Source of the DNA: an uncultured Gammaproteobacteria bacterium | GTDB taxonomy: Bacteria > Patescibacteriota > Microgenomatia > PFEM01 > CAYIUX01 | DNA length: 48,155 nt | Direction of reading: 5' to 3' | Assembly: GCA_964366795.1 (NCBI GenBank) | Contig: CAYIUX010000001.1 | Span: forward strand, 1 to 48,155 | Shown: one piece after another, positions 1-48,155 of the stretch | Numbering within the stretch: position 1 is the first letter of the stretch | Layout: each line of letters starts with the position of its first letter | Position numbers and translations under genes: made by a program | The notes under the pieces: generated by a model | What the model was told of the DNA's origin: nothing | Database searches by the model: none | Seen by the model: only the letters and a program-made list of their open reading frames with translations

Positions 1-110
1 AAAATAAATCTCTTTATCAAAAATTACAAAAGGGCGGTTTGGAAGAAGTAAAAAAGCATGATTGGAATAAAACCGCCAAAGTGGCCATTGAGGTCCTTGA
101 CAAGCTATGA
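1..110 (+). CDS. 3' end of a GT-B/GT4-type glycosyltransferase gene entering from upstream (partial)
   Basis: Frame 3 reads NKSLYQKLQKGGLEEVKKHDWNKTAKVAIEVLDKL and stops at TGA 108-110. The W-x-KTAK-x3-EV tail is the usual C-terminal helix of Glycos_transf_1 enzymes. It is absent from the ORF track because there is no start codon in the window. Confidence 0.4.
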   Translation, partial: NKSLYQKLQKGGLEEVKKHDWNKTAKVAIEVLDKL

Positions 111-114
111 TAAG

Positions 115-687
115 ATGACCTGGATGATTAAGAAAATATTAATTTATCTTTTTCTTTTTATCTTCCTGGTGCCTTCGGTTGCGTTGGCAAAAGGACCTCA
201 ACCTATCCCAACCCCTACCCCAAAACCAGAATATGATTTTTCCTCAATGACAACTTACGAAATGTTTTGGCCAGTGATGGCGGGTAAGGTTCCTGGCGAC
301 AGATTTTATATCCTGAAAATTTGGCGCGATAAATTTATTGGCTTTTTGATGTTTAGCGATTTAAAAAAATCAGAATATCTTAAAACCTTAGCCAATAAAA
401 GACTGGTAGAAGCAGAAGGGTTGGTGGAAATTGGACGTTTCCCCTCCTTTCTCAAAACAATAAAAGAATCTTTAAATAATTTAGAGGAGGGCTTAAAATT
501 ACTTTCTTCTGCCCCAGATTCCCAATCTCAACTTTGGCTTAAAGGGGAATACGCCAAAGACCTTCAAAAACATTTGGTTGTTTTGGAAAGAATGAAAGGC
601 AAAGTCAAAGAGGAACAAAAAAGCCTAATAGAAAAATCTCTTGAGAGCATCAACGGATTGATTGAAGAATACCAACTGAAGATATAA
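115..687 (+). CDS. Secreted protein with N-terminal signal peptide, DUF5667-like
   Basis: The tracked ORF 58-687 overlaps the upstream gene end. An internal ATG at 115 (or 124) gives MTWMIKKILIYLFLFIFLVPSVALA/KG, a classic signal peptide with an AxA site. This is followed by a Pro/Thr linker and a helical region (PGDRFYILKIW...RLVEAEGLVEIG) that resembles DUF5667 proteins. Confidence 0.55.
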   Translation: MTWMIKKILIYLFLFIFLVPSVALAKGPQPIPTPTPKPEYDFSSMTTYEMFWPVMAGKVPGDRFYILKIWRDKFIGFLMFSDLKKSEYLKTLANKRLVEAEGLVEIGRFPSFLKTIKESLNNLEEGLKLLSSAPDSQSQLWLKGEYAKDLQKHLVVLERMKGKVKEEQKSLIEKSLESINGLIEEYQLKI

Positions 688-689
688 TT

Positions 690-2129
690 CTAGTCAGCAA
701 GTTTAATCAGTTTAAAGCGATACATCTCTTTAAGGATTTTCCTGAAAATATCGGTTTTCAGGATTTCATAAAAGTACTTCCCGATTTTTTCTCCAAACAT
801 TGAATTTAGCCTATACTTAATTATCTTTTTTTCTGCCTCGGCTGAAGACCAGTTGAACATTTTAAGTCTTTTTTCTTTTGGAAAGTCTCTGGTTTCGAAT
901 TGGGTTCCAAAAGATTGCTCGGCGTTTTTAGTGATATAGTCTAAAGGATTATTAAGAAAACGACCCTTTTTTTCTACCCAATCCCATAAATCAGTATAAG
1001 GATAAACGACCATATTACTGATCCGCGGAATGTCAATGTCTGGAGATTTTTGAAAAAATTCGACCGATTTTTTGACTGTTTCTTCATTATCTTTTGGCGC
1101 GCCAACAATGAAAAAAGCCTTGACGATTAAACCGGCCCTTTTTGCCGCCTTAAGCGCTTTTTTAATTGTTCCAATGGTTTCTCCTTTTCTGATGGCTTTA
1201 AGTACTTTAGGGCTGGTTGATTCTATCCCTAAAGCGACAAGCCGACAGCCAGCCTTCTTCATCAACTGAAAAACTTCCTCATCCGCCCTGTCAGCTCTAA
1301 TCCCTTGAGCACATTGCCAAGAAATATCAAGTTTTCGGCGGATAATTTCTTTACAGATTTCTTTGACTCTTTTTTTGTCAAAATTAAAATTATCATCGAC
1401 AACAGTGAAATTTTTAGTGCGATATTTTTTAATATTCTGTTCGATTTCATCAACGACATTTTTTCCGCTTCTTCCCCGGTAAGTTCGACCATGGACATGC
1501 CAACTGGCACAAAAGATACAATTGTAAGGACATCCTCGGGAAGTGATTATTGGCAGTTCTAAAAAACCAGCCGCCCGGTATTCTTCTAAAGGCAACAAAT
1601 CAAAACGGGGAAAGGGAATTTTGTCAAGATCAAAAATTATTTTTGCCTGGTTGCGTTTATCAATGATTTCACCATTTTTATTTTTATAAATGACGCCCTC
1701 ACAATAAGAAAGACTTCGTTCTTTTTCCAAGCAATTAATCAGTTTCGGGAAAGATTTTTCACCCTCTCCTTTTACAATAACATCAACCTCCAGTGACTTT
1801 ATTAGCTCATTACCAACCAAAGAGGCATGCATTCCCCCCAAAACGGTAATTGTTTTTGGGGAGATTTTTTTAACAAATTGCAGTACTTGTTGCGCCCCTG
1901 GATAGTCAAAGCTTGTGGCGCTGACTCCGGCTACTTTGGGTTTAAATTTTTTAATCAATCTTTCAAGTTTTTCGTAACCATAATTTTTTAGCCTCATGTC
2001 AATTAACTTCACTTTGTGCCCCTTTTCTAGCAAAACTGAGGCTAAATAGCAAATCCCCAATGGCGGTGTCCGAGGAAGGCCAAAAAAACACCCTGAGACG
2101 GTTGGAGGATAAACAAGTAAAACTTTCAT
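690..2129 (-). CDS. B12-binding (class B) radical SAM enzyme
   Basis: 479 aa. The N-terminal cobalamin-binding Rossmann-like region reads MKVLLVYPP...LGICYLASVLLEKGHKVKLIDM...VLGGMHAS. The radical SAM cluster motif is SRGCPYNCIFCAS (CxxxCxxC). Its closest in-window paralogue is 3377-4798; both share a YPYTDLWDW/YPGTELYDW C-terminal region. Confidence 0.88.
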   Translation of the reverse strand: MKVLLVYPPTVSGCFFGLPRTPPLGICYLASVLLEKGHKVKLIDMRLKNYGYEKLERLIKKFKPKVAGVSATSFDYPGAQQVLQFVKKISPKTITVLGGMHASLVGNELIKSLEVDVIVKGEGEKSFPKLINCLEKERSLSYCEGVIYKNKNGEIIDKRNQAKIIFDLDKIPFPRFDLLPLEEYRAAGFLELPIITSRGCPYNCIFCASWHVHGRTYRGRSGKNVVDEIEQNIKKYRTKNFTVVDDNFNFDKKRVKEICKEIIRRKLDISWQCAQGIRADRADEEVFQLMKKAGCRLVALGIESTSPKVLKAIRKGETIGTIKKALKAAKRAGLIVKAFFIVGAPKDNEETVKKSVEFFQKSPDIDIPRISNMVVYPYTDLWDWVEKKGRFLNNPLDYITKNAEQSFGTQFETRDFPKEKRLKMFNWSSAEAEKKIIKYRLNSMFGEKIGKYFYEILKTDIFRKILKEMYRFKLIKLAD

Positions 2130-2141
2130 TCTGACTAGCAG

Positions 2142-2147
2142 TATAAT
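2142..2147 (+). promoter_or_regulatory. Candidate -10 box (TATAAT) abutting the start codon of the GT4 gene
   Basis: TATAAT lies at 2142-2147 within the 24-nt divergent gap, 6 nt before ATG 2154 and 12 nt before ATG 2160. No SD sequence lies between them. Confidence 0.25.
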
Positions 2148-2153
2148 AACATA

Positions 2154-3380
2154 ATGGTAATGAAAATTTGCATTTTAACCCACACTTATCCAAAATTTGC
2201 TGGCGACAGCACTGCCCCTTTTATGGCTGATTTAGCCCAAAATTATGCCAAATTGGGCCAGCAGGCTTGGGTGCTTACCCCGTTTGTGAAGGATTTTAAA
2301 AAACAACGACAAAAAAATCTCCAGGTTGTTCTTTACAAATACATTTGGCCTGAGCGATTACATCTTTTGGGATACTCACGCTCAATGTATGCCGATGTTC
2401 GCCTGCGGATGATCAACTATTTTCTGGAGCCGTGGATGTTTTTAGCAGCTGTTTGGCGGCTTTGGCGGTTGATCCAAAAGGAGAAAATCGATATAGTTCA
2501 CGCCCACTGGATTCTGCCTAACGGCTTGATTGCTGCCGTGGTTTGCCGGCTGACCAAAACTCCATTGGTGATTTCTATTCCTGGTTCGGATATTCAGGTG
2601 GCCAGGAAAAATCCCTTTTTTGCCAAAATGGCTCTTTTTGCTCATCAAACAGCTAATCTAGTGACCACCAATAGCGAGGACCTTAAGCAGGCGATGGTTG
2701 ATTTGGGAGCTGATCCGAAGAAACTTGAGATGATCGTTTATGGCATAGACAAAAACAAAATGAGAATTGATACTAGCCAGAATGTTAGATTAAGAAAAAA
2801 ACTGGGATTAAATCAAGATGATATTGTTGTCTTGGCCGTCGGGAGGTTAGTTTATAAAAAGGGGTTTGACATTTTAATTAAAGCTATGCCAGAAATTCTC
2901 AAGGAAAACCCAAAAGTAAAGGCAGTTATCGTTGGTGATGGTGATTTGAGACAAGAATTAATCGACTTAAGCCGGAAATTAAAAGTGGGAAAAAATGTTT
3001 TATTCACTGGGAGGGTGAGATACGATAAACTTTTGTACCTTTACAATCTAGCTGATATTTTTGTTATGCCCTCGGTCAGTCCACCCGCTGATGGTTTAAA
3101 CGTTTGTGTGGTTGACGCCATGGTTTGTGGAAAACCAATTGTGGCGACCAATATTGCCGGCAATCCCTTAGTTGTTAAAGATGGCGTAAATGGTTTATTA
3201 ATTCCCCAAAAAAGACCAGAACTTTTAGCCTTAGCGATTTTAAAATTAGCCTCCTCGGAAAGTTTACGCCGAAAATATGGTAAAATAGGCTACCAAATGG
3301 TTCATAAATATTTTACTTGGGATAAACTTGCCCGAAAGTATATTTACCATTTCCAAAAAATAATTAACTTCCAAAAATGA
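2154..3380 (+). CDS. GT4 family glycosyltransferase (GT-B fold, Glycos_transf_1)
   Basis: 408 aa (alternative ATG at 2160). It has a typical C-terminal donor-binding region: GRLVYKKGFDILIKA...VIVGDGDLR...VMPSVSPPADGLNVCVVDAMVCGKPIVATNIAGNPLVVKDGVNGLL. Its stop overlaps the next start (ATGA at 3377-3380). Confidence 0.88.
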   Translation: MVMKICILTHTYPKFAGDSTAPFMADLAQNYAKLGQQAWVLTPFVKDFKKQRQKNLQVVLYKYIWPERLHLLGYSRSMYADVRLRMINYFLEPWMFLAAVWRLWRLIQKEKIDIVHAHWILPNGLIAAVVCRLTKTPLVISIPGSDIQVARKNPFFAKMALFAHQTANLVTTNSEDLKQAMVDLGADPKKLEMIVYGIDKNKMRIDTSQNVRLRKKLGLNQDDIVVLAVGRLVYKKGFDILIKAMPEILKENPKVKAVIVGDGDLRQELIDLSRKLKVGKNVLFTGRVRYDKLLYLYNLADIFVMPSVSPPADGLNVCVVDAMVCGKPIVATNIAGNPLVVKDGVNGLLIPQKRPELLALAILKLASSESLRRKYGKIGYQMVHKYFTWDKLARKYIYHFQKIINFQK

Positions 3381-4798
3381 AGTTTCTTTTAGTCAATCCG
3401 CCGGCAATGGGTCGTTATTGGAAACCAGCTACTCCCCATGTTGGTTTTGGTTATTTGGCGGAAACGCTTTTGGCCAACAAACACCAAGTTGAAATTGCCG
3501 ATATGCGACTTAACATAAGCTTTTCCCAGTTGGTATCAAGAATCCAAAAATTTCGACCGGATTATATTGGAATCACTGCCGCTAGTTTAGAATACCAAAA
3601 AGTTTATGATCTTGTGGATAAAATTAAGGAAGGTTTTTCTATCCCCATTATCATGGGAGGTCCGCACGCCTCTATTGTTAAAGAACAGGTTTTACAATAT
3701 TCCAAAACCGATTGGGTAGTTTACGGAGAAGGGGAGAAAACCATTTTGGATATCGCCAGAAGAATACCACCGGCAAGAATCAAGGGCTTGATTTGGCGAA
3801 GGAAAGGAGAGATTGTCATAAACCCCCCTCGGGAGTTGATTTTTGATCTTGACGACCTTCCCTTTCCAAAATATAAAAAATTTTCTTTAGATAAATATTT
3901 GGAGCATAAAATTCCTTTAATTGGTGAACGGGGTTGCCCTTATGGTTGTACTTATTGTGCTTCTAGGTTAATTCTGGGCAGAGGATTTAGAAGAAGAAGC
4001 CCGGAAAATATTTTGGAGGAAATTAAATATTGGTATAAAAGGGGATATCAAGATTTTGGTTTTAATGACGATGAATTTACCGGCGATGCCGAATGGGCAG
4101 AAAAAATTTGTGATTTAATTATTAAAAACAATTTAAAAACCACTTTTGAACTTCGAACGGGAGTGAGGGTAGATAAGCTTAACGAAAATCTGCTTTTGAA
4201 AATGAAAGAGGCTGGTTTTTTCTTTTTTGCTTTTGGAATTGAATCGGCTGATCAGAAGGTATTAAATCTGATGAAAAAGGGGACGACACCGACGCAGGCA
4301 AAAAGGGCAGTTAAGTTAGTCAATAAACATGGTTTAGAATCAAGTGGATTTTTTATGATTGGACTTCCAGGAGATACACCAGTCAAATTTAGAAAAACCT
4401 TAAGGTTTGCCAAGGGTCTTGATTTAAGCGAAGTCCGTTTTTACAACACCGTCCCTTATCCAGGAACCGAACTTTATGATTGGGCTTTAAAAAATGGTCG
4501 ATTTTTGTACTCCCCTGAAGTTTATCTTAATAAATACGATCGTCTTCAACGCAATCCTGTTTTTGAAACCGATGATTTTCCGGTTGAAGAAAGACGAAAG
4601 GCTTTTGATTTAGGGGAGCAATTTTTTGTCGAACGATTGATTGTAAAAACAGTAGGAGAAAAGCTGGGTAGACCGTTGATTTTTCTTTGTAAAAATAATT
4701 TTCTTCGCCGTATAATTATAAAAATAGGCTTTCGTTTAACTCCCTGGGTGAGAAAAATCCAAAAATTAAGAAGAAAGCTGCTTCACCATGAAAGTTAA
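3377..4798 (+). CDS. B12-binding (class B) radical SAM enzyme
   Basis: 473 aa. The N-terminus reads MKFLLVNPP...VGFGYLAETLLANKHQVEIADM...IMGGPHAS. The cluster motif is ERGCPYGCTYCAS. It is translationally coupled to the upstream GT4. Confidence 0.88.
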   Translation: MKFLLVNPPAMGRYWKPATPHVGFGYLAETLLANKHQVEIADMRLNISFSQLVSRIQKFRPDYIGITAASLEYQKVYDLVDKIKEGFSIPIIMGGPHASIVKEQVLQYSKTDWVVYGEGEKTILDIARRIPPARIKGLIWRRKGEIVINPPRELIFDLDDLPFPKYKKFSLDKYLEHKIPLIGERGCPYGCTYCASRLILGRGFRRRSPENILEEIKYWYKRGYQDFGFNDDEFTGDAEWAEKICDLIIKNNLKTTFELRTGVRVDKLNENLLLKMKEAGFFFFAFGIESADQKVLNLMKKGTTPTQAKRAVKLVNKHGLESSGFFMIGLPGDTPVKFRKTLRFAKGLDLSEVRFYNTVPYPGTELYDWALKNGRFLYSPEVYLNKYDRLQRNPVFETDDFPVEERRKAFDLGEQFFVERLIVKTVGEKLGRPLIFLCKNNFLRRIIIKIGFRLTPWVRKIQKLRRKLLHHES

Positions 4799-6782
4799 GC
4801 CAATTTTTGTTGGATTACTAATTACCTTAATTTTTTTTCTAATTTCTTTGTTTACTCTTTCTGATTACAACGTTAACTGGGATGAGCCAGTTCATTTTAT
4901 GCGCGGTCAGGCTTATTTGCGATATTTTTTAACTGGAGAGAAAAATTATAAAAACTTACCTTCTTCTCTTCCACGCTTAAGTATTTATCAAAGCAATACC
5001 TTAGATGGAGAGTATTTTTTGGAAAACGACTCCGGTCATCCTCCCTTAAACGGAATCTTAGCCGCTTTAACGAATTATATTTTTTACCAAAAATTAGGGA
5101 TTTTAGGAGATATTGAGGCTTATCATCTGTTTATTATCTTAGTCTCAACCTGCTTAGCTTTTCTTATTTTTTATTGGGCGAGGGAAGAGTATGGTTTGTT
5201 TGCGGGTGTAGTTGCCTTTTTATCTTTAACCTTTTACCCCTTATTTTTTGGTGAGTCTCACAATAATATTAAAGATCCGGTTGAAGCCTCATTTTTTGCT
5301 TTTGCTCTTTATGGGTTTTATAAAGGGATAAAATGCCAAAATTGGCGGTGGATAATTTTTTCTTCTTTATTTGCCGGTTTTGCCTTAGGAACAAAATTTA
5401 ATATTTTGTTCCTCCCTTTTATTCTTTTTCCCTGGCTGTTGGCTCTGGGGATTAAAAAAATTTTTTCCAAAAAATTTGCCCTCTTCTTTCTTGTTTACCC
5501 CTTTATTGTTTTGGTGATTTTTTTTGCTTCTTGGCCTTTTCTCTGGCAAGAGCCGATTTTTAATCTTTTAAAGACATTTGGGTATTATAAAGAAATTGGA
5601 ACTGGGGCAGTTTATCAGCCTCAGTTTATCGTGGCCGGCTTCAGTACTTATCCTCTGCAAGCGATTATTTTTACCACCCCTTTGGTTGTTTTATTTTTTT
5701 CATTCATCGGCATCATTGGTGCTTTTGCTAATTTAAGAAAAAAGCAAAAAACTTCTTTTTTGTGGCTTTTGTGGTTTTTAATTCCGATTATGAGGGTAAG
5801 TTTGCCTGGGGCAAGTATTTATGGCGGGGTCAGACAAATTATGGAATATATTCCAGCAATGGCGTTATTAACTGGCTTAGGAGCCAGCTCTATGGTTACA
5901 TGGTTACATGGCTATATGGCTAGAATAAAAAAACCATTTAACCATTTAACCATTCAGCTATTAATCCTTCTTATGTTTCTTCCTATTACTTTTAAAATAA
6001 TTTCCATCCATCCTAATCAAAATCTTTACTTTAATCCCTTAATTGGAGGGTTGCAGGGGGCGGCAGAAAAAAATTTCCCTGGTTGGGGAATAACCCTTGG
6101 CAATCCATATCTCCAGGGAGTTAAATGGCTTAATCAAAATGTGGAGCCAAATGCCAAACTGGTTTTATCTTTGGGGATGATGACTAATGTACCAAAGATA
6201 AAACTCCGAGAGGATATTGAATTTTCTAATGCCTTAGAAAGTCTCACCTGGCGGGAGGGAGAATATATTATGGGTTTGACATACTATAGTTTCCCCTTGC
6301 CGTATGATACCCAATACCCGGAAAGATATCTTGAGCCTGGTTGGGAAAAGAAAGTTGAGGGGATGTCAATTTTGAAAATTTGGAAAAACGATTTGGCTCA
6401 CACAAAAAATGGTTTTGTTGCCGAAAAAGATATCACCTCGGAAACAAAAATTGCGGTTGAAGATTATGGATTGTTAGTAGACTTCCAAAAACCAGTTTTT
6501 TTGACCAGAATGGAGGTATTTTTGGATCCTAAAAAGACAAATGAAATTAAATGGGGAGTAATTTCCACCTCTTTGGATGGGGTTTCTTGGGATGAGCAAC
6601 CAGAAGGTCTTTCCCAAAACCAAATTCCCCGAGTTCAAAAACTGAAAAATGGAATGATAACCCATTTTTTTGCTGCTATCCCAGCGCGATTTTTAAAAAT
6701 AAAGATAACCCCCTTTGATAGAAGTTATTTAAGGGTTGGTAATAGTGTTAAAATAACAACATTGCGAGATTTAAAACCCTAA
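4788..6782 (+). CDS. GT-C membrane glycosyltransferase (PMT_2/ArnT/GT39-like) with C-terminal beta-sandwich domain
   Basis: 664 aa and multi-pass. The first-loop catalytic-type motif is NWDEPVHFMRGQAY, followed by DSGHPPLNGILAA (an HPPL motif typical of PMT/ArnT-like enzymes). The C-terminal ~120 aa are soluble. It is about 70% identical over the N-terminal region to 14154-15803. Confidence 0.78.
   Translation: MKVKPIFVGLLITLIFFLISLFTLSDYNVNWDEPVHFMRGQAYLRYFLTGEKNYKNLPSSLPRLSIYQSNTLDGEYFLENDSGHPPLNGILAALTNYIFYQKLGILGDIEAYHLFIILVSTCLAFLIFYWAREEYGLFAGVVAFLSLTFYPLFFGESHNNIKDPVEASFFAFALYGFYKGIKCQNWRWIIFSSLFAGFALGTKFNILFLPFILFPWLLALGIKKIFSKKFALFFLVYPFIVLVIFFASWPFLWQEPIFNLLKTFGYYKEIGTGAVYQPQFIVAGFSTYPLQAIIFTTPLVVLFFSFIGIIGAFANLRKKQKTSFLWLLWFLIPIMRVSLPGASIYGGVRQIMEYIPAMALLTGLGASSMVTWLHGYMARIKKPFNHLTIQLLILLMFLPITFKIISIHPNQNLYFNPLIGGLQGAAEKNFPGWGITLGNPYLQGVKWLNQNVEPNAKLVLSLGMMTNVPKIKLREDIEFSNALESLTWREGEYIMGLTYYSFPLPYDTQYPERYLEPGWEKKVEGMSILKIWKNDLAHTKNGFVAEKDITSETKIAVEDYGLLVDFQKPVFLTRMEVFLDPKKTNEIKWGVISTSLDGVSWDEQPEGLSQNQIPRVQKLKNGMITHFFAAIPARFLKIKITPFDRSYLRVGNSVKITTLRDLKP
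5892..5956. repeat. Two in-frame octanucleotide tandem arrays separated by an A-rich spacer
   Basis: The first array is atggttac|atggttac|atggctat|atggctag (5892-5923). The spacer is aataaaaaa. The second array is accattta|accattta|accattca (5933-5956). The two arrays are partly complementary (atggt/accat). Together they encode MVTWLHGYMARIKKPFNHLTIQ in a loop of the GT-C. Confidence 0.85.
6411..6779 (+). other. C-terminal discoidin (F5/8 type C)/galactose-binding-like domain of the GT-C at 4788-6782
   Basis: The soluble tail reads ...LVDFQKPVFLTRMEVFLD...GVISTSLDGVSWDEQPEG...IPARFLKIKITPFD. The 'S-x-DG-x-xW' and 'ARF/YLKI/RI' pattern is characteristic of F5/8-type-C-like modules. This region is absent from the paralogue at 14154-15803. 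Confidence 0.4.
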
Positions 6783-6789
6783 GAAAAGT

Positions 6790-7773
6790 ATGATAAAAAA
6801 AATTTACAATCTAATTCGTTACCATTTTTACACCATCCAAGCAGCGGAATTTCTTATATCTTCGCCATTATTTCTAAAAAGCCCTCTTTCCCAAAAGCTG
6901 GTTAAAAGAGGACTTAGACAGACTAAAAAAGCTCCCCTGGAGTTGATGATTGAACCAACTAACCTCTGTAATTTAGCTTGTTTAATGTGTCCCCACAAAA
7001 CAATGAAAAGAGAAAAGGGGATTATGAGCAACAAGCTTTTTCAAAAAATTATTGACCAAGCAGCAAGACTAAGGGTTAAGAATATTAAACTGGCAGGAAT
7101 GGGTGAGCCCCTTTTGGATAAAGATATTGTCAAAAAAATTGCCTATGCCAAAAAGAAAAATTTAACGGTCAAAATGTTTACCAACGCCATGCCTTTAAAT
7201 AAAAAAATATCAAAACAATTAATAGAATCAGGGATTGACGAGGTGATTGTTAGTATTGATGGTGGTTCTCGAAAAACCTTGGAGCGGATTAGAAAAGGAG
7301 CTAGTTTTTCTAAGCTTCAGACTAACTTGGAAAATTTTAATCTTGAACGCCAAAAAGCGCTTAAGAGGAGCAAGAAAATTCCCGAGTTGATTATTAATGT
7401 AACTCATCAAAAAGGCAACAAACAAGAGAGGAAATTGATCCAAAAAACCTGGGGAAAATTTACCGACAAAATTCGCTTTTTCCCAATTCATAACTGGGGA
7501 AGTCAAGAAGTTACCCCCAGACCTTCATTTCCCTGCCATTTACTTTTTTTCCAGATGGCAATTTGTTGGGATGGGCGAGTTACCCTTTGCTGTATTGATT
7601 ACGAGTGTCAATATCCACAAGGAAACTTGAACAATACTAGTCTTGAAAAAATTTGGCAGAGTAAAAAAGTCTGGGAAATTCGCCAACTACATCTTAGAGG
7701 TAAATCAGATACAATTCCCCCTTGCCGTTCTTGTTCAATGCAACCGAATTGGTTTTTTACTCTTCAGTTTTAA
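6790..7773 (+). CDS. Radical SAM enzyme with C-terminal SPASM/twitch domain
   Basis: 327 aa. The cluster motif is EPTNLCNLACLMCPH and the SAM-binding motif is GMGEPLL. The Cys-rich C-terminus reads CHLLFFQMAICWDGRVTLCC...PPCRSCS, which fits the Cx..Gx4C...CxxC SPASM pattern. Confidence 0.85.
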   Translation: MIKKIYNLIRYHFYTIQAAEFLISSPLFLKSPLSQKLVKRGLRQTKKAPLELMIEPTNLCNLACLMCPHKTMKREKGIMSNKLFQKIIDQAARLRVKNIKLAGMGEPLLDKDIVKKIAYAKKKNLTVKMFTNAMPLNKKISKQLIESGIDEVIVSIDGGSRKTLERIRKGASFSKLQTNLENFNLERQKALKRSKKIPELIINVTHQKGNKQERKLIQKTWGKFTDKIRFFPIHNWGSQEVTPRPSFPCHLLFFQMAICWDGRVTLCCIDYECQYPQGNLNNTSLEKIWQSKKVWEIRQLHLRGKSDTIPPCRSCSMQPNWFFTLQF

Positions 7774-7845
7774 TCTTCCTTTGAACTCTAATAACCATCA
7801 AAAGGATGCCAGTTAAAAGAGAGTTATTATAGGGATGTATTTAAA

Positions 7846-9312
7846 TTAGTCTAAAGATTGCTTATTGATATTTTTCAGATAATTAAATAAAGATTTTGTG
7901 AGTTGTAAAAAATCAGAAGGCGTTTTTTCCCAACTTTCCATCCTAATCCTCATACAATATCCATACCAACTAAAAAAGATAAACTGATAAAGTCTATCTA
8001 AAGGTAAAGAGATTAAAACATCCATAAACCGGCGCAAAAAAGGAAATTCGACGACAATACCAAAAATTTTATGTAGCCGCTCAGCTTTCTTTTTCTCTTT
8101 AGGATCTGAGAAAACTAGTTCCGAGGTCATTTTATTTGTTACCGCAACCTGATCCCAGCTTTTTTTCTTAAAATATCCATTTTTCAAGGCGTAATTTCCA
8201 ATAGAAGTCCCAGGGTAAGGATAAAGAATAGACGACCAGGCGAAATTAGGACGACATTTTATATTTAAATCTAGTGTTTGAAGGTCAATCTTTAATGAAT
8301 GCTTGACCGGAAGAGCAATCAAATTTTGACTCGTAAAAATAATAGAGTATTTTTTTAATAATTCGCATGTTTTAAAAATTTGCTCATTAGTCATAAGTCT
8401 TTTAAGAAGTTTATTTCGAATCTTTTCGTTTCCGCATTCTATGCCAAACCAGACAGCGTAGCAGCCAGCCTTTTTTAGAAGGCGAACCACTTCTTTATTG
8501 ATTAAATTAGCTCTAATATTGCACCAAAAGCGGATTTTTGTTTTCTTCATTTTTACGGCAAAATCCTCAAGCCATTCTTTTGGTTTCAAAAGAAAAGTAT
8601 CATCTTCAATCATGGCAAATTGAAAAGGATATTTCTTTTTAACTTCTAAAATTTCCGCAATAAAATTATCAACGCTTCTAAATCTAATAATTTCCCCCTT
8701 ATTTTTATAAATCTCGTTATACTTATGATTAAAACAATAGGTGCATTGGTAGGGACAGCCTCTCCCAGAAAAAAAGACTTTTGACTTGTATTCTTTGATT
8801 TCAGGAGAACTTTCATAAAGAATCTCTCTATCTGGAAAAGGCAGGCTGTCTAAATCTTCTATGAGTGGTCTTGGTAGATTTTTAATAATTTTGTTTCCCT
8901 TCTTAATCCATAAATTTTTAATTTTATCAATCGACTTTCCTTTTTTTAATCTTTCAAGAAGGTCTATTATTGCTCCTTCGCCTTCGCCAATACAAACAGC
9001 ATCAACCCCGCTTTTATTAATCATTTCGGGAAAAAAAGTTGGGTGAGGGCCGCCAAAAATAGAAAAAGCCCTGAATTTCTTTTTTAAACGTTTATTTAGA
9101 TTAAGGTAATAATTATGCTCCCCAGTCATTGTGCTATAAGCAAAAACATCTGGGGAATATTCTTTTACCTTCTTCAGAATTTGATCAAAACCAAGATTTT
9201 GCGTTTTAAGAAGTTTAGTTTGATGACCCCCTTGCTTTATTACCGCAGACAATGACATTATTCCCATTCGCTCAAAGAATTGAAATTCTTGAAGGAAAAA
9301 CAAAACTTTCAT
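7846..9312 (-). CDS. B12-binding (class B) radical SAM enzyme (divergent subfamily)
   Basis: 488 aa. The N-terminal B12-type region reads ...IFGGPHPTFFPEMI...AVCIGEGEGA. The cluster motif is GRGCPYQCTYCFN. Its C-terminal region differs from the other six paralogues. Confidence 0.82.
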   Translation of the reverse strand: MKVLFFLQEFQFFERMGIMSLSAVIKQGGHQTKLLKTQNLGFDQILKKVKEYSPDVFAYSTMTGEHNYYLNLNKRLKKKFRAFSIFGGPHPTFFPEMINKSGVDAVCIGEGEGAIIDLLERLKKGKSIDKIKNLWIKKGNKIIKNLPRPLIEDLDSLPFPDREILYESSPEIKEYKSKVFFSGRGCPYQCTYCFNHKYNEIYKNKGEIIRFRSVDNFIAEILEVKKKYPFQFAMIEDDTFLLKPKEWLEDFAVKMKKTKIRFWCNIRANLINKEVVRLLKKAGCYAVWFGIECGNEKIRNKLLKRLMTNEQIFKTCELLKKYSIIFTSQNLIALPVKHSLKIDLQTLDLNIKCRPNFAWSSILYPYPGTSIGNYALKNGYFKKKSWDQVAVTNKMTSELVFSDPKEKKKAERLHKIFGIVVEFPFLRRFMDVLISLPLDRLYQFIFFSWYGYCMRIRMESWEKTPSDFLQLTKSLFNYLKNINKQSLD

Positions 9313-9315
9313 ATC

Positions 9316-10218
9316 TTAAGTGGCTTTTTTGCGGTTAAGATAAGTTATCATTTCTGCCAAAAGTCCGGTGGAAAAAAGCTGGACACCAATGACCATTAGA
9401 AGGATACCGCCCAGAAGAAGTGGCTGGCGCCCCTGAATGTTACCAAATGAAAACCTAAGATAGCTGATATAACAACCGATGATAAAACCGATGAAAAAAA
9501 GAACTACTCCGATACTACCAAAAAAATGAGCCGGGCGGCGGATAAATTTGGTTAAGAATACAATCGTGATTAAATCAAGAAAGCCTTTTAGAAAACGATC
9601 CCAGCCGAACTTTGATTGACCAAATTTTCTAGGACGATGACGAACAGGGATTTCCGTGATTTTAAATTTATTTTCGGCAACTAAAATAGGAATTAGCCGA
9701 TAAAGTTCGCCGTATAAAGGTAGACTTTTAACTACCTCTTTTTTGTAAGCCTTAAAACCGCAGTTAAAATCGTGAAGTTTCACCCCCGAAAGGGTAGAAG
9801 CCAAAAAATTCCAAAAACGGGAAGGAATGACTTTGCTTAAAGGGTCTTCTCTCTCTTTTTTCCAACCGCAAACAAAATCATAATTTTGGTTGATTTTGGT
9901 TAAAAATTTTGGGATTTCCGCCGGGTCATCCTGAAGATCAGCGTCCATGGTAATAATTATTTTTCCTTTTGCTTGATTAAAACCCGAAGACAAAGCCTCT
10001 GATTTACCAAAATTACCCCGAAATTTAATGATGCTTACCTGCTTGTCCTTTTTTCGAAGCTTTTCCATAATCTCGAGAGAATTGTCAGTACTGCCATCGT
10101 CAATAAAAATAATTTCAAAAGATTTTTTAAGCGGTTTTGTTGCCGCTAAAATTTCCCCATACAGGGCTTCGAGGGTTTTTTCTTCATCTTTAACGGGAAT
10201 GACAAAAGATATATCCAT
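9316..10218 (-). CDS. GT2 polyprenyl-phosphate sugar synthase (GtrB/ArnC/Dpm1-like) with two C-terminal TM helices
   Basis: 300 aa. Motifs are FVIPVKDEE...IIFIDDGSTDNS...ITMDADLQDDP (the DADLQ motif of the Dpm1/ArnC type). The C-terminal TM pair reads FFGSIGVVLFFIGFIIG...LLLGGILLMVIGVQLFSTGLLAEMI. Confidence 0.85.
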   Translation of the reverse strand: MDISFVIPVKDEEKTLEALYGEILAATKPLKKSFEIIFIDDGSTDNSLEIMEKLRKKDKQVSIIKFRGNFGKSEALSSGFNQAKGKIIITMDADLQDDPAEIPKFLTKINQNYDFVCGWKKEREDPLSKVIPSRFWNFLASTLSGVKLHDFNCGFKAYKKEVVKSLPLYGELYRLIPILVAENKFKITEIPVRHRPRKFGQSKFGWDRFLKGFLDLITIVFLTKFIRRPAHFFGSIGVVLFFIGFIIGCYISYLRFSFGNIQGRQPLLLGGILLMVIGVQLFSTGLLAEMITYLNRKKAT

Positions 10219-11330
10219 TAGCGGTATTTTACCATTTTCAAAGCCAAAATTGAAAGAATGTACATAAACGGCAAAAGAGGTAAAAGATAGCGGGGATAGA
10301 CAACTCCGAATGAGAGTGAGGCAAGATAAACAATCACCCAGATAAGAAGAATATTAGCTTCGCTCGGCCATTTCTTCTTTTTAAGTAAAGCTAAAGCTCC
10401 CATTATTAAGGAAATGATTGTCGTTATTGGCCAGGTGATTTGCCAATCAGGAGCAGGCAAAGGTCTCCGGTCTGCCCACCAAGTAATCCATTTTTTAAGA
10501 AAGATAAGTTGCCAAACAGAACCTGGTGGCACCAAAAATTTTCCTTGAGAATGAAAATTCCACATCCATTTTTGAATCCCGAAAAAACGGCGCAAGCTTT
10601 CTCCCTCAATAAAAATCTTAAGATAAGAAGCCATCAAAACTAATATTGCCAAAGGTAAACTGATTATTAAATTTGCCAGACCTTGGCGGTTGCGACTTAA
10701 AACTAGATATGTTATCCAAGAAAAAATAACAATCACCCCGGAGAAATAAAATTTCGTGGCGATTACTCCACCCAAAGCCAGTGAGGCAAAAGCAAAGAAA
10801 ACCTTTCTTTTTTGAGCCGTTAAAAAGAAATAAAAAGCTAAAAGAACAAAGAAAAGATGATAAATATCCAGCAAGGCATTATCTAATTGGCTGACAAAAA
10901 GAGATTCAAAAGACAAGATGACTATCGGGATAAGAGCAAGAATAGTTGATTTTAAAATGATTTTTCCGATTAGAAAAACCAAAATTAAGGAAAAGATGCC
11001 AAAAATTAAAGAGCCAACCTCAATCCGCTTAAAAAGCAAAATCGAAATCCCCATAAGATATTTTCCTAAGGGAGGCATCTCCGGATTAATTAAGGTTGGA
11101 TTTTTACCATGGACATATTCCCAGGCGGCATATCCATAGACGATATAGTCTGAAATAGGAGCGCCACCTTTTTGGGCGTAAGTTGAACCAAGATAGGCTC
11201 TTTTATGAGCCAGAGGATCAAACTTTTGGAAAGTATTAGGTTGATTCCAAAGATAAAATCCAATCCGAAATATAATTAGGCTTAAAATTAAAAAGGGTAA
11301 GATTTTTTTAATGGTTTTAAGAATGGACAT
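10218..11330 (-). CDS. Multi-pass membrane protein, GT-C (PMT/GT39-like) candidate
   Basis: 370 aa. The first loop reads ISDYIVYGYAAWEYVHGKNPTLINPEMPPLGKYLMG, a PPLGK motif as in PMT-type enzymes. There are at least 8 hydrophobic segments. It shares a start/stop nucleotide with the downstream GT2. Confidence 0.55.
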   Translation of the reverse strand: MSILKTIKKILPFLILSLIIFRIGFYLWNQPNTFQKFDPLAHKRAYLGSTYAQKGGAPISDYIVYGYAAWEYVHGKNPTLINPEMPPLGKYLMGISILLFKRIEVGSLIFGIFSLILVFLIGKIILKSTILALIPIVILSFESLFVSQLDNALLDIYHLFFVLLAFYFFLTAQKRKVFFAFASLALGGVIATKFYFSGVIVIFSWITYLVLSRNRQGLANLIISLPLAILVLMASYLKIFIEGESLRRFFGIQKWMWNFHSQGKFLVPPGSVWQLIFLKKWITWWADRRPLPAPDWQITWPITTIISLIMGALALLKKKKWPSEANILLIWVIVYLASLSFGVVYPRYLLPLLPFMYILSILALKMVKYR

Positions 11331-12639
11331 GAGTTAAAACAGAGAGAATATTTAAAATTAGGAAAATGATTAGCCAAAAATATGTTGCTCTCTTGCCAAG
11401 GCTGGTAAAATTTTTTTGCCAAAAGGCGGATGGTAAAAGCGAGGCCGTACCAAGGATGACAATAGTTCTAAAAAGAGTGGTGGAGATGCCAAATATCTCC
11501 TCCCAACCCCAAAGAAAAGCTGAAGAAGCAATTAAGAAAAAGAAAAATAAATTAAGCAGACCAGGTTGGTCTAATATTTTTTTAATTACAACCGCCGAGG
11601 CAATAATCAAAAATGGATAAAAAGGGGAACGATACCAACCCTGGGCTTCCACGCCGGGGATAGCGAAGACAAAAATCAGAAAATAAGCGAGCAAAGGAAT
11701 TAAGAGCTTAAAATGTCTTTTGAAATTCAAACTTAATATAAAAGTTGCCAGCCAACCAAAATAAATCCAACCATCCGGATAAAGACGGTCGACTAAATAT
11801 GGGTGAGTAAATAATGCCAAGACGTTTCCTAGTCCAATTTTCGCCCGGGCAAGTTGCAACCCCCAAAGGCTAACAAATGTTTGCCAATCGTAATACCAAC
11901 CGTAGAGAAAAAACAGAGAAAAGAAACCAACAGCCACAAGACCAATAATGAAGGCATCAGTCCAGCGTTTTTCCTTAGCCAAAAGCAAACAAACTGCCAG
12001 CGTTACCGCTGACCAGGGAATTTTAGCCAAAACCAAAAGACCACAAAGAACAGCGACCAGATTTCGCTGCCAAGTTTTTCTTGATTCTAAATAACGAAGT
12101 GTAATCAGCCAAATGACTAACATTATTGGAATTAAAAAGTTTTCGTTTTGGACAATTCGGGAACCAATAACAATCGTGGGAATAGTGGCATAAAGAAGGG
12201 CTGATAAAAGACCCACAAAATCTCCATAAAGTTTTCTGGCTAAGACAAAAACTAGGAAAATTGAGAGTACCCCCAATATTAAAGACAAAATTCTTATTTG
12301 GCTAAGACTGATGTCGAACATTTCCTTAGAGCCAGTTATGAGAGCGAAACCACCGGCGACGAGACCAAAAAAGGGGGGATGTTCTAAATAGGGGGTAACC
12401 AATCGAACCCAAGCGCCCTGGAATTTTTTAAGCTCGTAGTTTTTATATTGATAGTGAGGCGACCAAGAGGTAGGAACATGATTTTGCCAAAGACTAATTC
12501 CTTGCCAGGTCCAGGCAAATTCATCAAAAGTCGCTCCGTGACGGGGAAATTTATCATAATTATGAAATCTTAAGAAAAATCCTAAAAGAAGGATAAAAAC
12601 TAGGGTAGGTAAAATCCAAATTTTTTTACTTTTTCCCAT
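11317..12639 (-). CDS. GT-C membrane glycosyltransferase (ArnT/PMT_2-like)
   Basis: 440 aa. The sequence GATFDEFAWTWQGISLWQNHVPTSWSP...LEHPPFFGLVAG carries the DE motif plus the HPP motif in the first periplasmic loop. It is multi-pass. Confidence 0.68.
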   Translation of the reverse strand: MGKSKKIWILPTLVFILLLGFFLRFHNYDKFPRHGATFDEFAWTWQGISLWQNHVPTSWSPHYQYKNYELKKFQGAWVRLVTPYLEHPPFFGLVAGGFALITGSKEMFDISLSQIRILSLILGVLSIFLVFVLARKLYGDFVGLLSALLYATIPTIVIGSRIVQNENFLIPIMLVIWLITLRYLESRKTWQRNLVAVLCGLLVLAKIPWSAVTLAVCLLLAKEKRWTDAFIIGLVAVGFFSLFFLYGWYYDWQTFVSLWGLQLARAKIGLGNVLALFTHPYLVDRLYPDGWIYFGWLATFILSLNFKRHFKLLIPLLAYFLIFVFAIPGVEAQGWYRSPFYPFLIIASAVVIKKILDQPGLLNLFFFFLIASSAFLWGWEEIFGISTTLFRTIVILGTASLLPSAFWQKNFTSLGKRATYFWLIIFLILNILSVLTHVHS

Positions 12640-14123
12640 CTTTCAGCAGGTATTTCAGTTAATTTCGTTTTCTTAATATATAAACAAGTTGGTTTGCCGG
12701 AAAAATATAACTGAATATAATCTTTTACTTGATATTCAGGTAACGACTGGGAATAGTATACATCTTTTGGGCAATCTCCGTAATAAAAATCAGGAGGATT
12801 TCGGCGAAACATCTCATCTCGCGCTTCAGTATATTTTGGAAAATAAGGCATTACCGAGGTATACCAAGAATATTTATAAGATGAAGGAAGATTTGCCTGC
12901 CAGTAAATTAAATCATCCCACATTTCCACAAATAAGGTATCGGTTGGCTCGGCTAAAATTTTAATTATCTCTCCATTGACAAAATAATTGCCATAACTGG
13001 TATTGAATTCTCCTTTTGGGTCAATTTTCTCCCAAATAAATGAGCGACCAGGAAAAAGCGAATAAGCGAAAGTTAAGACGAGTAAAAATAACGCCATCAA
13101 AGCCAATTTTTTGTTTTTAATATCTTTCAATAACCAAAAAATGCTGACGATAACCAAACCATACCAAGGGACGATATGGAAAGCTTCATAAAATACCGCC
13201 CCCGGAGCGACAAACCTGATGTTAGCCAATCCCAAAATTAGAATTATGGCAATAACCTCTTTTACCCTTTTTCTTTGAGTCACCAAAGCCCCGATTAAAA
13301 TCAAAAAGGTAACATCTAAACTCATTAAAATAGTCCTAAAGAAATTCCATTTTCCCCCGAAGAAAAGATAAATTGGATAAGCAAAGATTTTAAAGAACCC
13401 GATTCCGAGAATTTCGCCTGTCCTGATTTCCACCGCCGAGTTAATCTTAATTACATTAAATAAATAATCTGGCAAGGGCAAAGATAAAAGGGTAAAAGAA
13501 GAAAGAATGATGAATAAAATCATGGATATAAGTTTATCCTTAGAAAATTTTCCTCCCCAGATAATTAAAGCATAAATAAATATAGCCACGGGAATATAAG
13601 GTTCTCGGGCAAAAACTACCAACCAGGCAAAAACAGCGCTCAAAACAAAATCAAAGGAGTGAATTTTCTCTTTTCGCCACTTAGACCAAAGCAGGCCGAG
13701 CATATAAACTAGGGGATAAACAATTATCCCCTCGGCTAAAAATCGATCGCCGAAAAGATAATATTTTGTTGGCTCATAAATAAGGGTAAATCCAACCCCA
13801 ATCCAGCCAAAGCGGAAAATAAGCAAAAAATCCATTAGAAGGGCAACCAGAAATATAAACATTCGATGATAGAGGATTAATTGATAAAGATTTCTGGGAT
13901 GAAGCAGTATCTGAATGGCGTAGCTCACATATGCCATCAACGGTTGGTGATTAAAAAAGATTTCTGAGTATAAAATTTTGCCTTTAAGCATAAAATAGGC
14001 AGCGACATAGTTGAAACAGTCATCAAAACAACCAAAAGCCCCAATCCTTTTGTAATAGATTTTGAAAATAAAAAGAAAAAAGAAAAGAAAGCCAGCACCG
14101 AGAAGAATCTTTTTTGTTTTCAT
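12600..14123 (-). CDS. Multi-pass membrane protein, possible GT-C
   Basis: 507 aa with about 11 hydrophobic segments. The first loop, FGCFDDCFNYVAAYFMLKG...FNHQPLMAYV, loosely echoes the DD/HPPL arrangement. The C-terminal soluble region is about 140 aa. It overlaps the downstream gene by 40 nt. The CDS call is firm, but the function is uncertain. Confidence 0.5.
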   Translation of the reverse strand: MKTKKILLGAGFLFFFLFIFKIYYKRIGAFGCFDDCFNYVAAYFMLKGKILYSEIFFNHQPLMAYVSYAIQILLHPRNLYQLILYHRMFIFLVALLMDFLLIFRFGWIGVGFTLIYEPTKYYLFGDRFLAEGIIVYPLVYMLGLLWSKWRKEKIHSFDFVLSAVFAWLVVFAREPYIPVAIFIYALIIWGGKFSKDKLISMILFIILSSFTLLSLPLPDYLFNVIKINSAVEIRTGEILGIGFFKIFAYPIYLFFGGKWNFFRTILMSLDVTFLILIGALVTQRKRVKEVIAIILILGLANIRFVAPGAVFYEAFHIVPWYGLVIVSIFWLLKDIKNKKLALMALFLLVLTFAYSLFPGRSFIWEKIDPKGEFNTSYGNYFVNGEIIKILAEPTDTLFVEMWDDLIYWQANLPSSYKYSWYTSVMPYFPKYTEARDEMFRRNPPDFYYGDCPKDVYYSQSLPEYQVKDYIQLYFSGKPTCLYIKKTKLTEIPAERWEKVKKFGFYLP

Positions 14124-14130
14124 GAATCTC

Positions 14131-14139
14131 TGATATAAT
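14131..14139 (+). promoter_or_regulatory. Candidate extended -10 promoter element (TGATATAAT) for the 19-gene plus-strand operon
   Basis: TGnTATAAT lies at 14131-14139 in the 27-30 nt divergent gap, 15 nt upstream of ATG 14154. No convincing -35 element is present. Confidence 0.3.
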
Positions 14140-14153
14140 TTTAGCAGAAAGTG

Positions 14154-15803
14154 ATGAAGAAGAAAATTTTAACTAAAGGCTTACCTTTTTTACTTGCCAT
14201 AATTTTTTTCCTTGTTGGATTAATTACCTTGAGTGATTACGGTATTAATTGGGATGAACCCGACCATTTTATGCGCGGACAGGCGTATTTAAGATATTTT
14301 TTTACCGGCAAAAAAGATTATCAAGGACTTCCCCGTCAATTTCGGAGGAGTATTTACCAGAATGACTTTTATACGCTGGCTAATTGGTATAAAGATGATT
14401 CCGGTCATCCCCCGCTTGGTGATATTTTGGCTGCCACCACCAATTGGATTTTTTACCAAAAATTGGGAATCCTAGGCGATATTGAAAGCTATCATTTGTT
14501 TGAAGTTTTGACTGGAGCGATTCTCGTTTTGGTAGTGAGTTTATTTGCCCAAGAAACATATGGAGTTTTTGCTGGGTTAATCGCTGGTTTATCGCTTGCT
14601 CTTTATCCTCTTTTTTTGGGAGAATCTCATTTTAACATTAAAGACCCGGTTGAGACCTGTTTTTTTGGTTTGACTATTTGGTCTTTCTGGAAAGCGATTA
14701 AGAGTCAATCGCCTAAATGGATGATTTCTTCGGCAATTTTTTGCGGGATGGCTCTGGGAGTAAAATTTAACATTATTTTCGTTCCGCTTATAATCTTACC
14801 CTGGCTTTTTGCCAGAGGAATCAAAAGAAGCTTTTCTAAAAAAATTTTAAAATCTTTGTTTTTTTACCCACTTGTTTCTTTTGGAATTTTCTTTATTTCC
14901 CGGCCTTATTTTTGGTCTGACCCATTCAATCACACTCTGGAGATTATTAAATATTACCAAAGTATTGGATTACAACAAAATTTCCAACCCCCGAATTTTT
15001 ATATTTTGGGCTTCAATACCTATCCTCTTCAGGCGGTTATTTTTACCACTCCGCTGGTAATTTTATTTTTTAGTCTTATCGGCATTATTGCCTGTTTTTT
15101 TCTTTTTAAAAAAGAAAAAGAAAAAACAAGTTTTTTGTGGCTATTATGGCTGGTGGTGCCAATATTAAGAGTAACTGTCCCTAAAACTTCAATCTATGGT
15201 GGGGTAAGGCAAATAATGTAATCTGTCCCGGCGATGGCATTTCTAGCTGGTTTGGGAGCAGAAAGCCTAAGACAATTTATAATGAACAATTTACAATTTA
15301 GAATTAAAAACAGAAAAAAATTATACATTTTACATTATACATTTTACATTGCCCTGGCTCTTTCTTTTCTTCCTATCGCTCTTAAGCTTATTTCGCTCCA
15401 TCCCAATGAAGGCCTTTATTTTAATCCCTTAATTGGGGGATTAAAAGGAGCGGCGGAAAGAAATTTTCCCAATTGGGGATTAAGTTTAGGCAATGAATAT
15501 CGCCAGGGGATTAACTGGTTTAACCAAAATGCTCCTCCCCAGGCAAATTTAACTTTAGCCAGAGGACTTTTGTCTAATATTCCCCGGATTTGGATAAGGG
15601 AAGATATTAATTTTGGTGATTATTATTTTAGCGGTCCAGCCGGTAAAGGAGAATATATAATGGAATTAACTCATGAGGGTTGGGAAGGTTGGATTCCGGC
15701 GAAAGCAAAATATCTCCAAACTTTAAAGCCAATTTATCAGTTAAAAGTTGAAGGAGTAACCGTCTTAACTATATGGAAGAATAGTCCAGAAATGGTAAAA
15801 TAA
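14154..15803 (+). pseudogene. GT-C glycosyltransferase paralogue of 4788-6782 interrupted by one in-frame TAA (15219-15221)
   Basis: Tracked ORFs 14151-15221 and 15234-15803 are in the same frame. The paralogue reads GVRQIM-E-YIPAMALL (gaa) where this copy reads GVRQIM-*-SVPAMAFL (taa). The NWDEPDHFMRGQAY and DSGHPPLGDILAA motifs are retained. The copy lacks the C-terminal discoidin-like domain. Confidence 0.7.
15286..15350. repeat. In-frame heptanucleotide tandem arrays flanking an A-rich spacer
   Basis: The first array is acaattt|acaattt (15286-15299). The spacer is agaattaaaaacagaaaaaaatt. The second array is atacatt|ttacatt|atacatt|ttacatt (15323-15350). Together they encode NNLQFRIKNRKKLYILHYTFYI, at the same loop position as the arrays at 5892-5956 in the paralogue. 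Confidence 0.85.
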
Positions 15804-15808
15804 TACGG

Positions 15809-16636
15809 ATGGAAACCAATCCTCTTGTTTCGGTAATAATTCCTGCCAAAAATTCAGCCCAATTTATTAAATCCTGTCTGGAAAGTATCAAAAAACAGAC
15901 TTATAAAAACATTGAAATTATTGTTGTTGATAATAATTCAACTGATAAAACAAAGGAGATTGTTTGCAAATACACAAAATTAGTTTTTAATCATGGTCCA
16001 GAACGGGCAGCTCAAATGAACTTTGGGATAAAGAAAGCTAAGGGTCAATATTTATATCGAGTTGATTCCGATTTTATTTTAGAACCCGAAGTAGTTGAAC
16101 AATGTGTAGAAAAATGTGAGAAAGAGAGCCTAGACGGTATTGCCGTGATTAATACTTCGGCTGAAGGACTTGGTTTTTGGGCTGATGTCAGAAAACTTGA
16201 AAGAAATGCCTATCGAGACGACGAACTGATTGTTGCCGTTAGATTCTTTAGTAAAAAATCATTTGAGAAAATCGGTGGTTTTGATGAGACCTTATATGGA
16301 CCAGAAGATTATGATTTTCATAATCGTTTTTTAAAGGCAGGGTTTAAATGGGGTAGAATCAGGGCGATTGAGAGACATTTAGGAGAGCCAAAATCTTTGC
16401 TGGATATTGCTAAAAAACATTTTTTTTATGGTCAAGAAATGCTTTCTTACTTAAAAAAACATCCCCAAAGGGGACTAAAGCAAATAAATCCTGTCAGAAG
16501 AGCTTATTTACGCCACTGGAAGGATTTTATTTCTCACCCTAGTCTATCTTTGGGAATTGGCATTATGACAATTGTTAAATTTGGCACTGGAGGATTAGGA
16601 TTTATTAAAGCATTAATCTTTGGTCCAAGAAGATAA
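15809..16636 (+). CDS. GT2 family glycosyltransferase
   Basis: 275 aa. Motifs are VSVIIPAKNSAQFI...KQTYKNIEIIVVDNNSTDKT...YRVDSDF. It is a clear paralogue of 28066-28908, sharing KQTY-NIEIIV, DSD and CV-KCEK. Confidence 0.85.
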   Translation: METNPLVSVIIPAKNSAQFIKSCLESIKKQTYKNIEIIVVDNNSTDKTKEIVCKYTKLVFNHGPERAAQMNFGIKKAKGQYLYRVDSDFILEPEVVEQCVEKCEKESLDGIAVINTSAEGLGFWADVRKLERNAYRDDELIVAVRFFSKKSFEKIGGFDETLYGPEDYDFHNRFLKAGFKWGRIRAIERHLGEPKSLLDIAKKHFFYGQEMLSYLKKHPQRGLKQINPVRRAYLRHWKDFISHPSLSLGIGIMTIVKFGTGGLGFIKALIFGPRR

Positions 16637-16637
16637 T

Positions 16638-17372
16638 ATGGCAAAAGAAAAAAAACTACCATCTGGAATTTCTATCATTCTACCTGCCTTCAATGAAGAA
16701 AAAAACATTGAGCAAATGGTTGACGAGTGTTTATCTTATTTGCGGAAATTAAAAGATGGTTATGAAATTATTATTGTTAATGACGGTTCGTGGGACAAAA
16801 CTGGAGAGATTGCTCAAAAAATCGCCCAAAGGAATAAAAAAGTTAGAGTACTCACTCACCCTGTGAATAAGGGCTATGCCCAAGCCCTAAGAGACGGATT
16901 TAATTCTGCTAAGTTCGATTATGTTTTTTTTACTGATGCTGATAGGCAGTTTAAGCTAGATGCTTTAGACGTAATGTTTCCAATTGCTAAAACTCAAGTA
17001 GTTGATTTGGTTATTGGTTATCGATTAAAAAGAAAAGATCCATTTTTAAGAAAATTCCTTTCTTGGGGCTACAATACTTTAGCCAGTTTCCTTTTTGACT
17101 TAAATGTTAAAGATATTGATTGCGCTTTCAAACTATTTAGGAAAGACATTTTTAAAAAGATTAAAATTGAATCCAAATACTTCTTTTTTAATACAGAAAT
17201 TTTAGCCAAAGCAAGATTTTTTGGTTTCAATATTATCGAGGTTGGAGTTCCTCATTTTCCCCGAACTGCTGGAAAATCAACAGTGAGTTTTAAATATATC
17301 CCCCTGACAATTAGAGAGTTAATCAGAATCAGAAAAAACCTGCAAAAGTTAAAAAAAGGGAGAAAGAGTTGA
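16638..17372 (+). CDS. GT2 polyprenyl-phosphate sugar synthase-like (soluble Dpm1-type)
   Basis: The tracked ORF starts at 16620. ATG 16638 sits 1 nt after the upstream stop. Motifs are ISIILPAFNEEKNI...EIIIVNDGSWDKT...NKGYAQALRDGF...FFTDADRQF. No TM helices are present. Confidence 0.82.
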   Translation: MAKEKKLPSGISIILPAFNEEKNIEQMVDECLSYLRKLKDGYEIIIVNDGSWDKTGEIAQKIAQRNKKVRVLTHPVNKGYAQALRDGFNSAKFDYVFFTDADRQFKLDALDVMFPIAKTQVVDLVIGYRLKRKDPFLRKFLSWGYNTLASFLFDLNVKDIDCAFKLFRKDIFKKIKIESKYFFFNTEILAKARFFGFNIIEVGVPHFPRTAGKSTVSFKYIPLTIRELIRIRKNLQKLKKGRKS

Positions 17373-18769
17373 GAATTCTTTTGGTTAAACCAGTTACTCC
17401 TCAAGGAGTAGTTTTGAATTGTATTCCCCCAATTGGGTTAGGTTATCTTGCCACCGCTCTTCGAAAGGAGAGATTTAAAGATGTCGCTATTCTTGATTGC
17501 GTAAAGGAGGGGCTAGATTATCCTTCATTTAAGAAAAAAATTAACAAATACCGACCCGACATTGTTGGCTTCCAGATTTTTTCCCAAGATTTACCTTCTT
17601 TGGAAAAGAGCCTTGAAATAGTAAAAAAAATTAATCCCCAAATTATTACCCTTGCCGGTGGTCCCCATCCTTCAGGTTTACCAGAAGAAACACTTAAAGA
17701 TTTTAAAAATCTCGATTTTGTCTTCTGTGGTGAGGCAGAAATTGGACTACCCATGCTTGTCAGGGCTTTAAAAACAAGAAGGGGATTTTCCCAGATCCCA
17801 GGATTAGGCTGGAGAAATAAAAAAGGGAAAATAGTCATCAATCCCCAAATTTTTGTTGATGATTTAGATGGTTTGGGATTTCCTGCCTGGGATTTGCTAA
17901 AACCCCAAGAATATCCCGATGCCCCACAGGGGATAATTTTTAAAAATTTACCGATTGCTCCAATTATGGCTACCAGAGGCTGCCCTTTTTCTTGTACTTT
18001 TTGTGCCGGTTGGACAATCTCTGGAAAGAAAGTAAGAAGAAGAAGCGTTGGTCATATTTTGAAGGAAATAGAATTTTTATATAAAAAATATGGAGTGAGA
18101 GAAATTCATTTTTTGGATGACAATTTTACTTTAAATAGGGATTATGTTGAGGATTTTTGTCGCCAACTTTTAAAAAAAGGCTTTAAAATTAGCTGGTGTT
18201 GCCCAAATGGAGTCAGGCTTGATACTTTAAATAAAAGGCTTTTGAAACTAATGAAAAAAGCGGGCTGTTATTATGTTTCGGTGGGAATTGAGTCAGGCTC
18301 CGATCGGATTTTAACACTAATGAAAAAGGGAACAACCATCAAAAAAATAAAAAAAATGACGAAGATGGTAAATGAGGTGAGGATGACAATTAACGGATTT
18401 TTTATTCTTGGCTATCCTGGGGAAACAAAAAAAGATATTCTTAAAACTATAAAATTTGCTAAAAGTCTGGGTCTCACTCGAGCCGCCTTTTATAATTATT
18501 TACCTTTACCGCGAACCGAATCATATCAAAAGTTATTAGCTAACGGCGAATTTAAAGAAAAAAGAATTGACTGGAATCAAATTTTTCAGGCGGACGTACC
18601 TTACGCCCCGATGGGCATTAGTCAAAAAGAATTAAAAGACCTCCAAAGACGGGCTCATTTGGAGTTTTACCTCCGCCCAATAATTCTCTGGCGGTTGATT
18701 AAAGAAATTCGCACATTTGAACAATTAAAATATATTTTAAGAAGGGCGAAAGCTTACATGCTAGGATGA
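17369..18769 (+). CDS. B12-binding (class B) radical SAM enzyme
   Basis: 466 aa. The N-terminus reads MRILLVKP...IGLGYLATAL...LAGGPHPSGLPEE...FCGEAE. The cluster motif is TRGCPFSCTFCAG. The C-terminal EFYLRPIILWRLIKEIRTFEQLK is shared with 29574-30989. There are ATGA overlaps at both ends. Confidence 0.88.
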   Translation: MRILLVKPVTPQGVVLNCIPPIGLGYLATALRKERFKDVAILDCVKEGLDYPSFKKKINKYRPDIVGFQIFSQDLPSLEKSLEIVKKINPQIITLAGGPHPSGLPEETLKDFKNLDFVFCGEAEIGLPMLVRALKTRRGFSQIPGLGWRNKKGKIVINPQIFVDDLDGLGFPAWDLLKPQEYPDAPQGIIFKNLPIAPIMATRGCPFSCTFCAGWTISGKKVRRRSVGHILKEIEFLYKKYGVREIHFLDDNFTLNRDYVEDFCRQLLKKGFKISWCCPNGVRLDTLNKRLLKLMKKAGCYYVSVGIESGSDRILTLMKKGTTIKKIKKMTKMVNEVRMTINGFFILGYPGETKKDILKTIKFAKSLGLTRAAFYNYLPLPRTESYQKLLANGEFKEKRIDWNQIFQADVPYAPMGISQKELKDLQRRAHLEFYLRPIILWRLIKEIRTFEQLKYILRRAKAYMLG

Positions 18770-19392
18770 ATATAAAAACCGCCACCACCTTAACAAAAAA
18801 GCTTTATCAAAATCTTGGTTGGCCAACAACTTTTACTCGTATTCGTTTTTTTACTGCTCCATACGAGAAGTTAGAGCAATTAATTCCCAAAAAAGGCTTT
18901 ATTATTGATTTGGGTTGTGGCTATGGGATTTTTAGTAATTTTTTGGGTCTAACTGGACCGAAAAGGCAAATTTTAGGGATAGAGCTTGATTCTGAAAAGA
19001 TTAAATTTGCCAATAGGGGGGTGGCTAATGTTAAATTTTTGGAAGCAGATATTACCAAAATAACCCTCAAAAAAGCAGGGGCTATTTTGTTGATTCATGT
19101 ATTGCATCATTTGAATTCTTTTCAAGAACAGGAGAAGCTTTTGACTGAATGTAAAAAGAAATTAACTAGAAATGGAGAGTTAATTATTGCTGAAGTTGAT
19201 AAAAAACCATTTTTTAAGTTTATTTTAGGGCGATTAGCTGATTTTCTTTTATATCCTGGGGATAAAATTTACTATCGGTTTCCAGATGAATTTGGTAGGC
19301 TGTTTACTAAGCTGGGATTTAAAGCTAAAATTATCAAAGCCGATAAAGGTAAACCTTTTGCCCATGTTATTTATGTTTTAGAAAAAAAATGA
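18766..19392 (+). CDS. Class I SAM-dependent methyltransferase
   Basis: 208 aa. Motif I is IIDLGCGYGIFS, followed by acidic loop residues and the LLIHVLHHL post-II region typical of Methyltransf_11/25-like proteins. Confidence 0.78.
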   Translation: MNIKTATTLTKKLYQNLGWPTTFTRIRFFTAPYEKLEQLIPKKGFIIDLGCGYGIFSNFLGLTGPKRQILGIELDSEKIKFANRGVANVKFLEADITKITLKKAGAILLIHVLHHLNSFQEQEKLLTECKKKLTRNGELIIAEVDKKPFFKFILGRLADFLLYPGDKIYYRFPDEFGRLFTKLGFKAKIIKADKGKPFAHVIYVLEKK

Positions 19393-21608
19393 GAAAGATA
19401 TTAAAAGAAAATATTACTATTGTTCTTATCTTATTAGCCGCTTTTCTTATTCGAATAATTGGTACAAACCCCGGCTATCCTCCCTATCATCCCGATGAAC
19501 CGATGAGCTATAGTTCAGCCATGAATATGATTATCAATGGGAATTTGGATCCCAAACGCTATGATTATCCAGCTGGGGTTCCTCTAGTTCATATGGTTTT
19601 TTACAGGATTTTTTTTCTTCCAATAGCTCTTTTTAAACTTTTTTTCCCTCATCCACGGGTATTTTTCACCGCCTTACAAATCGGGCCTCGATTTATGGAT
19701 GAATTTAAAGTGGCTATTTTTGGTCGTGGTGAGTACGAGGCTCTGTTCTTTTCCAGATATGTAACCGCCATTCTTGGCGCGGGGATAGTTTTTTTAACTT
19801 ATCTTTTAGCCAAAAGGGTTTTCAATAAAAATACCGGTTTGATTGCGGCATTTTTTCTGGCATTTAACTATCGTCATGTTTTCTCGTCTCATTTTGCTTT
19901 ATCTGATATTCCTAATGGTTTTTTTGCTGTTCTGGCAGTTTTAGCCTGTGCTTTTTTACTGGAAAAACAAAGTCGGAGTCGTTATTTGTTGGCAGGCTTA
20001 ACCTGTGGTCTTTATTTATCAATGAAATATCAATTTTTCCCCATTTTTACTTTTATATTTATCCATTTAACTTGGGTTGTTAGGAAAAAATCTTTAAAAG
20101 AGATCTTTAATAAAAATTTTGTTATCGCCTTATTTTTAATTCCGATAATTTTTGCCGTAATTAACCCCTATCTGCTCCTAAATCTAAAAGAAGCAATTCC
20201 GATAATTAAATACGTTGGCATGCGCTACCACATGGGTATAAGAAAATTTGCATTTTACCCCTATTTTTATTTATATCATTGGGGGATTGGCAATTTACCG
20301 TTTTTGGCGATTATTAGTGGGTTCTTACTGGGTTTAACTCTTAAACCACTAAGAACTCTTTTCCTTTTGTCTTTTATTCTTCCCTTCCTTTTTGTCATGA
20401 CCTATTACTCTGGAGGGGGACTTTTTACCCGTAATTTTACGACAGTTATTCCTTTTTTAGTTATTTTTGCCGGATTTTTCTTGGCTGAAGCATTTCGTTT
20501 GCTCAAGAAAATAACTAAATTGTCTGCTTATGTTTTAGCTCCAATTTTTTTTATTTTGCTTTTTATAGTTAACTTGGAATCAATTAAAAATTCAACCGCT
20601 CTTGCTTATTTTTATACAAAACCCTGGAACATCGATAGACTTTCTGTTTGGCTAGCAAAAAATCTCCCTCCTAATGTTCAGGTTAAAAGTCATTCGGGGG
20701 TTAACTTTCCTGAAGGGAAAAATATAAACCGCGTAGATTGGCCTATCTTTGAGGAAAATTCCCTTAAAGAATTTCAGGAGGATGACAATCAGTTTGCGGT
20801 CATGAACATAGATTCATATCACCTGTTATTATATGATTGGTTTAATTTATCTCCCAAACAGATGATTAAATATTCTGGCGTTCCTTACGAATATCTTGCT
20901 AATACTTTCCCAGGATTAGCTTTAGAAGAATGGCTGGATTTCACCGTCGGAGAATTTTTTAAACCTTGGCAGACCAACGATTTAAATTATCTTGTTTTTA
21001 AAATACCCTCACCCCTAGATAATCCTGGGAAAAAAATTGTTGCTTTTAACTTTGCCGAAAACGAGGAGGGCTGGCGGGTTAAAGGGACATTGGGACAAAA
21101 AATAATAGGATTTATTTGGGATGAAAATGAAGGATATTCTGGAAAGGGGAGTTTAAAAATTGATCAAGGGGCAAGTGGATTTTCCACCGCTCATTTTTCC
21201 TCGCCCCCAATTCCCATTAAGCCAGGTAAATATTATATCTTTTCTGGTTGGATTAAAAACAGCGATAAATTGAATAGTCGGAACCGGGATGGATTTTTAA
21301 GAATGGAGTTTTTTAAAGATAGAGCTGATGCCCAGATAAGTAAAGATAGATTAAAAGTTGCCTTATCTGCTCGTGTTTTTGGAACTACCGAATGGGTTGA
21401 GAAAAAAGCGGAGGCGGTGGCTCCCGAGGGTGCCCACTTTGTAGTTTTAAGTTTTCAACGGAATAATTTATCTTCGGGGTTTTCTTCTTGGCTTGATGAG
21501 GTGGCTCTTTTTGAATCTGATACTTTGCCTCCCCAAAATTTTCCAAATATTCCTTATATCAAACCAAAAATTTCGGAAAAAGAATTGTATCCCATAAGCA
21601 TTTTATGA
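19389..21608 (+). CDS. GT-C membrane glycosyltransferase (GT39/ArnT-like) fused to a C-terminal carbohydrate-binding-module-like domain
   Basis: 739 aa. The first loop YPPYHPDEPMSYSSAMNM carries the DE motif. It has about 11 TM segments. A large extracytoplasmic C-terminal region includes a CBM4/9-like beta-sandwich. Confidence 0.78.
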   Translation: MRKILKENITIVLILLAAFLIRIIGTNPGYPPYHPDEPMSYSSAMNMIINGNLDPKRYDYPAGVPLVHMVFYRIFFLPIALFKLFFPHPRVFFTALQIGPRFMDEFKVAIFGRGEYEALFFSRYVTAILGAGIVFLTYLLAKRVFNKNTGLIAAFFLAFNYRHVFSSHFALSDIPNGFFAVLAVLACAFLLEKQSRSRYLLAGLTCGLYLSMKYQFFPIFTFIFIHLTWVVRKKSLKEIFNKNFVIALFLIPIIFAVINPYLLLNLKEAIPIIKYVGMRYHMGIRKFAFYPYFYLYHWGIGNLPFLAIISGFLLGLTLKPLRTLFLLSFILPFLFVMTYYSGGGLFTRNFTTVIPFLVIFAGFFLAEAFRLLKKITKLSAYVLAPIFFILLFIVNLESIKNSTALAYFYTKPWNIDRLSVWLAKNLPPNVQVKSHSGVNFPEGKNINRVDWPIFEENSLKEFQEDDNQFAVMNIDSYHLLLYDWFNLSPKQMIKYSGVPYEYLANTFPGLALEEWLDFTVGEFFKPWQTNDLNYLVFKIPSPLDNPGKKIVAFNFAENEEGWRVKGTLGQKIIGFIWDENEGYSGKGSLKIDQGASGFSTAHFSSPPIPIKPGKYYIFSGWIKNSDKLNSRNRDGFLRMEFFKDRADAQISKDRLKVALSARVFGTTEWVEKKAEAVAPEGAHFVVLSFQRNNLSSGFSSWLDEVALFESDTLPPQNFPNIPYIKPKISEKELYPISIL
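21034..21516 (+). other. CBM_4_9/galactose-binding-like beta-sandwich domain of the GT-C at 19389-21608
   Basis: The sequence NFAENEEGWRVKG...WDENEGYSGKGSLKID...IPIKPGKYYIFSGWIKN...TEWVEKKAEAVAPEGAHFVVLSFQRNN...WLDEVALFE matches the usual CBM4/9 pattern: W..G, G.GSLK, PG..Y..SGW.K, W......F..P, DDV.L. Confidence 0.5.
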
Positions 21609-22909
21609 ATTTTTTTAATTCTCTTTTGGAAAAAATAAAAAACAAAAAAGCCAAAATTGGCATTATTGGCCTGGGATATGTTGGTTTGCCATTGGCAGTT
21701 TGTTTTGCCAAAAATGGGTTTCAGGTTACCGGTTTGGATATTGATAAAAACAAAGTCAAGGCAATTAATCGCGGAGAAAATTATTTGAAAGAGATGGGAA
21801 TTAATGAGGATTTTAAAAAAGTCGTTAGGGAAGGATTTTTAAAAGCCAGTTCAGAGATTGTTTCTGGGTGTAAAAACCAGGATGTGATTATAATCTGCGT
21901 TCCAACCCCGGTTGATAAAAAGCACAGACCTAACATTAACTCATTAAAAAAAGCAGCCAAATCAATTGGTTTATCCAAACCATTAGGCAAGCTGATAGTT
22001 AATGAATCAACGGTTGCCCCCTCAACTACCGCCTCTATTGTCGGTAGTATTATTCAAAAAGAATCCCGCCTTCGGCGGGGAAATGATTTTTTTCTTGGTT
22101 GTTCACCAGAAAGGATTAATCCCGGAGACTTAAAACATCGGCTGGAAAATACTCCGAAAGTGGTGGCTGGACTAGGGAAAGAGGATCTCGCCCTGACAAA
22201 AGCCCTTTATGAGATGATTATAAAAGCGCTACTAGTAACAGTTAGCTCCTTGGAAGTAGCCGAGACGGTGAAACTTTTAGAGAATAGTTATCGGGCAGTG
22301 AATATCGCTCTAATAAATGAATTAGCGAAATTTTGCCAAAAAACTGGACTTGATGTTTTAGAAATAATCGAAGCAGCAAAATCAAAATGGACTTTTCAAG
22401 CTCATTACCCAGGGGTTGGGGTTGGTGGTCATTGTATTCCCGTTGATCCTTATTATCTTTTAGATATGGCAAAAAAAGAAGGAGTTAAAATGCCCATGCT
22501 AGAAAAAGCCCTAATGGAAAATGAAAGTATGCCGGAGTTTGTGGCTGGATACGTTGCTAATAATTATCAACCAGGAAGCAAGGTTTTGGTTTATGGCCTT
22601 TCCTATAAACCTGGAGTTAAGGATGTTAGGGAGAGTCCGGCTGTCGCCCTTTGTCAGATTTTGAAAAAAAGAAAAATAAAATTTGAGGTTTATGATCCTT
22701 TTTATACCCTTTCGGAGATTAGGGGTTTTGGATTAAAACCTTGCCGTCGACTCACCCGATTTGATTTATTAATCGTCGCTACCGACCATCAACAGTTGGA
22801 AAAAGACGCAAAGCAGATAATTGGACCAAAGACAATCATCATCGACGGCCGAAATTTTTTCAAGAAAAAAGTCGGCAAAATGGTTGTGGGGGTAGGAAGG
22901 AGATTATGA
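21605..22909 (+). CDS. Nucleotide-sugar 6-dehydrogenase (UDP-glucose/GDP-mannose dehydrogenase family, WecC/TviB/Cap5O-like)
   Basis: 434 aa. The N-terminal Rossmann motif is KIGIIGLGYVGLPLAVCFAKNGFQVTGLDID. The catalytic Cys motif is GVGVGGHCIPVDPYY. The C-terminal UDP-binding region is LVYGLSYKPGVKDVRESPA. Confidence 0.88.
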   Translation: MNFFNSLLEKIKNKKAKIGIIGLGYVGLPLAVCFAKNGFQVTGLDIDKNKVKAINRGENYLKEMGINEDFKKVVREGFLKASSEIVSGCKNQDVIIICVPTPVDKKHRPNINSLKKAAKSIGLSKPLGKLIVNESTVAPSTTASIVGSIIQKESRLRRGNDFFLGCSPERINPGDLKHRLENTPKVVAGLGKEDLALTKALYEMIIKALLVTVSSLEVAETVKLLENSYRAVNIALINELAKFCQKTGLDVLEIIEAAKSKWTFQAHYPGVGVGGHCIPVDPYYLLDMAKKEGVKMPMLEKALMENESMPEFVAGYVANNYQPGSKVLVYGLSYKPGVKDVRESPAVALCQILKKRKIKFEVYDPFYTLSEIRGFGLKPCRRLTRFDLLIVATDHQQLEKDAKQIIGPKTIIIDGRNFFKKKVGKMVVGVGRRL

Positions 22910-23589
22910 AAATGAAGAAATTAGTAGAAATAGATTCCAAGAAATTTTATGAAATTAACGAATTGGTTGTAAGAACGACTCCCATGAGGACTCATTATCA
23001 TTCAAAAAATATTTTGGAAAGATGGGTTTGGCAAAGAAAGAAAAAAATTATTAAAAATTTGCTCGATAATCTCTCTTATAATTCAATTATTGACGTCGGG
23101 TGTGCAGATGGTGGTCTTTTTGAATTGGTAAAGGAAAATTGTGATTATACCGGAGTAGATATTTCGCCTACTCAAATTGCTTATTTTAAGCGTATTTTGA
23201 AAGAAAATAAAATCACTAATAAAGCAGAATTAATCAAGGCTGATGCCAGGAAAATGCCTTTTAAAAATAGAAAATTCGATGTGGCTCTGGCATGTGATGT
23301 TTTGGAACATCTGCTCGACCCTATAAAAAGCATGAGAGAAATAAAAAGAGTAGTTAAGAATGGGGGTTATGTTATCTTTAGTATTCCAAATGAAAGTCTT
23401 TTCCAGCTTGTGAGGCTTTTGACAGGAAGATTTCCCCTTCGCTCCCCAGACCATTTGTATTCAATAACAGTTGAAGATATTAAACAACATTTCCCAAAAA
23501 TTATAAAACAATTTGGAATTCCCCTAAATTTATCTCCCAATTTAAATTTAATTAATATTTTGTTGGTGAAGAATGAACACCGTCGTTAA
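22906..23589 (+). CDS. Class I SAM-dependent methyltransferase
   Basis: 227 aa. Motif I is IIDVGCADGGLFE. Other motifs are DISPTQI and FDVALACDVLEHL...NGGYVIFSIPN (Methyltransf_11-like). Confidence 0.78.
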   Translation: MKMKKLVEIDSKKFYEINELVVRTTPMRTHYHSKNILERWVWQRKKKIIKNLLDNLSYNSIIDVGCADGGLFELVKENCDYTGVDISPTQIAYFKRILKENKITNKAELIKADARKMPFKNRKFDVALACDVLEHLLDPIKSMREIKRVVKNGGYVIFSIPNESLFQLVRLLTGRFPLRSPDHLYSITVEDIKQHFPKIIKQFGIPLNLSPNLNLINILLVKNEHRR

Positions 23590-25300
23590 TTTAAAAACTA
23601 GATATATTTTTTTAATAATCACAATAGCGATTTTATTTACTTTCTGGGAATTACCTAAGACTTTTTTCCAGCAAGATGAATGGCAATATTTTGGTTCTAT
23701 AATTTATGCCCTATCTTCCGATAATCATTTCTTAAGCATCATTCTGCCATTTAAAGGAGGGTTGACCCATTTCTTTCCCCTCTCGAACTTGTTTTTCCTT
23801 TTGGAATATCTTTTATTTAAAACAGATTTTCCTCCTTACGCATTGGTAAATATAACTTTTCATCTCATAAATACGTTTTTGGTTTTTTTTCTGATAAAAA
23901 AAATTTCCAAAAGGACAATAATTGCCTTTATGGCGTCTTTACTTTTCGCCGTTAACAGCATTTCTCATCAAGCTGTGAGTTGGGTGGCGAGCGTGATTGG
24001 CACTTTGCCGAGTACTCTTTTTATCTTGCTCTCTTTAATTTTTTTTGTTGATTATCTTGAGAAAGAAAATCGCTTTAAGTATTTTTTGGTTTCTTTGTTT
24101 TTTTTAACCGTCGCTCTTCTTTTGAAAGAAACAGCAGTTTTTTTATTTGTTTTCTTTCCCCTAGCTTGGCTTATTTATAATTTTTCAAATCTGAAAATCA
24201 GCCTTATAGGAGCTAAAAAACCGTTTTTAGCCCTGATTTCTTTTGGGGTTTTTTACGTATTTCTAAGGGTTTTCTTATTATTTTTTGGGCTTAGCTCATC
24301 GCAGCCCGAAGTTACAGATGTAAGCATTGTTCCTTTGCCCGCATATATTTACCGATTATTTACAATTCCTCTTAAGGCAGTTTCTCAGAGTATTTTTCCT
24401 GCAAAGATGATTCTTGGTTTCTCTAGGAGAATTGTTTATCTTGCTTACCCTCAATTTATAGCCTCTGATGGGATGGCAGATCCATATTTAGTTGAAAGCG
24501 CCGTCGCCGATCTTGTTGTTTATGGTTTGGTAGCGATTATCCTCCTCTTATTTTATTGTGTTTTCAGGTATCTGGTAGGTAATAAAGAAAAGAGCTTAAC
24601 TAAAGCCCTGGTATTTTCTTTGGTTTTTATGGGTATCAGTTCTTTGCCTTTTGTTTTTGTTCCCGGACGCGCTGGTTATTTTTCCATTTTTGAGCCGCGA
24701 AATCTTTATATTTTAGCAATCGGTTCGAGTCTTATGTTGGTTATTTTTTCTTATATTTTAGCGAGCTTGCTGAGTAAAAAGCCTAAAATTGTTAATTTTT
24801 TAACTTTGTTTTTTCTAATACCTCTTTTATTCTTTCATATTAAAACTATTCAAAAAGATATTAAGAATTTGAAAGTTATTAGTGATTTAAGAAGGTCTTT
24901 TTTAATTCAGATTCAGACATCTTATCCTGAATTACCCCAAAAAGTAATATTTTATACCCAAAGCGATGCTTGCTATTATGGCCTGCCAGAAGAAGAGAAA
25001 ACTTTGCCGGTTCAATCTGGATTTGGTCGAATGTTGATGATTTGGTATCAAGAAAAAGAAAATTTTCCGGGATGTCTTTATGAAGATCAGTTTCTCCATG
25101 ATTTAATTTCCCAGGGTTATCAAGAATGCCAGGGAAGGGGATTTGGTTATTTTCGGGATTATAATCAGTTAAAAGAAGCTTTAAGAGAGAATAATCTTTC
25201 GGTTGATGATGTTTTTGCTTTTTCTTGGAAAGGAAAAGCCGAAGAGTTTAAGGATGTTAGTCAACAGATAAGGGAAAAACTTCAAAATGAGAAGATTTAA
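23573..25300 (+). CDS. Multi-pass GT-C-like membrane protein (PMT/TMTC-like motif pattern), paralogue of 26420-28069
   Basis: 575 aa. The first loop is FFQQDEWQYFG (a DE motif). This is followed by FHLINTFLVFFLIKK and LLFAVNSISHQAVSWVAS, which resembles the YHxxNxxLH / LLFAxHPxHxEAVxW arrangement of PMT/TMTC-type GT-C enzymes. The C-terminal soluble domain is about 150 aa and has no TPRs. Confidence 0.55.
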   Translation: MNTVVNLKTRYIFLIITIAILFTFWELPKTFFQQDEWQYFGSIIYALSSDNHFLSIILPFKGGLTHFFPLSNLFFLLEYLLFKTDFPPYALVNITFHLINTFLVFFLIKKISKRTIIAFMASLLFAVNSISHQAVSWVASVIGTLPSTLFILLSLIFFVDYLEKENRFKYFLVSLFFLTVALLLKETAVFLFVFFPLAWLIYNFSNLKISLIGAKKPFLALISFGVFYVFLRVFLLFFGLSSSQPEVTDVSIVPLPAYIYRLFTIPLKAVSQSIFPAKMILGFSRRIVYLAYPQFIASDGMADPYLVESAVADLVVYGLVAIILLLFYCVFRYLVGNKEKSLTKALVFSLVFMGISSLPFVFVPGRAGYFSIFEPRNLYILAIGSSLMLVIFSYILASLLSKKPKIVNFLTLFFLIPLLFFHIKTIQKDIKNLKVISDLRRSFLIQIQTSYPELPQKVIFYTQSDACYYGLPEEEKTLPVQSGFGRMLMIWYQEKENFPGCLYEDQFLHDLISQGYQECQGRGFGYFRDYNQLKEALRENNLSVDDVFAFSWKGKAEEFKDVSQQIREKLQNEKI

Positions 25301-26423
25301 ACTGTTATTTTTTTTGTTTTTAAGAAATCCACTGGCGAGTGTGATTGCTGTTTTCCAGGTTATTCGAAAAAAATCTCTTTTGGATTACCGATTATTCAAT
25401 AATGGCTTTAGTTTTTATCCGACCACCATTGTTTTTCATCCGACTGCCAGGTGTAATCTGAATTGCAAAATGTGTGTGATTAGTTCTTATGATTTTCCCA
25501 AAGAACTGACGCTTTTGGAAATTAAAAAAATAATTGACCAGATTGCTTTTTTTAAGCCCCATTTTTACATCGCCGGAGGCGAGCCGCTTTTGAGGAATGA
25601 TTTAGAGCAAATAATTGCCTACGCTAAAAAGAGGGGATTGATAACTACTTTTACAACCAATGGAATTTTGCTCAATAGCAAAAGAGCAAGAAGTTTGATT
25701 AAATCTGGAGTTGATGGTATTGCTGTTTCAATTGACGGACCAAAAATGATTAATGACCAGATAAGAGGTAAAGGTAATTTCGAAAAAGCAGTGGAGGGGA
25801 TAAGACTTCTTAGGAAGGTTCGCCAAAGAAACAATACCCTTTTCCCCAAATTAAAAATAGCCACCGTCATTTCCGGTTTTTCTTATCGTTATTTGGAAGA
25901 GATGGTTAAGTTAGCTGGAGATTTAAAAATCGAGGAGATTGTATTTTTCCACTTGGATTATAAAACTCAAAAAATTGCTAAAACTCACCAAAATTGTATG
26001 ATAGGGTACTTTAATCAGTCAATAGGCTGTTTGGGTTATGTGGTGGGGAATATGCTTTCACTGGCAGAGAAAAAATTTGTCGGCATCAAACCAGAGATTT
26101 TGAAACAACAAATTCAAAAAATCTTCTCCCGGCCACATCCAGTTTCTGTTTCTTTTGCTCCCCCTGTTCCTTTTGCTAAAATTGATGATTATTATAGCGG
26201 CAAATATTTTAATGATTTTGCCTGCACTAATCCTTGGTTTTCCGTTACAATTTTACCAAATGGAGATTTAGTGCCATGTTTTAGCTTGAAAGCCGGCAAC
26301 CTAATGGAGGAAGATTTTAGATATTTGTGGAATAGTGACTTATATAAAAAATTTCGACGATATCTTAAGAAAAACCGCCATTTCCCAGGATGTTTCCGTT
26401 GTTGCGGAACCACCGACGTATGA
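25287..26423 (+). CDS. Radical SAM enzyme with C-terminal SPASM/twitch domain
   Basis: 378 aa. The cluster motif is HPTARCNLNCKMCV and the SAM-binding motif is AGGEPLLRND. The C-terminal CTNPWFSVTILPNGDLVPC...PGCFRCC fits Cx12Gx4C...CxxCC. Confidence 0.85.
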   Translation: MRRFKLLFFLFLRNPLASVIAVFQVIRKKSLLDYRLFNNGFSFYPTTIVFHPTARCNLNCKMCVISSYDFPKELTLLEIKKIIDQIAFFKPHFYIAGGEPLLRNDLEQIIAYAKKRGLITTFTTNGILLNSKRARSLIKSGVDGIAVSIDGPKMINDQIRGKGNFEKAVEGIRLLRKVRQRNNTLFPKLKIATVISGFSYRYLEEMVKLAGDLKIEEIVFFHLDYKTQKIAKTHQNCMIGYFNQSIGCLGYVVGNMLSLAEKKFVGIKPEILKQQIQKIFSRPHPVSVSFAPPVPFAKIDDYYSGKYFNDFACTNPWFSVTILPNGDLVPCFSLKAGNLMEEDFRYLWNSDLYKKFRRYLKKNRHFPGCFRCCGTTDV

Positions 26424-28069
26424 GAAAAAAAGACGCCATCACCATTTTTTTGTTATATTTCCTTTTCATCCTTTTTGTTTTTTGGGGTTTTCCAAAAACA
26501 TTCTTCCAGCAGGATGAATGGGCGATTTTTGGCAATTTGATTTATTGGGAGAAAGCCGGACTTTCCTGGTTTGAAAGATTGTTTGTTTACGAACAAGATG
26601 TCCATATTTTGCCTTTTAGTCAGTTGCTTTCCTATTTCCAGTTTCAATTGTTCGGTTTAGATTTTAGTCGTTATGCATTTTTTAGCCTCGGGCTACACCT
26701 CGTAAACTCTTTTTTGGTTTTCTATCTAAGTTTTCTAATTTTGAAGAAAAAATGGTTAAGTTTTGCCATCGGGTTGCTGTTTGCGGTTAATTCAATCTCC
26801 CATCAGGCGGTAACTTGGGTGGCGACGACTACCGGAACAGTGGGAACAACTATTTTCCTCCTTCTAACTTTGATTTTCTTTATCAAAAAAAATTTGGTTT
26901 TATCTTTACTGATGCTTGTTTTGTCTTTGAGTTTTAAAGAAACATCACTTTTTCTTTTTGCTTTTTTGCCAGTTTTTTGGTTAATCTTTGAAAGAAAAAT
27001 TTCCCTTGCGAATTTTAAAAAAATCCTTGTTCCGCTTTTGGTAGTAGGCTTTTTATATTTTTGCTTAAGAATTCTTTTGGCTATTAATGCTCCGCCATCT
27101 TCGGCGCCGCCGGGGACAGTCTCTCAACCTATTACGCCGGTAGTTTATCTCTATCGTGTTTTTACTCTTCCGGCTAAGGCAATTTCTCAAAGCATCGTCC
27201 CCGCGAATTTGATTCTTGGTTTATCAAAAATAATGGTTCTTCTCGCTTATCCTCATTTTGCTCCCAAGGGGGTTCCTGATCCTTATGTGGTCGAGAGCGT
27301 GGCGGCAGATATTGTGACTTATGGTTTAACGACAATAATTCTTATCATTTCTTGGTATGTCTTCAAATATTTTAGGGGTTTAAAAGAAGAGAATCTTAGC
27401 AAATCGCTAGTTTTTTCCCTATCTTTTATTGCCTTTGGTTGTCTGCCACTTATTTTTATTCCCGGAAAAGCGGGATATTTTTCGATTTTTGAGCCCCGAC
27501 ATTTTTATATTTTAAGCCTTGGTTCTAGCTTGTTTTTAGCAATTATGATTTACACTTTTAGCCGTTGGCAAAAGGTTTTGGGGATTGTGTTTTTAATTTT
27601 CCTAATCTTCTTTCATGGTTACAAAATTAAGGCTGATATTGGAAGACAGGTGGATGTTGGGCAGTTGAGAAAATCAATTCTTGTCCAAATTTACAAAACC
27701 TATCCTAATCTGCCCGAAAAGGTAATTTTTTACACCGAAAGCGACAAAGCTTATTATGGTTTGCCGCCCGAAGAAAAAATTTTGCCTTTTCAATCAGGTT
27801 TTGGGCAAACCCTTTTAGTTTGGTATAATAATCGAGGGGAAGAATTTCCCGCCTGTTTTTTTAAGGAAAAATTCCTTTATGTACTTTTAAGTGAAGATTA
27901 TAAGTTCTGTCAAGGAAGAGAGTTTGGGTATTTTCGAAAACTTGAACTTTTAAACGAAGCGGTGAAAGAAAACAATCTGCCTAAAGAAAGCATAATCGCT
28001 TTTTCTTACGATTCAACAAATCAATCTCTAATTGATATTACCTTAAAAATTCGCCAACAGCTTAAATGA
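26420..28069 (+). CDS. Multi-pass GT-C-like membrane protein (PMT/TMTC-like), paralogue of 23573-25300
   Basis: The tracked ORF starts at 26390. ATG 26420 forms an ATGA overlap with the upstream stop and gives MRKKDAITIFLLYF. Motifs are FFQQDEWAIFG, LHLVNSFLVFYLS and LLFAVNSISHQAVTWVAT. It is colinear with 23573-25300 to the C-terminus (YYGLPPEEKILPFQSGFGQ). Confidence 0.55.
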   Translation: MRKKDAITIFLLYFLFILFVFWGFPKTFFQQDEWAIFGNLIYWEKAGLSWFERLFVYEQDVHILPFSQLLSYFQFQLFGLDFSRYAFFSLGLHLVNSFLVFYLSFLILKKKWLSFAIGLLFAVNSISHQAVTWVATTTGTVGTTIFLLLTLIFFIKKNLVLSLLMLVLSLSFKETSLFLFAFLPVFWLIFERKISLANFKKILVPLLVVGFLYFCLRILLAINAPPSSAPPGTVSQPITPVVYLYRVFTLPAKAISQSIVPANLILGLSKIMVLLAYPHFAPKGVPDPYVVESVAADIVTYGLTTIILIISWYVFKYFRGLKEENLSKSLVFSLSFIAFGCLPLIFIPGKAGYFSIFEPRHFYILSLGSSLFLAIMIYTFSRWQKVLGIVFLIFLIFFHGYKIKADIGRQVDVGQLRKSILVQIYKTYPNLPEKVIFYTESDKAYYGLPPEEKILPFQSGFGQTLLVWYNNRGEEFPACFFKEKFLYVLLSEDYKFCQGREFGYFRKLELLNEAVKENNLPKESIIAFSYDSTNQSLIDITLKIRQQLK

Positions 28070-28908
28070 AAAAATTTCCTTTGGTTTCGGTCAATATTCC
28101 TACTTATAACTCCAGTCTGACATTGGCTGAGACCCTAGAATCGGTGAAGAAACAAACATATCCCAACATTGAAATTATAGTTGCCGATGGTCACAGTCAG
28201 GATGATACCCTAAAGATTGCCAAAAAATACGGCGCCAAAGTTTATTATGCTCAAGAATTAGGTCGAGCCAGATTTAAAGCGTTTTCTAAAAGCCAGGGAA
28301 AATATGTTTTATTTTTCGATTCAGACCAAGTGATGGATAAAGATTTAATCGCCAAATGTGTGGCAAAATGTGAGAAAACAAATTGCGACGCCCTAACCTT
28401 ATCAGAAAAATCAATTATTAGAAAAGGAACACTGGTGGAAAAACTGATTGCCTATGACAAATTCGTGATTGATTCTTTAAAAGATGATGATGCGATTTTC
28501 GGAACGGCTGTTCCCCGTTTTTTTAGAGCAGAAATTTTAAGAGGAATTGTTTGGCCCAAAGAACTTTCTGTTTTTGACCATACAGGAATTTTTTTGGAAA
28601 TCGTCAAAAAAGGGGCTAAGGTGGAATATATATCTTCGCCATCATTGAGACATTATGAAGTTGATAGTTGGAGAAAATTTTTCAAAAAATTCTATCGTTA
28701 TGGACTTTATTATTTTGATGCTTTAAAGGGTTATCCTGGACCAGTCATTGCTCATAGTTTTCCTAGAAGAGTTTATTTTACAAAAGTGGCTTTAAGAAAA
28801 CCTGCCTGGTTTCTTGGCCTTTTATTTTTGTATTTTGTTAAAGGAATTGCCGCTGCTCTAGGGATTATCGCTTATTTTTTGAGAAAAGGAAAAGTTTATG
28901 AAAGTTAG
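28066..28908 (+). CDS. GT2 family glycosyltransferase
   Basis: 280 aa. Motifs are VSVNIPTYNSSLTL...KQTYPNIEIIVADGHSQDDT...LFFDSDQ. It is a paralogue of 15809-16636. Confidence 0.85.
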   Translation: MKKFPLVSVNIPTYNSSLTLAETLESVKKQTYPNIEIIVADGHSQDDTLKIAKKYGAKVYYAQELGRARFKAFSKSQGKYVLFFDSDQVMDKDLIAKCVAKCEKTNCDALTLSEKSIIRKGTLVEKLIAYDKFVIDSLKDDDAIFGTAVPRFFRAEILRGIVWPKELSVFDHTGIFLEIVKKGAKVEYISSPSLRHYEVDSWRKFFKKFYRYGLYYFDALKGYPGPVIAHSFPRRVYFTKVALRKPAWFLGLLFLYFVKGIAAALGIIAYFLRKGKVYES

Positions 28909-29566
28909 TGTGGTTATACCAGCCAAAAACGAAGAAGAAGGGATTGAAAAGATTATAAAACAAGTCCGCCCCCTGGCGGATGAAATTTTGGTTGTTGATG
29001 GTCATTCAAAAGATAAAACTCGGCAAATTGCCAAGGAATATGGGGCCAAAGTCGTCTTAGATGGAGGTAGAGGAAAGGGAGATGGTATAAGGAAGGGGAT
29101 TAGAAAAGCAAAAGGAGATATTATTGTTTTTATTGATGCCGATGGTTCTCATAACCCTCGCGATATTCCTAAATTGGTGGCACCAATTAAAAAGGGAGAA
29201 GCCGATTTGGTAGTCGCTTCTCGGGCAAAAGGAGGAAGTGATGAGGTTAGACTGGATTTTGAAGGTTTATTTAGACAAATTGGTAGCGAAATTGCCGCCA
29301 TTTTAGTTAATCTTCGTTGGCGGGCAAACTTAACTGATATTCAAAATGGGTTTCGGGCGATAAGGAAAAAAACTGCTTTAGCTTTAAAGTTGGAATCTAA
29401 TGGGTTTGAAATTGAAGAGGAAATGATTATGAAATGTCTTAAACACAAGGGAAGAATCGTAGAAGTTGCTGGTCATGAATATCAAAGGAAATGGGGAGTT
29501 TCTAAACTCCCAACAATTCAAGCCTGGAGGTTTCTTTTAAGGCTTTTTAAAGAATTACTAAGTTGA
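28898..29566 (+). CDS. GT2 polyprenyl-phosphate sugar synthase-like (soluble Dpm1-type)
   Basis: 222 aa. Motifs are VSVVIPAKNEEEGI...ILVVDGHSKDKT...GKGDGIRKGI...VFIDADGSH. It is the positional equivalent of 16638-17372. Confidence 0.82.
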   Translation: MKVSVVIPAKNEEEGIEKIIKQVRPLADEILVVDGHSKDKTRQIAKEYGAKVVLDGGRGKGDGIRKGIRKAKGDIIVFIDADGSHNPRDIPKLVAPIKKGEADLVVASRAKGGSDEVRLDFEGLFRQIGSEIAAILVNLRWRANLTDIQNGFRAIRKKTALALKLESNGFEIEEEMIMKCLKHKGRIVEVAGHEYQRKWGVSKLPTIQAWRFLLRLFKELLS

Positions 29567-29573
29567 GGAAATC

Positions 29574-30989
29574 ATGAAAGTCTACCTAATTAATCCTCCT
29601 GCCTACCAGGGAATAAAAATTGTTCGCGAAGGCAGGTGTATGCAAAGAAGGGGAGCCTGGACGGCCGTTTGGGCGCCAGTTTCTTTAGCCATCATTGCCG
29701 CTGTTTTGGAAAATGAGGGTTTTGAGGTTAAATTAGATGATTGTATTGTTAATGAAATTGACTTTCCCCAACTTCAACAAGAGCTTAAACGATTTAAGCC
29801 AGATTTGATAGTTATTAATACTGCCACCCCATCAATAGTTACTGATCTTAAGGTGGCAAGTTTAGCAAAAAAAGCAAATCCAAAATGTAAAACTGTTGTC
29901 TTTGGAATTCATGTAACGGCTTTACCTGAAGAATCACTGAAGATGGAGCCGGCATTGGATTGCGTTGTCCGGGGTGAACCGGAAATAACAATTAAAGATA
30001 TTGCTTTGGCAATAAGGAAAAAGAGGGGATTGGAAAAAATTAAGGGAATTTCTTTCAAAAAAGGCAAAAAAATCGTTCACAATCCAGACCGACCGCCATT
30101 GGAAAATTTAGACAAACTTCCCTTTCCCGCCTGGCAACATATAAAAATCAACCGTCATCTTATGCCTTTCAAAAACACCCCCTTTTTATTAGTTGCCACC
30201 GGCAGGGGATGTCCATATCAATGTAAATTTTGTGCTGACAAAACCTTCTATGGGATGAGATTGAGATTACGGTCGCCTAAAAGCGTAGTTGATGAAATAG
30301 AATGGGTAGGTAAAAAATTTGGAGTCAAAGATTTCTTGTTTTGGTCAGAATCTTTTACCATTAACCATCAATTTGCCCAAAGCGTCGCTCAAGAAATTAT
30401 CCGTCGCCGACTTAAAGTTTCCTGGGTTTGCAATAGTCGGGTGGACACTGTTGATTACCCTTTGCTCAAAAAATTTGCCCAGGCTGGATGTTGGATGATA
30501 GGTTATGGAATTGAAAGTGGAGAGCAAAAAGTTTTAGATATGATGGAGAAAGGAACGACTCTTAAACAGGCTAAAAGGGCCGTCCAAGATGCTCATCGAG
30601 CAGGACTGGAAGTGACTGGTCATTGTGTGATTGGATATCCCGGGGAAACGAGAAAGACCACTCAACAGACGATTGAATTTGCTAAGAATCTTGATTTGGA
30701 TTTTGTTCAATTTTATTGTGCTGTTCCTTTCCCTGGTTCCGACCTTTTTGATCTGGCAAAAAAGGAAAATTGGATAACCAGCGAAGATTGGGGTTTTTTT
30801 GAGCAAAACTTTTCTGTTTTAACTACCCCCAACCTTAAGGCAGAGGAAGTTATGGAACTAAGACGCCAGGCTTTTAACAATTTTTATTTAAGACCAAAGA
30901 TTATTTGGCAAACGATAAAAAGAATCCGTTCCTTTGGCGACTTAAAACAGTTTTTCTGGATGGTTAAAGATTTTATTACCTGGATATGA
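29574..30989 (+). CDS. B12-binding (class B) radical SAM enzyme
   Basis: 471 aa. An RBS (gaggaa) lies upstream. The N-terminus reads MKVYLINPP...VFGIHVTALPEE...VRGEPE. The cluster motif is GRGCPYQCKFCAD. The C-terminal NFYLRPKIIWQTIKRIRSFGDLK is shared with 17369-18769. Confidence 0.88.
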   Translation: MKVYLINPPAYQGIKIVREGRCMQRRGAWTAVWAPVSLAIIAAVLENEGFEVKLDDCIVNEIDFPQLQQELKRFKPDLIVINTATPSIVTDLKVASLAKKANPKCKTVVFGIHVTALPEESLKMEPALDCVVRGEPEITIKDIALAIRKKRGLEKIKGISFKKGKKIVHNPDRPPLENLDKLPFPAWQHIKINRHLMPFKNTPFLLVATGRGCPYQCKFCADKTFYGMRLRLRSPKSVVDEIEWVGKKFGVKDFLFWSESFTINHQFAQSVAQEIIRRRLKVSWVCNSRVDTVDYPLLKKFAQAGCWMIGYGIESGEQKVLDMMEKGTTLKQAKRAVQDAHRAGLEVTGHCVIGYPGETRKTTQQTIEFAKNLDLDFVQFYCAVPFPGSDLFDLAKKENWITSEDWGFFEQNFSVLTTPNLKAEEVMELRRQAFNNFYLRPKIIWQTIKRIRSFGDLKQFFWMVKDFITWI

Positions 30990-32500
30990 GAAAAAAAAGA
31001 CAACTTCAAAATTTTTTGCCTATTTTTATAATTGTCATTTTGACGTTAATCGCTTGGTATAGGATAAGTTTTCAATCTTTTTCGGGAGAGGGCTGGAGTT
31101 ATTTTGAAAAAAGATTGGCGGTTTTTGATGAGGGAGGAAGATTAATGACCAAAGATGTTTTTTTTGCTGCCGATTCTTTTGCCCGGCTTCTTTTTCCTTT
31201 TATAATTCCTATTTTCCAAGATAATATCAGCGCCTATATGACATTTTTCTTGTTTTTATTTATTTTGCTCATTGTTTCATTTTATGTCTTGGTCTGGAAG
31301 ATAACTAATAATAAAATTATTGGTTTTTTAGCTACAGTTTTTTGGGGCGTAAACTATCTGGGATTTTTTACCAATTTGGCGGTAGGACAAGTTCAATTTT
31401 TTATTTCCCGAATTCCTAATTTAATTCCCTTGTTTGCTGCTTTTTATTTTTATGTTAAAAGAAATTATTTCTTAAGTTTTGGTCTTTATTTTTTATCAAT
31501 TTTTATGTCTCGATTTGGTGTTCCTCTTCTATCCTTATTTATTTTTTATACTGTGATGGATATCCTCTTGGAACAAAAAAAATTAAGGAAGATTGTTGAG
31601 GGAGTTCTTTTTTTAACCCCATTTTTCTTAGCGAGTGTTCTCTTATTAAACGGCAATCAAATTATGGCGATTGCTGATAACAGGAATTTCTTAGATTTCT
31701 TAATCCATTATCCGAATTTTCTTGAACTTTTGAAAAAGATTTTTTTTCAGTTGACAGTGGTTACCTTCCCCTTCTTTATTTTGCAGCAATTAGGGGTTGT
31801 GAAATTTCTCATAACCATCTGGAGTGATGTATTCAGTAATAGTCAGACGATAGTTTTCGGCCTAACCCCTTTAGTGGTAATTGTCTATCTAGCAGCAACG
31901 ATTTATGTATTTAGGAAAGGAGAAAAATTAAGAAAACTAGTGTTCTCTTTCTTGTTTTCTTCAATTTTCTGCCTTTTGGTTAATATTTATCACGAAAGAA
32001 TGGACATTTTCACTAGTTGGGACACCGATCGGTATTTTTATCTACCTTTAATCGGCGTTTCTTTTTTTTGGGCGACATTTCTTTTTCTACTGCTTTATCA
32101 GAAGAGTATTTTTAAAAGATTAATATTCTTAGGTCTTGTTGTTTTTTGGTTATTTTTTAATATTAAGATGAATTTTATGGCTTTTGCCGAAGTCCAACCA
32201 AGGTTTACTGCCAGTTTGGCGACAATAGCTTATGTTAAATCATTGTCAACCGACCTCCCGGATAATTCCCTAGTCGTTCTTCCCAGAGAGATGATATTTC
32301 ATGGGCAAGAATTTATTGAGAGATTTTACGGAAGAGATAAAAAGATTAAGTTTATGACAACTGGTGACCCTGCTTGGGAAAATAATCAGATTGTGATTCT
32401 TTCTAAATTTGACCCGGAAAAAGTTTCTATTCTTAAATATGATTATAATAAAAATAAAGTAGTTGACATAACCGATGAATATCTTAATCTTAAACCCTAA
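30986..32500 (+). CDS. Multi-pass membrane protein, distant GT-C-like candidate
   Basis: 504 aa with about 11 TM segments. The N-terminal loop SFSGEGWSYFEKR, followed by KIIGFLATVFWGVNYLG, is loosely colinear with the FFQQDEW...LLFAVNSIS proteins at 23573 and 26420. The function is uncertain. Confidence 0.5.
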   Translation: MRKKRQLQNFLPIFIIVILTLIAWYRISFQSFSGEGWSYFEKRLAVFDEGGRLMTKDVFFAADSFARLLFPFIIPIFQDNISAYMTFFLFLFILLIVSFYVLVWKITNNKIIGFLATVFWGVNYLGFFTNLAVGQVQFFISRIPNLIPLFAAFYFYVKRNYFLSFGLYFLSIFMSRFGVPLLSLFIFYTVMDILLEQKKLRKIVEGVLFLTPFFLASVLLLNGNQIMAIADNRNFLDFLIHYPNFLELLKKIFFQLTVVTFPFFILQQLGVVKFLITIWSDVFSNSQTIVFGLTPLVVIVYLAATIYVFRKGEKLRKLVFSFLFSSIFCLLVNIYHERMDIFTSWDTDRYFYLPLIGVSFFWATFLFLLLYQKSIFKRLIFLGLVVFWLFFNIKMNFMAFAEVQPRFTASLATIAYVKSLSTDLPDNSLVVLPREMIFHGQEFIERFYGRDKKIKFMTTGDPAWENNQIVILSKFDPEKVSILKYDYNKNKVVDITDEYLNLKP

Positions 32501-33683
32501 TATCACCACCGGTGGTGCTCAAAGAACTGTTCTAAACCTGGCTTATTATCTTGAAAGATTAGGGAACGAGGTTTGGCTGTTTACTACTCTTATAGACCAA
32601 AAGACCATACCAGAAAAATTTAAAAATTTAAAGTTTATTGAATCAAAGCACAAAATTCTAAAAGCTGGAGGGCAAACCACCCAATATCAAAACATCGATA
32701 ATTTATTTCTTTTGCTAATTCGACTTTTTAAAATTAAATTTGAGCTGATAAAAATAATTGACCAAAAGAAAATAGATGTTGTTATTGTTCACCAGCAACC
32801 CTTCAATTGGGTTTTGGCTTTTTATTTCAAATGTCCAGTGATTTGGAATTGCTTTGAACCGGTCGCCCTTTGGCGACCTAAAGACAGCAATTACTTTCCC
32901 CTAAGAGTTAAGAAAAATAATTTTATTCAAGACATATTAGAAAGGGTTTATGAATGGATAGATAAAAAAATAATTCGTTATGGAATAAAGTATATTTTTG
33001 TTTTATCGGAGCAAACTGAAAATCAAATTTATAACCTTTATAAAAAAAGGGCAATTGTCTTTCATCCAGGAATCGGTCCGGACTTGTTGAGCCAAAAGAT
33101 TAATTTAAAAGCGCTTAAAAAATACAATCTTAGTTCAGATTTTAATATTCTTCAAGTCGGTCAGTTTACTTATGAAAAAAATCAACTCTTGACTATTGAT
33201 GTTTTTAAAAAAATTCAGCAAAAAATTCCTAAAGCAAAATTAATATTAATAGGAAACGGACCCTTAAGAGAAAAAATAGAGGAAAAAATAAGAAATTTAA
33301 AACTTCAAGAAAGTGTAATCTTAACCGGCAGACTACTACCACTTAATAGCCTTTTATTGGCGGCTTTTTACCAAAAAGCCGATGTTTTAGTCTTTCCCTC
33401 TCTAATTCAATCATGGGGATTGGTCCCTTTTGAGGCGCTTGCTTTTGGAACAATTCCCTTGGTTTCGGAAAAATGCGGTGCCGCTGAGTTGATTGAAAAA
33501 GAAAAAATTGGCTTGGTGATGAAATTAAGCCATGATGATTATTACCGAAAACTTATTTATATTTATGGACACAAAGGAAAAATAAAAGAAATGGCGGAAA
33601 AAGGAAAGAAATATACTCTGGCTAAGCTTACTTACAAGGTTTACGCTAGAAAAATTCAGGAGCAATTATGGAAGCTTCGATAA
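32475..33683 (+). CDS. GT4 family glycosyltransferase
   Basis: 402 aa. The N-terminus is MNILILNPNITTGGAQR. The C-terminal domain reads LILIGNGPLRE...VFPSLIQSWGLVPFEALAFGTIPLVSEKCGAAELIE (an EX7E-type region). Confidence 0.83.
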   Translation: MNILILNPNITTGGAQRTVLNLAYYLERLGNEVWLFTTLIDQKTIPEKFKNLKFIESKHKILKAGGQTTQYQNIDNLFLLLIRLFKIKFELIKIIDQKKIDVVIVHQQPFNWVLAFYFKCPVIWNCFEPVALWRPKDSNYFPLRVKKNNFIQDILERVYEWIDKKIIRYGIKYIFVLSEQTENQIYNLYKKRAIVFHPGIGPDLLSQKINLKALKKYNLSSDFNILQVGQFTYEKNQLLTIDVFKKIQQKIPKAKLILIGNGPLREKIEEKIRNLKLQESVILTGRLLPLNSLLLAAFYQKADVLVFPSLIQSWGLVPFEALAFGTIPLVSEKCGAAELIEKEKIGLVMKLSHDDYYRKLIYIYGHKGKIKEMAEKGKKYTLAKLTYKVYARKIQEQLWKLR

Positions 33684-34489
33684 TTATTCCGTCCACCAGA
33701 ACTAAAGGCTTAAAAAAAACCAGAGAGTCTCTTTTGCGTCAAAAAACTAAATTTTCTTATGAGATAATTGTTATTAAGAACCTTCTGCCAGGACAGGCGC
33801 GGAATTTGGGAGCGAAAAAAGCTTCAGGTAAATATCTTTTATTTTTGGATGACGACTGTATTGCATCCAAAGATTGGATAGAAAAAAATATTAATTTTTT
33901 AAAGAGTCGAAAAAATATTGGTGCTGTTGGAGGAAAAATAGTCGGCAAATCACCTAAATTTTTTAGTCGCTGTACTGACTATACCAATTTCTGGCGCCAG
34001 CAAAATAATCAACTAAGAAAGACAAGCCAACTTTATACCGCTTCACTGGCAGTGAAGAAGGAAGCATTCCTAAAGGTCAGTGGTTTTGATGAAAAAGCTA
34101 AAGTTGGCGAGGATGTTGATTTTATTAATAAATTAGAAAAATATGGTTATATCAGCTGGTATAACCCAGAAATAGTGGTTCTTCACAATCACAAGAGAGA
34201 TACTCTTAGTAAGTTTCTCAAGTATATGTATAACAATGGCTTAGCAACTGGTCTTTATATTTTAAAAACTCACCAGAGAATTGCCCTTGTTAGGGTGTTA
34301 TTACCAATTTTCAAACAAGCCTACTTTTTATTTATAATCCCAATGGCAATTTTATACACTGGAGCGAATCTTTATTTGAACTTTTCTTCAAACTGGAAAA
34401 TAATTTTTTTAATGCCTTTTATCTTTTTGGGTTATCTTGTTTATCATTTGGGTATTGCCGTAAGATTATTAAAGGAGATTTTTCAATGA
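33668..34489 (+). CDS. GT2 family glycosyltransferase with C-terminal TM segments
   Basis: 273 aa. Motifs are SIIIPSTR...GQARNLGAKKASGKYLLFLDDDC (DxD) and GEDVDF. It has two to three C-terminal hydrophobic helices. Confidence 0.78.
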   Translation: MEASIIIPSTRTKGLKKTRESLLRQKTKFSYEIIVIKNLLPGQARNLGAKKASGKYLLFLDDDCIASKDWIEKNINFLKSRKNIGAVGGKIVGKSPKFFSRCTDYTNFWRQQNNQLRKTSQLYTASLAVKKEAFLKVSGFDEKAKVGEDVDFINKLEKYGYISWYNPEIVVLHNHKRDTLSKFLKYMYNNGLATGLYILKTHQRIALVRVLLPIFKQAYFLFIIPMAILYTGANLYLNFSSNWKIIFLMPFIFLGYLVYHLGIAVRLLKEIFQ

Positions 34490-35547
34490 TTATTAGAAAA
34501 TTAAAAAAACTTATTCATCTTTCTTTATTACGAAGTAACAAACTATGTTTATTTAAAAATTATTTTAAAACCCCGCCGATTTTAATTTTTTTTGTTACTT
34601 CAGCCTGTAATTCAAAATGTCCTCATTGTTTTTACAAGAATAATTTAAATAGAAAGAACGACCTAACCCTAGAGGAAATTAAAAAAATTAGTCAATCAAT
34701 GGGGAAAATTTATCAACTTGAACTTTCCGGAGGCGAACCATTTTTAAGAAAAGATTTGCCAGAAATTTGTGAAATATTTTATAAAAATAATCATTTAGAA
34801 GAACTTCAGATTCCCACTAATAGTTTGTTAGCCAATAAAATTTACAAGGTGGTGAAAACAATTTTACGGCAACGTCCAGGGATTGAACTAAATCTTAATT
34901 TATCTTTAGATGGAACAGAAAAGGTGCACGACACAATGAGGGGGATTAAGGGAAATTTTAAAAAAGTAATCGCCAATTATCATAATTTAGTTGGTCTTAA
35001 AAAAACTTATAAAAATTTTTTCATCAACATCACCTCCACTGTTACTAAAAAGAATATTGACGATTTGTTTGTTTTAGCTGACTGGGTTGTGGACAATATG
35101 CCATTAATTAGCCATCATTACTTGGGATATGAAAGAGGAAGATTTTATACTGATAAAATAGATTTACCCCAGGTTGACAAATTGTGTTCCCTTAATGGAA
35201 AAATTGAAAGATTATATCAAAGAAAAAATGGTTTAATTTATACCGGCCTTATTAAAAAAATAAATGAAGCTAAAGTTAAAACCCTCGTAGCTAAACATCA
35301 GATAGTTCCTTGTGTCGCAGGAAAATTGGTTGGGGTAATTTATGAGGACGGAAGAATTGCCAATTGTGAAATGCTGCCGGAAACAGGCAAGATAAAGGGA
35401 GGCAATTTTCCTAAGGCTTGGCAAAGTCAAAAGCGATTAAACCAGCGGAAAGAAATAATTGAGAAAAAAGTTTGTTATTGTGCTCATGAATGCTTTATTT
35501 CTCCAAGCTTTACCCATGGACTACCAAATAAAATTATCGGAATCTGA
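34486..35547 (+). CDS. Radical SAM enzyme with C-terminal SPASM/twitch domain
   Basis: 353 aa. The cluster motif is FVTSACNSKCPHCFY and the SAM-binding motif is SGGEPFLRKD. The C-terminal CVAGKLVGVIYEDGRIANC...VCYCAHEC fits Cx..Gx4C...CxCx3C. Confidence 0.85.
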   Translation: MIIRKLKKLIHLSLLRSNKLCLFKNYFKTPPILIFFVTSACNSKCPHCFYKNNLNRKNDLTLEEIKKISQSMGKIYQLELSGGEPFLRKDLPEICEIFYKNNHLEELQIPTNSLLANKIYKVVKTILRQRPGIELNLNLSLDGTEKVHDTMRGIKGNFKKVIANYHNLVGLKKTYKNFFINITSTVTKKNIDDLFVLADWVVDNMPLISHHYLGYERGRFYTDKIDLPQVDKLCSLNGKIERLYQRKNGLIYTGLIKKINEAKVKTLVAKHQIVPCVAGKLVGVIYEDGRIANCEMLPETGKIKGGNFPKAWQSQKRLNQRKEIIEKKVCYCAHECFISPSFTHGLPNKIIGI

Positions 35548-36964
35548 AAAGAAAAAGCTTAGATTTTTATTTATAAATCCAGCCACAACTATCAGCGAAA
35601 CTCCTTATGTTCCCCTGGGGATTGCTTATTTGGCGGCCATTTTGGAGGAAAATAATATTTCTGTTTGCTGTCTTGATTATCAGATTGAGAAGCTTGATTT
35701 TCAGAAACTGCGTCGATTAATAAAAGATAAAGCTATCAATATTGTCGGCATTACTAGTACGACTCCAGCTATCTTTAATGCCTATAAAATTGTTAATTTT
35801 GTTAAAAGACTCAATCCCAAAATAAAAATTTTAATGGGAGGAATTCATCCAACCGTTCTTCCCGAAGAAGCCCTTAGTCATGGGGTTGATATTGTTGTTA
35901 GAGGTGAAGGCGAGAAAATATTTACGGAATTGGTACCATTTTTAGCTGGAGGAAAAGCAAAAAATCTTGCCAAAATTAAAGGTATTTCCTTCAAAGTAGG
36001 GAAAAAATTTAGTCACAATCCTCCTCAAGAAAGAATAACGGATTTGGATGGAATACCATTTCCGGCTAGACATCTCTTTGAGTTTCCCAAAAATTATATG
36101 CCCTTTTTAAAACTAAAAAAGGAGGAATTTTCTGCCCATCTTATCAGTAGTCGTGGTTGTACTGGTAAATGCGTTTTTTGTAATAAACAAATATTTTCTC
36201 GACAGATTGCCTCTCGGTCAGCGGAAAATATTGTTGAAGAAATAAAAATGCTTAAAGATAAATATGGAATAAAAGAAATCTCTTTTGCCGATGATTTTTT
36301 CACTTTTGATGCTAAAAGAGTCAAGGAAATCTGTAGACTACTGATTAAAGAAAAACTAAATATCAAATGGGCCTGTTCGAATACTCGAGTTGATGTTCTT
36401 GATAAAAAAATGTTTGAGTTAATGAAAGCCAGTGGCTGTTATCGAGTTTTGTTTGGGGTGGAGTCCGGGAACAATCAAGTTCTGAAAAAAATTGGCAAAG
36501 ATATTACTTTAGGTGAGGTAAAAAAAGCTTTTAAGACGGCGCAAAAGGCTGGATTGTTGACCGGAGGTTATTTCATTATTGGCCATCATGTCGATACCCC
36601 TCGGACGATTAATCAAACTATAAATTTTGCCAAAAATTTGAATGCCGATGCAGTTCAGTTTACGATTAATACCCCTTTTCCAGGAACGGCTCTTCACCAA
36701 ATTTTAAAAAGCAAAGGCTGGTTGCTTTCGGAAAACTGGGAGGATTATCAGATGTTTGAAAAACCGCTGTTTTTTACCGATAAATTATCGCCCGGATTTA
36801 TCTTGAAAATGTATAAAAAAGCCTGGCTAACCTGTTATTTATTTAATTACAAGTTTATTCTCAAACATCTTAAAAAATTATTTTCCAGTAAGGAGAATTT
36901 CTATTTTTATATTTTATCTTTAAAACAAGTCCTCAAAAGATTTTTGGGTAAGAGATTATACTAA
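35516..36964 (+). CDS. B12-binding (class B) radical SAM enzyme
   Basis: The tracked ORF starts at 35459. ATG 35516 gives MDYQIKLSESEKKKLRFLFINP..., matching the 'LLINP' N-termini of the paralogues and overlapping the upstream gene by 32 nt. Motifs are MGGIHPTVLPEE and VRGEGE. The cluster motif is SRGCTGKCVFCNK. Confidence 0.83.
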   Translation: MDYQIKLSESEKKKLRFLFINPATTISETPYVPLGIAYLAAILEENNISVCCLDYQIEKLDFQKLRRLIKDKAINIVGITSTTPAIFNAYKIVNFVKRLNPKIKILMGGIHPTVLPEEALSHGVDIVVRGEGEKIFTELVPFLAGGKAKNLAKIKGISFKVGKKFSHNPPQERITDLDGIPFPARHLFEFPKNYMPFLKLKKEEFSAHLISSRGCTGKCVFCNKQIFSRQIASRSAENIVEEIKMLKDKYGIKEISFADDFFTFDAKRVKEICRLLIKEKLNIKWACSNTRVDVLDKKMFELMKASGCYRVLFGVESGNNQVLKKIGKDITLGEVKKAFKTAQKAGLLTGGYFIIGHHVDTPRTINQTINFAKNLNADAVQFTINTPFPGTALHQILKSKGWLLSENWEDYQMFEKPLFFTDKLSPGFILKMYKKAWLTCYLFNYKFILKHLKKLFSSKENFYFYILSLKQVLKRFLGKRLY

Positions 36965-38178
36965 AGCACCCCCATTTTTTTAAGGGCGTTGATGTAGGAA
37001 TTTTCCCAGGTGTTGTGTTTGATATATTTTATCGCTGCCTGGCGCGTTTTTTGATAAAGATTGGCGTTGGTTAGTAATTTAACTACGGTTTCGGCAAAGT
37101 CCTTAGGATTATCTTTGGTGATTAGACCTCCTCCTGCTTCAGCTATTTCTCTTCCAAGAGGGGGAACTTGGGTGGTTACAATTGGCAAGCCAGCAGCTAA
37201 ATAAAGTCTTAATTTTGTCGCATCAGCATACCAGCGGTGAGAACCGGGAATTGCCAGGTATGGGGCAATTCCGATTTGAAATCGCCGAATAAGTCCGGAT
37301 AGCTTGACGGGGTTCAAAATGAGCCCATGGAATAAAACTGATTTTTGAAGATTTAATTTATCCACTAATTTTTTTAATTTCTTCTCATCCGGACCATCTC
37401 CTCCGTAAATATGAAGTTTGATATTGGGGATTTTTCTTTTAATTAAAGGAATGGCTTTTATTCCCAGGTCAACCCCATTTTCTTTGCCAAATGTCCCGGC
37501 ATAAACTAAGGTGTTTGGTTTAAGAGCGTTTAAGGAAAGATAATCGATTTGTTTGGGAAATAAAGCATTGGGAACATTAATTTCCGGGGCAGATTTTCTT
37601 GGGTCAAGACCAGCTTTAATTCGGGCTGGCTGCATTGCCTTAGAAACATCCCAGATGAAATCTGCTTTGGTAGCGCAAAAACGGTCAAGCCAAAGATAAA
37701 AGTTGTTCAGCCAACGGCTTGGATACCGATTAGGAGAATAATCGGAAACATAATAAACAACTATTTGAATTCGCCCAAGTTTTTTAAGAATTACCCCGGC
37801 TAAAGTATTAACTGATTCCAGACCAATAAAAAGTTGATATTTTTGTCCAGAAAAGATTCCCCATTCTAAAACCGCCAAAAAATCTCTTAGTTTGAAAGAG
37901 ATTTGAGTTTTAGAAACATTGGTTAATTTTAAAAGTGGATAAAGTAAAAAGGATGTTTTTGCTAAAAAGAATTTTTGTAATTTTCCATTTTTATAGATTT
38001 CAATTCTAGAAATTACCCGATCGCTGCCCGGATGAGGTCCGTCGATAAGGTCAATTCTAGTCACTCGGGGAGAAAAAAAACTTAAAAGCGGTTCAATCAT
38101 CCCGTTAATAGGAGTGCGTTTTCCTTTTGTCCAGACAGCAAAGGTAGCGATTAAGATATTTGGAAAAAGCATCCCCAT
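36961..38178 (-). CDS. GT4-like glycosyltransferase (atypical)
   Basis: 405 aa. The C-terminal GT-B half reads LVYAGTFGKENGVDLGIKA...LHIYGGDGPDE...GIAPYLAIPGSHRWYADATKLRLYLAAGLPIVTT. It converges on the operon end and its stop overlaps that gene's stop by 4 nt. Confidence 0.7.
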   Translation of the reverse strand: MGMLFPNILIATFAVWTKGKRTPINGMIEPLLSFFSPRVTRIDLIDGPHPGSDRVISRIEIYKNGKLQKFFLAKTSFLLYPLLKLTNVSKTQISFKLRDFLAVLEWGIFSGQKYQLFIGLESVNTLAGVILKKLGRIQIVVYYVSDYSPNRYPSRWLNNFYLWLDRFCATKADFIWDVSKAMQPARIKAGLDPRKSAPEINVPNALFPKQIDYLSLNALKPNTLVYAGTFGKENGVDLGIKAIPLIKRKIPNIKLHIYGGDGPDEKKLKKLVDKLNLQKSVLFHGLILNPVKLSGLIRRFQIGIAPYLAIPGSHRWYADATKLRLYLAAGLPIVTTQVPPLGREIAEAGGGLITKDNPKDFAETVVKLLTNANLYQKTRQAAIKYIKHNTWENSYINALKKMGVL

Positions 38179-38213
38179 TATGATATCATCGCATTTAATT
38201 GCTGTAAAGAAAA

Positions 38214-38864
38214 ATGATAATTAAGAAGTTAAAACAGTTTTTAGTTGACATTGGAGATGCTTCATACTATAAGAAACTGGAAAGTGAGCTTAGAGGAATG
38301 GATTCGGTTTTAGATTTGGGGTGTGGGAGTAATTCGCCTTTAGCAAAAATAAAAAAGCATTTTAAAAGCGTTGGTTTGGATAGTTACAAACCAAGTCTGG
38401 AAAAAAGTAAAAAAGCTAAAATTCACGATGACTATCGATTTGGGGATGTAACTAAAATAGATAAATTTTACCCACCCAAAAGTTTTGATGCAGTTATTGC
38501 TTTGGATTTAATTGAACATTTAAGAAAGAGTCAAGCTTTAGATTTAATCAGTAAAATGGAAAAAATTGCCAGAAAAAAGGTGATTTTGCTTACTCCTCAA
38601 GGGTTTCTAAAACAGCCCGCTTGGGAGGGAAACCCCTTTCAAAAACATCTTTCCAGTTGGAGTTTAAAAGAGCTTAAAAATTTAGGTTTTAAATGTTGGG
38701 GAATGAGAGGTTTGAAGTTTATTAGGGGTGAATTTGCGAGTATTAAATATAAACCTTGGATTTTTTGGGGATTAATTTCGGTTTTATCACAAGTTTTTGT
38801 TTATTATTTTCCCAGACTTGCTTTTCAGATATTTGCTGTCAAAGAATTGGAGGCTAATAAATGA
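38214..38864 (+). CDS. Class I SAM-dependent methyltransferase
   Basis: 216 aa. Motif I is VLDLGCGSNSPL. Other motifs are FDAVIALDLIEHL and KVILLTPQG. It has a hydrophobic C-terminal tail. Confidence 0.72.
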   Translation: MIIKKLKQFLVDIGDASYYKKLESELRGMDSVLDLGCGSNSPLAKIKKHFKSVGLDSYKPSLEKSKKAKIHDDYRFGDVTKIDKFYPPKSFDAVIALDLIEHLRKSQALDLISKMEKIARKKVILLTPQGFLKQPAWEGNPFQKHLSSWSLKELKNLGFKCWGMRGLKFIRGEFASIKYKPWIFWGLISVLSQVFVYYFPRLAFQIFAVKELEANK

Positions 38865-39871
38865 AATATAAGACCATCTTAATTGCCGGGGGAGCGGGAT
38901 TTATTGGAACAAATATTGGCGAACTTGCTTTAAAGAGAGGATATAAAGTTATTATTTTTGATAATTTTGTTCGTCCCGGGGTTGAAGAGAACGCTGTTTA
39001 TTTAGAAAAACTTGGGGGAAAAATTATTCGGGGAGATGTTCGCTCGATTGACGATTTAACGCGGTTGCCTAAGATTAACGCCATTATTAATTTAGCCGCT
39101 AATCCTGGTATTCCCTGGTCAATTAAATGGCCCCTTTATGATTTTAGTATTAATACCCTAGGAGCTTTAAATCTTTTGGAAATGGCCCGAAAATTAGGCA
39201 ACACTCCCGTTTTATTTGCCTCAACTAACAAAATCTATTCTGAGGAAATTAACGAAATCCCTATGGTCGAAAGAAAGACAAGATATGTTTGGAAAGATAA
39301 AAAATTTAAGGGGATTAATGAGGAATTTCCTATGGATAGTGCTGGCAAGTATCCTCATTCCCCTTACGGTTGTTCTAAAGCGGCGGCTGATTTATATCAT
39401 CAAGAATATTTCCATATTTATGGAGTGCCCACGGTAGTTAACCGGATGAGTTGTATTTACGGTTTACACCAAAAAGGAGTTGAGGATCAAGGATGGTTAT
39501 GGTGGTTTGTTGAGGCGAAAAAGAAAAACCTGCCCTTAAATATTTACGGTAATGGTAAACAGGTGAGGGATGCTTTATTTGGCACTGATTTAGCCGAACT
39601 TTATCTTGAAGAATTGGAAAATATCAAAAAACATCAAGGACAGGTCTATAATGTTGGGGGCGGACTGAAAAATACCGTTTCCCTCCTTGAAGTAATAGAT
39701 TATCTTAATAAAAAAGGCGGGAAGAAATTAAAATTAAAATTTTATCCCTGGCGACCGGCAGACCATCGGATTTATATCAGCGATATTACCAAAATTACAG
39801 CTAATTCAAAATGGAAACCCAAAACTACAGTTTGGCAGGGAATTGATAAAATGTGGGAAGCAATGGAATGA
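38861..39871 (+). CDS. NAD-dependent sugar epimerase/dehydratase (extended SDR; CDP-paratose 2-epimerase-like)
   Basis: 336 aa. The NAD-binding motif is IAGGAGFIGTN and the catalytic motif is YGCSKAAADLY (YxxxK). MSCIYGLHQKGVEDQGWLWWF and GNGKQVRD resemble the CDP-tyvelose/paratose 2-epimerase subgroup. Confidence 0.85.
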   Translation: MKYKTILIAGGAGFIGTNIGELALKRGYKVIIFDNFVRPGVEENAVYLEKLGGKIIRGDVRSIDDLTRLPKINAIINLAANPGIPWSIKWPLYDFSINTLGALNLLEMARKLGNTPVLFASTNKIYSEEINEIPMVERKTRYVWKDKKFKGINEEFPMDSAGKYPHSPYGCSKAAADLYHQEYFHIYGVPTVVNRMSCIYGLHQKGVEDQGWLWWFVEAKKKNLPLNIYGNGKQVRDALFGTDLAELYLEELENIKKHQGQVYNVGGGLKNTVSLLEVIDYLNKKGGKKLKLKFYPWRPADHRIYISDITKITANSKWKPKTTVWQGIDKMWEAME

Positions 39872-42800
39872 AAAAAGTACTAATTGATATTTTTCTTATT
39901 TTTCTTTTAAGTTTAACTCCGCTTTTATGGTTCAGACCTGGGGAGATTATGGTTGGTCATGATAATATTTTTCCCCTAGACCCTCAATCTTTTCTTGAAG
40001 GGAGGCTTTATACCTGGAGTCAAAATAAAGCCCTTGGTCAGAATCAATCTTTAATTATGGGAAGTATTCCCATTCATTTTATCGATGCCTTGCCGTCTCT
40101 TTTAGGTTTTTCCCTGCAAACTACTCAAAAGATAGTTTACGTTTTTTGGTTTTTTCTAATTGGACTTTCTGTTTATATATTGGCTTCTTTGATAAATGAA
40201 AAAAGCCGTTTTTTTAAACTATTTGTGACTGTTTTTTATCAGTTTAACTTTTTTATTCTTCAAGGATGGTGGATAGGAGAACGGACTAAATTTTCTGCTT
40301 ATATTGCTTTGCCTCTCGTGCTCTCGGTATTTCTTTTGGTTTATCAGCGAAAAATTAGTATTTTAAAGGCGGCAATTTTAAATTCCCTAATTCTTTTTTT
40401 CTTTAACGCTGGTGGGCTTTTCGGAATTCCTCTTTATGGGGGGCTTTTTGTTTCTGTTGGCTTGTTTATCGTTTTCTTTTTCCTAATGAGTTTTCTTCAA
40501 AAAGAATATTCACTGGCTAAAAATTTAATTTTGGTAGCGGTTTTAACTATGGTTGGTTTTTTGCTGGTTAATTCATATTATCTTGTACCTGCCTTAAGTC
40601 AATTTTTTGGTCAGTATGGTTCGCGGCTAGGAGGGATAGGTGGTATTTCTGGAGTTCTTGCTTGGGCGCAAGAGATTAGCGTTGGGGCTAGCTTTACCAA
40701 TCTTTTCCGACTCCAGGGAATAGCTGAATGGTATGACAATCCTCAACATCCTTACGCAAAATATTTTTTGACCAACCCAATTTTGATTTCAATAAGTTTT
40801 ATTTGGCCACTTTTAATTTTTCTTTCTTTAATTCTTGTTAGAAAAAAAAGAGAAGCTAAATATATTCTCTATTTCTTTCTTGTTTATCTGGTGGGAATAT
40901 TTTTTACCGCCGGAACTCATCCACCTCTAGGTTTAATTTACCAATTGTTTGTCCAATTTATCCCTGGTTTTGCCATCTTTAGAACTCCTTTTTATAAATT
41001 TGCTCCAGCCTTGTTTATTTCTAGTGCTTTTCTTTGTGCTTTTACCCTTGATTATTTAAGAGAAAAAATTGGAAAACATAAAGTTTTAACATTAATTTTT
41101 AGTTGTTTTTGGATTTTTCTGATTTTAGGTTATCATTTTCCCTATTTTACCGGCAATTTTTTTAATTGGCGAGAAAATTTTTCCACCAGACTTAAAATAC
41201 CCCAGTCTGTTTTTGATTTTGGTAATTGGTTGGAAAAAGATAAGAAAGATGATTCCCGGGTGCTTTTTTTGCCACCGAATAATCCAGACTGGCAATACGA
41301 TATTTATAAATGGGGCTATTTAAGCTTAGAACCTCTAGGTTGGCTTTTAAATAAACAGCCGTTAGTCTATGTAAACAGCCAAAATCTTAACAAAGAAGAA
41401 CAGCCTCTTTTAGAATTAACCTATAAGTCTTTAATTAATGGGGAAAAAGAACTTTTTGAACGACTGGCTTTTTTACTTCGGATAAAATACTTAGTGGTCC
41501 GGAAAGACTTTTATTATGATTTAGAATGGGCGAGAACAGAGAGCCCCTTCCTGTACGAGGAGGCGATTAAGAAATTTAACTATCCTAAGAAAGAGGAGTT
41601 TGGATCCTGGGAGCTATATGAGATAGATTCGACTCAGTTGGAGAATATTTTTGCTTTTTCTCAACCAGACATTGTCGATATTTCCTTGAAAGAGATTGAG
41701 AATTATCTTAGCTTAAAACCCCAAAAGGAATCCCAGTTTATTCTGGCCGGAGATAACGCCAATTATCTCTTTCCTCAATGTCTTAACTGTCGTCATGAAA
41801 AAAAACCGCCGATTAATTTTCCTACAAGAGAGATTCTTCCTGATTCAATCATTTACCCCCTGGTTTTATTAAAGGAAAGGTTGCAGTTAAAAGAAACAGA
41901 CCAAAAGAGCATGATTTATGACAATATAGGTCTATCGCTCAAGCGAACGGCTGAGATTAGAGAAATGATTTTGCAACGAAAAGAACTTAAGAGTGAATAC
42001 ATCCAAGGCTATCTTGATCTTTTACAAAGAACTAGTCAGCAATATGACCAAATTCAGGAATTCGAAGACAAGTTTCAGATTGCCGAAGATCTTGACTATT
42101 TTTTGGAAGCCCAAAATGACTATTTCCTTGAACCTCTTTTGGAAAGACGGGTAATTTATGCAGAAGATGAAAGAGAAATCAAAAAAGTATTTCTTGCTAT
42201 TCAAGACTTTAGAGGAAAGATTAATCCTTTTCTTTTAAAAAAGGATAAATCTAATAATCGACTTTATTCTTTTAGTCTTGACGCAACGGGCCCTTACGAG
42301 TTGTTACTTAGACGTGAGAGCATTGAAGCTATTCTTGACAAAAAACTTGAGGTAACAGTCGTTATCGATGAAAGCCTTGAAAAGAAATTTGAGATTGAGC
42401 TTGAAGATTTAGAGAACAGTAGCTATCTCAGGCTGGGGAGGATAGAGCTTGAAAAAGGCAAACATTATCTTTTATTGTCTCTACCACCTCTTCCCAACCT
42501 TACAAAAGAAGTTGTCTTTTCGGAAGAAAATTTGTGGGGTAAACAAATGAAATGTTTCTCCTCTAAAATCATGGAATTCGATAACCTAAAAGTTTACAAA
42601 AGTGATCTTTTTTATGAAAATGATTTTTCTGATGATTTCTTGATGGTTATTCAGCAAAAGAATGAAAATGGTGAGCGGTTGGAAAATCTTTTTGAGTTTA
42701 TTAGTGGTTATGGCGAAAAACACTTCGAAGAGCTAATTTATTCAAAGAAAAATATTGAAGAGGTTTCTGTTGGACTTTGTTCACCTGAATTATCAAAAGA

Positions 42801-43179
42801 GCTCTTAGATACAAAAACAAGGCTACGGGTTATAGAAGTTATGCATCCCTCAATTGTTCTCACCACCGAAAAGGCCCAAAAAGCTCAAGTGATGCCGATT
42901 GCTTATGAAAAAATTAATCCGACAAAGTATCGCTTAAAGGTTCAAGACGCGGAGGTGCCTTTCTTTCTTGCTTTCATGGAGAGATACAACCACGGTTGGC
43001 AACTGACTGGATTTGAAGAGTCGCATTTTAGACTAAATGGTTATGCCAATGGTTGGCAGGTTAACCAAAAAGGAGATTATGACCTTATTTTTGAATACCA
43101 GCCGCAACGACTATTTTATTGGGGCGTCTTTATTTCTATTTTGATGATTGTTGTAAGTTTATTATATCTAATTCGATGA
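39868..43179 (+). CDS. Large GT-C membrane protein, AftD/DUF3367-like (alpha-(1->3)-arabinofuranosyltransferase family architecture)
   Basis: The tracked ORF starts at 39853. ATG 39868 forms an ATGA overlap and gives about 1103 aa. The N-terminal loop GHDNIFPLDPQSFLEGRLYTWSQNKALGQNQS resembles the DTK-DL-DP-FL...W...FGxxQN signature. The central motif is HPPLGLIYQLFVQFIPGFAIFRTPFYKF. A large soluble region is followed by a C-terminal YNHGWQL...NGYANGWQV...FEYQP motif and a final TM anchor. Confidence 0.65.
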   Translation: MKKVLIDIFLIFLLSLTPLLWFRPGEIMVGHDNIFPLDPQSFLEGRLYTWSQNKALGQNQSLIMGSIPIHFIDALPSLLGFSLQTTQKIVYVFWFFLIGLSVYILASLINEKSRFFKLFVTVFYQFNFFILQGWWIGERTKFSAYIALPLVLSVFLLVYQRKISILKAAILNSLILFFFNAGGLFGIPLYGGLFVSVGLFIVFFFLMSFLQKEYSLAKNLILVAVLTMVGFLLVNSYYLVPALSQFFGQYGSRLGGIGGISGVLAWAQEISVGASFTNLFRLQGIAEWYDNPQHPYAKYFLTNPILISISFIWPLLIFLSLILVRKKREAKYILYFFLVYLVGIFFTAGTHPPLGLIYQLFVQFIPGFAIFRTPFYKFAPALFISSAFLCAFTLDYLREKIGKHKVLTLIFSCFWIFLILGYHFPYFTGNFFNWRENFSTRLKIPQSVFDFGNWLEKDKKDDSRVLFLPPNNPDWQYDIYKWGYLSLEPLGWLLNKQPLVYVNSQNLNKEEQPLLELTYKSLINGEKELFERLAFLLRIKYLVVRKDFYYDLEWARTESPFLYEEAIKKFNYPKKEEFGSWELYEIDSTQLENIFAFSQPDIVDISLKEIENYLSLKPQKESQFILAGDNANYLFPQCLNCRHEKKPPINFPTREILPDSIIYPLVLLKERLQLKETDQKSMIYDNIGLSLKRTAEIREMILQRKELKSEYIQGYLDLLQRTSQQYDQIQEFEDKFQIAEDLDYFLEAQNDYFLEPLLERRVIYAEDEREIKKVFLAIQDFRGKINPFLLKKDKSNNRLYSFSLDATGPYELLLRRESIEAILDKKLEVTVVIDESLEKKFEIELEDLENSSYLRLGRIELEKGKHYLLLSLPPLPNLTKEVVFSEENLWGKQMKCFSSKIMEFDNLKVYKSDLFYENDFSDDFLMVIQQKNENGERLENLFEFISGYGEKHFEELIYSKKNIEEVSVGLCSPELSKELLDTKTRLRVIEVMHPSIVLTTEKAQKAQVMPIAYEKINPTKYRLKVQDAEVPFFLAFMERYNHGWQLTGFEESHFRLNGYANGWQVNQKGDYDLIFEYQPQRLFYWGVFISILMIVVSLLYLIR

Positions 43180-43490
43180 GATTTACTTTTGGAAAGACAA
43201 AAATTTTGTTAATTTTAATTCTTTTGTCCCTCTCTTTAGTTTTTAGGGAGTTGCCTTATGTTAATGTTCTCGTTGCTGGAAAACTCTGGATTTTTTATGG
43301 CTTACTTCTGCTTTTTTTAATTTTTCCCTGGAAAATCCACCACTTGCCGTTAGTTTTATTGAGCCTGTTTCTTTTATTAATTGCTTTTTTGCTTACATTA
43401 GTTAAGCTTTATAATTTTTCTGAGATCTTGGGAATTGCTATTTATTTTCTTTTATGGTTGGCGGTTATTTCAAAAATAACCAAGGCTTAA
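43176..43490 (+). CDS. Small integral membrane protein (about 104 aa, 3-4 TM)
   Basis: The tracked ORF starts at 43119. ATG 43176 forms an ATGA overlap with the upstream stop. The sequence is MRFTFGKTKILLILILLSLSL... and is highly hydrophobic. No family was recognised. Confidence 0.5.
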   Translation: MRFTFGKTKILLILILLSLSLVFRELPYVNVLVAGKLWIFYGLLLLFLIFPWKIHHLPLVLLSLFLLLIAFLLTLVKLYNFSEILGIAIYFLLWLAVISKITKA

Positions 43491-43492
43491 AA

Positions 43493-45100
43493 ATGATTTT
43501 TAAAGAATGGTTTGTTTTAAAATCCCTTTCGGCTGGAGATTGGCCCTATCTTTTTCCAGAGAATATTGCTGAATTTTCCTTCTTCCCCCAATGGCCTTTT
43601 TTATGGCTGACTCCTTTTTATCAACTGACGGCGAAAATATTTGTTCAGTATTTGGGTTTTTCTTGGGAATTAACAGAAAAAATTGTCTGGTTCTGGCCAT
43701 TTTTGTTTTTAACAATTTTTTCTTCTTGGTATCTAGTGAAAACAATTTTTAAGAAAGCAAGCTTTTTACTTTTTACTTTTTACTTTTTACTTTATGGCTT
43801 TAATACTTATATTTTGATGGTTGTTGGTGGGGGACAGATGGGAGTGGCGATGGCTTATTCTCTGGCCCCTCTTGTTTTAGGAAGATTTATGAGGAAAAAC
43901 CTCAAACCTCAAACCTCAAGCCTCAAGCCTTTAATGTTTACCGGTGTTGTTTTGGCGATTCAAATAATGTTTGATCCTCGGATCGCTTTTATTACAGTGC
44001 TGGTGGTATTAGTTTATTGGTTTATTAACCGCTTAGAGAGGTTGAAACTTTTGATTATCCCTGTTTTTCTGGCGTTTTTTCTCAATTCATATTGGATTTT
44101 ACCAACGATAAGATTTGGTGTGCCCACCCAACTGGAAAGCTATAGAGAATCGGGCTGGATGAATTATTTAAGCATCGCTAAATTTTCAGATGGAATTTCC
44201 CTTTTACACCCCAACTGGCCGGAAAATATCTTTGGTAAAACCTATTTTATGAAACCAGAATTTATTATCTTACCAATTTTAGCCTTTAGTTCTTTGCTTT
44301 TTCTTAAATCACTAATAACTAATTACCAATTACTAATTACTTATTTCGCGCTTTTGGCGCTCATCGGCGCTTTTCTGGCTAAGGGGGTTAATCCACCGCT
44401 GGGAATAATCAACCGTTGGCTGTTCCAAATTCCTGGTTTTAATCTTTTCCGCGACCCAACTAAATTCTACTTGTTAGTCTGCCTCTCTTACAGCGTCCTG
44501 GTACCATTCAGTATTTACAAAATTTACAGCTTGTTAAAGTCAAAAGTGAAATATTTATTTTTACTATTTGCCCTTGGTTATTTACTATTTTTAATCAAGC
44601 CGCTGATTTTGGGTCAGCTAGGGGGAACATTTAGGGCAAAAGAAGTTCCTCAAGAATATATTGCCCTTAAAGACTTTTTGATTAAGGACCAGTCTTCTGG
44701 TCGAGTTTTGTGGTTACCGACAAAACAACGTTTTGGCTTTTCTTCCAATAACCATCCGGCTATTAATAGCGAAGATTATCTGACCGATTTTATCTGTAAA
44801 GAACCCTTTTGTTCTTTAAAAATGGAAATGCCGAGCAAATGGGGCGAGAAATGTTTTCCCAATGACCGATGTTATGTCCGCGAGTTAAGCTACTTTTTGA
44901 ATCCTAAAACCGCGGAAATTATGGCTCAAATGGGGATTAAATACATAGTTGTTCCTTTTGATTCCGAGAAAGAAATTTTTATTGCTGAGTGGAAATATAA
45001 TCCCCAACAAAGAGAAGAAGTCGAGGAGTTTTTAGATACGATTCCCTGGCTGAAAAAGATTGAGGTTGCCGACAAAATTGCTATGTATGAAGTCCGTTAG
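43493..45100 (+). CDS. Multi-pass membrane protein, short paralogue of the AftD/DUF3367-like GT-C
   Basis: The tracked ORF starts at 43454. ATG 43493 lies 2 nt after the upstream stop and gives about 535 aa. NPPLGIINRWLFQIPGFNLFRDPTKFYLLV parallels HPPLGLIYQLFVQFIPGFAIFRTPFYKF in 39868-43179. It contains three heptamer arrays. Confidence 0.58.
   Translation: MIFKEWFVLKSLSAGDWPYLFPENIAEFSFFPQWPFLWLTPFYQLTAKIFVQYLGFSWELTEKIVWFWPFLFLTIFSSWYLVKTIFKKASFLLFTFYFLLYGFNTYILMVVGGGQMGVAMAYSLAPLVLGRFMRKNLKPQTSSLKPLMFTGVVLAIQIMFDPRIAFITVLVVLVYWFINRLERLKLLIIPVFLAFFLNSYWILPTIRFGVPTQLESYRESGWMNYLSIAKFSDGISLLHPNWPENIFGKTYFMKPEFIILPILAFSSLLFLKSLITNYQLLITYFALLALIGAFLAKGVNPPLGIINRWLFQIPGFNLFRDPTKFYLLVCLSYSVLVPFSIYKIYSLLKSKVKYLFLLFALGYLLFLIKPLILGQLGGTFRAKEVPQEYIALKDFLIKDQSSGRVLWLPTKQRFGFSSNNHPAINSEDYLTDFICKEPFCSLKMEMPSKWGEKCFPNDRCYVRELSYFLNPKTAEIMAQMGIKYIVVPFDSEKEIFIAEWKYNPQQREEVEEFLDTIPWLKKIEVADKIAMYEVR
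43763..43793. repeat. Perfect heptanucleotide tandem array (tttttac x4 plus a partial unit) inside a CDS
   Basis: The units are tttttac|tttttac|tttttac|tttttac|ttt. They encode FLLFTFYFLLYG. Confidence 0.9.
43900..43930. repeat. Heptanucleotide tandem array (cctcaaa x2, cctcaag x2, plus cct) inside a CDS
   Basis: The units are cctcaaa|cctcaaa|cctcaag|cctcaag|cct. They encode KNLKPQTSSLKPL. Confidence 0.9.
44313..44347. repeat. Degenerate heptanucleotide tandem array (taattac-type x5) inside a CDS
   Basis: The units are taataac|taattac|caattac|taattac|ttatttc. They encode LITNYQLLITYF. Confidence 0.8.
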
Positions 45101-46551
45101 TAAATAATCCGGTAGAGCTTGGCGTCGTTGACTTCTTTTTCCAATCTGATTTTCCCCGCTTTTTCCATGTTCTTAATCGCGCTTTCAAAATTTTCGTTGC
45201 TTTCCAAAAGTTGGGTTAGCCACTGATAAGGATGAAGGTCAACGACTAAATACTCTGGTTTTCCCCCAAAATCCAACCACCAACAGCTAATTTGACCACA
45301 GGGTTTGTTGTCAAAATCATGCTGGCGTGGATAGACCAAATAGATTTCCTTCCGATGGCTAAGATGTGGTGCGAGACTTTGTTGGGTGGCGACACTCGCT
45401 TCTGGCGGAATTGATTTAAATAATCCTCGATTATCTGCCATCCAAGGTTCTTCGCGCCAATAAATTGGCTTGGAGAGTTTGTTTAAGGGAAAATGGAAAA
45501 AATACTGTAGGCTTAAAGCAACCAAGACAAGAAAAAGCGAAATCGTCTGTGAGAAAACTTTTTGGTTTAAGGGTTTAATTTTGTTTAAGAGTTTAAGTGC
45601 GTCCAGCATTCCTAAAAGTAAAAATGGGGCTAAAATTACTCGGTGATGCATAAAAGGACTCCACATTCGGGCAAATTCTTTACCGGTGACAAAATATTGA
45701 GACAAATCAAGAAGAACGGCTAGCATTACCCCCGGGGATAATAAAGGCAAAAAGGAAAACCAAGAAAGCGAGTAAAGCCATGTTAGGCGCTTTTCTTGAG
45801 AGTTAAAAAAGTCAACAGCGATTTTAACTGGGTTTAAACTGATTTCTGGCCAATATTGGAAGCCAACATTAGAAAAAGAAGCAATAACTTTTGCCGCCAA
45901 AAAACTCCAGCCAAAGCCGCCGATAATGAACCCCAACGCAATCCGTCGGTATTTTTTTTGGAAAAGATATATTAAACCCAAACAAGCCAAGGCAATCCCC
46001 ATGTTTTCTTGGGTGGCTAAAAGTAGAATCAAAGTGATTATAAAAGGCTTAGTTTTTCCTGATTCCAGAAAATATGCCACCCAAGCGAGCAAGCCCACCC
46101 CGATTACTACTGGATGAAAATCAAAAAAGACTGCCTGCTGGATGCCGTAAAAAAGGCTGTAGATAAAACTAAGATTAAGGGAAGTTAAAGGAGAAAACTT
46201 TCTTAAGCGGCATAATTTATAAATTGCCAAACTAGAAAAACTAATCCAGAAAGCCTGGAAAATTAAAAGCATCCTGACATTATCCCAGAGCCAAAAAAGC
46301 GGAGAGAGCAGGGGCAAAGTTAAATTCAAATGGTCACCTAAAATATGGCGTTCTTTAATGGTATTGTAGGGTTCAAAAAATCTTGAATATTGCCAAACAG
46401 CCTGGTCATAAAGTCCTAAATCAAATCCACCTGATTGAAAATGATTATGGCGAAGAACAGAAAGGGTGGAGTAGAAGATGGAAAGGACAATAACCCAAAC
46501 TAGAAAGAGCTTAAAAGCGTTTTTAGCGAGGAAGTTTATAAACTTAAGCAT
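45097..46551 (-). CDS. DUF2079-family multi-pass membrane protein (GT-C-related)
   Basis: 484 aa. The N-terminal SVLRHNHFQSGGFDLGLYDQAVWQYSRF...LGDHLNLTLPLLSPLFWLW is the characteristic DUF2079 signature. Its stop overlaps the convergent upstream gene by 4 nt. Confidence 0.78.
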   Translation of the reverse strand: MLKFINFLAKNAFKLFLVWVIVLSIFYSTLSVLRHNHFQSGGFDLGLYDQAVWQYSRFFEPYNTIKERHILGDHLNLTLPLLSPLFWLWDNVRMLLIFQAFWISFSSLAIYKLCRLRKFSPLTSLNLSFIYSLFYGIQQAVFFDFHPVVIGVGLLAWVAYFLESGKTKPFIITLILLLATQENMGIALACLGLIYLFQKKYRRIALGFIIGGFGWSFLAAKVIASFSNVGFQYWPEISLNPVKIAVDFFNSQEKRLTWLYSLSWFSFLPLLSPGVMLAVLLDLSQYFVTGKEFARMWSPFMHHRVILAPFLLLGMLDALKLLNKIKPLNQKVFSQTISLFLVLVALSLQYFFHFPLNKLSKPIYWREEPWMADNRGLFKSIPPEASVATQQSLAPHLSHRKEIYLVYPRQHDFDNKPCGQISCWWLDFGGKPEYLVVDLHPYQWLTQLLESNENFESAIKNMEKAGKIRLEKEVNDAKLYRIIY

Positions 46552-46553
46552 TT

Positions 46554-46564
46554 TATAATATAAT
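46554..46564 (+). promoter_or_regulatory. Two overlapping TATAAT boxes in the divergent gap
   Basis: The sequence tataatataat contains TATAAT at 46554-46559 and at 46559-46564. The second box ends 7 nt before ATG 46572. This implies a very short or absent leader. Confidence 0.3.
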
Positions 46565-46571
46565 ATGATTG

Positions 46572-46811
46572 ATGGTGATAAAGATTCAAGACCTGGCCTT
46601 TATTTTGGTATTTTTGCTCGTTTTTTGGCGTCGAAGCAGTAAACTAGCGGTGAGCATCGGTCTTTTTTGTCTTGTTCTAGCGATTCCTTTGTTCAAATTC
46701 TGGATTTTTTTCACCGCCGAACGGTTAACTTGGTATGCGGCGGCATTTTTTGCCTACAGCATAATTCTTCAATTATTTGAATTATTAAAGAAAGGAAATT
46801 TAAAGAAATGA
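46572..46811 (+). CDS. Small membrane protein (79 aa, about 3 TM)
   Basis: The tracked ORF starts at TTG 46569, and ATG 46572 is more likely. The sequence is MVIKIQDLAFILVFLLVFW...LFCLVLAIPLF...AAAFFAYSIILQLF. It has an ATGA overlap with the next gene. No family was recognised. Confidence 0.42.
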   Translation: MVIKIQDLAFILVFLLVFWRRSSKLAVSIGLFCLVLAIPLFKFWIFFTAERLTWYAAAFFAYSIILQLFELLKKGNLKK

Positions 46812-47362
46812 GAATTGGCATTGATATTAGTCAGATAGCTCACGAAGGAACTGGGGTGGCTAATTACACTAGAAATCTAGTGGAGAATTTACTAAAAATT
46901 GATAGAAAGAATGAATATATATTTTTCTTCGCTTCGCTCAGAAGAAAATTTCTAATTTCTAATTTCCAATTTCTAAATAAATCTCAAATCCCAAATCCCA
47001 AAGTTAAGATTAAAACTTTTAAATTCCCTCCTACTTTATTGGATGTTTTCTGGAATAGGTTGCACATCATTCCCATTGAATGGTTAATTGGGGATGTTGA
47101 TATCTTTATTACCTCTGATTGGACTGAACCACCGACAACAAAAGCCAAAAAAGCGACAATTCTTTATGATTTAATTGTCTACAAACACCCAGAAGAGACG
47201 GATAAGAAAATAGTCACCACTCAAAGGCGAAAACTTGCCTGGGTGAAAAAGGAATCGGATATTATTTTTTGTATTTCCAAGGCAACCAAAAAAGATGCCA
47301 TGGAGATTTTGGGAATAGAAGAGAAAAGATTGCGGGTAGTTTATCCAGGAGGAAAATGTTAG
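46808..47362 (+). CDS. GT4 glycosyltransferase N-terminal Rossmann half only (truncated paralogue or gene remnant)
   Basis: 184 aa. The sequence MRIGIDISQIAHEGTGVANYTRNLVENLLKIDRKNEY...ISKATKKDAMEILGIEEKRLRVVYPG is colinear with residues 1 to about 170 of the next gene (…ISKASRNDIIKYYQVPEEKVVVTYPG). It stops exactly at the interdomain linker, and the donor-binding C-terminal domain is absent. Confidence 0.6.
   Translation: MRIGIDISQIAHEGTGVANYTRNLVENLLKIDRKNEYIFFFASLRRKFLISNFQFLNKSQIPNPKVKIKTFKFPPTLLDVFWNRLHIIPIEWLIGDVDIFITSDWTEPPTTKAKKATILYDLIVYKHPEETDKKIVTTQRRKLAWVKKESDIIFCISKATKKDAMEILGIEEKRLRVVYPGGKC
46947..47002. repeat. Two adjacent heptanucleotide arrays (aatttct-type x4; caaatcc x2.5) inside a CDS
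   Basis: The first array is aatttct|aatttct|aatttcc|aatttct (46947-46974). The spacer is aaataaatct. The second array is caaatcc|caaatcc|caaag (46985-47003). They encode KFLISNFQFLNKSQIPNPKVK. Confidence 0.88.
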
Positions 47363-48155
47363 TCGGAATTGATGGTAATGAAGCAAATATAGACAAAAGA
47401 GTCGGCGTTGGGCGATATGCCTTTGAACTACTGAAGCAATTCTATACCTGTCACCTGTCGCCTCTCACCTGTCACATCTATCTCAAGGATAAACCTTTAC
47501 CTGATTTACCAAGACAAACTGATTGGTGGCAGTATAAAGTCGTTGGACCAAGAAAGTTGTGGACCCAGATTGGATTACCATTGACTTTATTTTGGCAACG
47601 ACCAAAACCCAATGTTTTTTTTACACCCTCTCATTATGCCCCCCGATTTTCGCCTTGTCCGAGAGTGATTTCGATTATGGACCTGTCTTATCTTCATTTT
47701 CCAGGAATGTTTCGCAAGCAGGATTTATACCAACTTAAAAATTGGACCGCTTATTCGGTTAAAAAAGCCAAAAAAATTTTGACTATCTCCAAGGCCAGCA
47801 GGAATGATATAATTAAGTATTACCAGGTACCGGAAGAAAAGGTGGTGGTTACTTATCCGGGACACGAAATGAAACTTAAAACTAAAAACTTAAAACTAAA
47901 AACTATAAAAGAAAAATACGGAATAAAAGGGGATTATATTTTATCAGTAGGGACGCTTCAGCCGCGGAAAAATTATATCCGTTTAATTGAGGCTTTCTCC
48001 ACCCTACAATCTACTGCCTACACCCTAATAATCGTTGGCAAGCCCGGGTGGCTTTTTGAAGAAATTTATCAGGCGCCAAAAAAATTCGGGGTGGAGAAAA
48101 AAGTCAAATTTTTAAACTATGTCCCTGATGAAGATTTGCCTGGGCTTTATAAAGG
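47356..48155 (+). CDS. GT4 family glycosyltransferase (5' partial, runs off the window end; not in the ORF track)
   Basis: The frame is open from ATG 47356 to the window end with no stop. The N-terminus is MLVGIDGNEANIDKRVGVGRYAFELLK... Later regions read TISKASRNDIIKYYQVPEEKVVVTYPG and ILSVGTLQPRKNYIRLIEAF...IIVGKPGW...VKFLNYVPDEDLPGLYK, a classic start of the Glycos_transf_1 C-domain. Confidence 0.8.
   Translation, partial: MLVGIDGNEANIDKRVGVGRYAFELLKQFYTCHLSPLTCHIYLKDKPLPDLPRQTDWWQYKVVGPRKLWTQIGLPLTLFWQRPKPNVFFTPSHYAPRFSPCPRVISIMDLSYLHFPGMFRKQDLYQLKNWTAYSVKKAKKILTISKASRNDIIKYYQVPEEKVVVTYPGHEMKLKTKNLKLKTIKEKYGIKGDYILSVGTLQPRKNYIRLIEAFSTLQSTAYTLIIVGKPGWLFEEIYQAPKKFGVEKKVKFLNYVPDEDLPGLYK
47446..47480. 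repeat. Heptanucleotide tandem array (acctgtc-type x4-5) inside a CDS
   Basis: The units are acctgtc|acctgtc|gcctctc|acctgtc|acatcta. They encode TCHLSPLTCHI. Confidence 0.85.
47871..47905. repeat. Heptanucleotide tandem array (aaaacta/aaaactt x5) inside a CDS
   Basis: The units are gaaactt|aaaacta|aaaactt|aaaacta|aaaacta. They encode MKLKTKNLKLKTI at the GT4 interdomain linker. Confidence 0.85.

Follow-up and report, generated by a model that had tools for sequence, protein, structure and literature searches.

The window, a stretch of 48,155 nt, is the entire contig of an ultra-small groundwater bacterium (Patescibacteria, probably Microgenomates). Its radical SAM (rSAM) genes lie among glycosyltransferase, methyltransferase and membrane-protein genes. 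Genes are cited below by their first coordinate.

690-2129, -, B12-binding-domain rSAM no. 1 (Pfam Radical_SAM 9e-27, B12-binding 2e-21; CPYNCIFC at residue 200)
2154-3380, +, GT4 glycosyltransferase (Pfam Glycos_transf_1 7e-44, Glyco_transf_4); 4-nt overlap with rSAM 3377
3377-4798, +, B12-binding-domain rSAM no. 2 (Pfam Radical_SAM 2e-24, B12-binding 6e-18; CPYGCTYC)
4788-6782, +, GT-C membrane glycosyltransferase (Pfam PMT_2 2e-11; eight predicted TM)
6790-7773, +, rSAM with SPASM domain, no. 1 (Pfam Radical_SAM 5e-17, SPASM 8e-13)
7846-9312, -, B12-binding-domain rSAM no. 3, the most divergent paralogue (Pfam; CPYQCTYC)
9316-10218, -, polyprenyl-phosphate glycosyltransferase-type GT2, ArnC/GtrB-like, 2 TM
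10218-11330, -, GT-C (Pfam PMT_2 3e-6, PMT 4e-6; ten TM)
11317-12639, -, GT-C (Pfam PMT_2 8e-15; nine TM)
12600-14123, -, 10-TM membrane protein without family match
14151-15803, +, split copy of the 4788-6782 GT-C (ORFs 14151-15221 and 15234-15803; PMT_2 1.5e-13)
15809-16636, +, GT2, EpsD/TuaG-like, other than polyprenyl-phosphate type (Pfam Glycos_transf_2 2e-29; NCBIfam profile)
16620-17372, +, polyprenyl-phosphate glycosyltransferase-type GT2, short soluble form; 4-nt overlap with rSAM 17369
17369-18769, +, B12-binding-domain rSAM no. 4 (Pfam Radical_SAM 2e-30, B12-binding 5e-19; CPFSCTFC)
18766-19392, +, class I SAM methyltransferase (Pfam Methyltransf_31/11/23)
19389-21608, +, GT-C (Pfam PMT 9e-12, PMT_2 5e-11; nine TM)
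21605-22909, +, nucleotide-sugar dehydrogenase (NCBIfam NDP-sugDHase 404 bits against a cutoff of 189.8; no NCBIfam equivalog model reached)
22906-23589, +, class I SAM methyltransferase (Pfam Methyltransf_11 4e-22)
23573-25300, +, GT-C-fold membrane protein, memY family (47% identity to paralogue 26390)
25287-26423, +, rSAM with SPASM domain, no. 2 (Pfam Radical_SAM 9e-26, SPASM 2e-12)
26390-28069, +, GT-C-fold membrane protein, memY family (AF2/Foldseek)
28066-28908, +, GT2, TuaG/EpsD-like (Pfam Glycos_transf_2 2e-27; NCBIfam)
28898-29566, +, polyprenyl-phosphate glycosyltransferase-type GT2, short form, directly upstream of rSAM 29574
29574-30989, +, B12-binding-domain rSAM no. 5 (Pfam), of a widespread, highly conserved family
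30986-32500, +, divergent GT-C-like membrane protein, memZ (hhalign to memY)
32475-33683, +, GT4 glycosyltransferase (Pfam Glycos_transf_1 6e-29)
33668-34489, +, GT2, EpsD/MftF/HpsE-like (Pfam, NCBIfam); 4-nt overlap with rSAM 34486
34486-35547, +, rSAM with Cys-rich SPASM/twitch-like tail, no. 3 (Pfam Radical_SAM 1.5e-12, Fer4_12)
35516-36964, +, B12-binding-domain rSAM no. 6 (Pfam Radical_SAM 8e-27, B12-binding 2e-24; CTGKCVFC)
36961-38178, -, GT4 glycosyltransferase (Pfam Glycos_transf_1 7e-21)
38214-38864, +, class I SAM methyltransferase (Pfam Methyltransf_11 3e-8)
38861-39871, +, NAD-dependent sugar epimerase/dehydratase (Pfam Epimerase 2e-40; RmlB/GalE-like, under equivalog cutoffs)
39853-43179, +, large AftD-like GT-C (Pfam GT-C_AftD 5e-6, 25.1 bits, just below the 26 cutoff; ten TM)
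43119-43490, +, 123-aa ORF, four TM by topology prediction
43454-45100, +, AftD-like GT-C paralogue, corresponding to the N-terminal part of 39853 (28% identity, 406 residues)
45097-46551, -, DUF2079 polytopic membrane protein (Pfam DUF2079 2e-52)
46808-48155, +, GT4 genes: N-domain-only ORF 46808-47362 (Pfam Glyco_transf_4 1e-6), then a putative GT4-like ORF, called from reading the sequence, that runs off the contig end

Profile searches matched the Radical_SAM, B12-binding and SPASM models. Nine ORFs exceeded the Pfam gathering cutoff for Radical_SAM, and a motif scan found one intact CX3CX2C in each (9/9) and none in any other ORF of at least 100 aa in the window. The B12-binding domain (PF02310) was N-terminal and above cutoff in six (690, 3377, 7846, 17369, 29574 and 35516), and SPASM (PF13186) was above cutoff in 6790 and 25287. 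A sequence-only reading of this DNA had described a dense rSAM cluster in a glycosyltransferase-rich island, with intact CxxxCxxC motifs throughout. Both points held, but the count of ten (seven B12-type and three SPASM) fell to nine (six and three); that reading itself listed only six B12 genes. Its island limit at 36964 was too short, as glycosylation genes, including the AftD-like GT-C, DUF2079 and GT4 genes, continue to the contig end (48,155 nt).

The rSAM genes neighbor GT2, GT4, GT-C and class I methyltransferase genes, mostly as described earlier, and also the NDP-sugar dehydrogenase and the polytopic 12600-14123 protein. The single dehydrogenase and single epimerase claimed before are both present, the epimerase beyond the limit then drawn. 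Ten of the 30 same-strand junctions were exact 4-nt overlaps, 14 were overlaps of other length and none was a gap of more than 12 nt, making the earlier phrase "most junctions ATGA-coupled" loosely right. The largest intergenic gaps, 72 and 256 nt, leave no room for a peptide precursor, in agreement with the earlier statement that none is adjacent.

Radical SAM and glycosyltransferase families

None of the nine rSAMs reached a curated NCBIfam cutoff. The top model for 690 was BchE, whose cutoff of 481 lies far above the 198 bits scored, and the nearest curated model overall was HpnJ, for 29574 (317 bits against 577.6). The 29574 family comprised 4480 homologues at E<=1e-20, the best 120 of which were 52-100% identical and included other phyla; C22, C286, C306 and C382 were invariant. 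The AF2 model of 29574 (pLDDT 93.6) had as its top fold match AprD4 (TM-score 0.80), a sugar-modifying enzyme that acts on the sugar ring without binding cobalamin. Patescibacteria are not generally known to synthesize cobalamin. The "B12" label could thus be misleading, and the class B (cobalamin-dependent) designation previously given to the six is an assumption.

Pairwise identity among the rSAM paralogues was 25-36%, and several were closer to relatives in other phyla (58%, 46%, 41% and 38%) than to one another; the closest outside relative of 3377, at 41%, is on a Saccharibacteria chromosome (L011). These are old, distinct paralogues and no recent amplification, as argued before. The three subfamilies proposed earlier were only weakly visible: 7846 was a clear outlier, whereas the other five were roughly equidistant. 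The start of rSAM no. 6 is uncertain (35459, 35486 or 35516), and the gene call in L001 matches 35486.

Pfam SPASM was found in two of the three genes said to have SPASM tails. The 6790 protein carries CNLACLMC and seven C-terminal Cys, and the best PDB sequence matches of 25287 were CteB, SkfB, SuiB, GDGT-MAS and BlsE. The third, 34486, had no Pfam match to SPASM; it has a five-Cys tail (C276, C294, C330, C332, C336) and aligns near full-length to the SPASM-family NCBIfam models PapB (positions 5-311 of 330), ScmE and NirJ2.

Three B12-domain rSAMs (7846, 17369 and 29574) each come right after a small polyprenyl-phosphate-type GT2 (DPMS/ArnC/GtrB/AglJ/PpgS-like), that of 7846 being the ArnC-like 9316-10218, and GT-C transferases follow or surround these pairs. 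The 9316 protein matched ArnC in the PDB (9bhc, 1.2e-45) over residues 3-292, its whole length with the TM region, and also matched GtrB (5ekp, 4e-29); it scored 184 bits with NCBIfam ArnC, under the 529 cutoff. The 16620 protein matched NCBIfam PgfS, ArnC, AglJ, PpgS and Dol-P-hexose transferase, all below cutoff, and 28898 matched Pyrococcus Dol-P-Man synthase (5mlz, 7.5e-21, residues 1-217), AglJ (150 bits) and PpgS (85 bits). There are three such GT2s versus nine rSAMs; the remaining rSAMs are placed after a GT4, a GT-C or another type of GT2, or alone.

The memY protein 26390 had no Pfam match of its own. Its AF2 model (pLDDT 93) has a GT-C fold, with the top 14 Foldseek PDB matches all GT-C (PglB, ArnT, DPY19, Pmt4, ALG9, AftB). 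The loop motif FFQQDEW is invariant in the family, a few homologues have PMT_2 and one carries the NCBI name GT39. C-terminal TPRs occur on memY relatives elsewhere, as they do on TMTC O-mannosyltransferases. The memZ protein aligned to the memY profile in hhalign (probability 98.4%, E 7e-15, 466 columns), and its relatives include a natural DPMS-like GT2::memZ fusion (P0297). Modeled structure and profile alignment thus assign memY and memZ, two families outside Pfam recognition, to GT-C. The 12600-14123 protein had no Pfam or NCBIfam match and was negative in hhalign to GT-C profiles. Against the 4788-6782 protein, the two split-copy ORFs showed 57% identity (N-terminal part) and 47% identity (C-terminal part).

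Gene order in other genomes

The synteny survey of the 29574 family covered 80 genomes, spread over more than ten phyla, and 72 loci were evaluable. Orthologues in Patescibacteria, Actinomycetota, Elusimicrobia, Planctomycetota, Omnitrophota and some archaea shared 50-60% identity. Immediately upstream was a 28898-type GT2 in 31/72 loci and, in 12 further loci, a 17369-type B12-rSAM, usually itself behind a GT2; a GT2 or another B12-rSAM was therefore upstream in 43/72. In Thermoleophilia, 17369 orthologue-like genes are placed between a GT2 and a 29574-type gene. About one third of loci lacked a recognized GT2 upstream, an uncertain fraction since the probes were window proteins only. An rSAM came immediately after 48 of the 73 polyprenyl-phosphate-type GT2 genes in the surveyed loci, and a same-strand ORF of at least 300 aa with at least 7 TM started within 2.5 kb downstream in 23/57. 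Among metagenome relatives of 7846, the gene directly upstream was a GT2 in 12/38 loci and another B12-rSAM in 6/38.

Pfam contexts revealed a like mixture of GT2, B12-rSAM, SPASM-rSAM, PMT_2, DUF2079 and methyltransferase genes in Elusimicrobia, Actinomycetota and Patescibacteria; DUF2079 also adjoins rSAM genes at L006 and L007, both of them loci from Actinomycetota. The rSAM-glycosyltransferase linkage, on which the sequence-only reading had staked its proposal, was strongly conserved. The rSAM share of island genes is ~23%, compared with ~1% in typical genomes, and together with this conservation it rules out chance co-location. The core trio of lipid-carrier GT2, rSAM and GT-C recurs in more than ten phyla, and our literature search found no description of such a module, which suggests an unstudied route to unusual surface sugars.

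Possible tailoring of lipid-linked sugars

Our best reading, at about even odds, is that the rSAMs tailor lipid-linked sugars subsequently transferred by GT-C enzymes. At the cytoplasmic face, a polyprenyl-phosphate-type GT2 (9316, 16620 or 28898) would charge polyprenyl phosphate with a hexose taken from a nucleotide sugar. The rSAM encoded just downstream (7846, 17369 or 29574) would then modify the loaded sugar through a radical reaction, in some cases alongside a class I methyltransferase; C-methylation, deoxygenation, epimerization, oxidation and ring contraction are candidates for that reaction. Other B12-domain and SPASM/twitch rSAMs may work at the same stage. The tailored sugar would be flipped across the membrane and moved by one of ~12 GT-C-type transferases (PMT_2, memY/memZ, AftD-like, DUF2079) to an extracytoplasmic acceptor, possibly a glycan, lipoglycan or protein. 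The GT4s, other GT2s, NDP-sugar dehydrogenase and epimerase would supply and build the remainder. Diversification of sugars after loading had been suggested before; the GT2s upstream of three B12-rSAMs and the GT-C genes that follow support it, and the substrate and chemistry we infer entirely.

Sugar tailoring at the polyprenyl-phosphate stage, ahead of GT-C transfer, is known for DprE1/DprE2 and ArnD. The rSAMs HpnJ and calditol synthase Cds have been implicated genetically in remodeling a lipid-attached hexose (PMC13459092). However, an HpnJ-like ring contraction would destroy the anomeric leaving group required in a GT-C donor, and the chemistry of the nearest family is thus not directly transferable to a lipid-donor model. 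The rSAM might instead act before the GT2, on the nucleotide sugar, and gene order fits either sequence of steps. A Pfam scan found no Wzx, Wzy or initiating phosphoglycosyltransferase in the window, which fits assembly from monosaccharide lipid donors. With middling confidence, we read nearly the whole contig as a cell-envelope glycosylation system running mainly on lipid-linked single sugars.

For the flipping step of the lipid-linked model, the window held no recognizable flippase (GtrA, ArnE/F or Wzx). The 43119-43490 ORF, which had no family match, is a possible small flippase by its size and topology only. Actinomycetota loci additionally hold an adjacent pair of EamA/SMR-type small membrane proteins, which we read as ArnE/ArnF-like.

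Radical SAM genes and extent of the locus

ORFs of at least 100 aa were translated from the window (n = 39) and all were scanned against Pfam. Nine ORFs contained exactly one CX3CX2C motif each, and 9/9 scored above the gathering cutoff for Radical_SAM (PF04055), at 48-107 bits against 29.5. Six of these carried an N-terminal B12-binding domain (PF02310), at 59-86 bits against a cutoff of 32.1. The sequence-only reading had counted ten radical SAM (rSAM) genes, seven of the B12 type and three of the SPASM type; we found nine, six plus three. A tenth was sought, and CX3CX2C was absent from all other window ORFs of at least 100 aa. The five Pfam-negative window ORFs were polytopic membrane proteins.

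Radical SAM genes of the window, named in the text by their start coordinates
690-2129, minus strand: B12-rSAM, PF02310 above cutoff
3377-4798: B12-rSAM, PF02310 above cutoff
6790-7773: SPASM rSAM, PF13186 48.9 bits against a cutoff of 21.5
7846-9312, minus strand: B12-rSAM, PF02310 above cutoff
17369-18769: B12-rSAM, PF02310 above cutoff
25287-26423: SPASM rSAM, PF13186 47.8 bits against a cutoff of 21.5
29574-30989: B12-rSAM, PF02310 above cutoff
34486-35547: candidate SPASM-type rSAM, no PF13186 match even at E<=10
35516-36964: B12-rSAM, PF02310 above cutoff

The 34486-35547 protein possessed five C-terminal cysteines and aligned near full length to the PapB, ScmE and NirJ2 models of NCBIfam, with scores below cutoff.

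The earlier placement of the island's end at 36964 proved too narrow: the remainder of the contig was also filled with glycosylation-type genes, including several GT4s, an epimerase/dehydratase, a methyltransferase, a DUF2079 membrane protein, and a putative GT-C of 1108 aa that resembles AftD, together with its paralogue. A 184-aa ORF at 46808-47362 had the GT4 N-terminal domain only and may be a truncated duplicate, and a second ORF read by eye as a GT4 (47356-48155) ran off the contig end. At the contig start, a DUF5667 protein with one TM segment (58-687) was convergent with the first rSAM gene; DUF5667 was also seen in one relative of the memZ membrane protein family described below.

Genes were tightly packed. 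Among 30 same-strand junctions, ten were exact 4-nt overlaps and 14 were overlaps of other lengths, and same-strand gaps never exceeded 12 nt. The widest intergenic gaps anywhere in the contig were 72 and 256 nt, and gaps this small leave no room for precursor-peptide genes. The GC content of the window, an entire contig of 48,155 nt, was ~35%. No tRNA and no Rfam family, including the cobalamin riboswitch, reached threshold in the window, and the Pfam scan revealed no B12 genes there. Several cluster types were considered and ruled out. Against a RiPP cluster stood the lack of intergenic room and of any precursor, protease or transporter; against a hopanoid cluster, the absence of hpn genes and the sub-cutoff scores; and against a Wzx/Wzy O-antigen-type locus, the absence of a flippase, a polymerase and an initiating phosphoglycosyltransferase.

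Pairwise identity among the six B12-rSAMs was 25-36%, with 7846 as the outlier. Closer relatives were found outside the window for 29574 (58%), 7846 (46%), 3377 (41%, in a complete Saccharibacteria chromosome) and 17369 (38%). On sequence comparison, the B12-rSAMs are evidently old, distinct subfamilies. Their relationships to characterised class B rSAMs were judged by NCBIfam scores and PDB matches as a proxy. None of the nine rSAMs reached a curated NCBIfam cutoff. The top models for the B12 type were HpnJ, BchE and the Sden_1168 and PhpK P-methyltransferase models. HpnJ (TIGR03471) was the best or near-best match for 5/6 B12-rSAMs and covered 29574 over its full length; the best score was 317 bits (29574) against a cutoff of 577.6, and other rSAMs scored 119-215 bits where HpnJ was listed. 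BchE scored at most 220 bits against a cutoff of 481 for the B12-rSAMs, and BchE, PhpK, HpnR, BzaD, MgmA, the ladderane rSAM and other named B12-rSAM families of NCBIfam were all well under cutoff. The SPASM-type proteins showed weak scores against the tungsten-cofactor maturase, NirJ and PapB models.

An AF2 model of the 29574 protein, built from a 58-sequence alignment, had a pLDDT of 93.6 and a pTM of 0.92. Its best fold match was AprD4 (E 4e-28, TM 0.80/0.83), which was also the best PDB sequence match (9e-21); the next fold matches were the cobalamin enzymes MgmA, TsrM, OxsB, TokK and CysS. AprD4 is a 1,2-diol dehydratase that works on the sugar ring of paromamine. It does not bind cobalamin (2026 review, PMC12931638). 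Because the best match works without cobalamin, the label "B12-dependent", and with it cobalamin use by the six B12-domain rSAMs, is an assumption here. In the 29574 family, C22, C286, C306, C382 and H350, all outside CX3CX2C, were invariant in 53/53 orthologues examined. The window paralogues shared at most two of the four extra cysteines (C286 and C306, in most paralogues). The invariant cysteines may mark an auxiliary Fe-S cluster or family-specific catalytic thiols.

Glycosyltransferases and membrane proteins

The six GT2s of the window were of two kinds, three of the polyprenyl-phosphate (lipid-carrier) type and three EpsD/TuaG/HpsE-like. The 9316-10218 protein (300 aa, two C-terminal TM helices) matched ArnC at 1.2e-45 over residues 3-292 and also matched GtrB. 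The 28898-29566 protein (222 aa) matched the catalytic domain of Pyrococcus dolichol-phosphate mannose synthase (5mlz) at 7.5e-21 over residues 1-217, as well as AglJ and PpgS, and the 16620-17372 protein resembled PgfS, ArnC, AglJ and PpgS (NCBIfam). None of the named equivalogs ArnC, AglJ, PpgS and PgfS was reached (for example, ArnC 184 vs 529 bits and AglJ 150 vs 325). These three proteins match best, and are predicted to be, polyprenyl-phosphate glycosyltransferase-type GT2s. Each was encoded directly upstream of a B12-rSAM, in the GT2/rSAM pairs 9316/7846 (minus strand), 16620/17369 and 28898/29574.

Same-well assemblies differed from the window in GT2 genes. In one fetched locus (L001, 1711-1753, vs window ~29294-29310), 43 extra nt broke GT2 28898-29566, and another (L002, 1-314) diverged fully from the window upstream of 28300, inside GT2 28066-28908. 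These differences are either strain-level variation or assembly artefacts.

Five window ORFs passed the cutoff of PMT_2 or PMT (GT-C) in Pfam, and four further polytopic proteins (23573, 26390, 30986 and 12600) had no Pfam match. The AftD-like 39853-43179 protein scored 25.1 bits against the GT-C_AftD cutoff of 26. Two adjacent ORFs separated by 12 nt, 14151-15221 and 15234-15803, were 57% and 47% identical to the N- and C-terminal parts, respectively, of the GT-C at 4788-6782; this split copy may be due to an assembly error, or may be a pseudogene or an enzyme that truly works in two pieces.

Proteins 23573 and 26390 (memY), paralogues of each other, come from a family found mostly in Microgenomates, a few members of which carry PMT_2 and one of which is named GT39. 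The family showed an invariant FFQQDEW near the N-terminus, a D-E loop motif. In a Foldseek search with the memY AF2 model (pLDDT 93.0), the top 14 PDB fold matches were all GT-C, among them PglB, ArnT, DPY19, Pmt4, ALG9, AftB, Pmt1/2 and AftD; the matches were modest, with E-values of 1e-4 to 3e-2 and TM-scores of 0.32-0.43. A PDB profile search with a memY alignment that included TPRs was swamped by TPR proteins, none of them informative on the membrane domain.

A further membrane protein, memZ (30986-32500), was encoded directly after the 29574 rSAM and aligned to the memY profile with 98.4% probability over 466 columns (hhalign). The fold matches thus assign memY to the GT-C enzymes, and the alignment ties memZ to them by way of memY. 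A word-indexed search of 5.8 billion proteins gave four memZ homologues, and an exhaustive one gave 191. The protein evolves very fast, though the rSAM that it overlaps by 4 nt keeps 50-60% identity across phyla. One protein from the exhaustive search (P0297, 742 aa) was a natural fusion of a GT2 domain like that of Dol-P-Man synthase (3-219) and a memZ-type membrane domain (236-710). By its predicted domains, P0297 is a Rosetta-stone link between a lipid-carrier GT2 and the memZ family. The memZ family gave no match in a PDB profile search, and local iterative HMM searches of the unannotated membrane proteins against the ORFs of the fetched loci showed no connection to PMT_2. The polytopic 12600-14123 protein had no Pfam or NCBIfam match and no hhalign match to GT-C profiles.

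Conservation in other genomes

A sequence identical to the 29574 protein was present on contigs from the 0.1-µm fraction of Hainich groundwater well H43 (ERZ1292632, ERZ1292629; Logan ERR3858116), and the nearest relatives were named Patescibacteria, Levybacteria and Gottesmanbacteria. A search with this protein gave 4480 proteins at E<=1e-20. The best 120 of these 4480 were 52-100% identical and came from Patescibacteria, Actinomycetota, Elusimicrobia, Omnitrophota, Nitrospirota and Desantisbacteria, among others. In a scan of one genome per GTDB species, 126 loci of the family were confirmed and 80 kept, the ORFs of which were annotated with the window proteins as probes. The kept loci also took in Planctomycetota, Deltaproteobacteria, Clostridia, Aminicenantes, Woesearchaeota and Methanosarcinales.

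Contexts in one genome each of Elusimicrobia, Actinomycetota and Patescibacteria all showed a small GT2 (216-228 aa; Pfam) one or two genes upstream of the 29574 orthologue; it was directly upstream in two of the three, and another B12-rSAM intervened in the third. More B12-rSAM and SPASM-rSAM genes lay nearby in all three, with, variously, PMT_2, DUF2079 and methyltransferases. Among the 72 loci with enough upstream sequence, a 28898-type GT2 was directly upstream on the same strand in 31, a 17369-type B12-rSAM in another 12 (usually with a GT2 before that rSAM) and a methyltransferase in 6. Across the kept loci, 48 of 73 lipid-carrier-type GT2s were followed immediately by an rSAM, about 31 of the 48 as a consequence of how the loci were chosen. 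Downstream, a same-strand ORF of at least 300 aa with at least seven TM segments began within 2.5 kb in 23/57 loci; among these ORFs were PMT_2 proteins, memY relatives with TPRs at the C-terminus (Omnitrophota, UBP2) and, in Saccharibacteria, an AftD-like protein. Each kept locus contained one to seven rSAM genes in at most 21 kb, so this contig is not alone in having a dense cluster. With the divergent 7846 as query, a metagenome scan gave 53 loci, with a GT2 directly upstream in 12 of the 38 that could be evaluated and another B12-rSAM in 6/38.

In two Actinomycetota loci (L006 and L007, ~6400-12300), a PNP_UDP_1 nucleoside phosphorylase lay just upstream of a GT2 and two B12-rSAMs. PNP_UDP_1 is the family of HpnG, and this neighbour is a possible echo of the hopanoid side-chain pathway. 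The same loci contained an adjacent pair of small EamA/SMR-type membrane proteins, which we read as ArnE/ArnF-like and as a possible flippase. Orthologues 44-55% identical to 29574 were seen in three archaeal MAGs (L037, L047 and L086; an uncultured archaeon, Woesearchaeota and Methanosarcinales), two of them with a GT2 upstream in the same gene run, which suggests interdomain transfer of the module or contaminated bins.

Proposed tailoring of lipid-linked sugars and alternative readings

In the recurrent unit, a lipid-carrier GT2 is followed by at least one rSAM, at times together with a methyltransferase, and then by a GT-C. The donors of GT-C enzymes are polyprenyl-phosphate-linked sugars, and tailoring of a sugar on its lipid carrier is established for ArnD and DprE1/DprE2. 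Only two rSAMs have yet been connected with lipid-bound hexoses, HpnJ and calditol synthase (Cds); the evidence is genetic only and places their probable action after glycosyl transfer (PMC13459092). Given the unit, the GT-C donor type and these precedents, we favour rSAM tailoring of polyprenyl-phosphate sugars before GT-C transfer. The rSAMs would tailor the lipid-linked sugar, and a GT-C would then move it to an envelope acceptor. In its full form, which we put forward tentatively, the proposal is that the rSAMs act directly on polyprenyl-phosphate monosaccharides and could give non-canonical donors (C-methylated, deoxygenated, epimerised or otherwise rearranged) that dedicated GT-Cs install on the cell surface, bypassing nucleotide-sugar tailoring. 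Such a system would be widespread in uncultivated anaerobes (Patescibacteria, Omnitrophota, Elusimicrobia, Planctomycetota, Thermoleophilia, DPANN) and ninefold in this small genome.

The rSAMs may instead act earlier, on nucleotide sugars or soluble precursors, with the GT2 then loading the modified sugar onto a lipid or directly onto the glycan. DesII, BtrN, BlsE, AprD4 and GenK, all sugar-modifying rSAMs with soluble substrates, turned up as PDB or NCBIfam matches, the window encodes an epimerase and an NDP-sugar dehydrogenase, and an operon order of GT2 before rSAM need not be the order of reaction. However, the partner is specifically a polyprenyl-phosphate-type GT2 and not any GT, HpnJ, the closest of the named families, probably acts on a sugar that the GT2 has already put on a lipid, and few other nucleotide-sugar tailoring genes were seen in the cluster; we consider this order of events somewhat unlikely. 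Rather unlikely, in our assessment, is that the GT2-rSAM pairs make end-product glycolipids, either by turning a lipid-bound hexose head group into a carbocycle that resists hydrolysis (the role proposed for HpnJ and Cds) or by modifying the lipid itself, the GT-Cs being a separate co-located pathway. Such products would fit the HpnJ matches (top or near-top for 5/6 B12-rSAMs, full length for 29574), the standing of HpnJ and Cds as the only known rSAMs tied to lipid-bound hexoses, the lipid-modifying GDGT-MAS among the PDB matches of the SPASM-type proteins, and the PNP_UDP_1 gene beside the GT2 in Actinomycetota loci. Every score, however, was far under the HpnJ cutoff, and hopanoid and lipid-synthesis genes were absent from the window. 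The recurrence of GT-Cs directly downstream in several phyla and the GT2::memZ fusion also argue that the membrane transferases share the rSAM pathway.

Modification of peptides or proteins by the rSAMs (in RiPP-like fashion, or to mature an enzyme or glycoprotein, as in the anSME-type formation of formylglycine), with the GTs decorating the same protein, would agree with the best PDB matches of the SPASM-type proteins, which were the peptide maturases CteB, SkfB and SuiB, and with their weak matches to the W-cofactor, PqqE and PapB models. Methylation of peptides or proteins is known for some B12-rSAMs, the matches included ApyD, MgmA and RiPP C-methyltransferase models, and the TPR-bearing GT-C relatives suggest protein acceptors. 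This is nevertheless improbable: the gene spacing leaves no place for a precursor, no protease, transporter or leader-recognition (RRE) domain was found in the window by Pfam, all family matches were far under cutoff, and the conserved partner is a lipid-carrier GT2 and not a peptide. One GT-C copy split into two ORFs and sibling assemblies that differ inside or beside GT2 genes could be taken as signs of accidental co-location or of decaying paralogues with no joint function. Against this, 9/9 rSAMs were full length with intact motifs, gene coupling was tight, and the 29574 family was 50-60% identical across phyla with conserved neighbours. This cross-phylum synteny effectively refutes accident or decay.

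Both halves of the system are of known kinds. A full-text literature search found no description of an rSAM / polyprenyl-phosphate GT2 / GT-C module, and recent reviews on B12-rSAM and lipid-modifying rSAM enzymes made no mention of it. If the rSAMs tailor lipid-linked sugars, they would add a new enzymatic layer to the textbook scheme of lipid-carrier GT2, flippase and GT-C, and would give a function to a very large cross-phylum family (thousands of sequences, 50-60% identical between phyla) that is now generically named. Unusual sugars would be predicted on the surfaces of episymbiotic ultra-small bacteria, whose envelopes mediate host attachment. There is also a cofactor question: organisms unable to make cobalamin would rely on scavenged B12 for envelope synthesis, or the clade has dropped the cofactor, like AprD4. 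The conserved GT2-rSAM pair is small enough for a direct co-expression test.

Among known systems, the hopanoid HpnJ system is similar in that a hexosamine is attached to a lipid by a GT2 and is probably then remodelled there by a B12-domain rSAM whose gene lies nearby (PMC13459092). It differs in that window scores were at most 317 bits against the HpnJ cutoff of 577.6, the partner GT2 is DPMS/ArnC-like with no match to HpnI, and GT-Cs, absent from the hopanoid pathway, follow in the window; shc (squalene-hopene cyclase), hpnH, hpnG, hpnI and hpnK were not found among the 39 window ORFs. Cds of Sulfolobus is alike by description only, as an rSAM implicated in the conversion of a lipid-bound glucose head group to a carbocycle (PMC13459092), but it is an enzyme of archaeal tetraether lipid head groups. 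The antibiotic sugar-tailoring rSAMs (AprD4, GenK/GenD1, Fms7, BtrN, DesII, BlsE) likewise perform radical chemistry on sugar rings; AprD4 was the best PDB sequence and fold match of 29574, and BlsE, BtrN and DesII were among the matches of 25287. These enzymes, however, act on soluble pseudo-oligosaccharides or nucleotide/nucleoside sugars in secondary metabolism, AprD4 was ~19% identical to 29574, and the window contained no aminoglycoside or nucleoside scaffold genes.

In the three-component systems of extracytoplasmic glycosylation (GtrB/GtrA/GtrC; ArnC-ArnD-ArnE/F-ArnT; PpgS with Rv3779; mycobacterial DPR to DPA by DprE1/E2, then Aft/Emb), the lipid-linked monosaccharide comes from a polyprenyl-phosphate GT2 and is transferred on the outside by a GT-C; the Arn and DPA pathways also change the sugar chemically before it leaves the lipid. 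The window GT2s matched ArnC, GtrB, DPMS, AglJ and PpgS, and its GT-Cs matched PMT_2, AftD and ArnT-like folds. To our knowledge, tailoring in the known systems of this kind is by a deformylase or a flavin/NADH epimerase and never by an rSAM. The window differs in the unusual numbers of GT-C (~12) and rSAM (9) genes in one locus and in lacking a recognisable GtrA or ArnE/F flippase: GtrA, ArnE/F (EamA/SMR), Wzx, Wzy and an initiating phosphoglycosyltransferase were all undetectable there. A 123-aa ORF at 43119-43490, with four predicted TM segments and no family match, overlapped both AftD-like genes; from size and topology only, it resembles a small lipid-linked-sugar flippase and is a candidate for one.

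Follow-up and report, generated by a model that had tools for sequence, protein, structure and literature searches.

Does a radical SAM (rSAM) enzyme encoded at the end of a glycosyltransferase operon act on the sugar that the adjoining glycosyltransferase loads onto a lipid? The question is raised by five minus-strand genes, probably those of an uncultured CPR bacterium, in the 48,155-nucleotide stretch of DNA analyzed here, the window. The answer that we favor, with moderate confidence, is that the operon encodes a polyprenyl-phosphate-sugar glycosylation route with a radical sugar-tailoring step. The locus contains the following features:

12600..14123, minus strand: gene 1, 507-aa polytopic membrane protein with a predicted GT-C fold (predicted-structure match)
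11317..12639, minus strand: gene 2, 440-aa PMT_2/ArnT-like GT-C glycosyltransferase (Pfam)
10218..11330, minus strand: gene 3, short 370-aa GT-C-like membrane protein (Pfam, just above threshold)
9316..10218, minus strand: gene 4, 300-aa GT2 polyprenyl-phosphate glycosyltransferase of the ArnC/GtrB type (Pfam, PDB matches)
7846..9312, minus strand: gene 5, the last, 488-aa soluble class-B rSAM enzyme (Pfam)
14124..14150, no strand: presumed operon promoter region, a 27-nt divergent intergenic interval (judged from sequence)

ORF calls place the five co-directional frames between 7846 and 14123, in exactly the order and at exactly the coordinates given by a prior sequence-only reading. That reading had also described overlaps or 3-nt spacing throughout, and the junctions agree: the 440-aa ORF starts inside the end of the 507-aa ORF (40-nt overlap), the 440-aa and 370-aa genes overlap by 14 nt, the GT2 start sits on the stop of the 370-aa gene (TAATG, 1-nt overlap), and 3 nt (TAAGATATG) separate the GT2 stop from the rSAM start. 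The last of these suggests co-translation. Both ends of the operon recur in independent assemblies, with the GT2 (89% identity) followed after a 3-nt gap by the rSAM (94%) in locus L174, and with an overlap between the genes for the 507-aa protein (90%) and the 440-aa GT-C (91%) in L092. The operon is therefore no assembly artefact, and we infer that all five genes are transcribed as one unit, in a single transcript. The interval 14124..14150 separates the 507-aa gene from a plus-strand GT-C gene starting at 14151. On its plus strand TATAAT occupies 14134-14139, and on its minus strand an A/T-rich TAAAAT/TATAT immediately precedes the ATG. Because the promoter scan overall does no better than on shuffled sequence, the interval's role as a promoter region is presumptive. 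The plus-strand GT-C gene, at 14151-15803, contains an in-frame stop.

The GT2 (PF00535, 116 bits) carries a DxD motif, D92ADLQDDP, a second motif, D150FNCGFKAY, and two C-terminal TM helices predicted by hydropathy scan (residues 236-254 and 267-285). It matches the ArnC structures 9bhc/8vxh/9hwj (E about 1e-45, residues 3-292), GtrB (5ekp, E 4e-29) and DPMS (5mlz, 2e-17). As the alignments to ArnC and GtrB span the entire protein, with the DxD motif and both TM helices covered, the description of a GtrB/ArnC-like enzyme with DADLQDDP and a C-terminal TM pair applies to the whole protein. NCBIfam scores are 184 bits over the full length for ArnC, 137 bits for PgfS and 86 bits for AglJ. An ArnC equivalog is ruled out, since the cut-off for that assignment is 529 bits.

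Three GT-C-type proteins had been proposed upstream, and two are recognized by Pfam and the third by its predicted fold. The 440-aa protein scores 55.9 bits against PMT_2 (cut-off 26.1), and L081 and L092 have orthologues of it at 79% and 91% identity, respectively. The 370-aa protein, which is without a large extracytoplasmic domain, is barely over the cut-offs for PMT_2 (28.1 bits) and PMT (27.2 bits), and has a homologue in none of the 175 loci examined. The hydropathy scan predicts nine TM helices in each of these, and 10 in the 507-aa protein, which ends in a soluble domain of ~150 aa and has zero Pfam or NCBIfam matches. The 507-aa family comprises 531 homologues, the only names given being Levybacteria and Parcubacteria (CPR bacteria), and F33-D34-D35-C36 and N58-H59-Q60-P61 in the first loop are invariant or nearly so. 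In a Foldseek search of the PDB with the AF2 model (pLDDT 90.3), the best nine matches are all GT-C proteins (ArnT, AglB, ALG9, AftA, AftD and ALG3; probability 0.96-1.00, TMq 0.30-0.50), so that, on the modeled structure, this is a GT-C fold in a family without a Pfam model. In the first loop of all three proteins, an acidic motif precedes an H/M/Q-P-P/L motif: FDDC33 then NHQPL58 in the 507-aa protein, FDEF38 then HPPF87 in the 440-aa protein, and SDY60 then MPPLG85 in the 370-aa protein.

The rSAM has class-B architecture (PF02310, 59 bits; PF04055, 63 bits) and the cysteine motif C186PYQC190TYC193. Its family invariants are C186xxxC190xxC193, TGEH63-66, GGPHPT87-92, GEGE, DDTF237-240 and YPYP364-367. 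No equivalog fits in an NCBIfam search, where the best model, HpnJ, scores 119 bits against a cut-off of 578; to judge from its sequence, the protein is in no named family and represents an uncharacterized one spread across many phyla. Foldseek matches of the AF2 model (pLDDT 92.8) are MgmA/QCMT, OxsB, AprD4, CysS, TsrM and TokK (TMq 0.62-0.73), at 13-18% sequence identity. Cobalamin binding is predicted, a property beyond proof from sequence; counting against it, the best PDB sequence match is AprD4 (E 2e-25, residues 151-414 only), which binds no cobalamin (PMC12931638).

These assignments are consistent with a route of the kind found in Gtr, Arn, CsbB/YfhO and Ppm1/PMT systems, in which the substrate and chemistry of the rSAM, the sugar and its acceptors are all putative. 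The GT2, at the cytoplasmic membrane face, would move one sugar from a nucleotide sugar to polyprenyl phosphate. The soluble cytoplasmic rSAM, made from the same message, would tailor that sugar by radical chemistry, probably before export to the cell surface, with either the nucleotide sugar or, more attractively, the lipid-linked monosaccharide prior to flipping as its substrate. The reaction may be C-methylation, the commonest one of class-B rSAMs, with ring contraction (HpnJ, OxsB) or dehydration (AprD4) as alternatives. Flipping would fall to a protein encoded outside the operon; the ORF list holds no flippase among the five genes, which counts against this reading. Finally, the three GT-C enzymes would each hand the sugar to a different cell-surface acceptor or linkage. 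Lipid-stage tailoring between GT2 and GT-C has precedent in ArnD, which deformylates Und-P-Ara4FN, and in DprE1/E2, which epimerise decaprenyl-P-ribose. HpnI (a GT2), HpnK and HpnJ (a class-B rSAM), as well as calditol synthase, also act on lipid-attached hexoses (PMC13459092). An rSAM had been said to lie outside the Gtr and Arn paradigms, and our literature search found no published account of one in Gtr/Arn-type systems.

It is possible, if doubtful, that the adjacency instead reflects operon packing in a mosaic glycan island, and that the rSAM is unrelated to the product of the ArnC-like GT2. It would then be one of nine interchangeable tailoring enzymes, acting on the finished glycan or on another intermediate, for instance a nucleotide sugar destined for a cytoplasmic oligosaccharide built by GT4s and GT2s. 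The window is a dense glycan island (9 rSAMs, 6 GT2s and about 10 candidate GT-C/polytopic membrane proteins), so proximity alone is weak evidence for a specific pairing. The rSAMs comprise six B12-rSAMs including the 7846 protein, two rSAM-SPASM proteins and one plain rSAM; the "other six" of the sequence-only reading is a miscount of five other B12-rSAMs, beside which stand three non-B12 rSAMs. Its placing of the 7846 protein in a different subfamily agrees with the NCBIfam scores and with the identities, which are 25-30% between this outlier and the other five and 30-36% among those five. Packing is harder to reconcile with the arrangement of the GT2s, since all three of the Dpm1/ArnC type in the window lie directly 5' of a B12-rSAM, each of a different subfamily. 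The two further pairs lie outside the operon:

16620..17372, plus strand: module 2, soluble Dpm1-type GT2 (Pfam)
17369..18769, plus strand: module 2, B12-rSAM overlapping that GT2 (Pfam)
28898..29566, plus strand: module 3, soluble AglJ/Dpm1-type GT2
29574..30989, plus strand: module 3, B12-rSAM 7 nt after that GT2

Both of these GT2s are of the Dpm1/AglJ/PpgS type. The 16620 GT2 has DPMS as its best PDB match (5mlz, 2.5e-16), then ArnC; it shares 33% identity with the 9316 GT2, and its pairing with the B12-rSAM is conserved in L081 and L092. The 28898 GT2 scores 150 bits against AglJ and matches DPMS (5mlz, 7.5e-21), and the 29574 rSAM matches HpnJ along its whole length at 317 bits, short of the cut-off of 578. 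When gene order is randomized (38 genes, 3 Dpm1/ArnC-type GT2s, 6 B12-rSAMs), the probability that all three GT2s have a B12-rSAM directly downstream is about 0.002, and about 0.02 for a B12-rSAM on either side. The co-location at 7846-10218, put forward as the third independent one of a polyprenyl-phosphate-sugar synthase with a class-B rSAM, is thus real, as are the other two.

The neighborhoods of the rSAM in other genomes bear on both sides. Among close relatives (score of at least 600 bits, 54-94% identical, n = 8), 8/8 have a glycosyltransferase no more than two genes away and 6/8 have a GT2 that close. In the wider family (380-600 bits, about 40-52% identical, many phyla, n = 76), a GT2 is that near in 8 loci (about 10%), and in a Pfam census of 54 metagenome loci GT2s are 4 of 140 neighbors. 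The expectation that orthologues always sit beside GtrB-like genes is thus borne out among close relatives and fails beyond them. The wider family's commonest neighbors are other B12-rSAMs, the most frequent (21/76 loci, some tandem paralogues), and GT-C proteins. Large polytopic neighbors stand at 15% within two genes of the rSAM versus 6% further off; 42 such proteins include 18 PMT_2 and 3 PTPS_related matches, with single or double matches to YfhO, STT3, ALG9-like and TMEM260-like models, and at least half belong to recognized GT-C families.

Linkage to this particular GT2 is seen only in relatives at 600 bits or more (L174, L091 and L081), and gene order is shuffled there. L091 has the 507-aa GT-C orthologue, the rSAM and the GT2 orthologue (75%), in that order. 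In L081, the orthologues of the GT2 (72%) and the 440-aa GT-C (79%) are on the strand opposite the rSAM gene, about 2-4 kb upstream of it, and its immediate upstream neighbor is another GT2, not of the Dpm1 type. The rSAM is partnered by another B12-rSAM in L085; in L086 its partners are an MT and a short GT2. A 53%-identical relative in L089 is solitary among housekeeping genes. This fluid order among relatives 74-78% identical (L081, L085, L086) favors packing, as do L090, with GT4s and without a GT2, L082, whose sole GT2 homologue is 45% identical and 7 kb off, and the scarcity of GT2s and frequency of B12-rSAMs beside the wider family. Against it, the GT2 orthologue adjoins the rSAM or lies within about 4 kb in L174, L091 and L081 despite rearrangement, and the 3-nt junction points to co-translation. 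Because the linkage is confined to close relatives and rare in the wider family, only operon structure leads us to infer that the rSAM and the GT2 product are functionally coupled. The sequence-only reading was sound in its observation and protein assignments and, the miscount aside, partly supported in its interpretation: the check that it proposed on orthologues fails in the wider family, and the coupling is weaker than it had put it.

It is unlikely, in our view, that the rSAM alters the lipid rather than the sugar, by methylating or changing the polyprenyl-phosphate carrier or a membrane lipid used by the GT2 and GT-C enzymes. Its best NCBIfam scores do include lipid-acting class-B rSAMs (HpnJ 119, a ladderane-lipid rSAM 77 and HpnR 76 bits), but all are far below cut-offs, and comparable scores come from the BchE, ApyD and PhpK models. 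Rich in aromatic residues, the C-terminal helical domain is the protein's most hydrophobic stretch, yet the signal is modest and the scan predicts no TM segment in the rSAM. A role on lipids would also suit the membrane GT-C proteins, the commonest recognizable partners across phyla, and a recurrent locus type (L001, L095-L097, L099) in which the rSAM precedes a PEMT/ICMT-like membrane methyltransferase; however, no isoprenoid biosynthesis genes are seen in the window. It is very improbable that the rSAM is a paralogue that is decaying or has lost its function in a fast-evolving island, its arrangement meaningless: the neighboring GT-C gene has its in-frame stop, and among the six paralogues the 7846 protein diverges the most, but its ORF is intact, every family-invariant residue is kept, Fe-S cysteines included, the model is confident, and orthologues in bacterial and archaeal phyla retain 45-50% identity.

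Read as a glycosylation route with radical tailoring, the operon most readily invites comparison with the Arn pathway of Gram-negative bacteria (ArnC GT2, ArnD deformylase, ArnE/F flippase, ArnT GT-C). The GT2 matches three solved ArnC structures along its length and shares their DxD motif and C-terminal pair of TM helices, ArnT is the top structural match of the 507-aa model, and the proposed logic is shared: a sugar would be loaded on polyprenyl phosphate, tailored while lipid-linked and transferred by a GT-C enzyme. Unlike Arn, the tailoring enzyme is a class-B rSAM rather than a deformylase, there are three GT-C genes rather than one, and an ArnE/F-like flippase and Ara4N precursor genes (ArnA/ArnB) are absent from the operon. 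Three-component Gtr-type systems, including CsbB/YfhO and PgfS/PgfM, combine a GtrA flippase, a GtrB GT2 and a GtrC/YfhO/GacL/PgfM GT-C. The operon likewise has a GtrB homologue (5ekp, 4e-29; PgfS, 137 bits) beside GT-C transferases, but its ORF list has no GtrA-like small membrane protein and it adds an rSAM as the terminal gene.

In the HpnI/HpnK/HpnJ route to hopanoid cyclitol ethers and the calditol synthase Cds, a GT2 puts a hexose on a lipid and a B12-domain rSAM rearranges the lipid-bound sugar (PMC13459092). HpnJ is the top NCBIfam model for the 7846 rSAM, and the 29574 paralogue is far closer to it (317 bits). The 119 bits of the 7846 protein are far under the cut-off of 578, however, deacetylase and hopanoid or tetraether lipid genes are absent here, and the lipid is expected to be a polyprenyl-phosphate carrier feeding GT-C enzymes, whereas theirs is a final membrane lipid. 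Antibiotic-pathway B12-domain rSAMs include the C-methylases GenK, GenD1 and MoeK5, the diol dehydratase AprD4 and the ring-contracting OxsB, which demonstrate that the fold is able to methylate, dehydrate or contract sugars. The 7846 rSAM has the same three-domain architecture, but at 13-18% identity, and it is encoded in an uncultured bacterium's cell-surface glycan island rather than a secondary-metabolite cluster. In the mycobacterial decaprenyl-P-arabinose route (Rv3806c, DprE1/E2, then Emb/Aft GT-C enzymes), the sugar is altered on polyprenyl phosphate and several GT-Cs share the donor. Loading and tailoring there use a phosphoribosyltransferase and flavin/NADH epimerases, unrelated to the GT2 and rSAM here; the likeness lies in that proposed order of steps and in AftA and AftD, both of which the 507-aa model matches structurally.

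The sequence-only reading had delimited five minus-strand open reading frames as one operon, and their coordinates match exactly. In the direction of transcription they are as follows.

12600–14123, minus strand: 507-aa membrane protein, GT-C by predicted fold
11317–12639, minus strand: 440-aa GT-C membrane protein
10218–11330, minus strand: 370-aa GT-C-type membrane protein
9316–10218, minus strand: 300-aa GT2
7846–9312, minus strand: 488-aa radical SAM protein (rSAM)

The five genes span ~6.3 kb. As read from the sequence, the 507-aa and 440-aa genes overlap by 40 nt, the 440-aa and 370-aa genes by 14 nt, and the 370-aa and GT2 genes by 1 nt (TAATG), and a 3-nt gap (TAAGATATG) separates the GT2 and rSAM genes. 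There are 27 nt between the first gene and a divergent plus-strand GT-C gene, and 72 nt from the end of the last gene to a convergent rSAM-SPASM gene. Within 7600–14400, 19 promoter-like sites are seen against a shuffle expectation of 19.7; terminator-like sites are ~2.5 sd above expectation, but every one lies within coding sequence. Because these scans are uninformative, it is from the junctions that we infer a single transcript. An assembly chimera is ruled out, since both ends of the operon recur in independent metagenome assemblies: at one locus (L174) the GT2 orthologue (89%) is followed after a 3-nt gap by the rSAM (94%), and at another (L092) the 507-aa protein (90%) overlaps the 440-aa GT-C (91%).

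The description of the GT2 as GtrB/ArnC-like, with a DADLQDDP motif and a C-terminal TM pair, is borne out by a full-length ArnC/GtrB match with the motif and two helices present. The protein carries PF00535 (116 bits), its residues 3–292 align to ArnC residues 10–296 with the juxtamembrane region included, and TM helices are predicted at 236–254 and 267–285. The D92ADLQDDP sequence, which is of the DxD metal-binding type, aligns with ArnC LDADLQNPP, and the downstream acidic motif D150FNCGFKAY aligns with ArnC GDYGCMLRAY. The PDB matches include three solved ArnC structures (E ~1e-45), GtrB (4e-29) and archaeal DPMS (2e-17). Assignment as an ArnC orthologue was rejected, the score against the NCBIfam ArnC equivalog NF007986 being 184 bits with a cut-off of 529; the class is the same, and by these alignments the GT2 is a predicted member of the polyprenyl-phosphate glycosyltransferase class (ArnC/GtrB/DPMS type).

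The three membrane proteins, of 507, 440 and 370 aa, have 10, 9 and 9 predicted TM helices, and in each an acidic motif follows TM1 in the first loop (FDDC33, FDEF38 and SDY60, respectively). That all three are of GT-C type, as had been claimed, is supported by Pfam for the 440-aa protein (PMT_2, 55.9 bits; cut-off 26.1), marginally by Pfam for the 370-aa protein (28.1 bits, same cut-off) and by predicted fold for the 507-aa protein. In the 440-aa and 370-aa proteins the first loop also holds an H/M-P-P motif, and no orthologue of the 370-aa GT-C occurs among the 175 loci compared. The 507-aa protein matches nothing in Pfam or NCBIfam, and hhalign detects no similarity of its family to the 440-aa GT-C or to a recurrent 555-aa neighbour of distant rSAM orthologues. 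Its AF2 model (pLDDT 90.3, pTM 0.91) retrieves only GT-C structures at Foldseek PDB ranks 1–9 (ArnT, AglB, ALG9, AftA, AftD, ALG3; probability 0.96–1.00), with moderate TM-scores (TMq 0.41–0.50 for ArnT, AglB and AftA, 0.30–0.37 for ALG9, AftD and ALG3). The FDDC and NHQP motifs after TM1 are nearly invariant in its family, for which 531 homologues are known here, with D34 at least 90% conserved. Because the profile comparisons are negative, it is only by predicted fold and motif position that the 507-aa protein is assigned as a GT-C, of a family with no curated model. The names given in this family are all Levybacteria or Parcubacteria, which suggests a CPR/Patescibacteria origin for the window.

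The final gene encodes what is, by architecture, a class-B (putatively cobalamin-binding) radical SAM enzyme. PF04055 is matched at 63 bits and the N-terminal B12-binding domain PF02310 at 59.1 bits (cut-off 32.1), and in the family profile this domain aligns with the true cobalamin-binding domains of TokK, OxsB and QCMT. The model (pLDDT 92.8) matches MgmA/QCMT, OxsB, AprD4, CysS, TsrM and TokK at TMq 0.62–0.73. The best PDB sequence match is AprD4, over residues 151–414 only; this enzyme, a dehydratase of sugar diols, binds no cobalamin, nor does ArsL, and both fall within the same similarity network (PMC12931638). The rSAM exceeds no curated NCBIfam cut-off among the HpnJ, BchE, HpnR, PhpK, GenK-like, TIGR04295 (B12_rSAM_oligo) and ladderane rSAM models, the best score being HpnJ (118.7 bits; cut-off 577.6), with BchE at 107 (481) and TIGR04295 at 73 (400). 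Membership of the HpnI/HpnJ pathway was rejected on the distance from the HpnJ cut-off and the lack of a deacetylase or hopanoid context.

These components suggest a mechanism. Because the Arn, Gtr, CsbB/YfhO and Ppm1/PMT systems are established, we hold with high confidence, by analogy, that the GT2 and GT-C enzymes would define a polyprenyl-phosphate-sugar route, in which the GT2 would load a sugar from a nucleotide sugar onto polyprenyl monophosphate. The rSAM has no predicted TM segment and must work in the cytoplasm; its substrate would therefore be a nucleotide sugar, a pre-flip lipid-linked sugar or an unrelated compound. Tailoring at the lipid-linked stage has precedents in ArnD, DprE1/E2 and, most relevantly, HpnI/HpnK/HpnJ and calditol synthase, and these lead us to favour, as somewhat probable, sugar tailoring by the rSAM coupled to the GT2. 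Candidate reactions would be C-methylation, ring contraction and dehydration.

Pfam searches covered all 38 window ORFs with 150 aa or more, and by gene content the window is one predicted glycan-biosynthesis island: nine rSAMs (six B12-rSAMs, two rSAM-SPASM proteins and one of the plain type), six GT2s, five GT4s, three methyltransferases, one UDP-glucose dehydrogenase (gene at 21605), one epimerase and about ten polytopic proteins of GT-C or unassigned type. The operon rSAM is the outlier among the six B12-rSAMs, with 25–30% identity to the rest against 30–36% among the rest, as expected of the different subfamily to which the sequence-only reading had assigned it; the "other six" rSAMs of that reading are in fact five other class-B enzymes, or eight rSAMs if every kind is counted. 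The three co-locations of a carrier-loading GT2 with a class-B rSAM do hold. The GT2s at 16620 and 28898, each directly before a B12-rSAM, are of the soluble Dpm1/AglJ/PpgS type, so that with the operon GT2 all three carrier-loading GT2s are followed by a B12-rSAM (p ~0.002 under random gene order); the remaining three GT2s are of other types. The three partnered B12-rSAMs belong to different subfamilies. Further features of the island are listed here.

14151–15803, plus strand: PMT_2 GT-C gene split into ORFs 14151–15221 and 15234–15803 by one in-frame TAA (15219–15221)
15809–18769 and 28066–30989, plus strand: duplicated module, membrane-tailed GT2, soluble Dpm1-type GT2, B12-rSAM, in that order
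23573–25300 and 26390–28069, plus strand: strongly related polytopic proteins of 575 and 559 aa (9–10 predicted TM; phmmer 489 bits; no Pfam match)
25287–26423: rSAM-SPASM gene flanked by the two preceding polytopic genes
29574–30989, plus strand: B12-rSAM matching the HpnJ model over its full length (317 bits; cut-off 578)
39853–45100, plus strand: 1108-aa protein whose weak AftD-type GT-C match (25 bits) falls slightly short of threshold, then a 548-aa membrane protein

The stop in the split GT-C gene is a nonsense mutation, a pseudogene mark or a sequencing error; where it falls, the paralogue at 4788 encodes Glu (QIMEYIPAMA vs QIM*SVPAMA), and the L092 orthologue is 89% identical and intact at 550 aa. 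Between the two module copies the membrane-tailed GT2s (275 and 280 aa) are 31% identical, the soluble GT2s are of 250 and 222 aa, and the B12-rSAMs (466 and 471 aa) are 33% identical, the most similar rSAM pair; the first copy is followed by a methyltransferase and is conserved at L081 and L092. The HpnJ model describes ring contraction in the making of the hopanoid cyclitol ether. The HpnJ score at 29574–30989 is far above those of the other rSAMs in the window, and the protein is a candidate for sugar ring contraction in a region without hopanoid genes. The 575-aa and 559-aa proteins may be further unrecognised GT-C-like families, and the 548-aa membrane protein after the 1108-aa protein is its distant relative (phmmer, 37 bits). 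Nearly all genes in 14000–48155 are on the plus strand and the cumulative GC skew shows a steady climb, from 0.1 to 1.6, a pattern that fits a single long array of co-oriented genes on the leading strand.

The operon rSAM belongs to a large and well-conserved family, whose members keep 45–50% identity between distant bacterial and archaeal groups (Patescibacteria, Omnitrophota, Nano-/Woesearchaeota, Elusimicrobiota, Scalindua, Zixibacteria, Nitrospina, Methanosarcinales). Its neighbourhoods were examined at 175 loci; at least 160 loci, from two collection scans of up to 600 matching stretches each, sample the family. Among the eight relatives scoring at least 600 bits (54–94% identical), a glycosyltransferase lies within two genes in 8/8 and a GT2 in 6/8, and the partners are kept with an altered gene order.

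Gene arrangements around relatives of the operon rSAM
L091: 507-aa orthologue, rSAM, ArnC-like GT2 orthologue (75%)
L081: GT2 orthologue (72%) and 440-aa GT-C orthologue (79%), divergent, ~2–4 kb upstream of the rSAM, which follows a different GT2
L085: ArnC-like GT2, another B12-rSAM, rSAM
L087 (Omnitrophota, 57%): PMT_2 GT-C, rSAM, another B12-rSAM, Dpm1-type GT2

At 380–600 bits (n = 76), 8 loci have a GT2 no more than two genes away and 21 have another B12-rSAM. The test of whether orthologues always neighbour GtrB-like genes thus gives a mixed answer, failing for the wider family. There, large polytopic proteins are enriched beside the rSAM, at 15% of neighbours compared with 6% of the genes four or more positions off; these neighbourhood percentages are rough, coming from sampled loci and many short metagenome contigs. 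The 42 polytopic neighbours comprise PMT_2 (18) and PTPS_related (3) proteins, a few YfhO, STT3, ALG9-like and TMEM260-like proteins and a handful of unrelated transporters. Two Pfam censuses, each of genes no more than two places from the rSAM (124 genes at 33 genome loci; 140 genes at 54 metagenome loci), agree, with Radical_SAM (20 and 12, respectively), GT2 (10 and 4), methyltransferases (5 and 5) and also GT4; PMT_2/PTPS_related accounts for 10 in the metagenome census. Tandem rSAM paralogues, in two or three similar-scoring copies, occur at seven loci from several phyla (L130, L140, L143, L148, L161, L166, L167), and at L130 and L143 PTPS_related/STT3-like GT-C proteins follow. In short, the family leans to membrane-linked glycosylation, with a direct GT2 link only in the closest relatives.

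The same data bear on the reading that the rSAM reflects unspecific operon packing in a mosaic island. Most rSAM neighbours in both censuses are scattered or unannotated, and one relative (L089) stands alone amid housekeeping genes, a non-glycan context; the close relatives retain their partners through rearrangement, and the GT2–rSAM pairing recurs in the window. We regard unspecific packing as possible, if unlikely. Modification of the lipid carrier by the rSAM is improbable: hydropathy of its C-terminal helices gives a modest signal that is not decisive for lipid binding. A decaying paralogue is hardly credible for the window's most divergent B12-rSAM, in which C186, C190 and C193 (CxxxCxxC) are invariant across 48 homologues.

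Orthologues of ~45% identity also occur in a recurrent Zixibacteria-type locus (L001, L095–L097, L099), in the order 555-aa polytopic protein (no Pfam match), rSAM, 187-aa PEMT/ICMT-like membrane methyltransferase, polytopic protein with a weak spermidine-synthase-like domain and ~770-aa protein (no Pfam match), which suggests a membrane-lipid or lipid-linked pathway unlike that of the window.

Sugar tailoring coupled to the GT2 can be extended, as a possible if unlikely reading, to a conserved class-B family spread over many phyla (CPR, Omnitrophota, DPANN archaea, Zixibacteria, Nitrospinota, Anaerolineae, Scalindua), which would act at the cytoplasmic face on monosaccharides linked to polyprenyl phosphate and tailor them ahead of the GT-C step; in the window, three different rSAM subfamilies would do so. 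Candidate reactions on the lipid-bound sugar would be C-methylation and ring contraction. If true, the Gtr/Arn/DPA paradigm would gain a radical tailoring step, surface-sugar chemistry would extend to C-methyl, deoxy and carbocyclic forms, and a large rSAM family that lacks annotation, 45–50% identical across phyla, would have a first functional lead. The operon bears on CPR cell-surface construction, and this one locus holds six B12-domain rSAMs although CPR bacteria are not known to make cobalamin. The operon is real, compact and testable, five genes in ~6.3 kb making the idea directly accessible to heterologous expression, and the function of its rSAM is what we infer.

O-antigens, teichoic acids, lipid A, arabinogalactan and surface proteins receive sugars through lipid-carrier glycosylation, in which a GT2 loader, a flippase and a GT-C transferase take part. 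Like the three-component Gtr/Arn systems, the operon encodes a GT2 loader together with a GT-C transferase; unlike them, it has no dedicated small flippase of the GtrA, ArnE/F or GtcA type, and 7846–14123 holds no further non-overlapping ORF of at least 80 aa. Two small, very hydrophobic, unassigned ORFs with ~3–4 TM segments lie well away from the operon, in or near the sole sizeable intergenic gaps.

43119–43490, plus strand: 123-aa ORF
46569–46811, plus strand: 80-aa ORF

Since no GtrA/ArnEF-type flippase is otherwise seen in the window, these are the only candidate small membrane partners. The components of the operon are all of known kinds, and its distinctive member is the rSAM, for which we propose a function. 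The literature searched holds no description of this rSAM family or of an rSAM within a Gtr/Arn-type operon, in keeping with the claim that a terminal rSAM falls outside those paradigms. B12-rSAMs in glycan loci are not unprecedented, as NCBIfam includes one model called B12_rSAM_oligo. The tailoring steps so far known for lipid-linked sugars are hydrolytic or redox reactions. Among the precedents for tailoring at that stage, the most relevant are HpnI/HpnK/HpnJ and calditol synthase, both cases of a lipid-bound hexose undergoing rearrangement by a B12-domain rSAM (PMC13459092).

Follow-up and report, generated by a model that had tools for sequence, protein, structure and literature searches.

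Analysis of a surface-glycan gene cluster from an uncultured groundwater CPR/Patescibacteria bacterium identified a conserved unit of two genes, in which a DPM1-like glycosyltransferase of the GT2 family is followed by a B12-binding radical SAM enzyme (rSAM), and which in many loci has a GT-C membrane transferase and a methyltransferase alongside it. At least three GT2-to-B12-rSAM pairs, not two, are present in the window, the whole stretch of 48,155 nucleotides that was analysed. We put about an even chance on the joint reading that the two gene sets designated here as cassettes A and B are non-orthologous copies of this widely conserved module, and that the GT-C transfers a polyprenyl-phosphate sugar already tailored by the rSAM.

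The window holds ~37 genes, including 6 GT2, 6 B12 rSAM and 3 other rSAM genes, and both cassettes lie within a co-directional run of 21 ORFs (14151-36964, ~23 kb) along which 4-nt start/stop overlaps recur. A first-pass annotation had described a duplicated three-gene cassette with a multi-pass membrane protein after each copy, and as far as gene order goes the ORFs and Pfam domains bear this out: GT2, GT2, B12 rSAM and then a polytopic membrane protein, PMT/PMT_2 in one case (19389-21608) and of GT-C fold in the other (30986-32500), occur twice in that order (Table 1). The motifs it had quoted are likewise all present, KKQTY.NIEIIV, DSD and CV.KCEK in A1 and B1, DADRQF in A2 and DADGSH in B2, and the C-terminal FYLRP..W..IK.IR.F..LK in rSAM-A and rSAM-B.

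Table 1. Features of the window, with coordinates, strand and supporting evidence
Feature	Coordinates	Strand	Evidence
Third module: GT-C 11330-10218, ArnC-like GT2 10218-9316, B12 rSAM 9312-7846	7846..11330	-	Pfam
GT2 A1, general polymer-type, B1 paralogue	15809..16636	+	PF00535 (103 bits)
GT2 A2, short soluble, DPM1/ArnC/GtrB-like	16638..17372	+	PF00535 (112 bits); no TM segments
rSAM-A, B12-binding radical SAM	17369..18769	+	PF02310 and PF04055; start overlaps A2 stop by 4 nt
Class I SAM methyltransferase	18766..19392	+	Methyltransf_11/23/25/31; same position in L173
GT-C transferase (PMT/PMT_2), C-terminal beta-rich domain	19389..21608	+	PF02366, PF13231; 9 TM segments; orthologous position in L173
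UDP-glucose/GDP-mannose dehydrogenase family enzyme	21605..22909	+	PF03721, PF00984, PF03720; also in cassette-A relative L173
Polytopic membrane protein	23573..25300	+	47% identity to 26390-28069; 9 TM segments; FFQQDEW following TM1
Polytopic membrane protein, directly upstream of cassette B	26390..28069	+	As for paralogue 23573-25300
GT2 B1, general polymer-type, C-terminal TM anchor, A1 paralogue	28066..28908	+	PF00535
GT2 B2, short soluble, DPM1/AglJ-like, conserved rSAM-B partner	28898..29566	+	PF00535; PDB 5mlz
rSAM-B, B12-binding radical SAM, HpnJ-like clade	29574..30989	+	PF02310 and PF04055; N-terminal VREGRCMQRxGAWT insertion
GT-C-fold membrane glycosyltransferase	30986..32500	+	AF2 model and Foldseek
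Further GT2-rSAM pair: GT2 33668-34489, non-B12 rSAM 34486-35547, B12 rSAM 35459-36964	33668..36964	+	Pfam

Given this repetition it was reasonable to consider a true segmental duplication of the GT2-GT2-rSAM cassette, in this lineage or an ancestor, with divergence to ~30% identity and the proteins acting as one unit. The recurrence of one domain order favours such an event, two triples being improbable by chance when the window's 37 gene categories are shuffled (P = 0.0016). So do the first GT2s, which are paralogous as had been proposed: A1 and B1 are reciprocal best matches by in-window BLASTP (31% identity over 277 aa, 94 bits) and group with 70% bootstrap in a neighbour-joining (NJ) tree that includes outside homologues. 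In addition, a C-terminal FYLRP helix is common to the rSAM A and B families and missing from the window's four remaining rSAMs. However, the alignments and trees pair only A1 with B1. A2 is closer to the GT2 at 9316-10218(-) than to B2 (107 versus 71 bits, BLASTP), and the A2+B2 and rSAM A+B groupings received bootstraps of only 22% and 25.5%, respectively, in such trees; A2, B2 and the ArnC-like GT2 at 9316-10218(-) instead form a single clade with 100% bootstrap, apart from A1, B1 and the GT2 at 33668. For rSAM-B the best in-window matches are a tie between the rSAM at 35459 (259 bits) and rSAM-A (258 bits), and pairwise identities vary little (30-34%) within a set of five of the six B12 rSAMs, the enzyme at 7846-9312(-) standing at 24-27%. 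Moreover, each rSAM is 50-60% identical to orthologues in other phyla, against 33% between rSAM-A and rSAM-B, and a 14-residue insertion is found in rSAM-B and not in rSAM-A. These sequence comparisons indicate that A and B are separate old orthologue groups and rule out a recent or clean duplication; we regard duplication of the cassette in the broader sense as improbable.

The distribution of the genes elsewhere argues against it as well. A search for the full triple recovered it in 1 of 72 loci, contrary to the expectation that the three genes form a conserved unit. No A1/B1-type GT2 was found upstream of rSAM-B orthologues in 75 loci; a homologue of A1 occurs anywhere in the rSAM-B locus in 6 of the 75, and one of B1 in none. 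In the relative of cassette A with 73% identity (L173), a PMT_2 gene occupies the place of A1. A1 and B1, the latter with chondroitin synthase, TarS and TarP as its best PDB matches, are a lineage-specific paralogue pair of a polymer-type GT2 class and lie outside the conserved unit.

The second GT2 and the rSAM behave differently. In 34 of 75 loci a B2 homologue (median identity 50%) sits directly upstream of rSAM-B, its end no more than 150 bp from the start of the rSAM gene, and in 52 one lies no further than 2.5 kb upstream; the pairing covers at least 10 phyla. ORF-based counts of the same pairing gave 37/75 and 48/75, and ~30% of rSAM-B loci have no B2 homologue within 2.5 kb. Orthologues of rSAM-B themselves (53-90% identity) span at least 10 phyla, and those of rSAM-A (50-88%) occur in Omnitrophica, Nitrospirota, Elusimicrobia and Nanoarchaeia. 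Adjacency to a GT2 in the A family is weak beyond close relatives (directly upstream in 2 of 18, within two genes in 5 of 18), but L173 keeps the order GT2-rSAM-methyltransferase-GT-C. In three CPR loci (L019, L021 and L026) homologues of the GT2 at 33668-34489 and the non-B12 rSAM at 34486-35547, weak for the GT2 in L019 and L026, directly follow B2-rSAM-B, and a further locus (L174) carries a pair resembling these two genes.

Because 6 GT2, 6 B12 rSAM and 3 other rSAM genes are packed among ~37, some adjacency is expected, and at least one triple did arise in 9% of the shuffles. That the repeated order is nothing but functionally meaningless chance in so dense a locus is nevertheless scarcely credible: beyond the rarity of two triples, at least three GT2-to-B12-rSAM pairs had P = 0.02, and this reading is largely refuted by the cross-phylum synteny of B2-rSAM-B in independent loci.

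The relatives of these proteins suggest what the unit may do. In both structure and sequence, Pyrococcus furiosus DPMS (PDB 5mlz) and archaeal AglJ are the best relatives of A2 and B2; the likeness extends over the entire catalytic domain and takes in the DAD motif. The best PDB match of A2 is 5mlz (E 2.4e-16), followed by ArnC and GtrB, and that of B2 is 5mlz over residues 1-217 (E 7.5e-21). Unlike DPMS, A2 and B2 have no C-terminal TM domain, and B2 scored 150 bits with the AglJ model against an equivalog cut-off of 325. A2 is predicted to be a polyprenyl-phosphate sugar synthase. The GT2 of the third module has 2 TM segments and matches the ArnC model at 184 bits, and, like all the NCBIfam matches reported here, falls under its cut-off. 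rSAM-A is under every NCBIfam cut-off; rSAM-B, in which Cys213, Cys217 and Cys220 are invariant, matches HpnJ, the closest characterised family, over its full length (TIGR03471, 317 bits, cut-off 577.6). The best PDB matches of the rSAMs are AprD4 and TokK.

Candidate partners surround the pair. The order rSAM-methyltransferase-PMT_2 recurs at rSAM-B orthologues in L009, and rSAM-B is fused to a methyltransferase in three loci (L064, L067 and L071). The protein at 30986-32500 gave no match in a Pfam search, its family having no Pfam model, but a full HMMER search found 191 relatives, among which E35 and D63, located after TM1, are near-invariant. Its AF2 model (pLDDT 91.6, pTM 0.91) has a GT-C fold, the top 11 PDB matches in Foldseek all being GT-C enzymes (PglB, STT3, DPY19, ArnT). 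The GT-C assigned to cassette A also stands, but not its carbohydrate-binding module, the C-terminal domain of 19389-21608 matching CBM_4_9 below threshold (E 0.0017, 19.1 bits, cut-off 25.9). The paralogues 23573-25300, with a DE motif following TM1, and 26390-28069 are probably GT-C enzymes; their relatives lie immediately 3' of rSAM-B orthologues in 11 loci, and a representative of these has a near-threshold PMT_2 match and TPR repeats. Across 80 loci the neighbours include further B12 rSAMs (32), a methyltransferase (16), a Wzx/MurJ-like flippase (11), PMT_2-like proteins with TPR (11), PMT_2 (8), the corrinoid reductive activator RACo (6) and small 4-TM SMR/EamA proteins resembling ArnE/F (5). 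No carrier flippase was recognisable in the window itself, and the dehydrogenase-family enzyme is probably a supplier of nucleotide sugar.

Alongside the observed domain identities, GT-C fold, gene order, pair conservation and fusions, we infer substrates, step order and chemistry as follows. The core of the module would be the short soluble DPM1/AglJ/ArnC-like GT2. Its stop codon falls at or just inside the start of a cobalamin-type rSAM gene, and a GT-C membrane transferase and a class I methyltransferase are usually encoded nearby. The GT2 would move a sugar from a nucleotide sugar to polyprenyl phosphate on the cytoplasmic face, and the B12 rSAM would alter the lipid-linked sugar by C-methylation or an HpnJ-like rearrangement, with one more methyl group possibly supplied by the methyltransferase. 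The carrier would be flipped across the membrane, and on the outer side the adjacent GT-C would hand the altered sugar on to an acceptor, either a protein or a glycan. The first-pass annotation had sketched the same route, and that sketch is consistent with the 5mlz matches of A2 and B2, the conserved B2-rSAM-B pair, the GT-C identity of both downstream membrane proteins and the likeness to HpnJ; its premises of a duplicated cassette and of a three-gene unit fail.

On the other hand, the rSAM step could precede that of the GT2, with a nucleotide sugar as substrate, or the rSAM could use a wholly different substrate. It is possible, if doubtful, that the rSAMs modify something in the envelope pathway other than the GT2 product, be it nucleotide sugars that have yet to be transferred, the chain of the polyprenyl or membrane lipid (compare HpnP/HpnR and archaeal lipid methylases) or a protein or peptide acceptor, and that adjacency reflects co-regulation only. 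B12 rSAM substrates are very broad, with BchE, P-methyltransferases, RiPP enzymes and lipid enzymes giving profile matches of similar strength; AprD4 and TokK use soluble substrates; and the pair occurs in some loci with no GT-C nearby, as in L174, where none is adjacent. Against this, one specific GT2 orthologue group tightly adjoins the rSAM in at least 10 phyla, often with overlapping stop and start, GT-C and carrier-flippase-like genes are frequent neighbours, no candidate precursor peptide was noticed in passing in the window, and a lipid-linked sugar is the substrate of HpnJ.

Tailoring of a lipid-linked sugar, as we propose, has precedents. HpnJ, a cobalamin-type rSAM, is proposed to carry out ring contraction of lipid-linked glucosamine, and in the HpnI/HpnK/HpnJ branch of hopanoid side-chain synthesis in Burkholderia cenocepacia a GT2 adds hexosamine to the lipid that HpnJ is proposed to rearrange (PMC13459092, PMC9204698). 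Unlike that branch, the window has no hopanoid genes, and the host lineages include CPR and DPANN among others; the GT2 partner resembles DPM1 and does not match HpnI; an HpnK-type (YdjC) deacetylase was not seen, although L173 has a Polysacc_deac_1 gene; and the lipid would be polyprenyl phosphate, with a GT-C downstream. Other radical SAM enzymes, several of the cobalamin class, act in ring contraction or C-methylation of lipid- or aglycone-attached sugars, namely the calditol synthase Cds of Sulfolobus acidocaldarius, MoeK5 (moenomycin) and GenK/GenD1 (gentamicin) (PMC13459092, PMC9204698). By description these are alike in changing an already attached sugar, but their end products are a membrane lipid head group and antibiotics, not a carrier-linked sugar for a GT-C.

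The arrangement of a DPM1/ArnC/GtrB-like GT2 adjoining a GT-C (of PMT_2, YfhO-like or OST-like fold), with SMR-like small membrane proteins in some related loci, also resembles three-component lipid-carrier glycosylation. Such systems include ArnC/ArnD/ArnE-F/ArnT, in which ArnD tailors the lipid-linked sugar ahead of flipping, GtrA/GtrB/Gtr, CsbB/GtcA/YfhO and PpgS/Rv3779. To our knowledge none of them has a cobalamin radical SAM tailoring enzyme, whereas the tailoring enzyme here would be a cobalamin rSAM, often with a methyltransferase, and the window differs too in its want of a recognised flippase. We found no study of the GT2-B12-rSAM pairing in the open-access literature; pairing of the B2-rSAM-B type turns up repeatedly in many uncultured phyla.

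The contig (48,155 bp, about 35% GC) has its nearest relatives among Patescibacteria/CPR and carries a DUF5667 domain on its first gene; genes identical to those of the window are present in Hainich groundwater metagenomes from 0.1-µm filters. By Pfam and transmembrane (TM) prediction, glycan machinery fills almost the entire window, comprising six GT2 and four GT4 glycosyltransferases, six B12-binding and three other radical SAM (rSAM) proteins, three class I methyltransferases, a UDP-sugar dehydrogenase and an epimerase, and twelve polytopic membrane proteins, each predicted to have 7-10 TM segments and several of them matching PMT/PMT_2, AftD or DUF2079. Searches of the window for tRNAs and Rfam families gave no match. 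Between 14151 and 36964 lie 21 ORFs on the plus strand, most with 4-nt start/stop overlaps, and thus the two gene groups termed A and B are stretches of one long co-directional array.

Coordinates of the genes discussed, in the window and in loci (L-numbers) from other genomes or metagenomes
Sequence	Position	Strand	Feature
Window	690-2129	-	B12 rSAM
Window	3377-4798	+	B12 rSAM
Window	4788-6782		intact paralogue of 14151-15803
Window	7846-11330	-	third GT2-to-B12-rSAM pair
Window	7846-9312	-	rSAM of the third pair
Window	9316-10218	-	ArnC-like GT2 of the third pair
Window	14151-15803	+	PMT_2 GT-C gene with in-frame TAA at 15219-15221
Window	15809-16636	+	A1, GT2
Window	16638-17372	+	A2, DPM1-like GT2
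Window	17369-18769	+	rSAM-A, B12 rSAM
Window	18766-19392	+	methyltransferase
Window	19389-21608	+	PMT
Window	23573-25300	+	membrane protein, 9-10 TM
Window	25287-26423	+	SPASM rSAM
Window	26390-28069	+	membrane protein, 9-10 TM
Window	28066-28908	+	B1, GT2
Window	28898-29566	+	B2, DPM1-like GT2
Window	29574-30989	+	rSAM-B, B12 rSAM
Window	30986-32500	+	membrane protein
Window	33668-35547	+	GT2 (33668) and non-B12 rSAM (34486)
Window	39853-43179	+	AftD-like GT-C, 1108 aa
Window	43119-43490	+	small membrane protein, 123 aa, 3-4 TM
Window	43454-45100	+	shorter paralogue of 39853-43179
L018	9424-9852		paired SMR/EamA-like 4-TM proteins
L029	5085-5816		PNP_UDP_1 phosphorylase or nucleosidase
L060	11979-13553		RACo-type corrinoid reductive activator
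L064	8001-10175		rSAM-B-methyltransferase fusion
L067	926-2591		rSAM-B-methyltransferase fusion
L071	59-2269		rSAM-B-methyltransferase fusion
L175	265-687		B2, called at 140 aa
L176	325-993		B2, called at 222 aa

The first-pass annotation had described A and B as a duplicated three-gene cassette (GT2, DPM1-like GT2, B12 rSAM) working as one unit. The ORFs, domains and motifs that it quoted are all present, and the order GT2-GT2-B12 rSAM-membrane protein does occur twice (15809-21608 and 28066-32500). When the 37 gene categories of the window were permuted with strands fixed, at least two GT2-GT2-B12-rSAM triples arose in 0.16% of the shuffles and at least three GT2-to-B12-rSAM pairs in 2%; the gene order is not due to chance.

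The proposal that the members of the two groups are each other's closest relatives held for A1 and B1 and failed for the other two pairs. In BLASTP searches within the window, A1 and B1 were reciprocal best matches (31% over 277 aa, 94 bits). The best match of A2 was the GT2 at 9316 (107 bits), with B2 at only 71 bits, and rSAM-B matched rSAM-A (258 bits) no better than the rSAM at 35459 (259 bits). Neighbor-joining bootstrap trees that took in homologues from outside the window gave 70% for A1 plus B1, 22% for A2 plus B2 and 25.5% for rSAM-A plus rSAM-B, and the GT2s were split with 100% bootstrap into A2, B2 and the 9316 gene on one side and A1, B1 and the 33668 gene on the other. Pairwise identity was flat (30-34%) in five of the six rSAM paralogues of the window, with 24-27% for that at 7846. 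The only well-supported rSAM sister pair comprised the proteins encoded at 690 and 3377 (91.5% bootstrap, 35% identity), two B12 rSAMs on either side of a GT4 gene.

If the three genes formed a unit, they should recur together elsewhere. When genomes were scanned with an alignment of the B family, 80 loci were recovered from uncultured organisms only, representing at least 10 phyla, and 75 of these loci had enough upstream sequence for synteny to be counted by tblastn. Requiring at least 50% coverage (median identity 50%), a B2 homologue was found within 2.5 kb upstream of the rSAM-B orthologue at 52 of the 75 loci, and at 34 it ended no more than 150 bp before the rSAM-B start on the same strand. 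A B1 homologue was found at none of the 75 loci by the same search, and an A1 homologue never lay upstream of the rSAM-B orthologue. ORF-based counts concurred, at 37/75 for the position directly upstream and 48/75 for within two genes, and the GT2-GT2-rSAM triple occurred in 1/72. For the A family the synteny statistics are thin, as the metagenome scan ran on generic motifs and returned only 18 true A-family loci. The locus with 73% identity to group A (L173) retains the order GT2 (245)-rSAM-methyltransferase (213)-PMT (750), with a UDP-sugar dehydrogenase further along and a PMT_2 gene in the place of A1, and that with 64% identity (L172) has the order methyltransferase-GT2-rSAM; A1 is missing from both. 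Across the 18 A-family loci a GT2 was directly adjacent in only two, and at the distant ones membrane proteins lay within two genes in 11/13. Loci from Thermoleophilia and Actinomycetes carry, in this order, a B2-type GT2, an A-like rSAM and rSAM-B, followed by an SMR-like pair.

Taken together, the tblastn and ORF counts and the gene order in L172 and L173 indicate that the conserved unit, as judged from sequence, is the pair of DPM1-like GT2 and B12 rSAM, a conservation that is strong for B and, for A, confined to closer relatives. Duplication of a three-gene cassette is largely unsupported, and the claim should be dropped; the array is better described as repeated GT2-rSAM pairs that belong to different orthologue groups, the rSAM being of the B12 type in three pairs and of the non-B12 type in a fourth.

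The third of these pairs, uncounted in the first-pass annotation, lies on the opposite strand. Its GT2 scores 184 bits against the ArnC model, has two C-terminal TM segments and is preceded by two PMT_2 GT-C genes. Homologues of the fourth pair (33668/34486) stand directly after B2-rSAM-B in other CPR genomes (L019, L021 and L026), the GT2 match being weak in L019 and L026, and a similar pair is present in L174.

Both rSAM-A and rSAM-B have an N-terminal B12-binding domain (PF02310) followed by a radical SAM core (PF04055), each above its gathering score, and are predicted class B rSAMs; across 22 sequences the cysteines of the CxxxCxxC cluster motif (Cys213, Cys217 and Cys220, numbered as in rSAM-B) show no variation. 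Orthologues of rSAM-A (50-88% identity) were found in Omnitrophica, Nitrospirota, Elusimicrobia and Nanoarchaeia, and those of rSAM-B (53-90%) in Actinobacteria/Thermoleophilia, Elusimicrobia, Omnitrophota, Nitrospirota and Patescibacteria. The two proteins are 33% identical to each other. They share a C-terminal FYLRP helix that is absent from the other four B12 rSAMs of the window, and the B family has a 14-residue N-terminal insertion (VREGRCMQRxGAWT) that the A family lacks. Given this shared helix but separate orthologue groups, the two clades may go back to a deep common ancestor, whereas a cassette duplication in this lineage is not indicated.

The PDB relatives of these rSAMs are AprD4 and TokK. 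rSAM-B matches the HpnJ model TIGR03471 over its full length, and we considered whether it might be HpnJ. However, its score (317 bits) falls below the equivalog cut-off of 577.6, and hopanoid genes were found neither in the 48-kb window (squalene-hopene cyclase, hpnH/G/I/K) nor among the common neighbor families annotated for the 80 rSAM-B loci, and this assignment was rejected. Against HpnJ, rSAM-A scores 201 bits, similar to its score against a P-methyltransferase family (about 200). A RiPP or glycocin reading was set aside, since no candidate precursor peptide was noticed and GT-C genes dominate the locus.

For both A2 and B2 the best PDB match, across the whole catalytic domain, was the Pyrococcus DPMS (5mlz), followed by ArnC and GtrB for A2 and by GpgS and ArnC for B2. 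Both carry DAD motifs, neither has a predicted TM segment, and with the ArnC-like GT2 at 9316 they form the clade set apart from A1/B1. Their scores lie below all NCBIfam equivalog cut-offs (AglJ 325, ArnC 529 and PpgS 370 bits), B2 reaching 150 against AglJ and 85 against PpgS, and A2 71 against ArnC and 74 against PgfS. A2 and B2 are thus predicted polyprenyl-phosphate glycosyltransferases of the DPM1/GtrB/ArnC/AglJ type rather than polymer-forming GT2s. B1, with which A1 groups, resembles GT2s of the chondroitin synthase, TarS and TarP type. B2 is called shorter in L175 than in L176, which are replicate assemblies of the same Hainich population; the difference is due either to a variant that truncates the gene or to faulty assembly.

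The membrane protein gene behind rSAM-B had no Pfam match. Exhaustive HMMER searching recovered 191 relatives at 23-34% identity, a word-index search only 4. An AF2 model built with 62 relatives (pLDDT 91.6) was compared with the PDB by Foldseek, and the top 11 matches were all GT-C enzymes (PglB, STT3, DPY19, ArnT), seven of them scoring a probability of 1.00 and the four below these 0.92-0.99; with query TM-scores of 0.33-0.50 and E values of 7e-4 to 0.15 the match is moderate, not close. The protein represents a GT-C family, about 500 aa in length, that evolves fast and lacks a Pfam model. In the loop that follows TM1, which the model places between helix 1 (residues 2-29) and helix 64-77, at least 90% of 62 family members share E35 and D63; as acidic residues of the predicted first extracytoplasmic loop these two may have a catalytic role.

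The PMT of group A matches PF02366 (45.5 bits, cut-off 22.7) and PF13231 (43.5 bits, cut-off 26.1). The carbohydrate-binding module assigned to it earlier did not stand: PF02018 (CBM_4_9) scored 19.1 bits against a cut-off of 25.9 (E 0.0017) with half of the profile matched, so that a CBM_4_9-like C-terminus is suggestive only.

Several other membrane proteins are of note. Those encoded at 23573 and 26390 flank the SPASM rSAM, are 47% identical, have no Pfam match and carry FFQQDEW right after TM1, like the loop-1 DE motif of PMTs; relatives in Omnitrophota and Edwardsbacteria have C-terminal TPR repeats and stand directly behind rSAM-B orthologues. The two halves of the gene at 14151, which a single TAA interrupts, are 57% and 47% identical to its intact paralogue; the gene may be a pseudogene or a variant within the population, or the stop may stem from a sequencing error. 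Recoding of the stop codon is unlikely, since TGA, TAA and TAG are ordinary stops elsewhere in the window. The AftD-like GT-C and its 28%-identical paralogue enclose the small protein at 43119, which was assigned to no family and is the sole flippase candidate noticed in the window; no Pfam-recognizable carrier flippase (GtrA, GtcA or ArnE/F type) was found there, and SMR/EamA-like pairs and Wzx-like genes are present in related loci.

The neighbors of rSAM-B in the 80 loci were clustered and cluster representatives scanned against Pfam. The companions were further B12 rSAMs (32 loci), GT9 (18), class I methyltransferases (16), SPASM-type rSAMs, Wzx/MurJ-like flippases and the 23573/26390 family (11 each, the last with near-threshold PMT_2 plus TPR and mostly directly downstream), PMT_2 (8), DegT aminotransferases, PNP_UDP_1 and RACo corrinoid reductive activators (6 each, the last in L060 and five others), and paired SMR/EamA-like proteins that resemble ArnE/F (5). 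The PNP_UDP_1 neighbor might possibly clear 5'-deoxyadenosine. At three loci of Planctomycetia and Omnitrophota MAGs the rSAM-B orthologue forms a natural fusion with a class I SAM methyltransferase at its C-terminus, which L068 has as a separate gene; these fusions provide a tie to the methyltransferase behind rSAM-A in the window.

The module is most economically read as a putative route of lipid-carrier glycosylation akin to Arn, Gtr and PMT. The GT2 would load polyprenyl phosphate with a sugar, tailoring would take place while the sugar is on the carrier, and once the carrier has been flipped a GT-C would transfer the sugar. A cobalamin rSAM, often accompanied by a methyltransferase, would do the tailoring in this case. 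What goes beyond domain identity, fold and synteny is inferred, including the substrate, the sequence of the steps and their chemistry. The nearest precedents are rSAMs whose substrate is a lipid-linked sugar, namely calditol synthase and HpnJ, which is proposed to act once the GT2 HpnI has done so; MoeK5 and GenK offer a precedent in that they C-methylate glycosides (PMC13459092, PMC9204698). The radical-SAM clusters of Elusimicrobia that surround NifH-like paralogues have a context different from that of the window (bioRxiv 10.1101/765248).

We tentatively propose, as a possibility short of a probable one, that rSAM-A and rSAM-B represent large uncharacterized cobalamin rSAM clades acting on polyprenyl-phosphate-linked sugar, the products being C-methylated or ring-rearranged (carbocyclic, HpnJ/calditol-like) and installed on the cell surface by GT-C enzymes. 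We found no description of a GT2, B12 rSAM and GT-C module in the literature; since open-access coverage was limited, this is weak evidence of absence. To our knowledge, radical editing of a carrier-linked sugar is absent from textbook Arn, Gtr and PMT schemes.

The proposal provides a defined substrate hypothesis for two large orphan rSAM clades, with B2 and rSAM-B (28898-30989) as the minimal two-gene pair. If true, it would constitute an undescribed lipid-carrier tailoring step, widespread in CPR, DPANN, Elusimicrobia, Omnitrophota, Planctomycetota and Thermoleophilia. The envelopes of CPR and DPANN organisms mediate their episymbiotic lifestyle, and their chemistry is almost uncharacterized; if the model holds, radical chemistry would edit carrier-linked sugars before export, implying unusual sugars on these cell surfaces.
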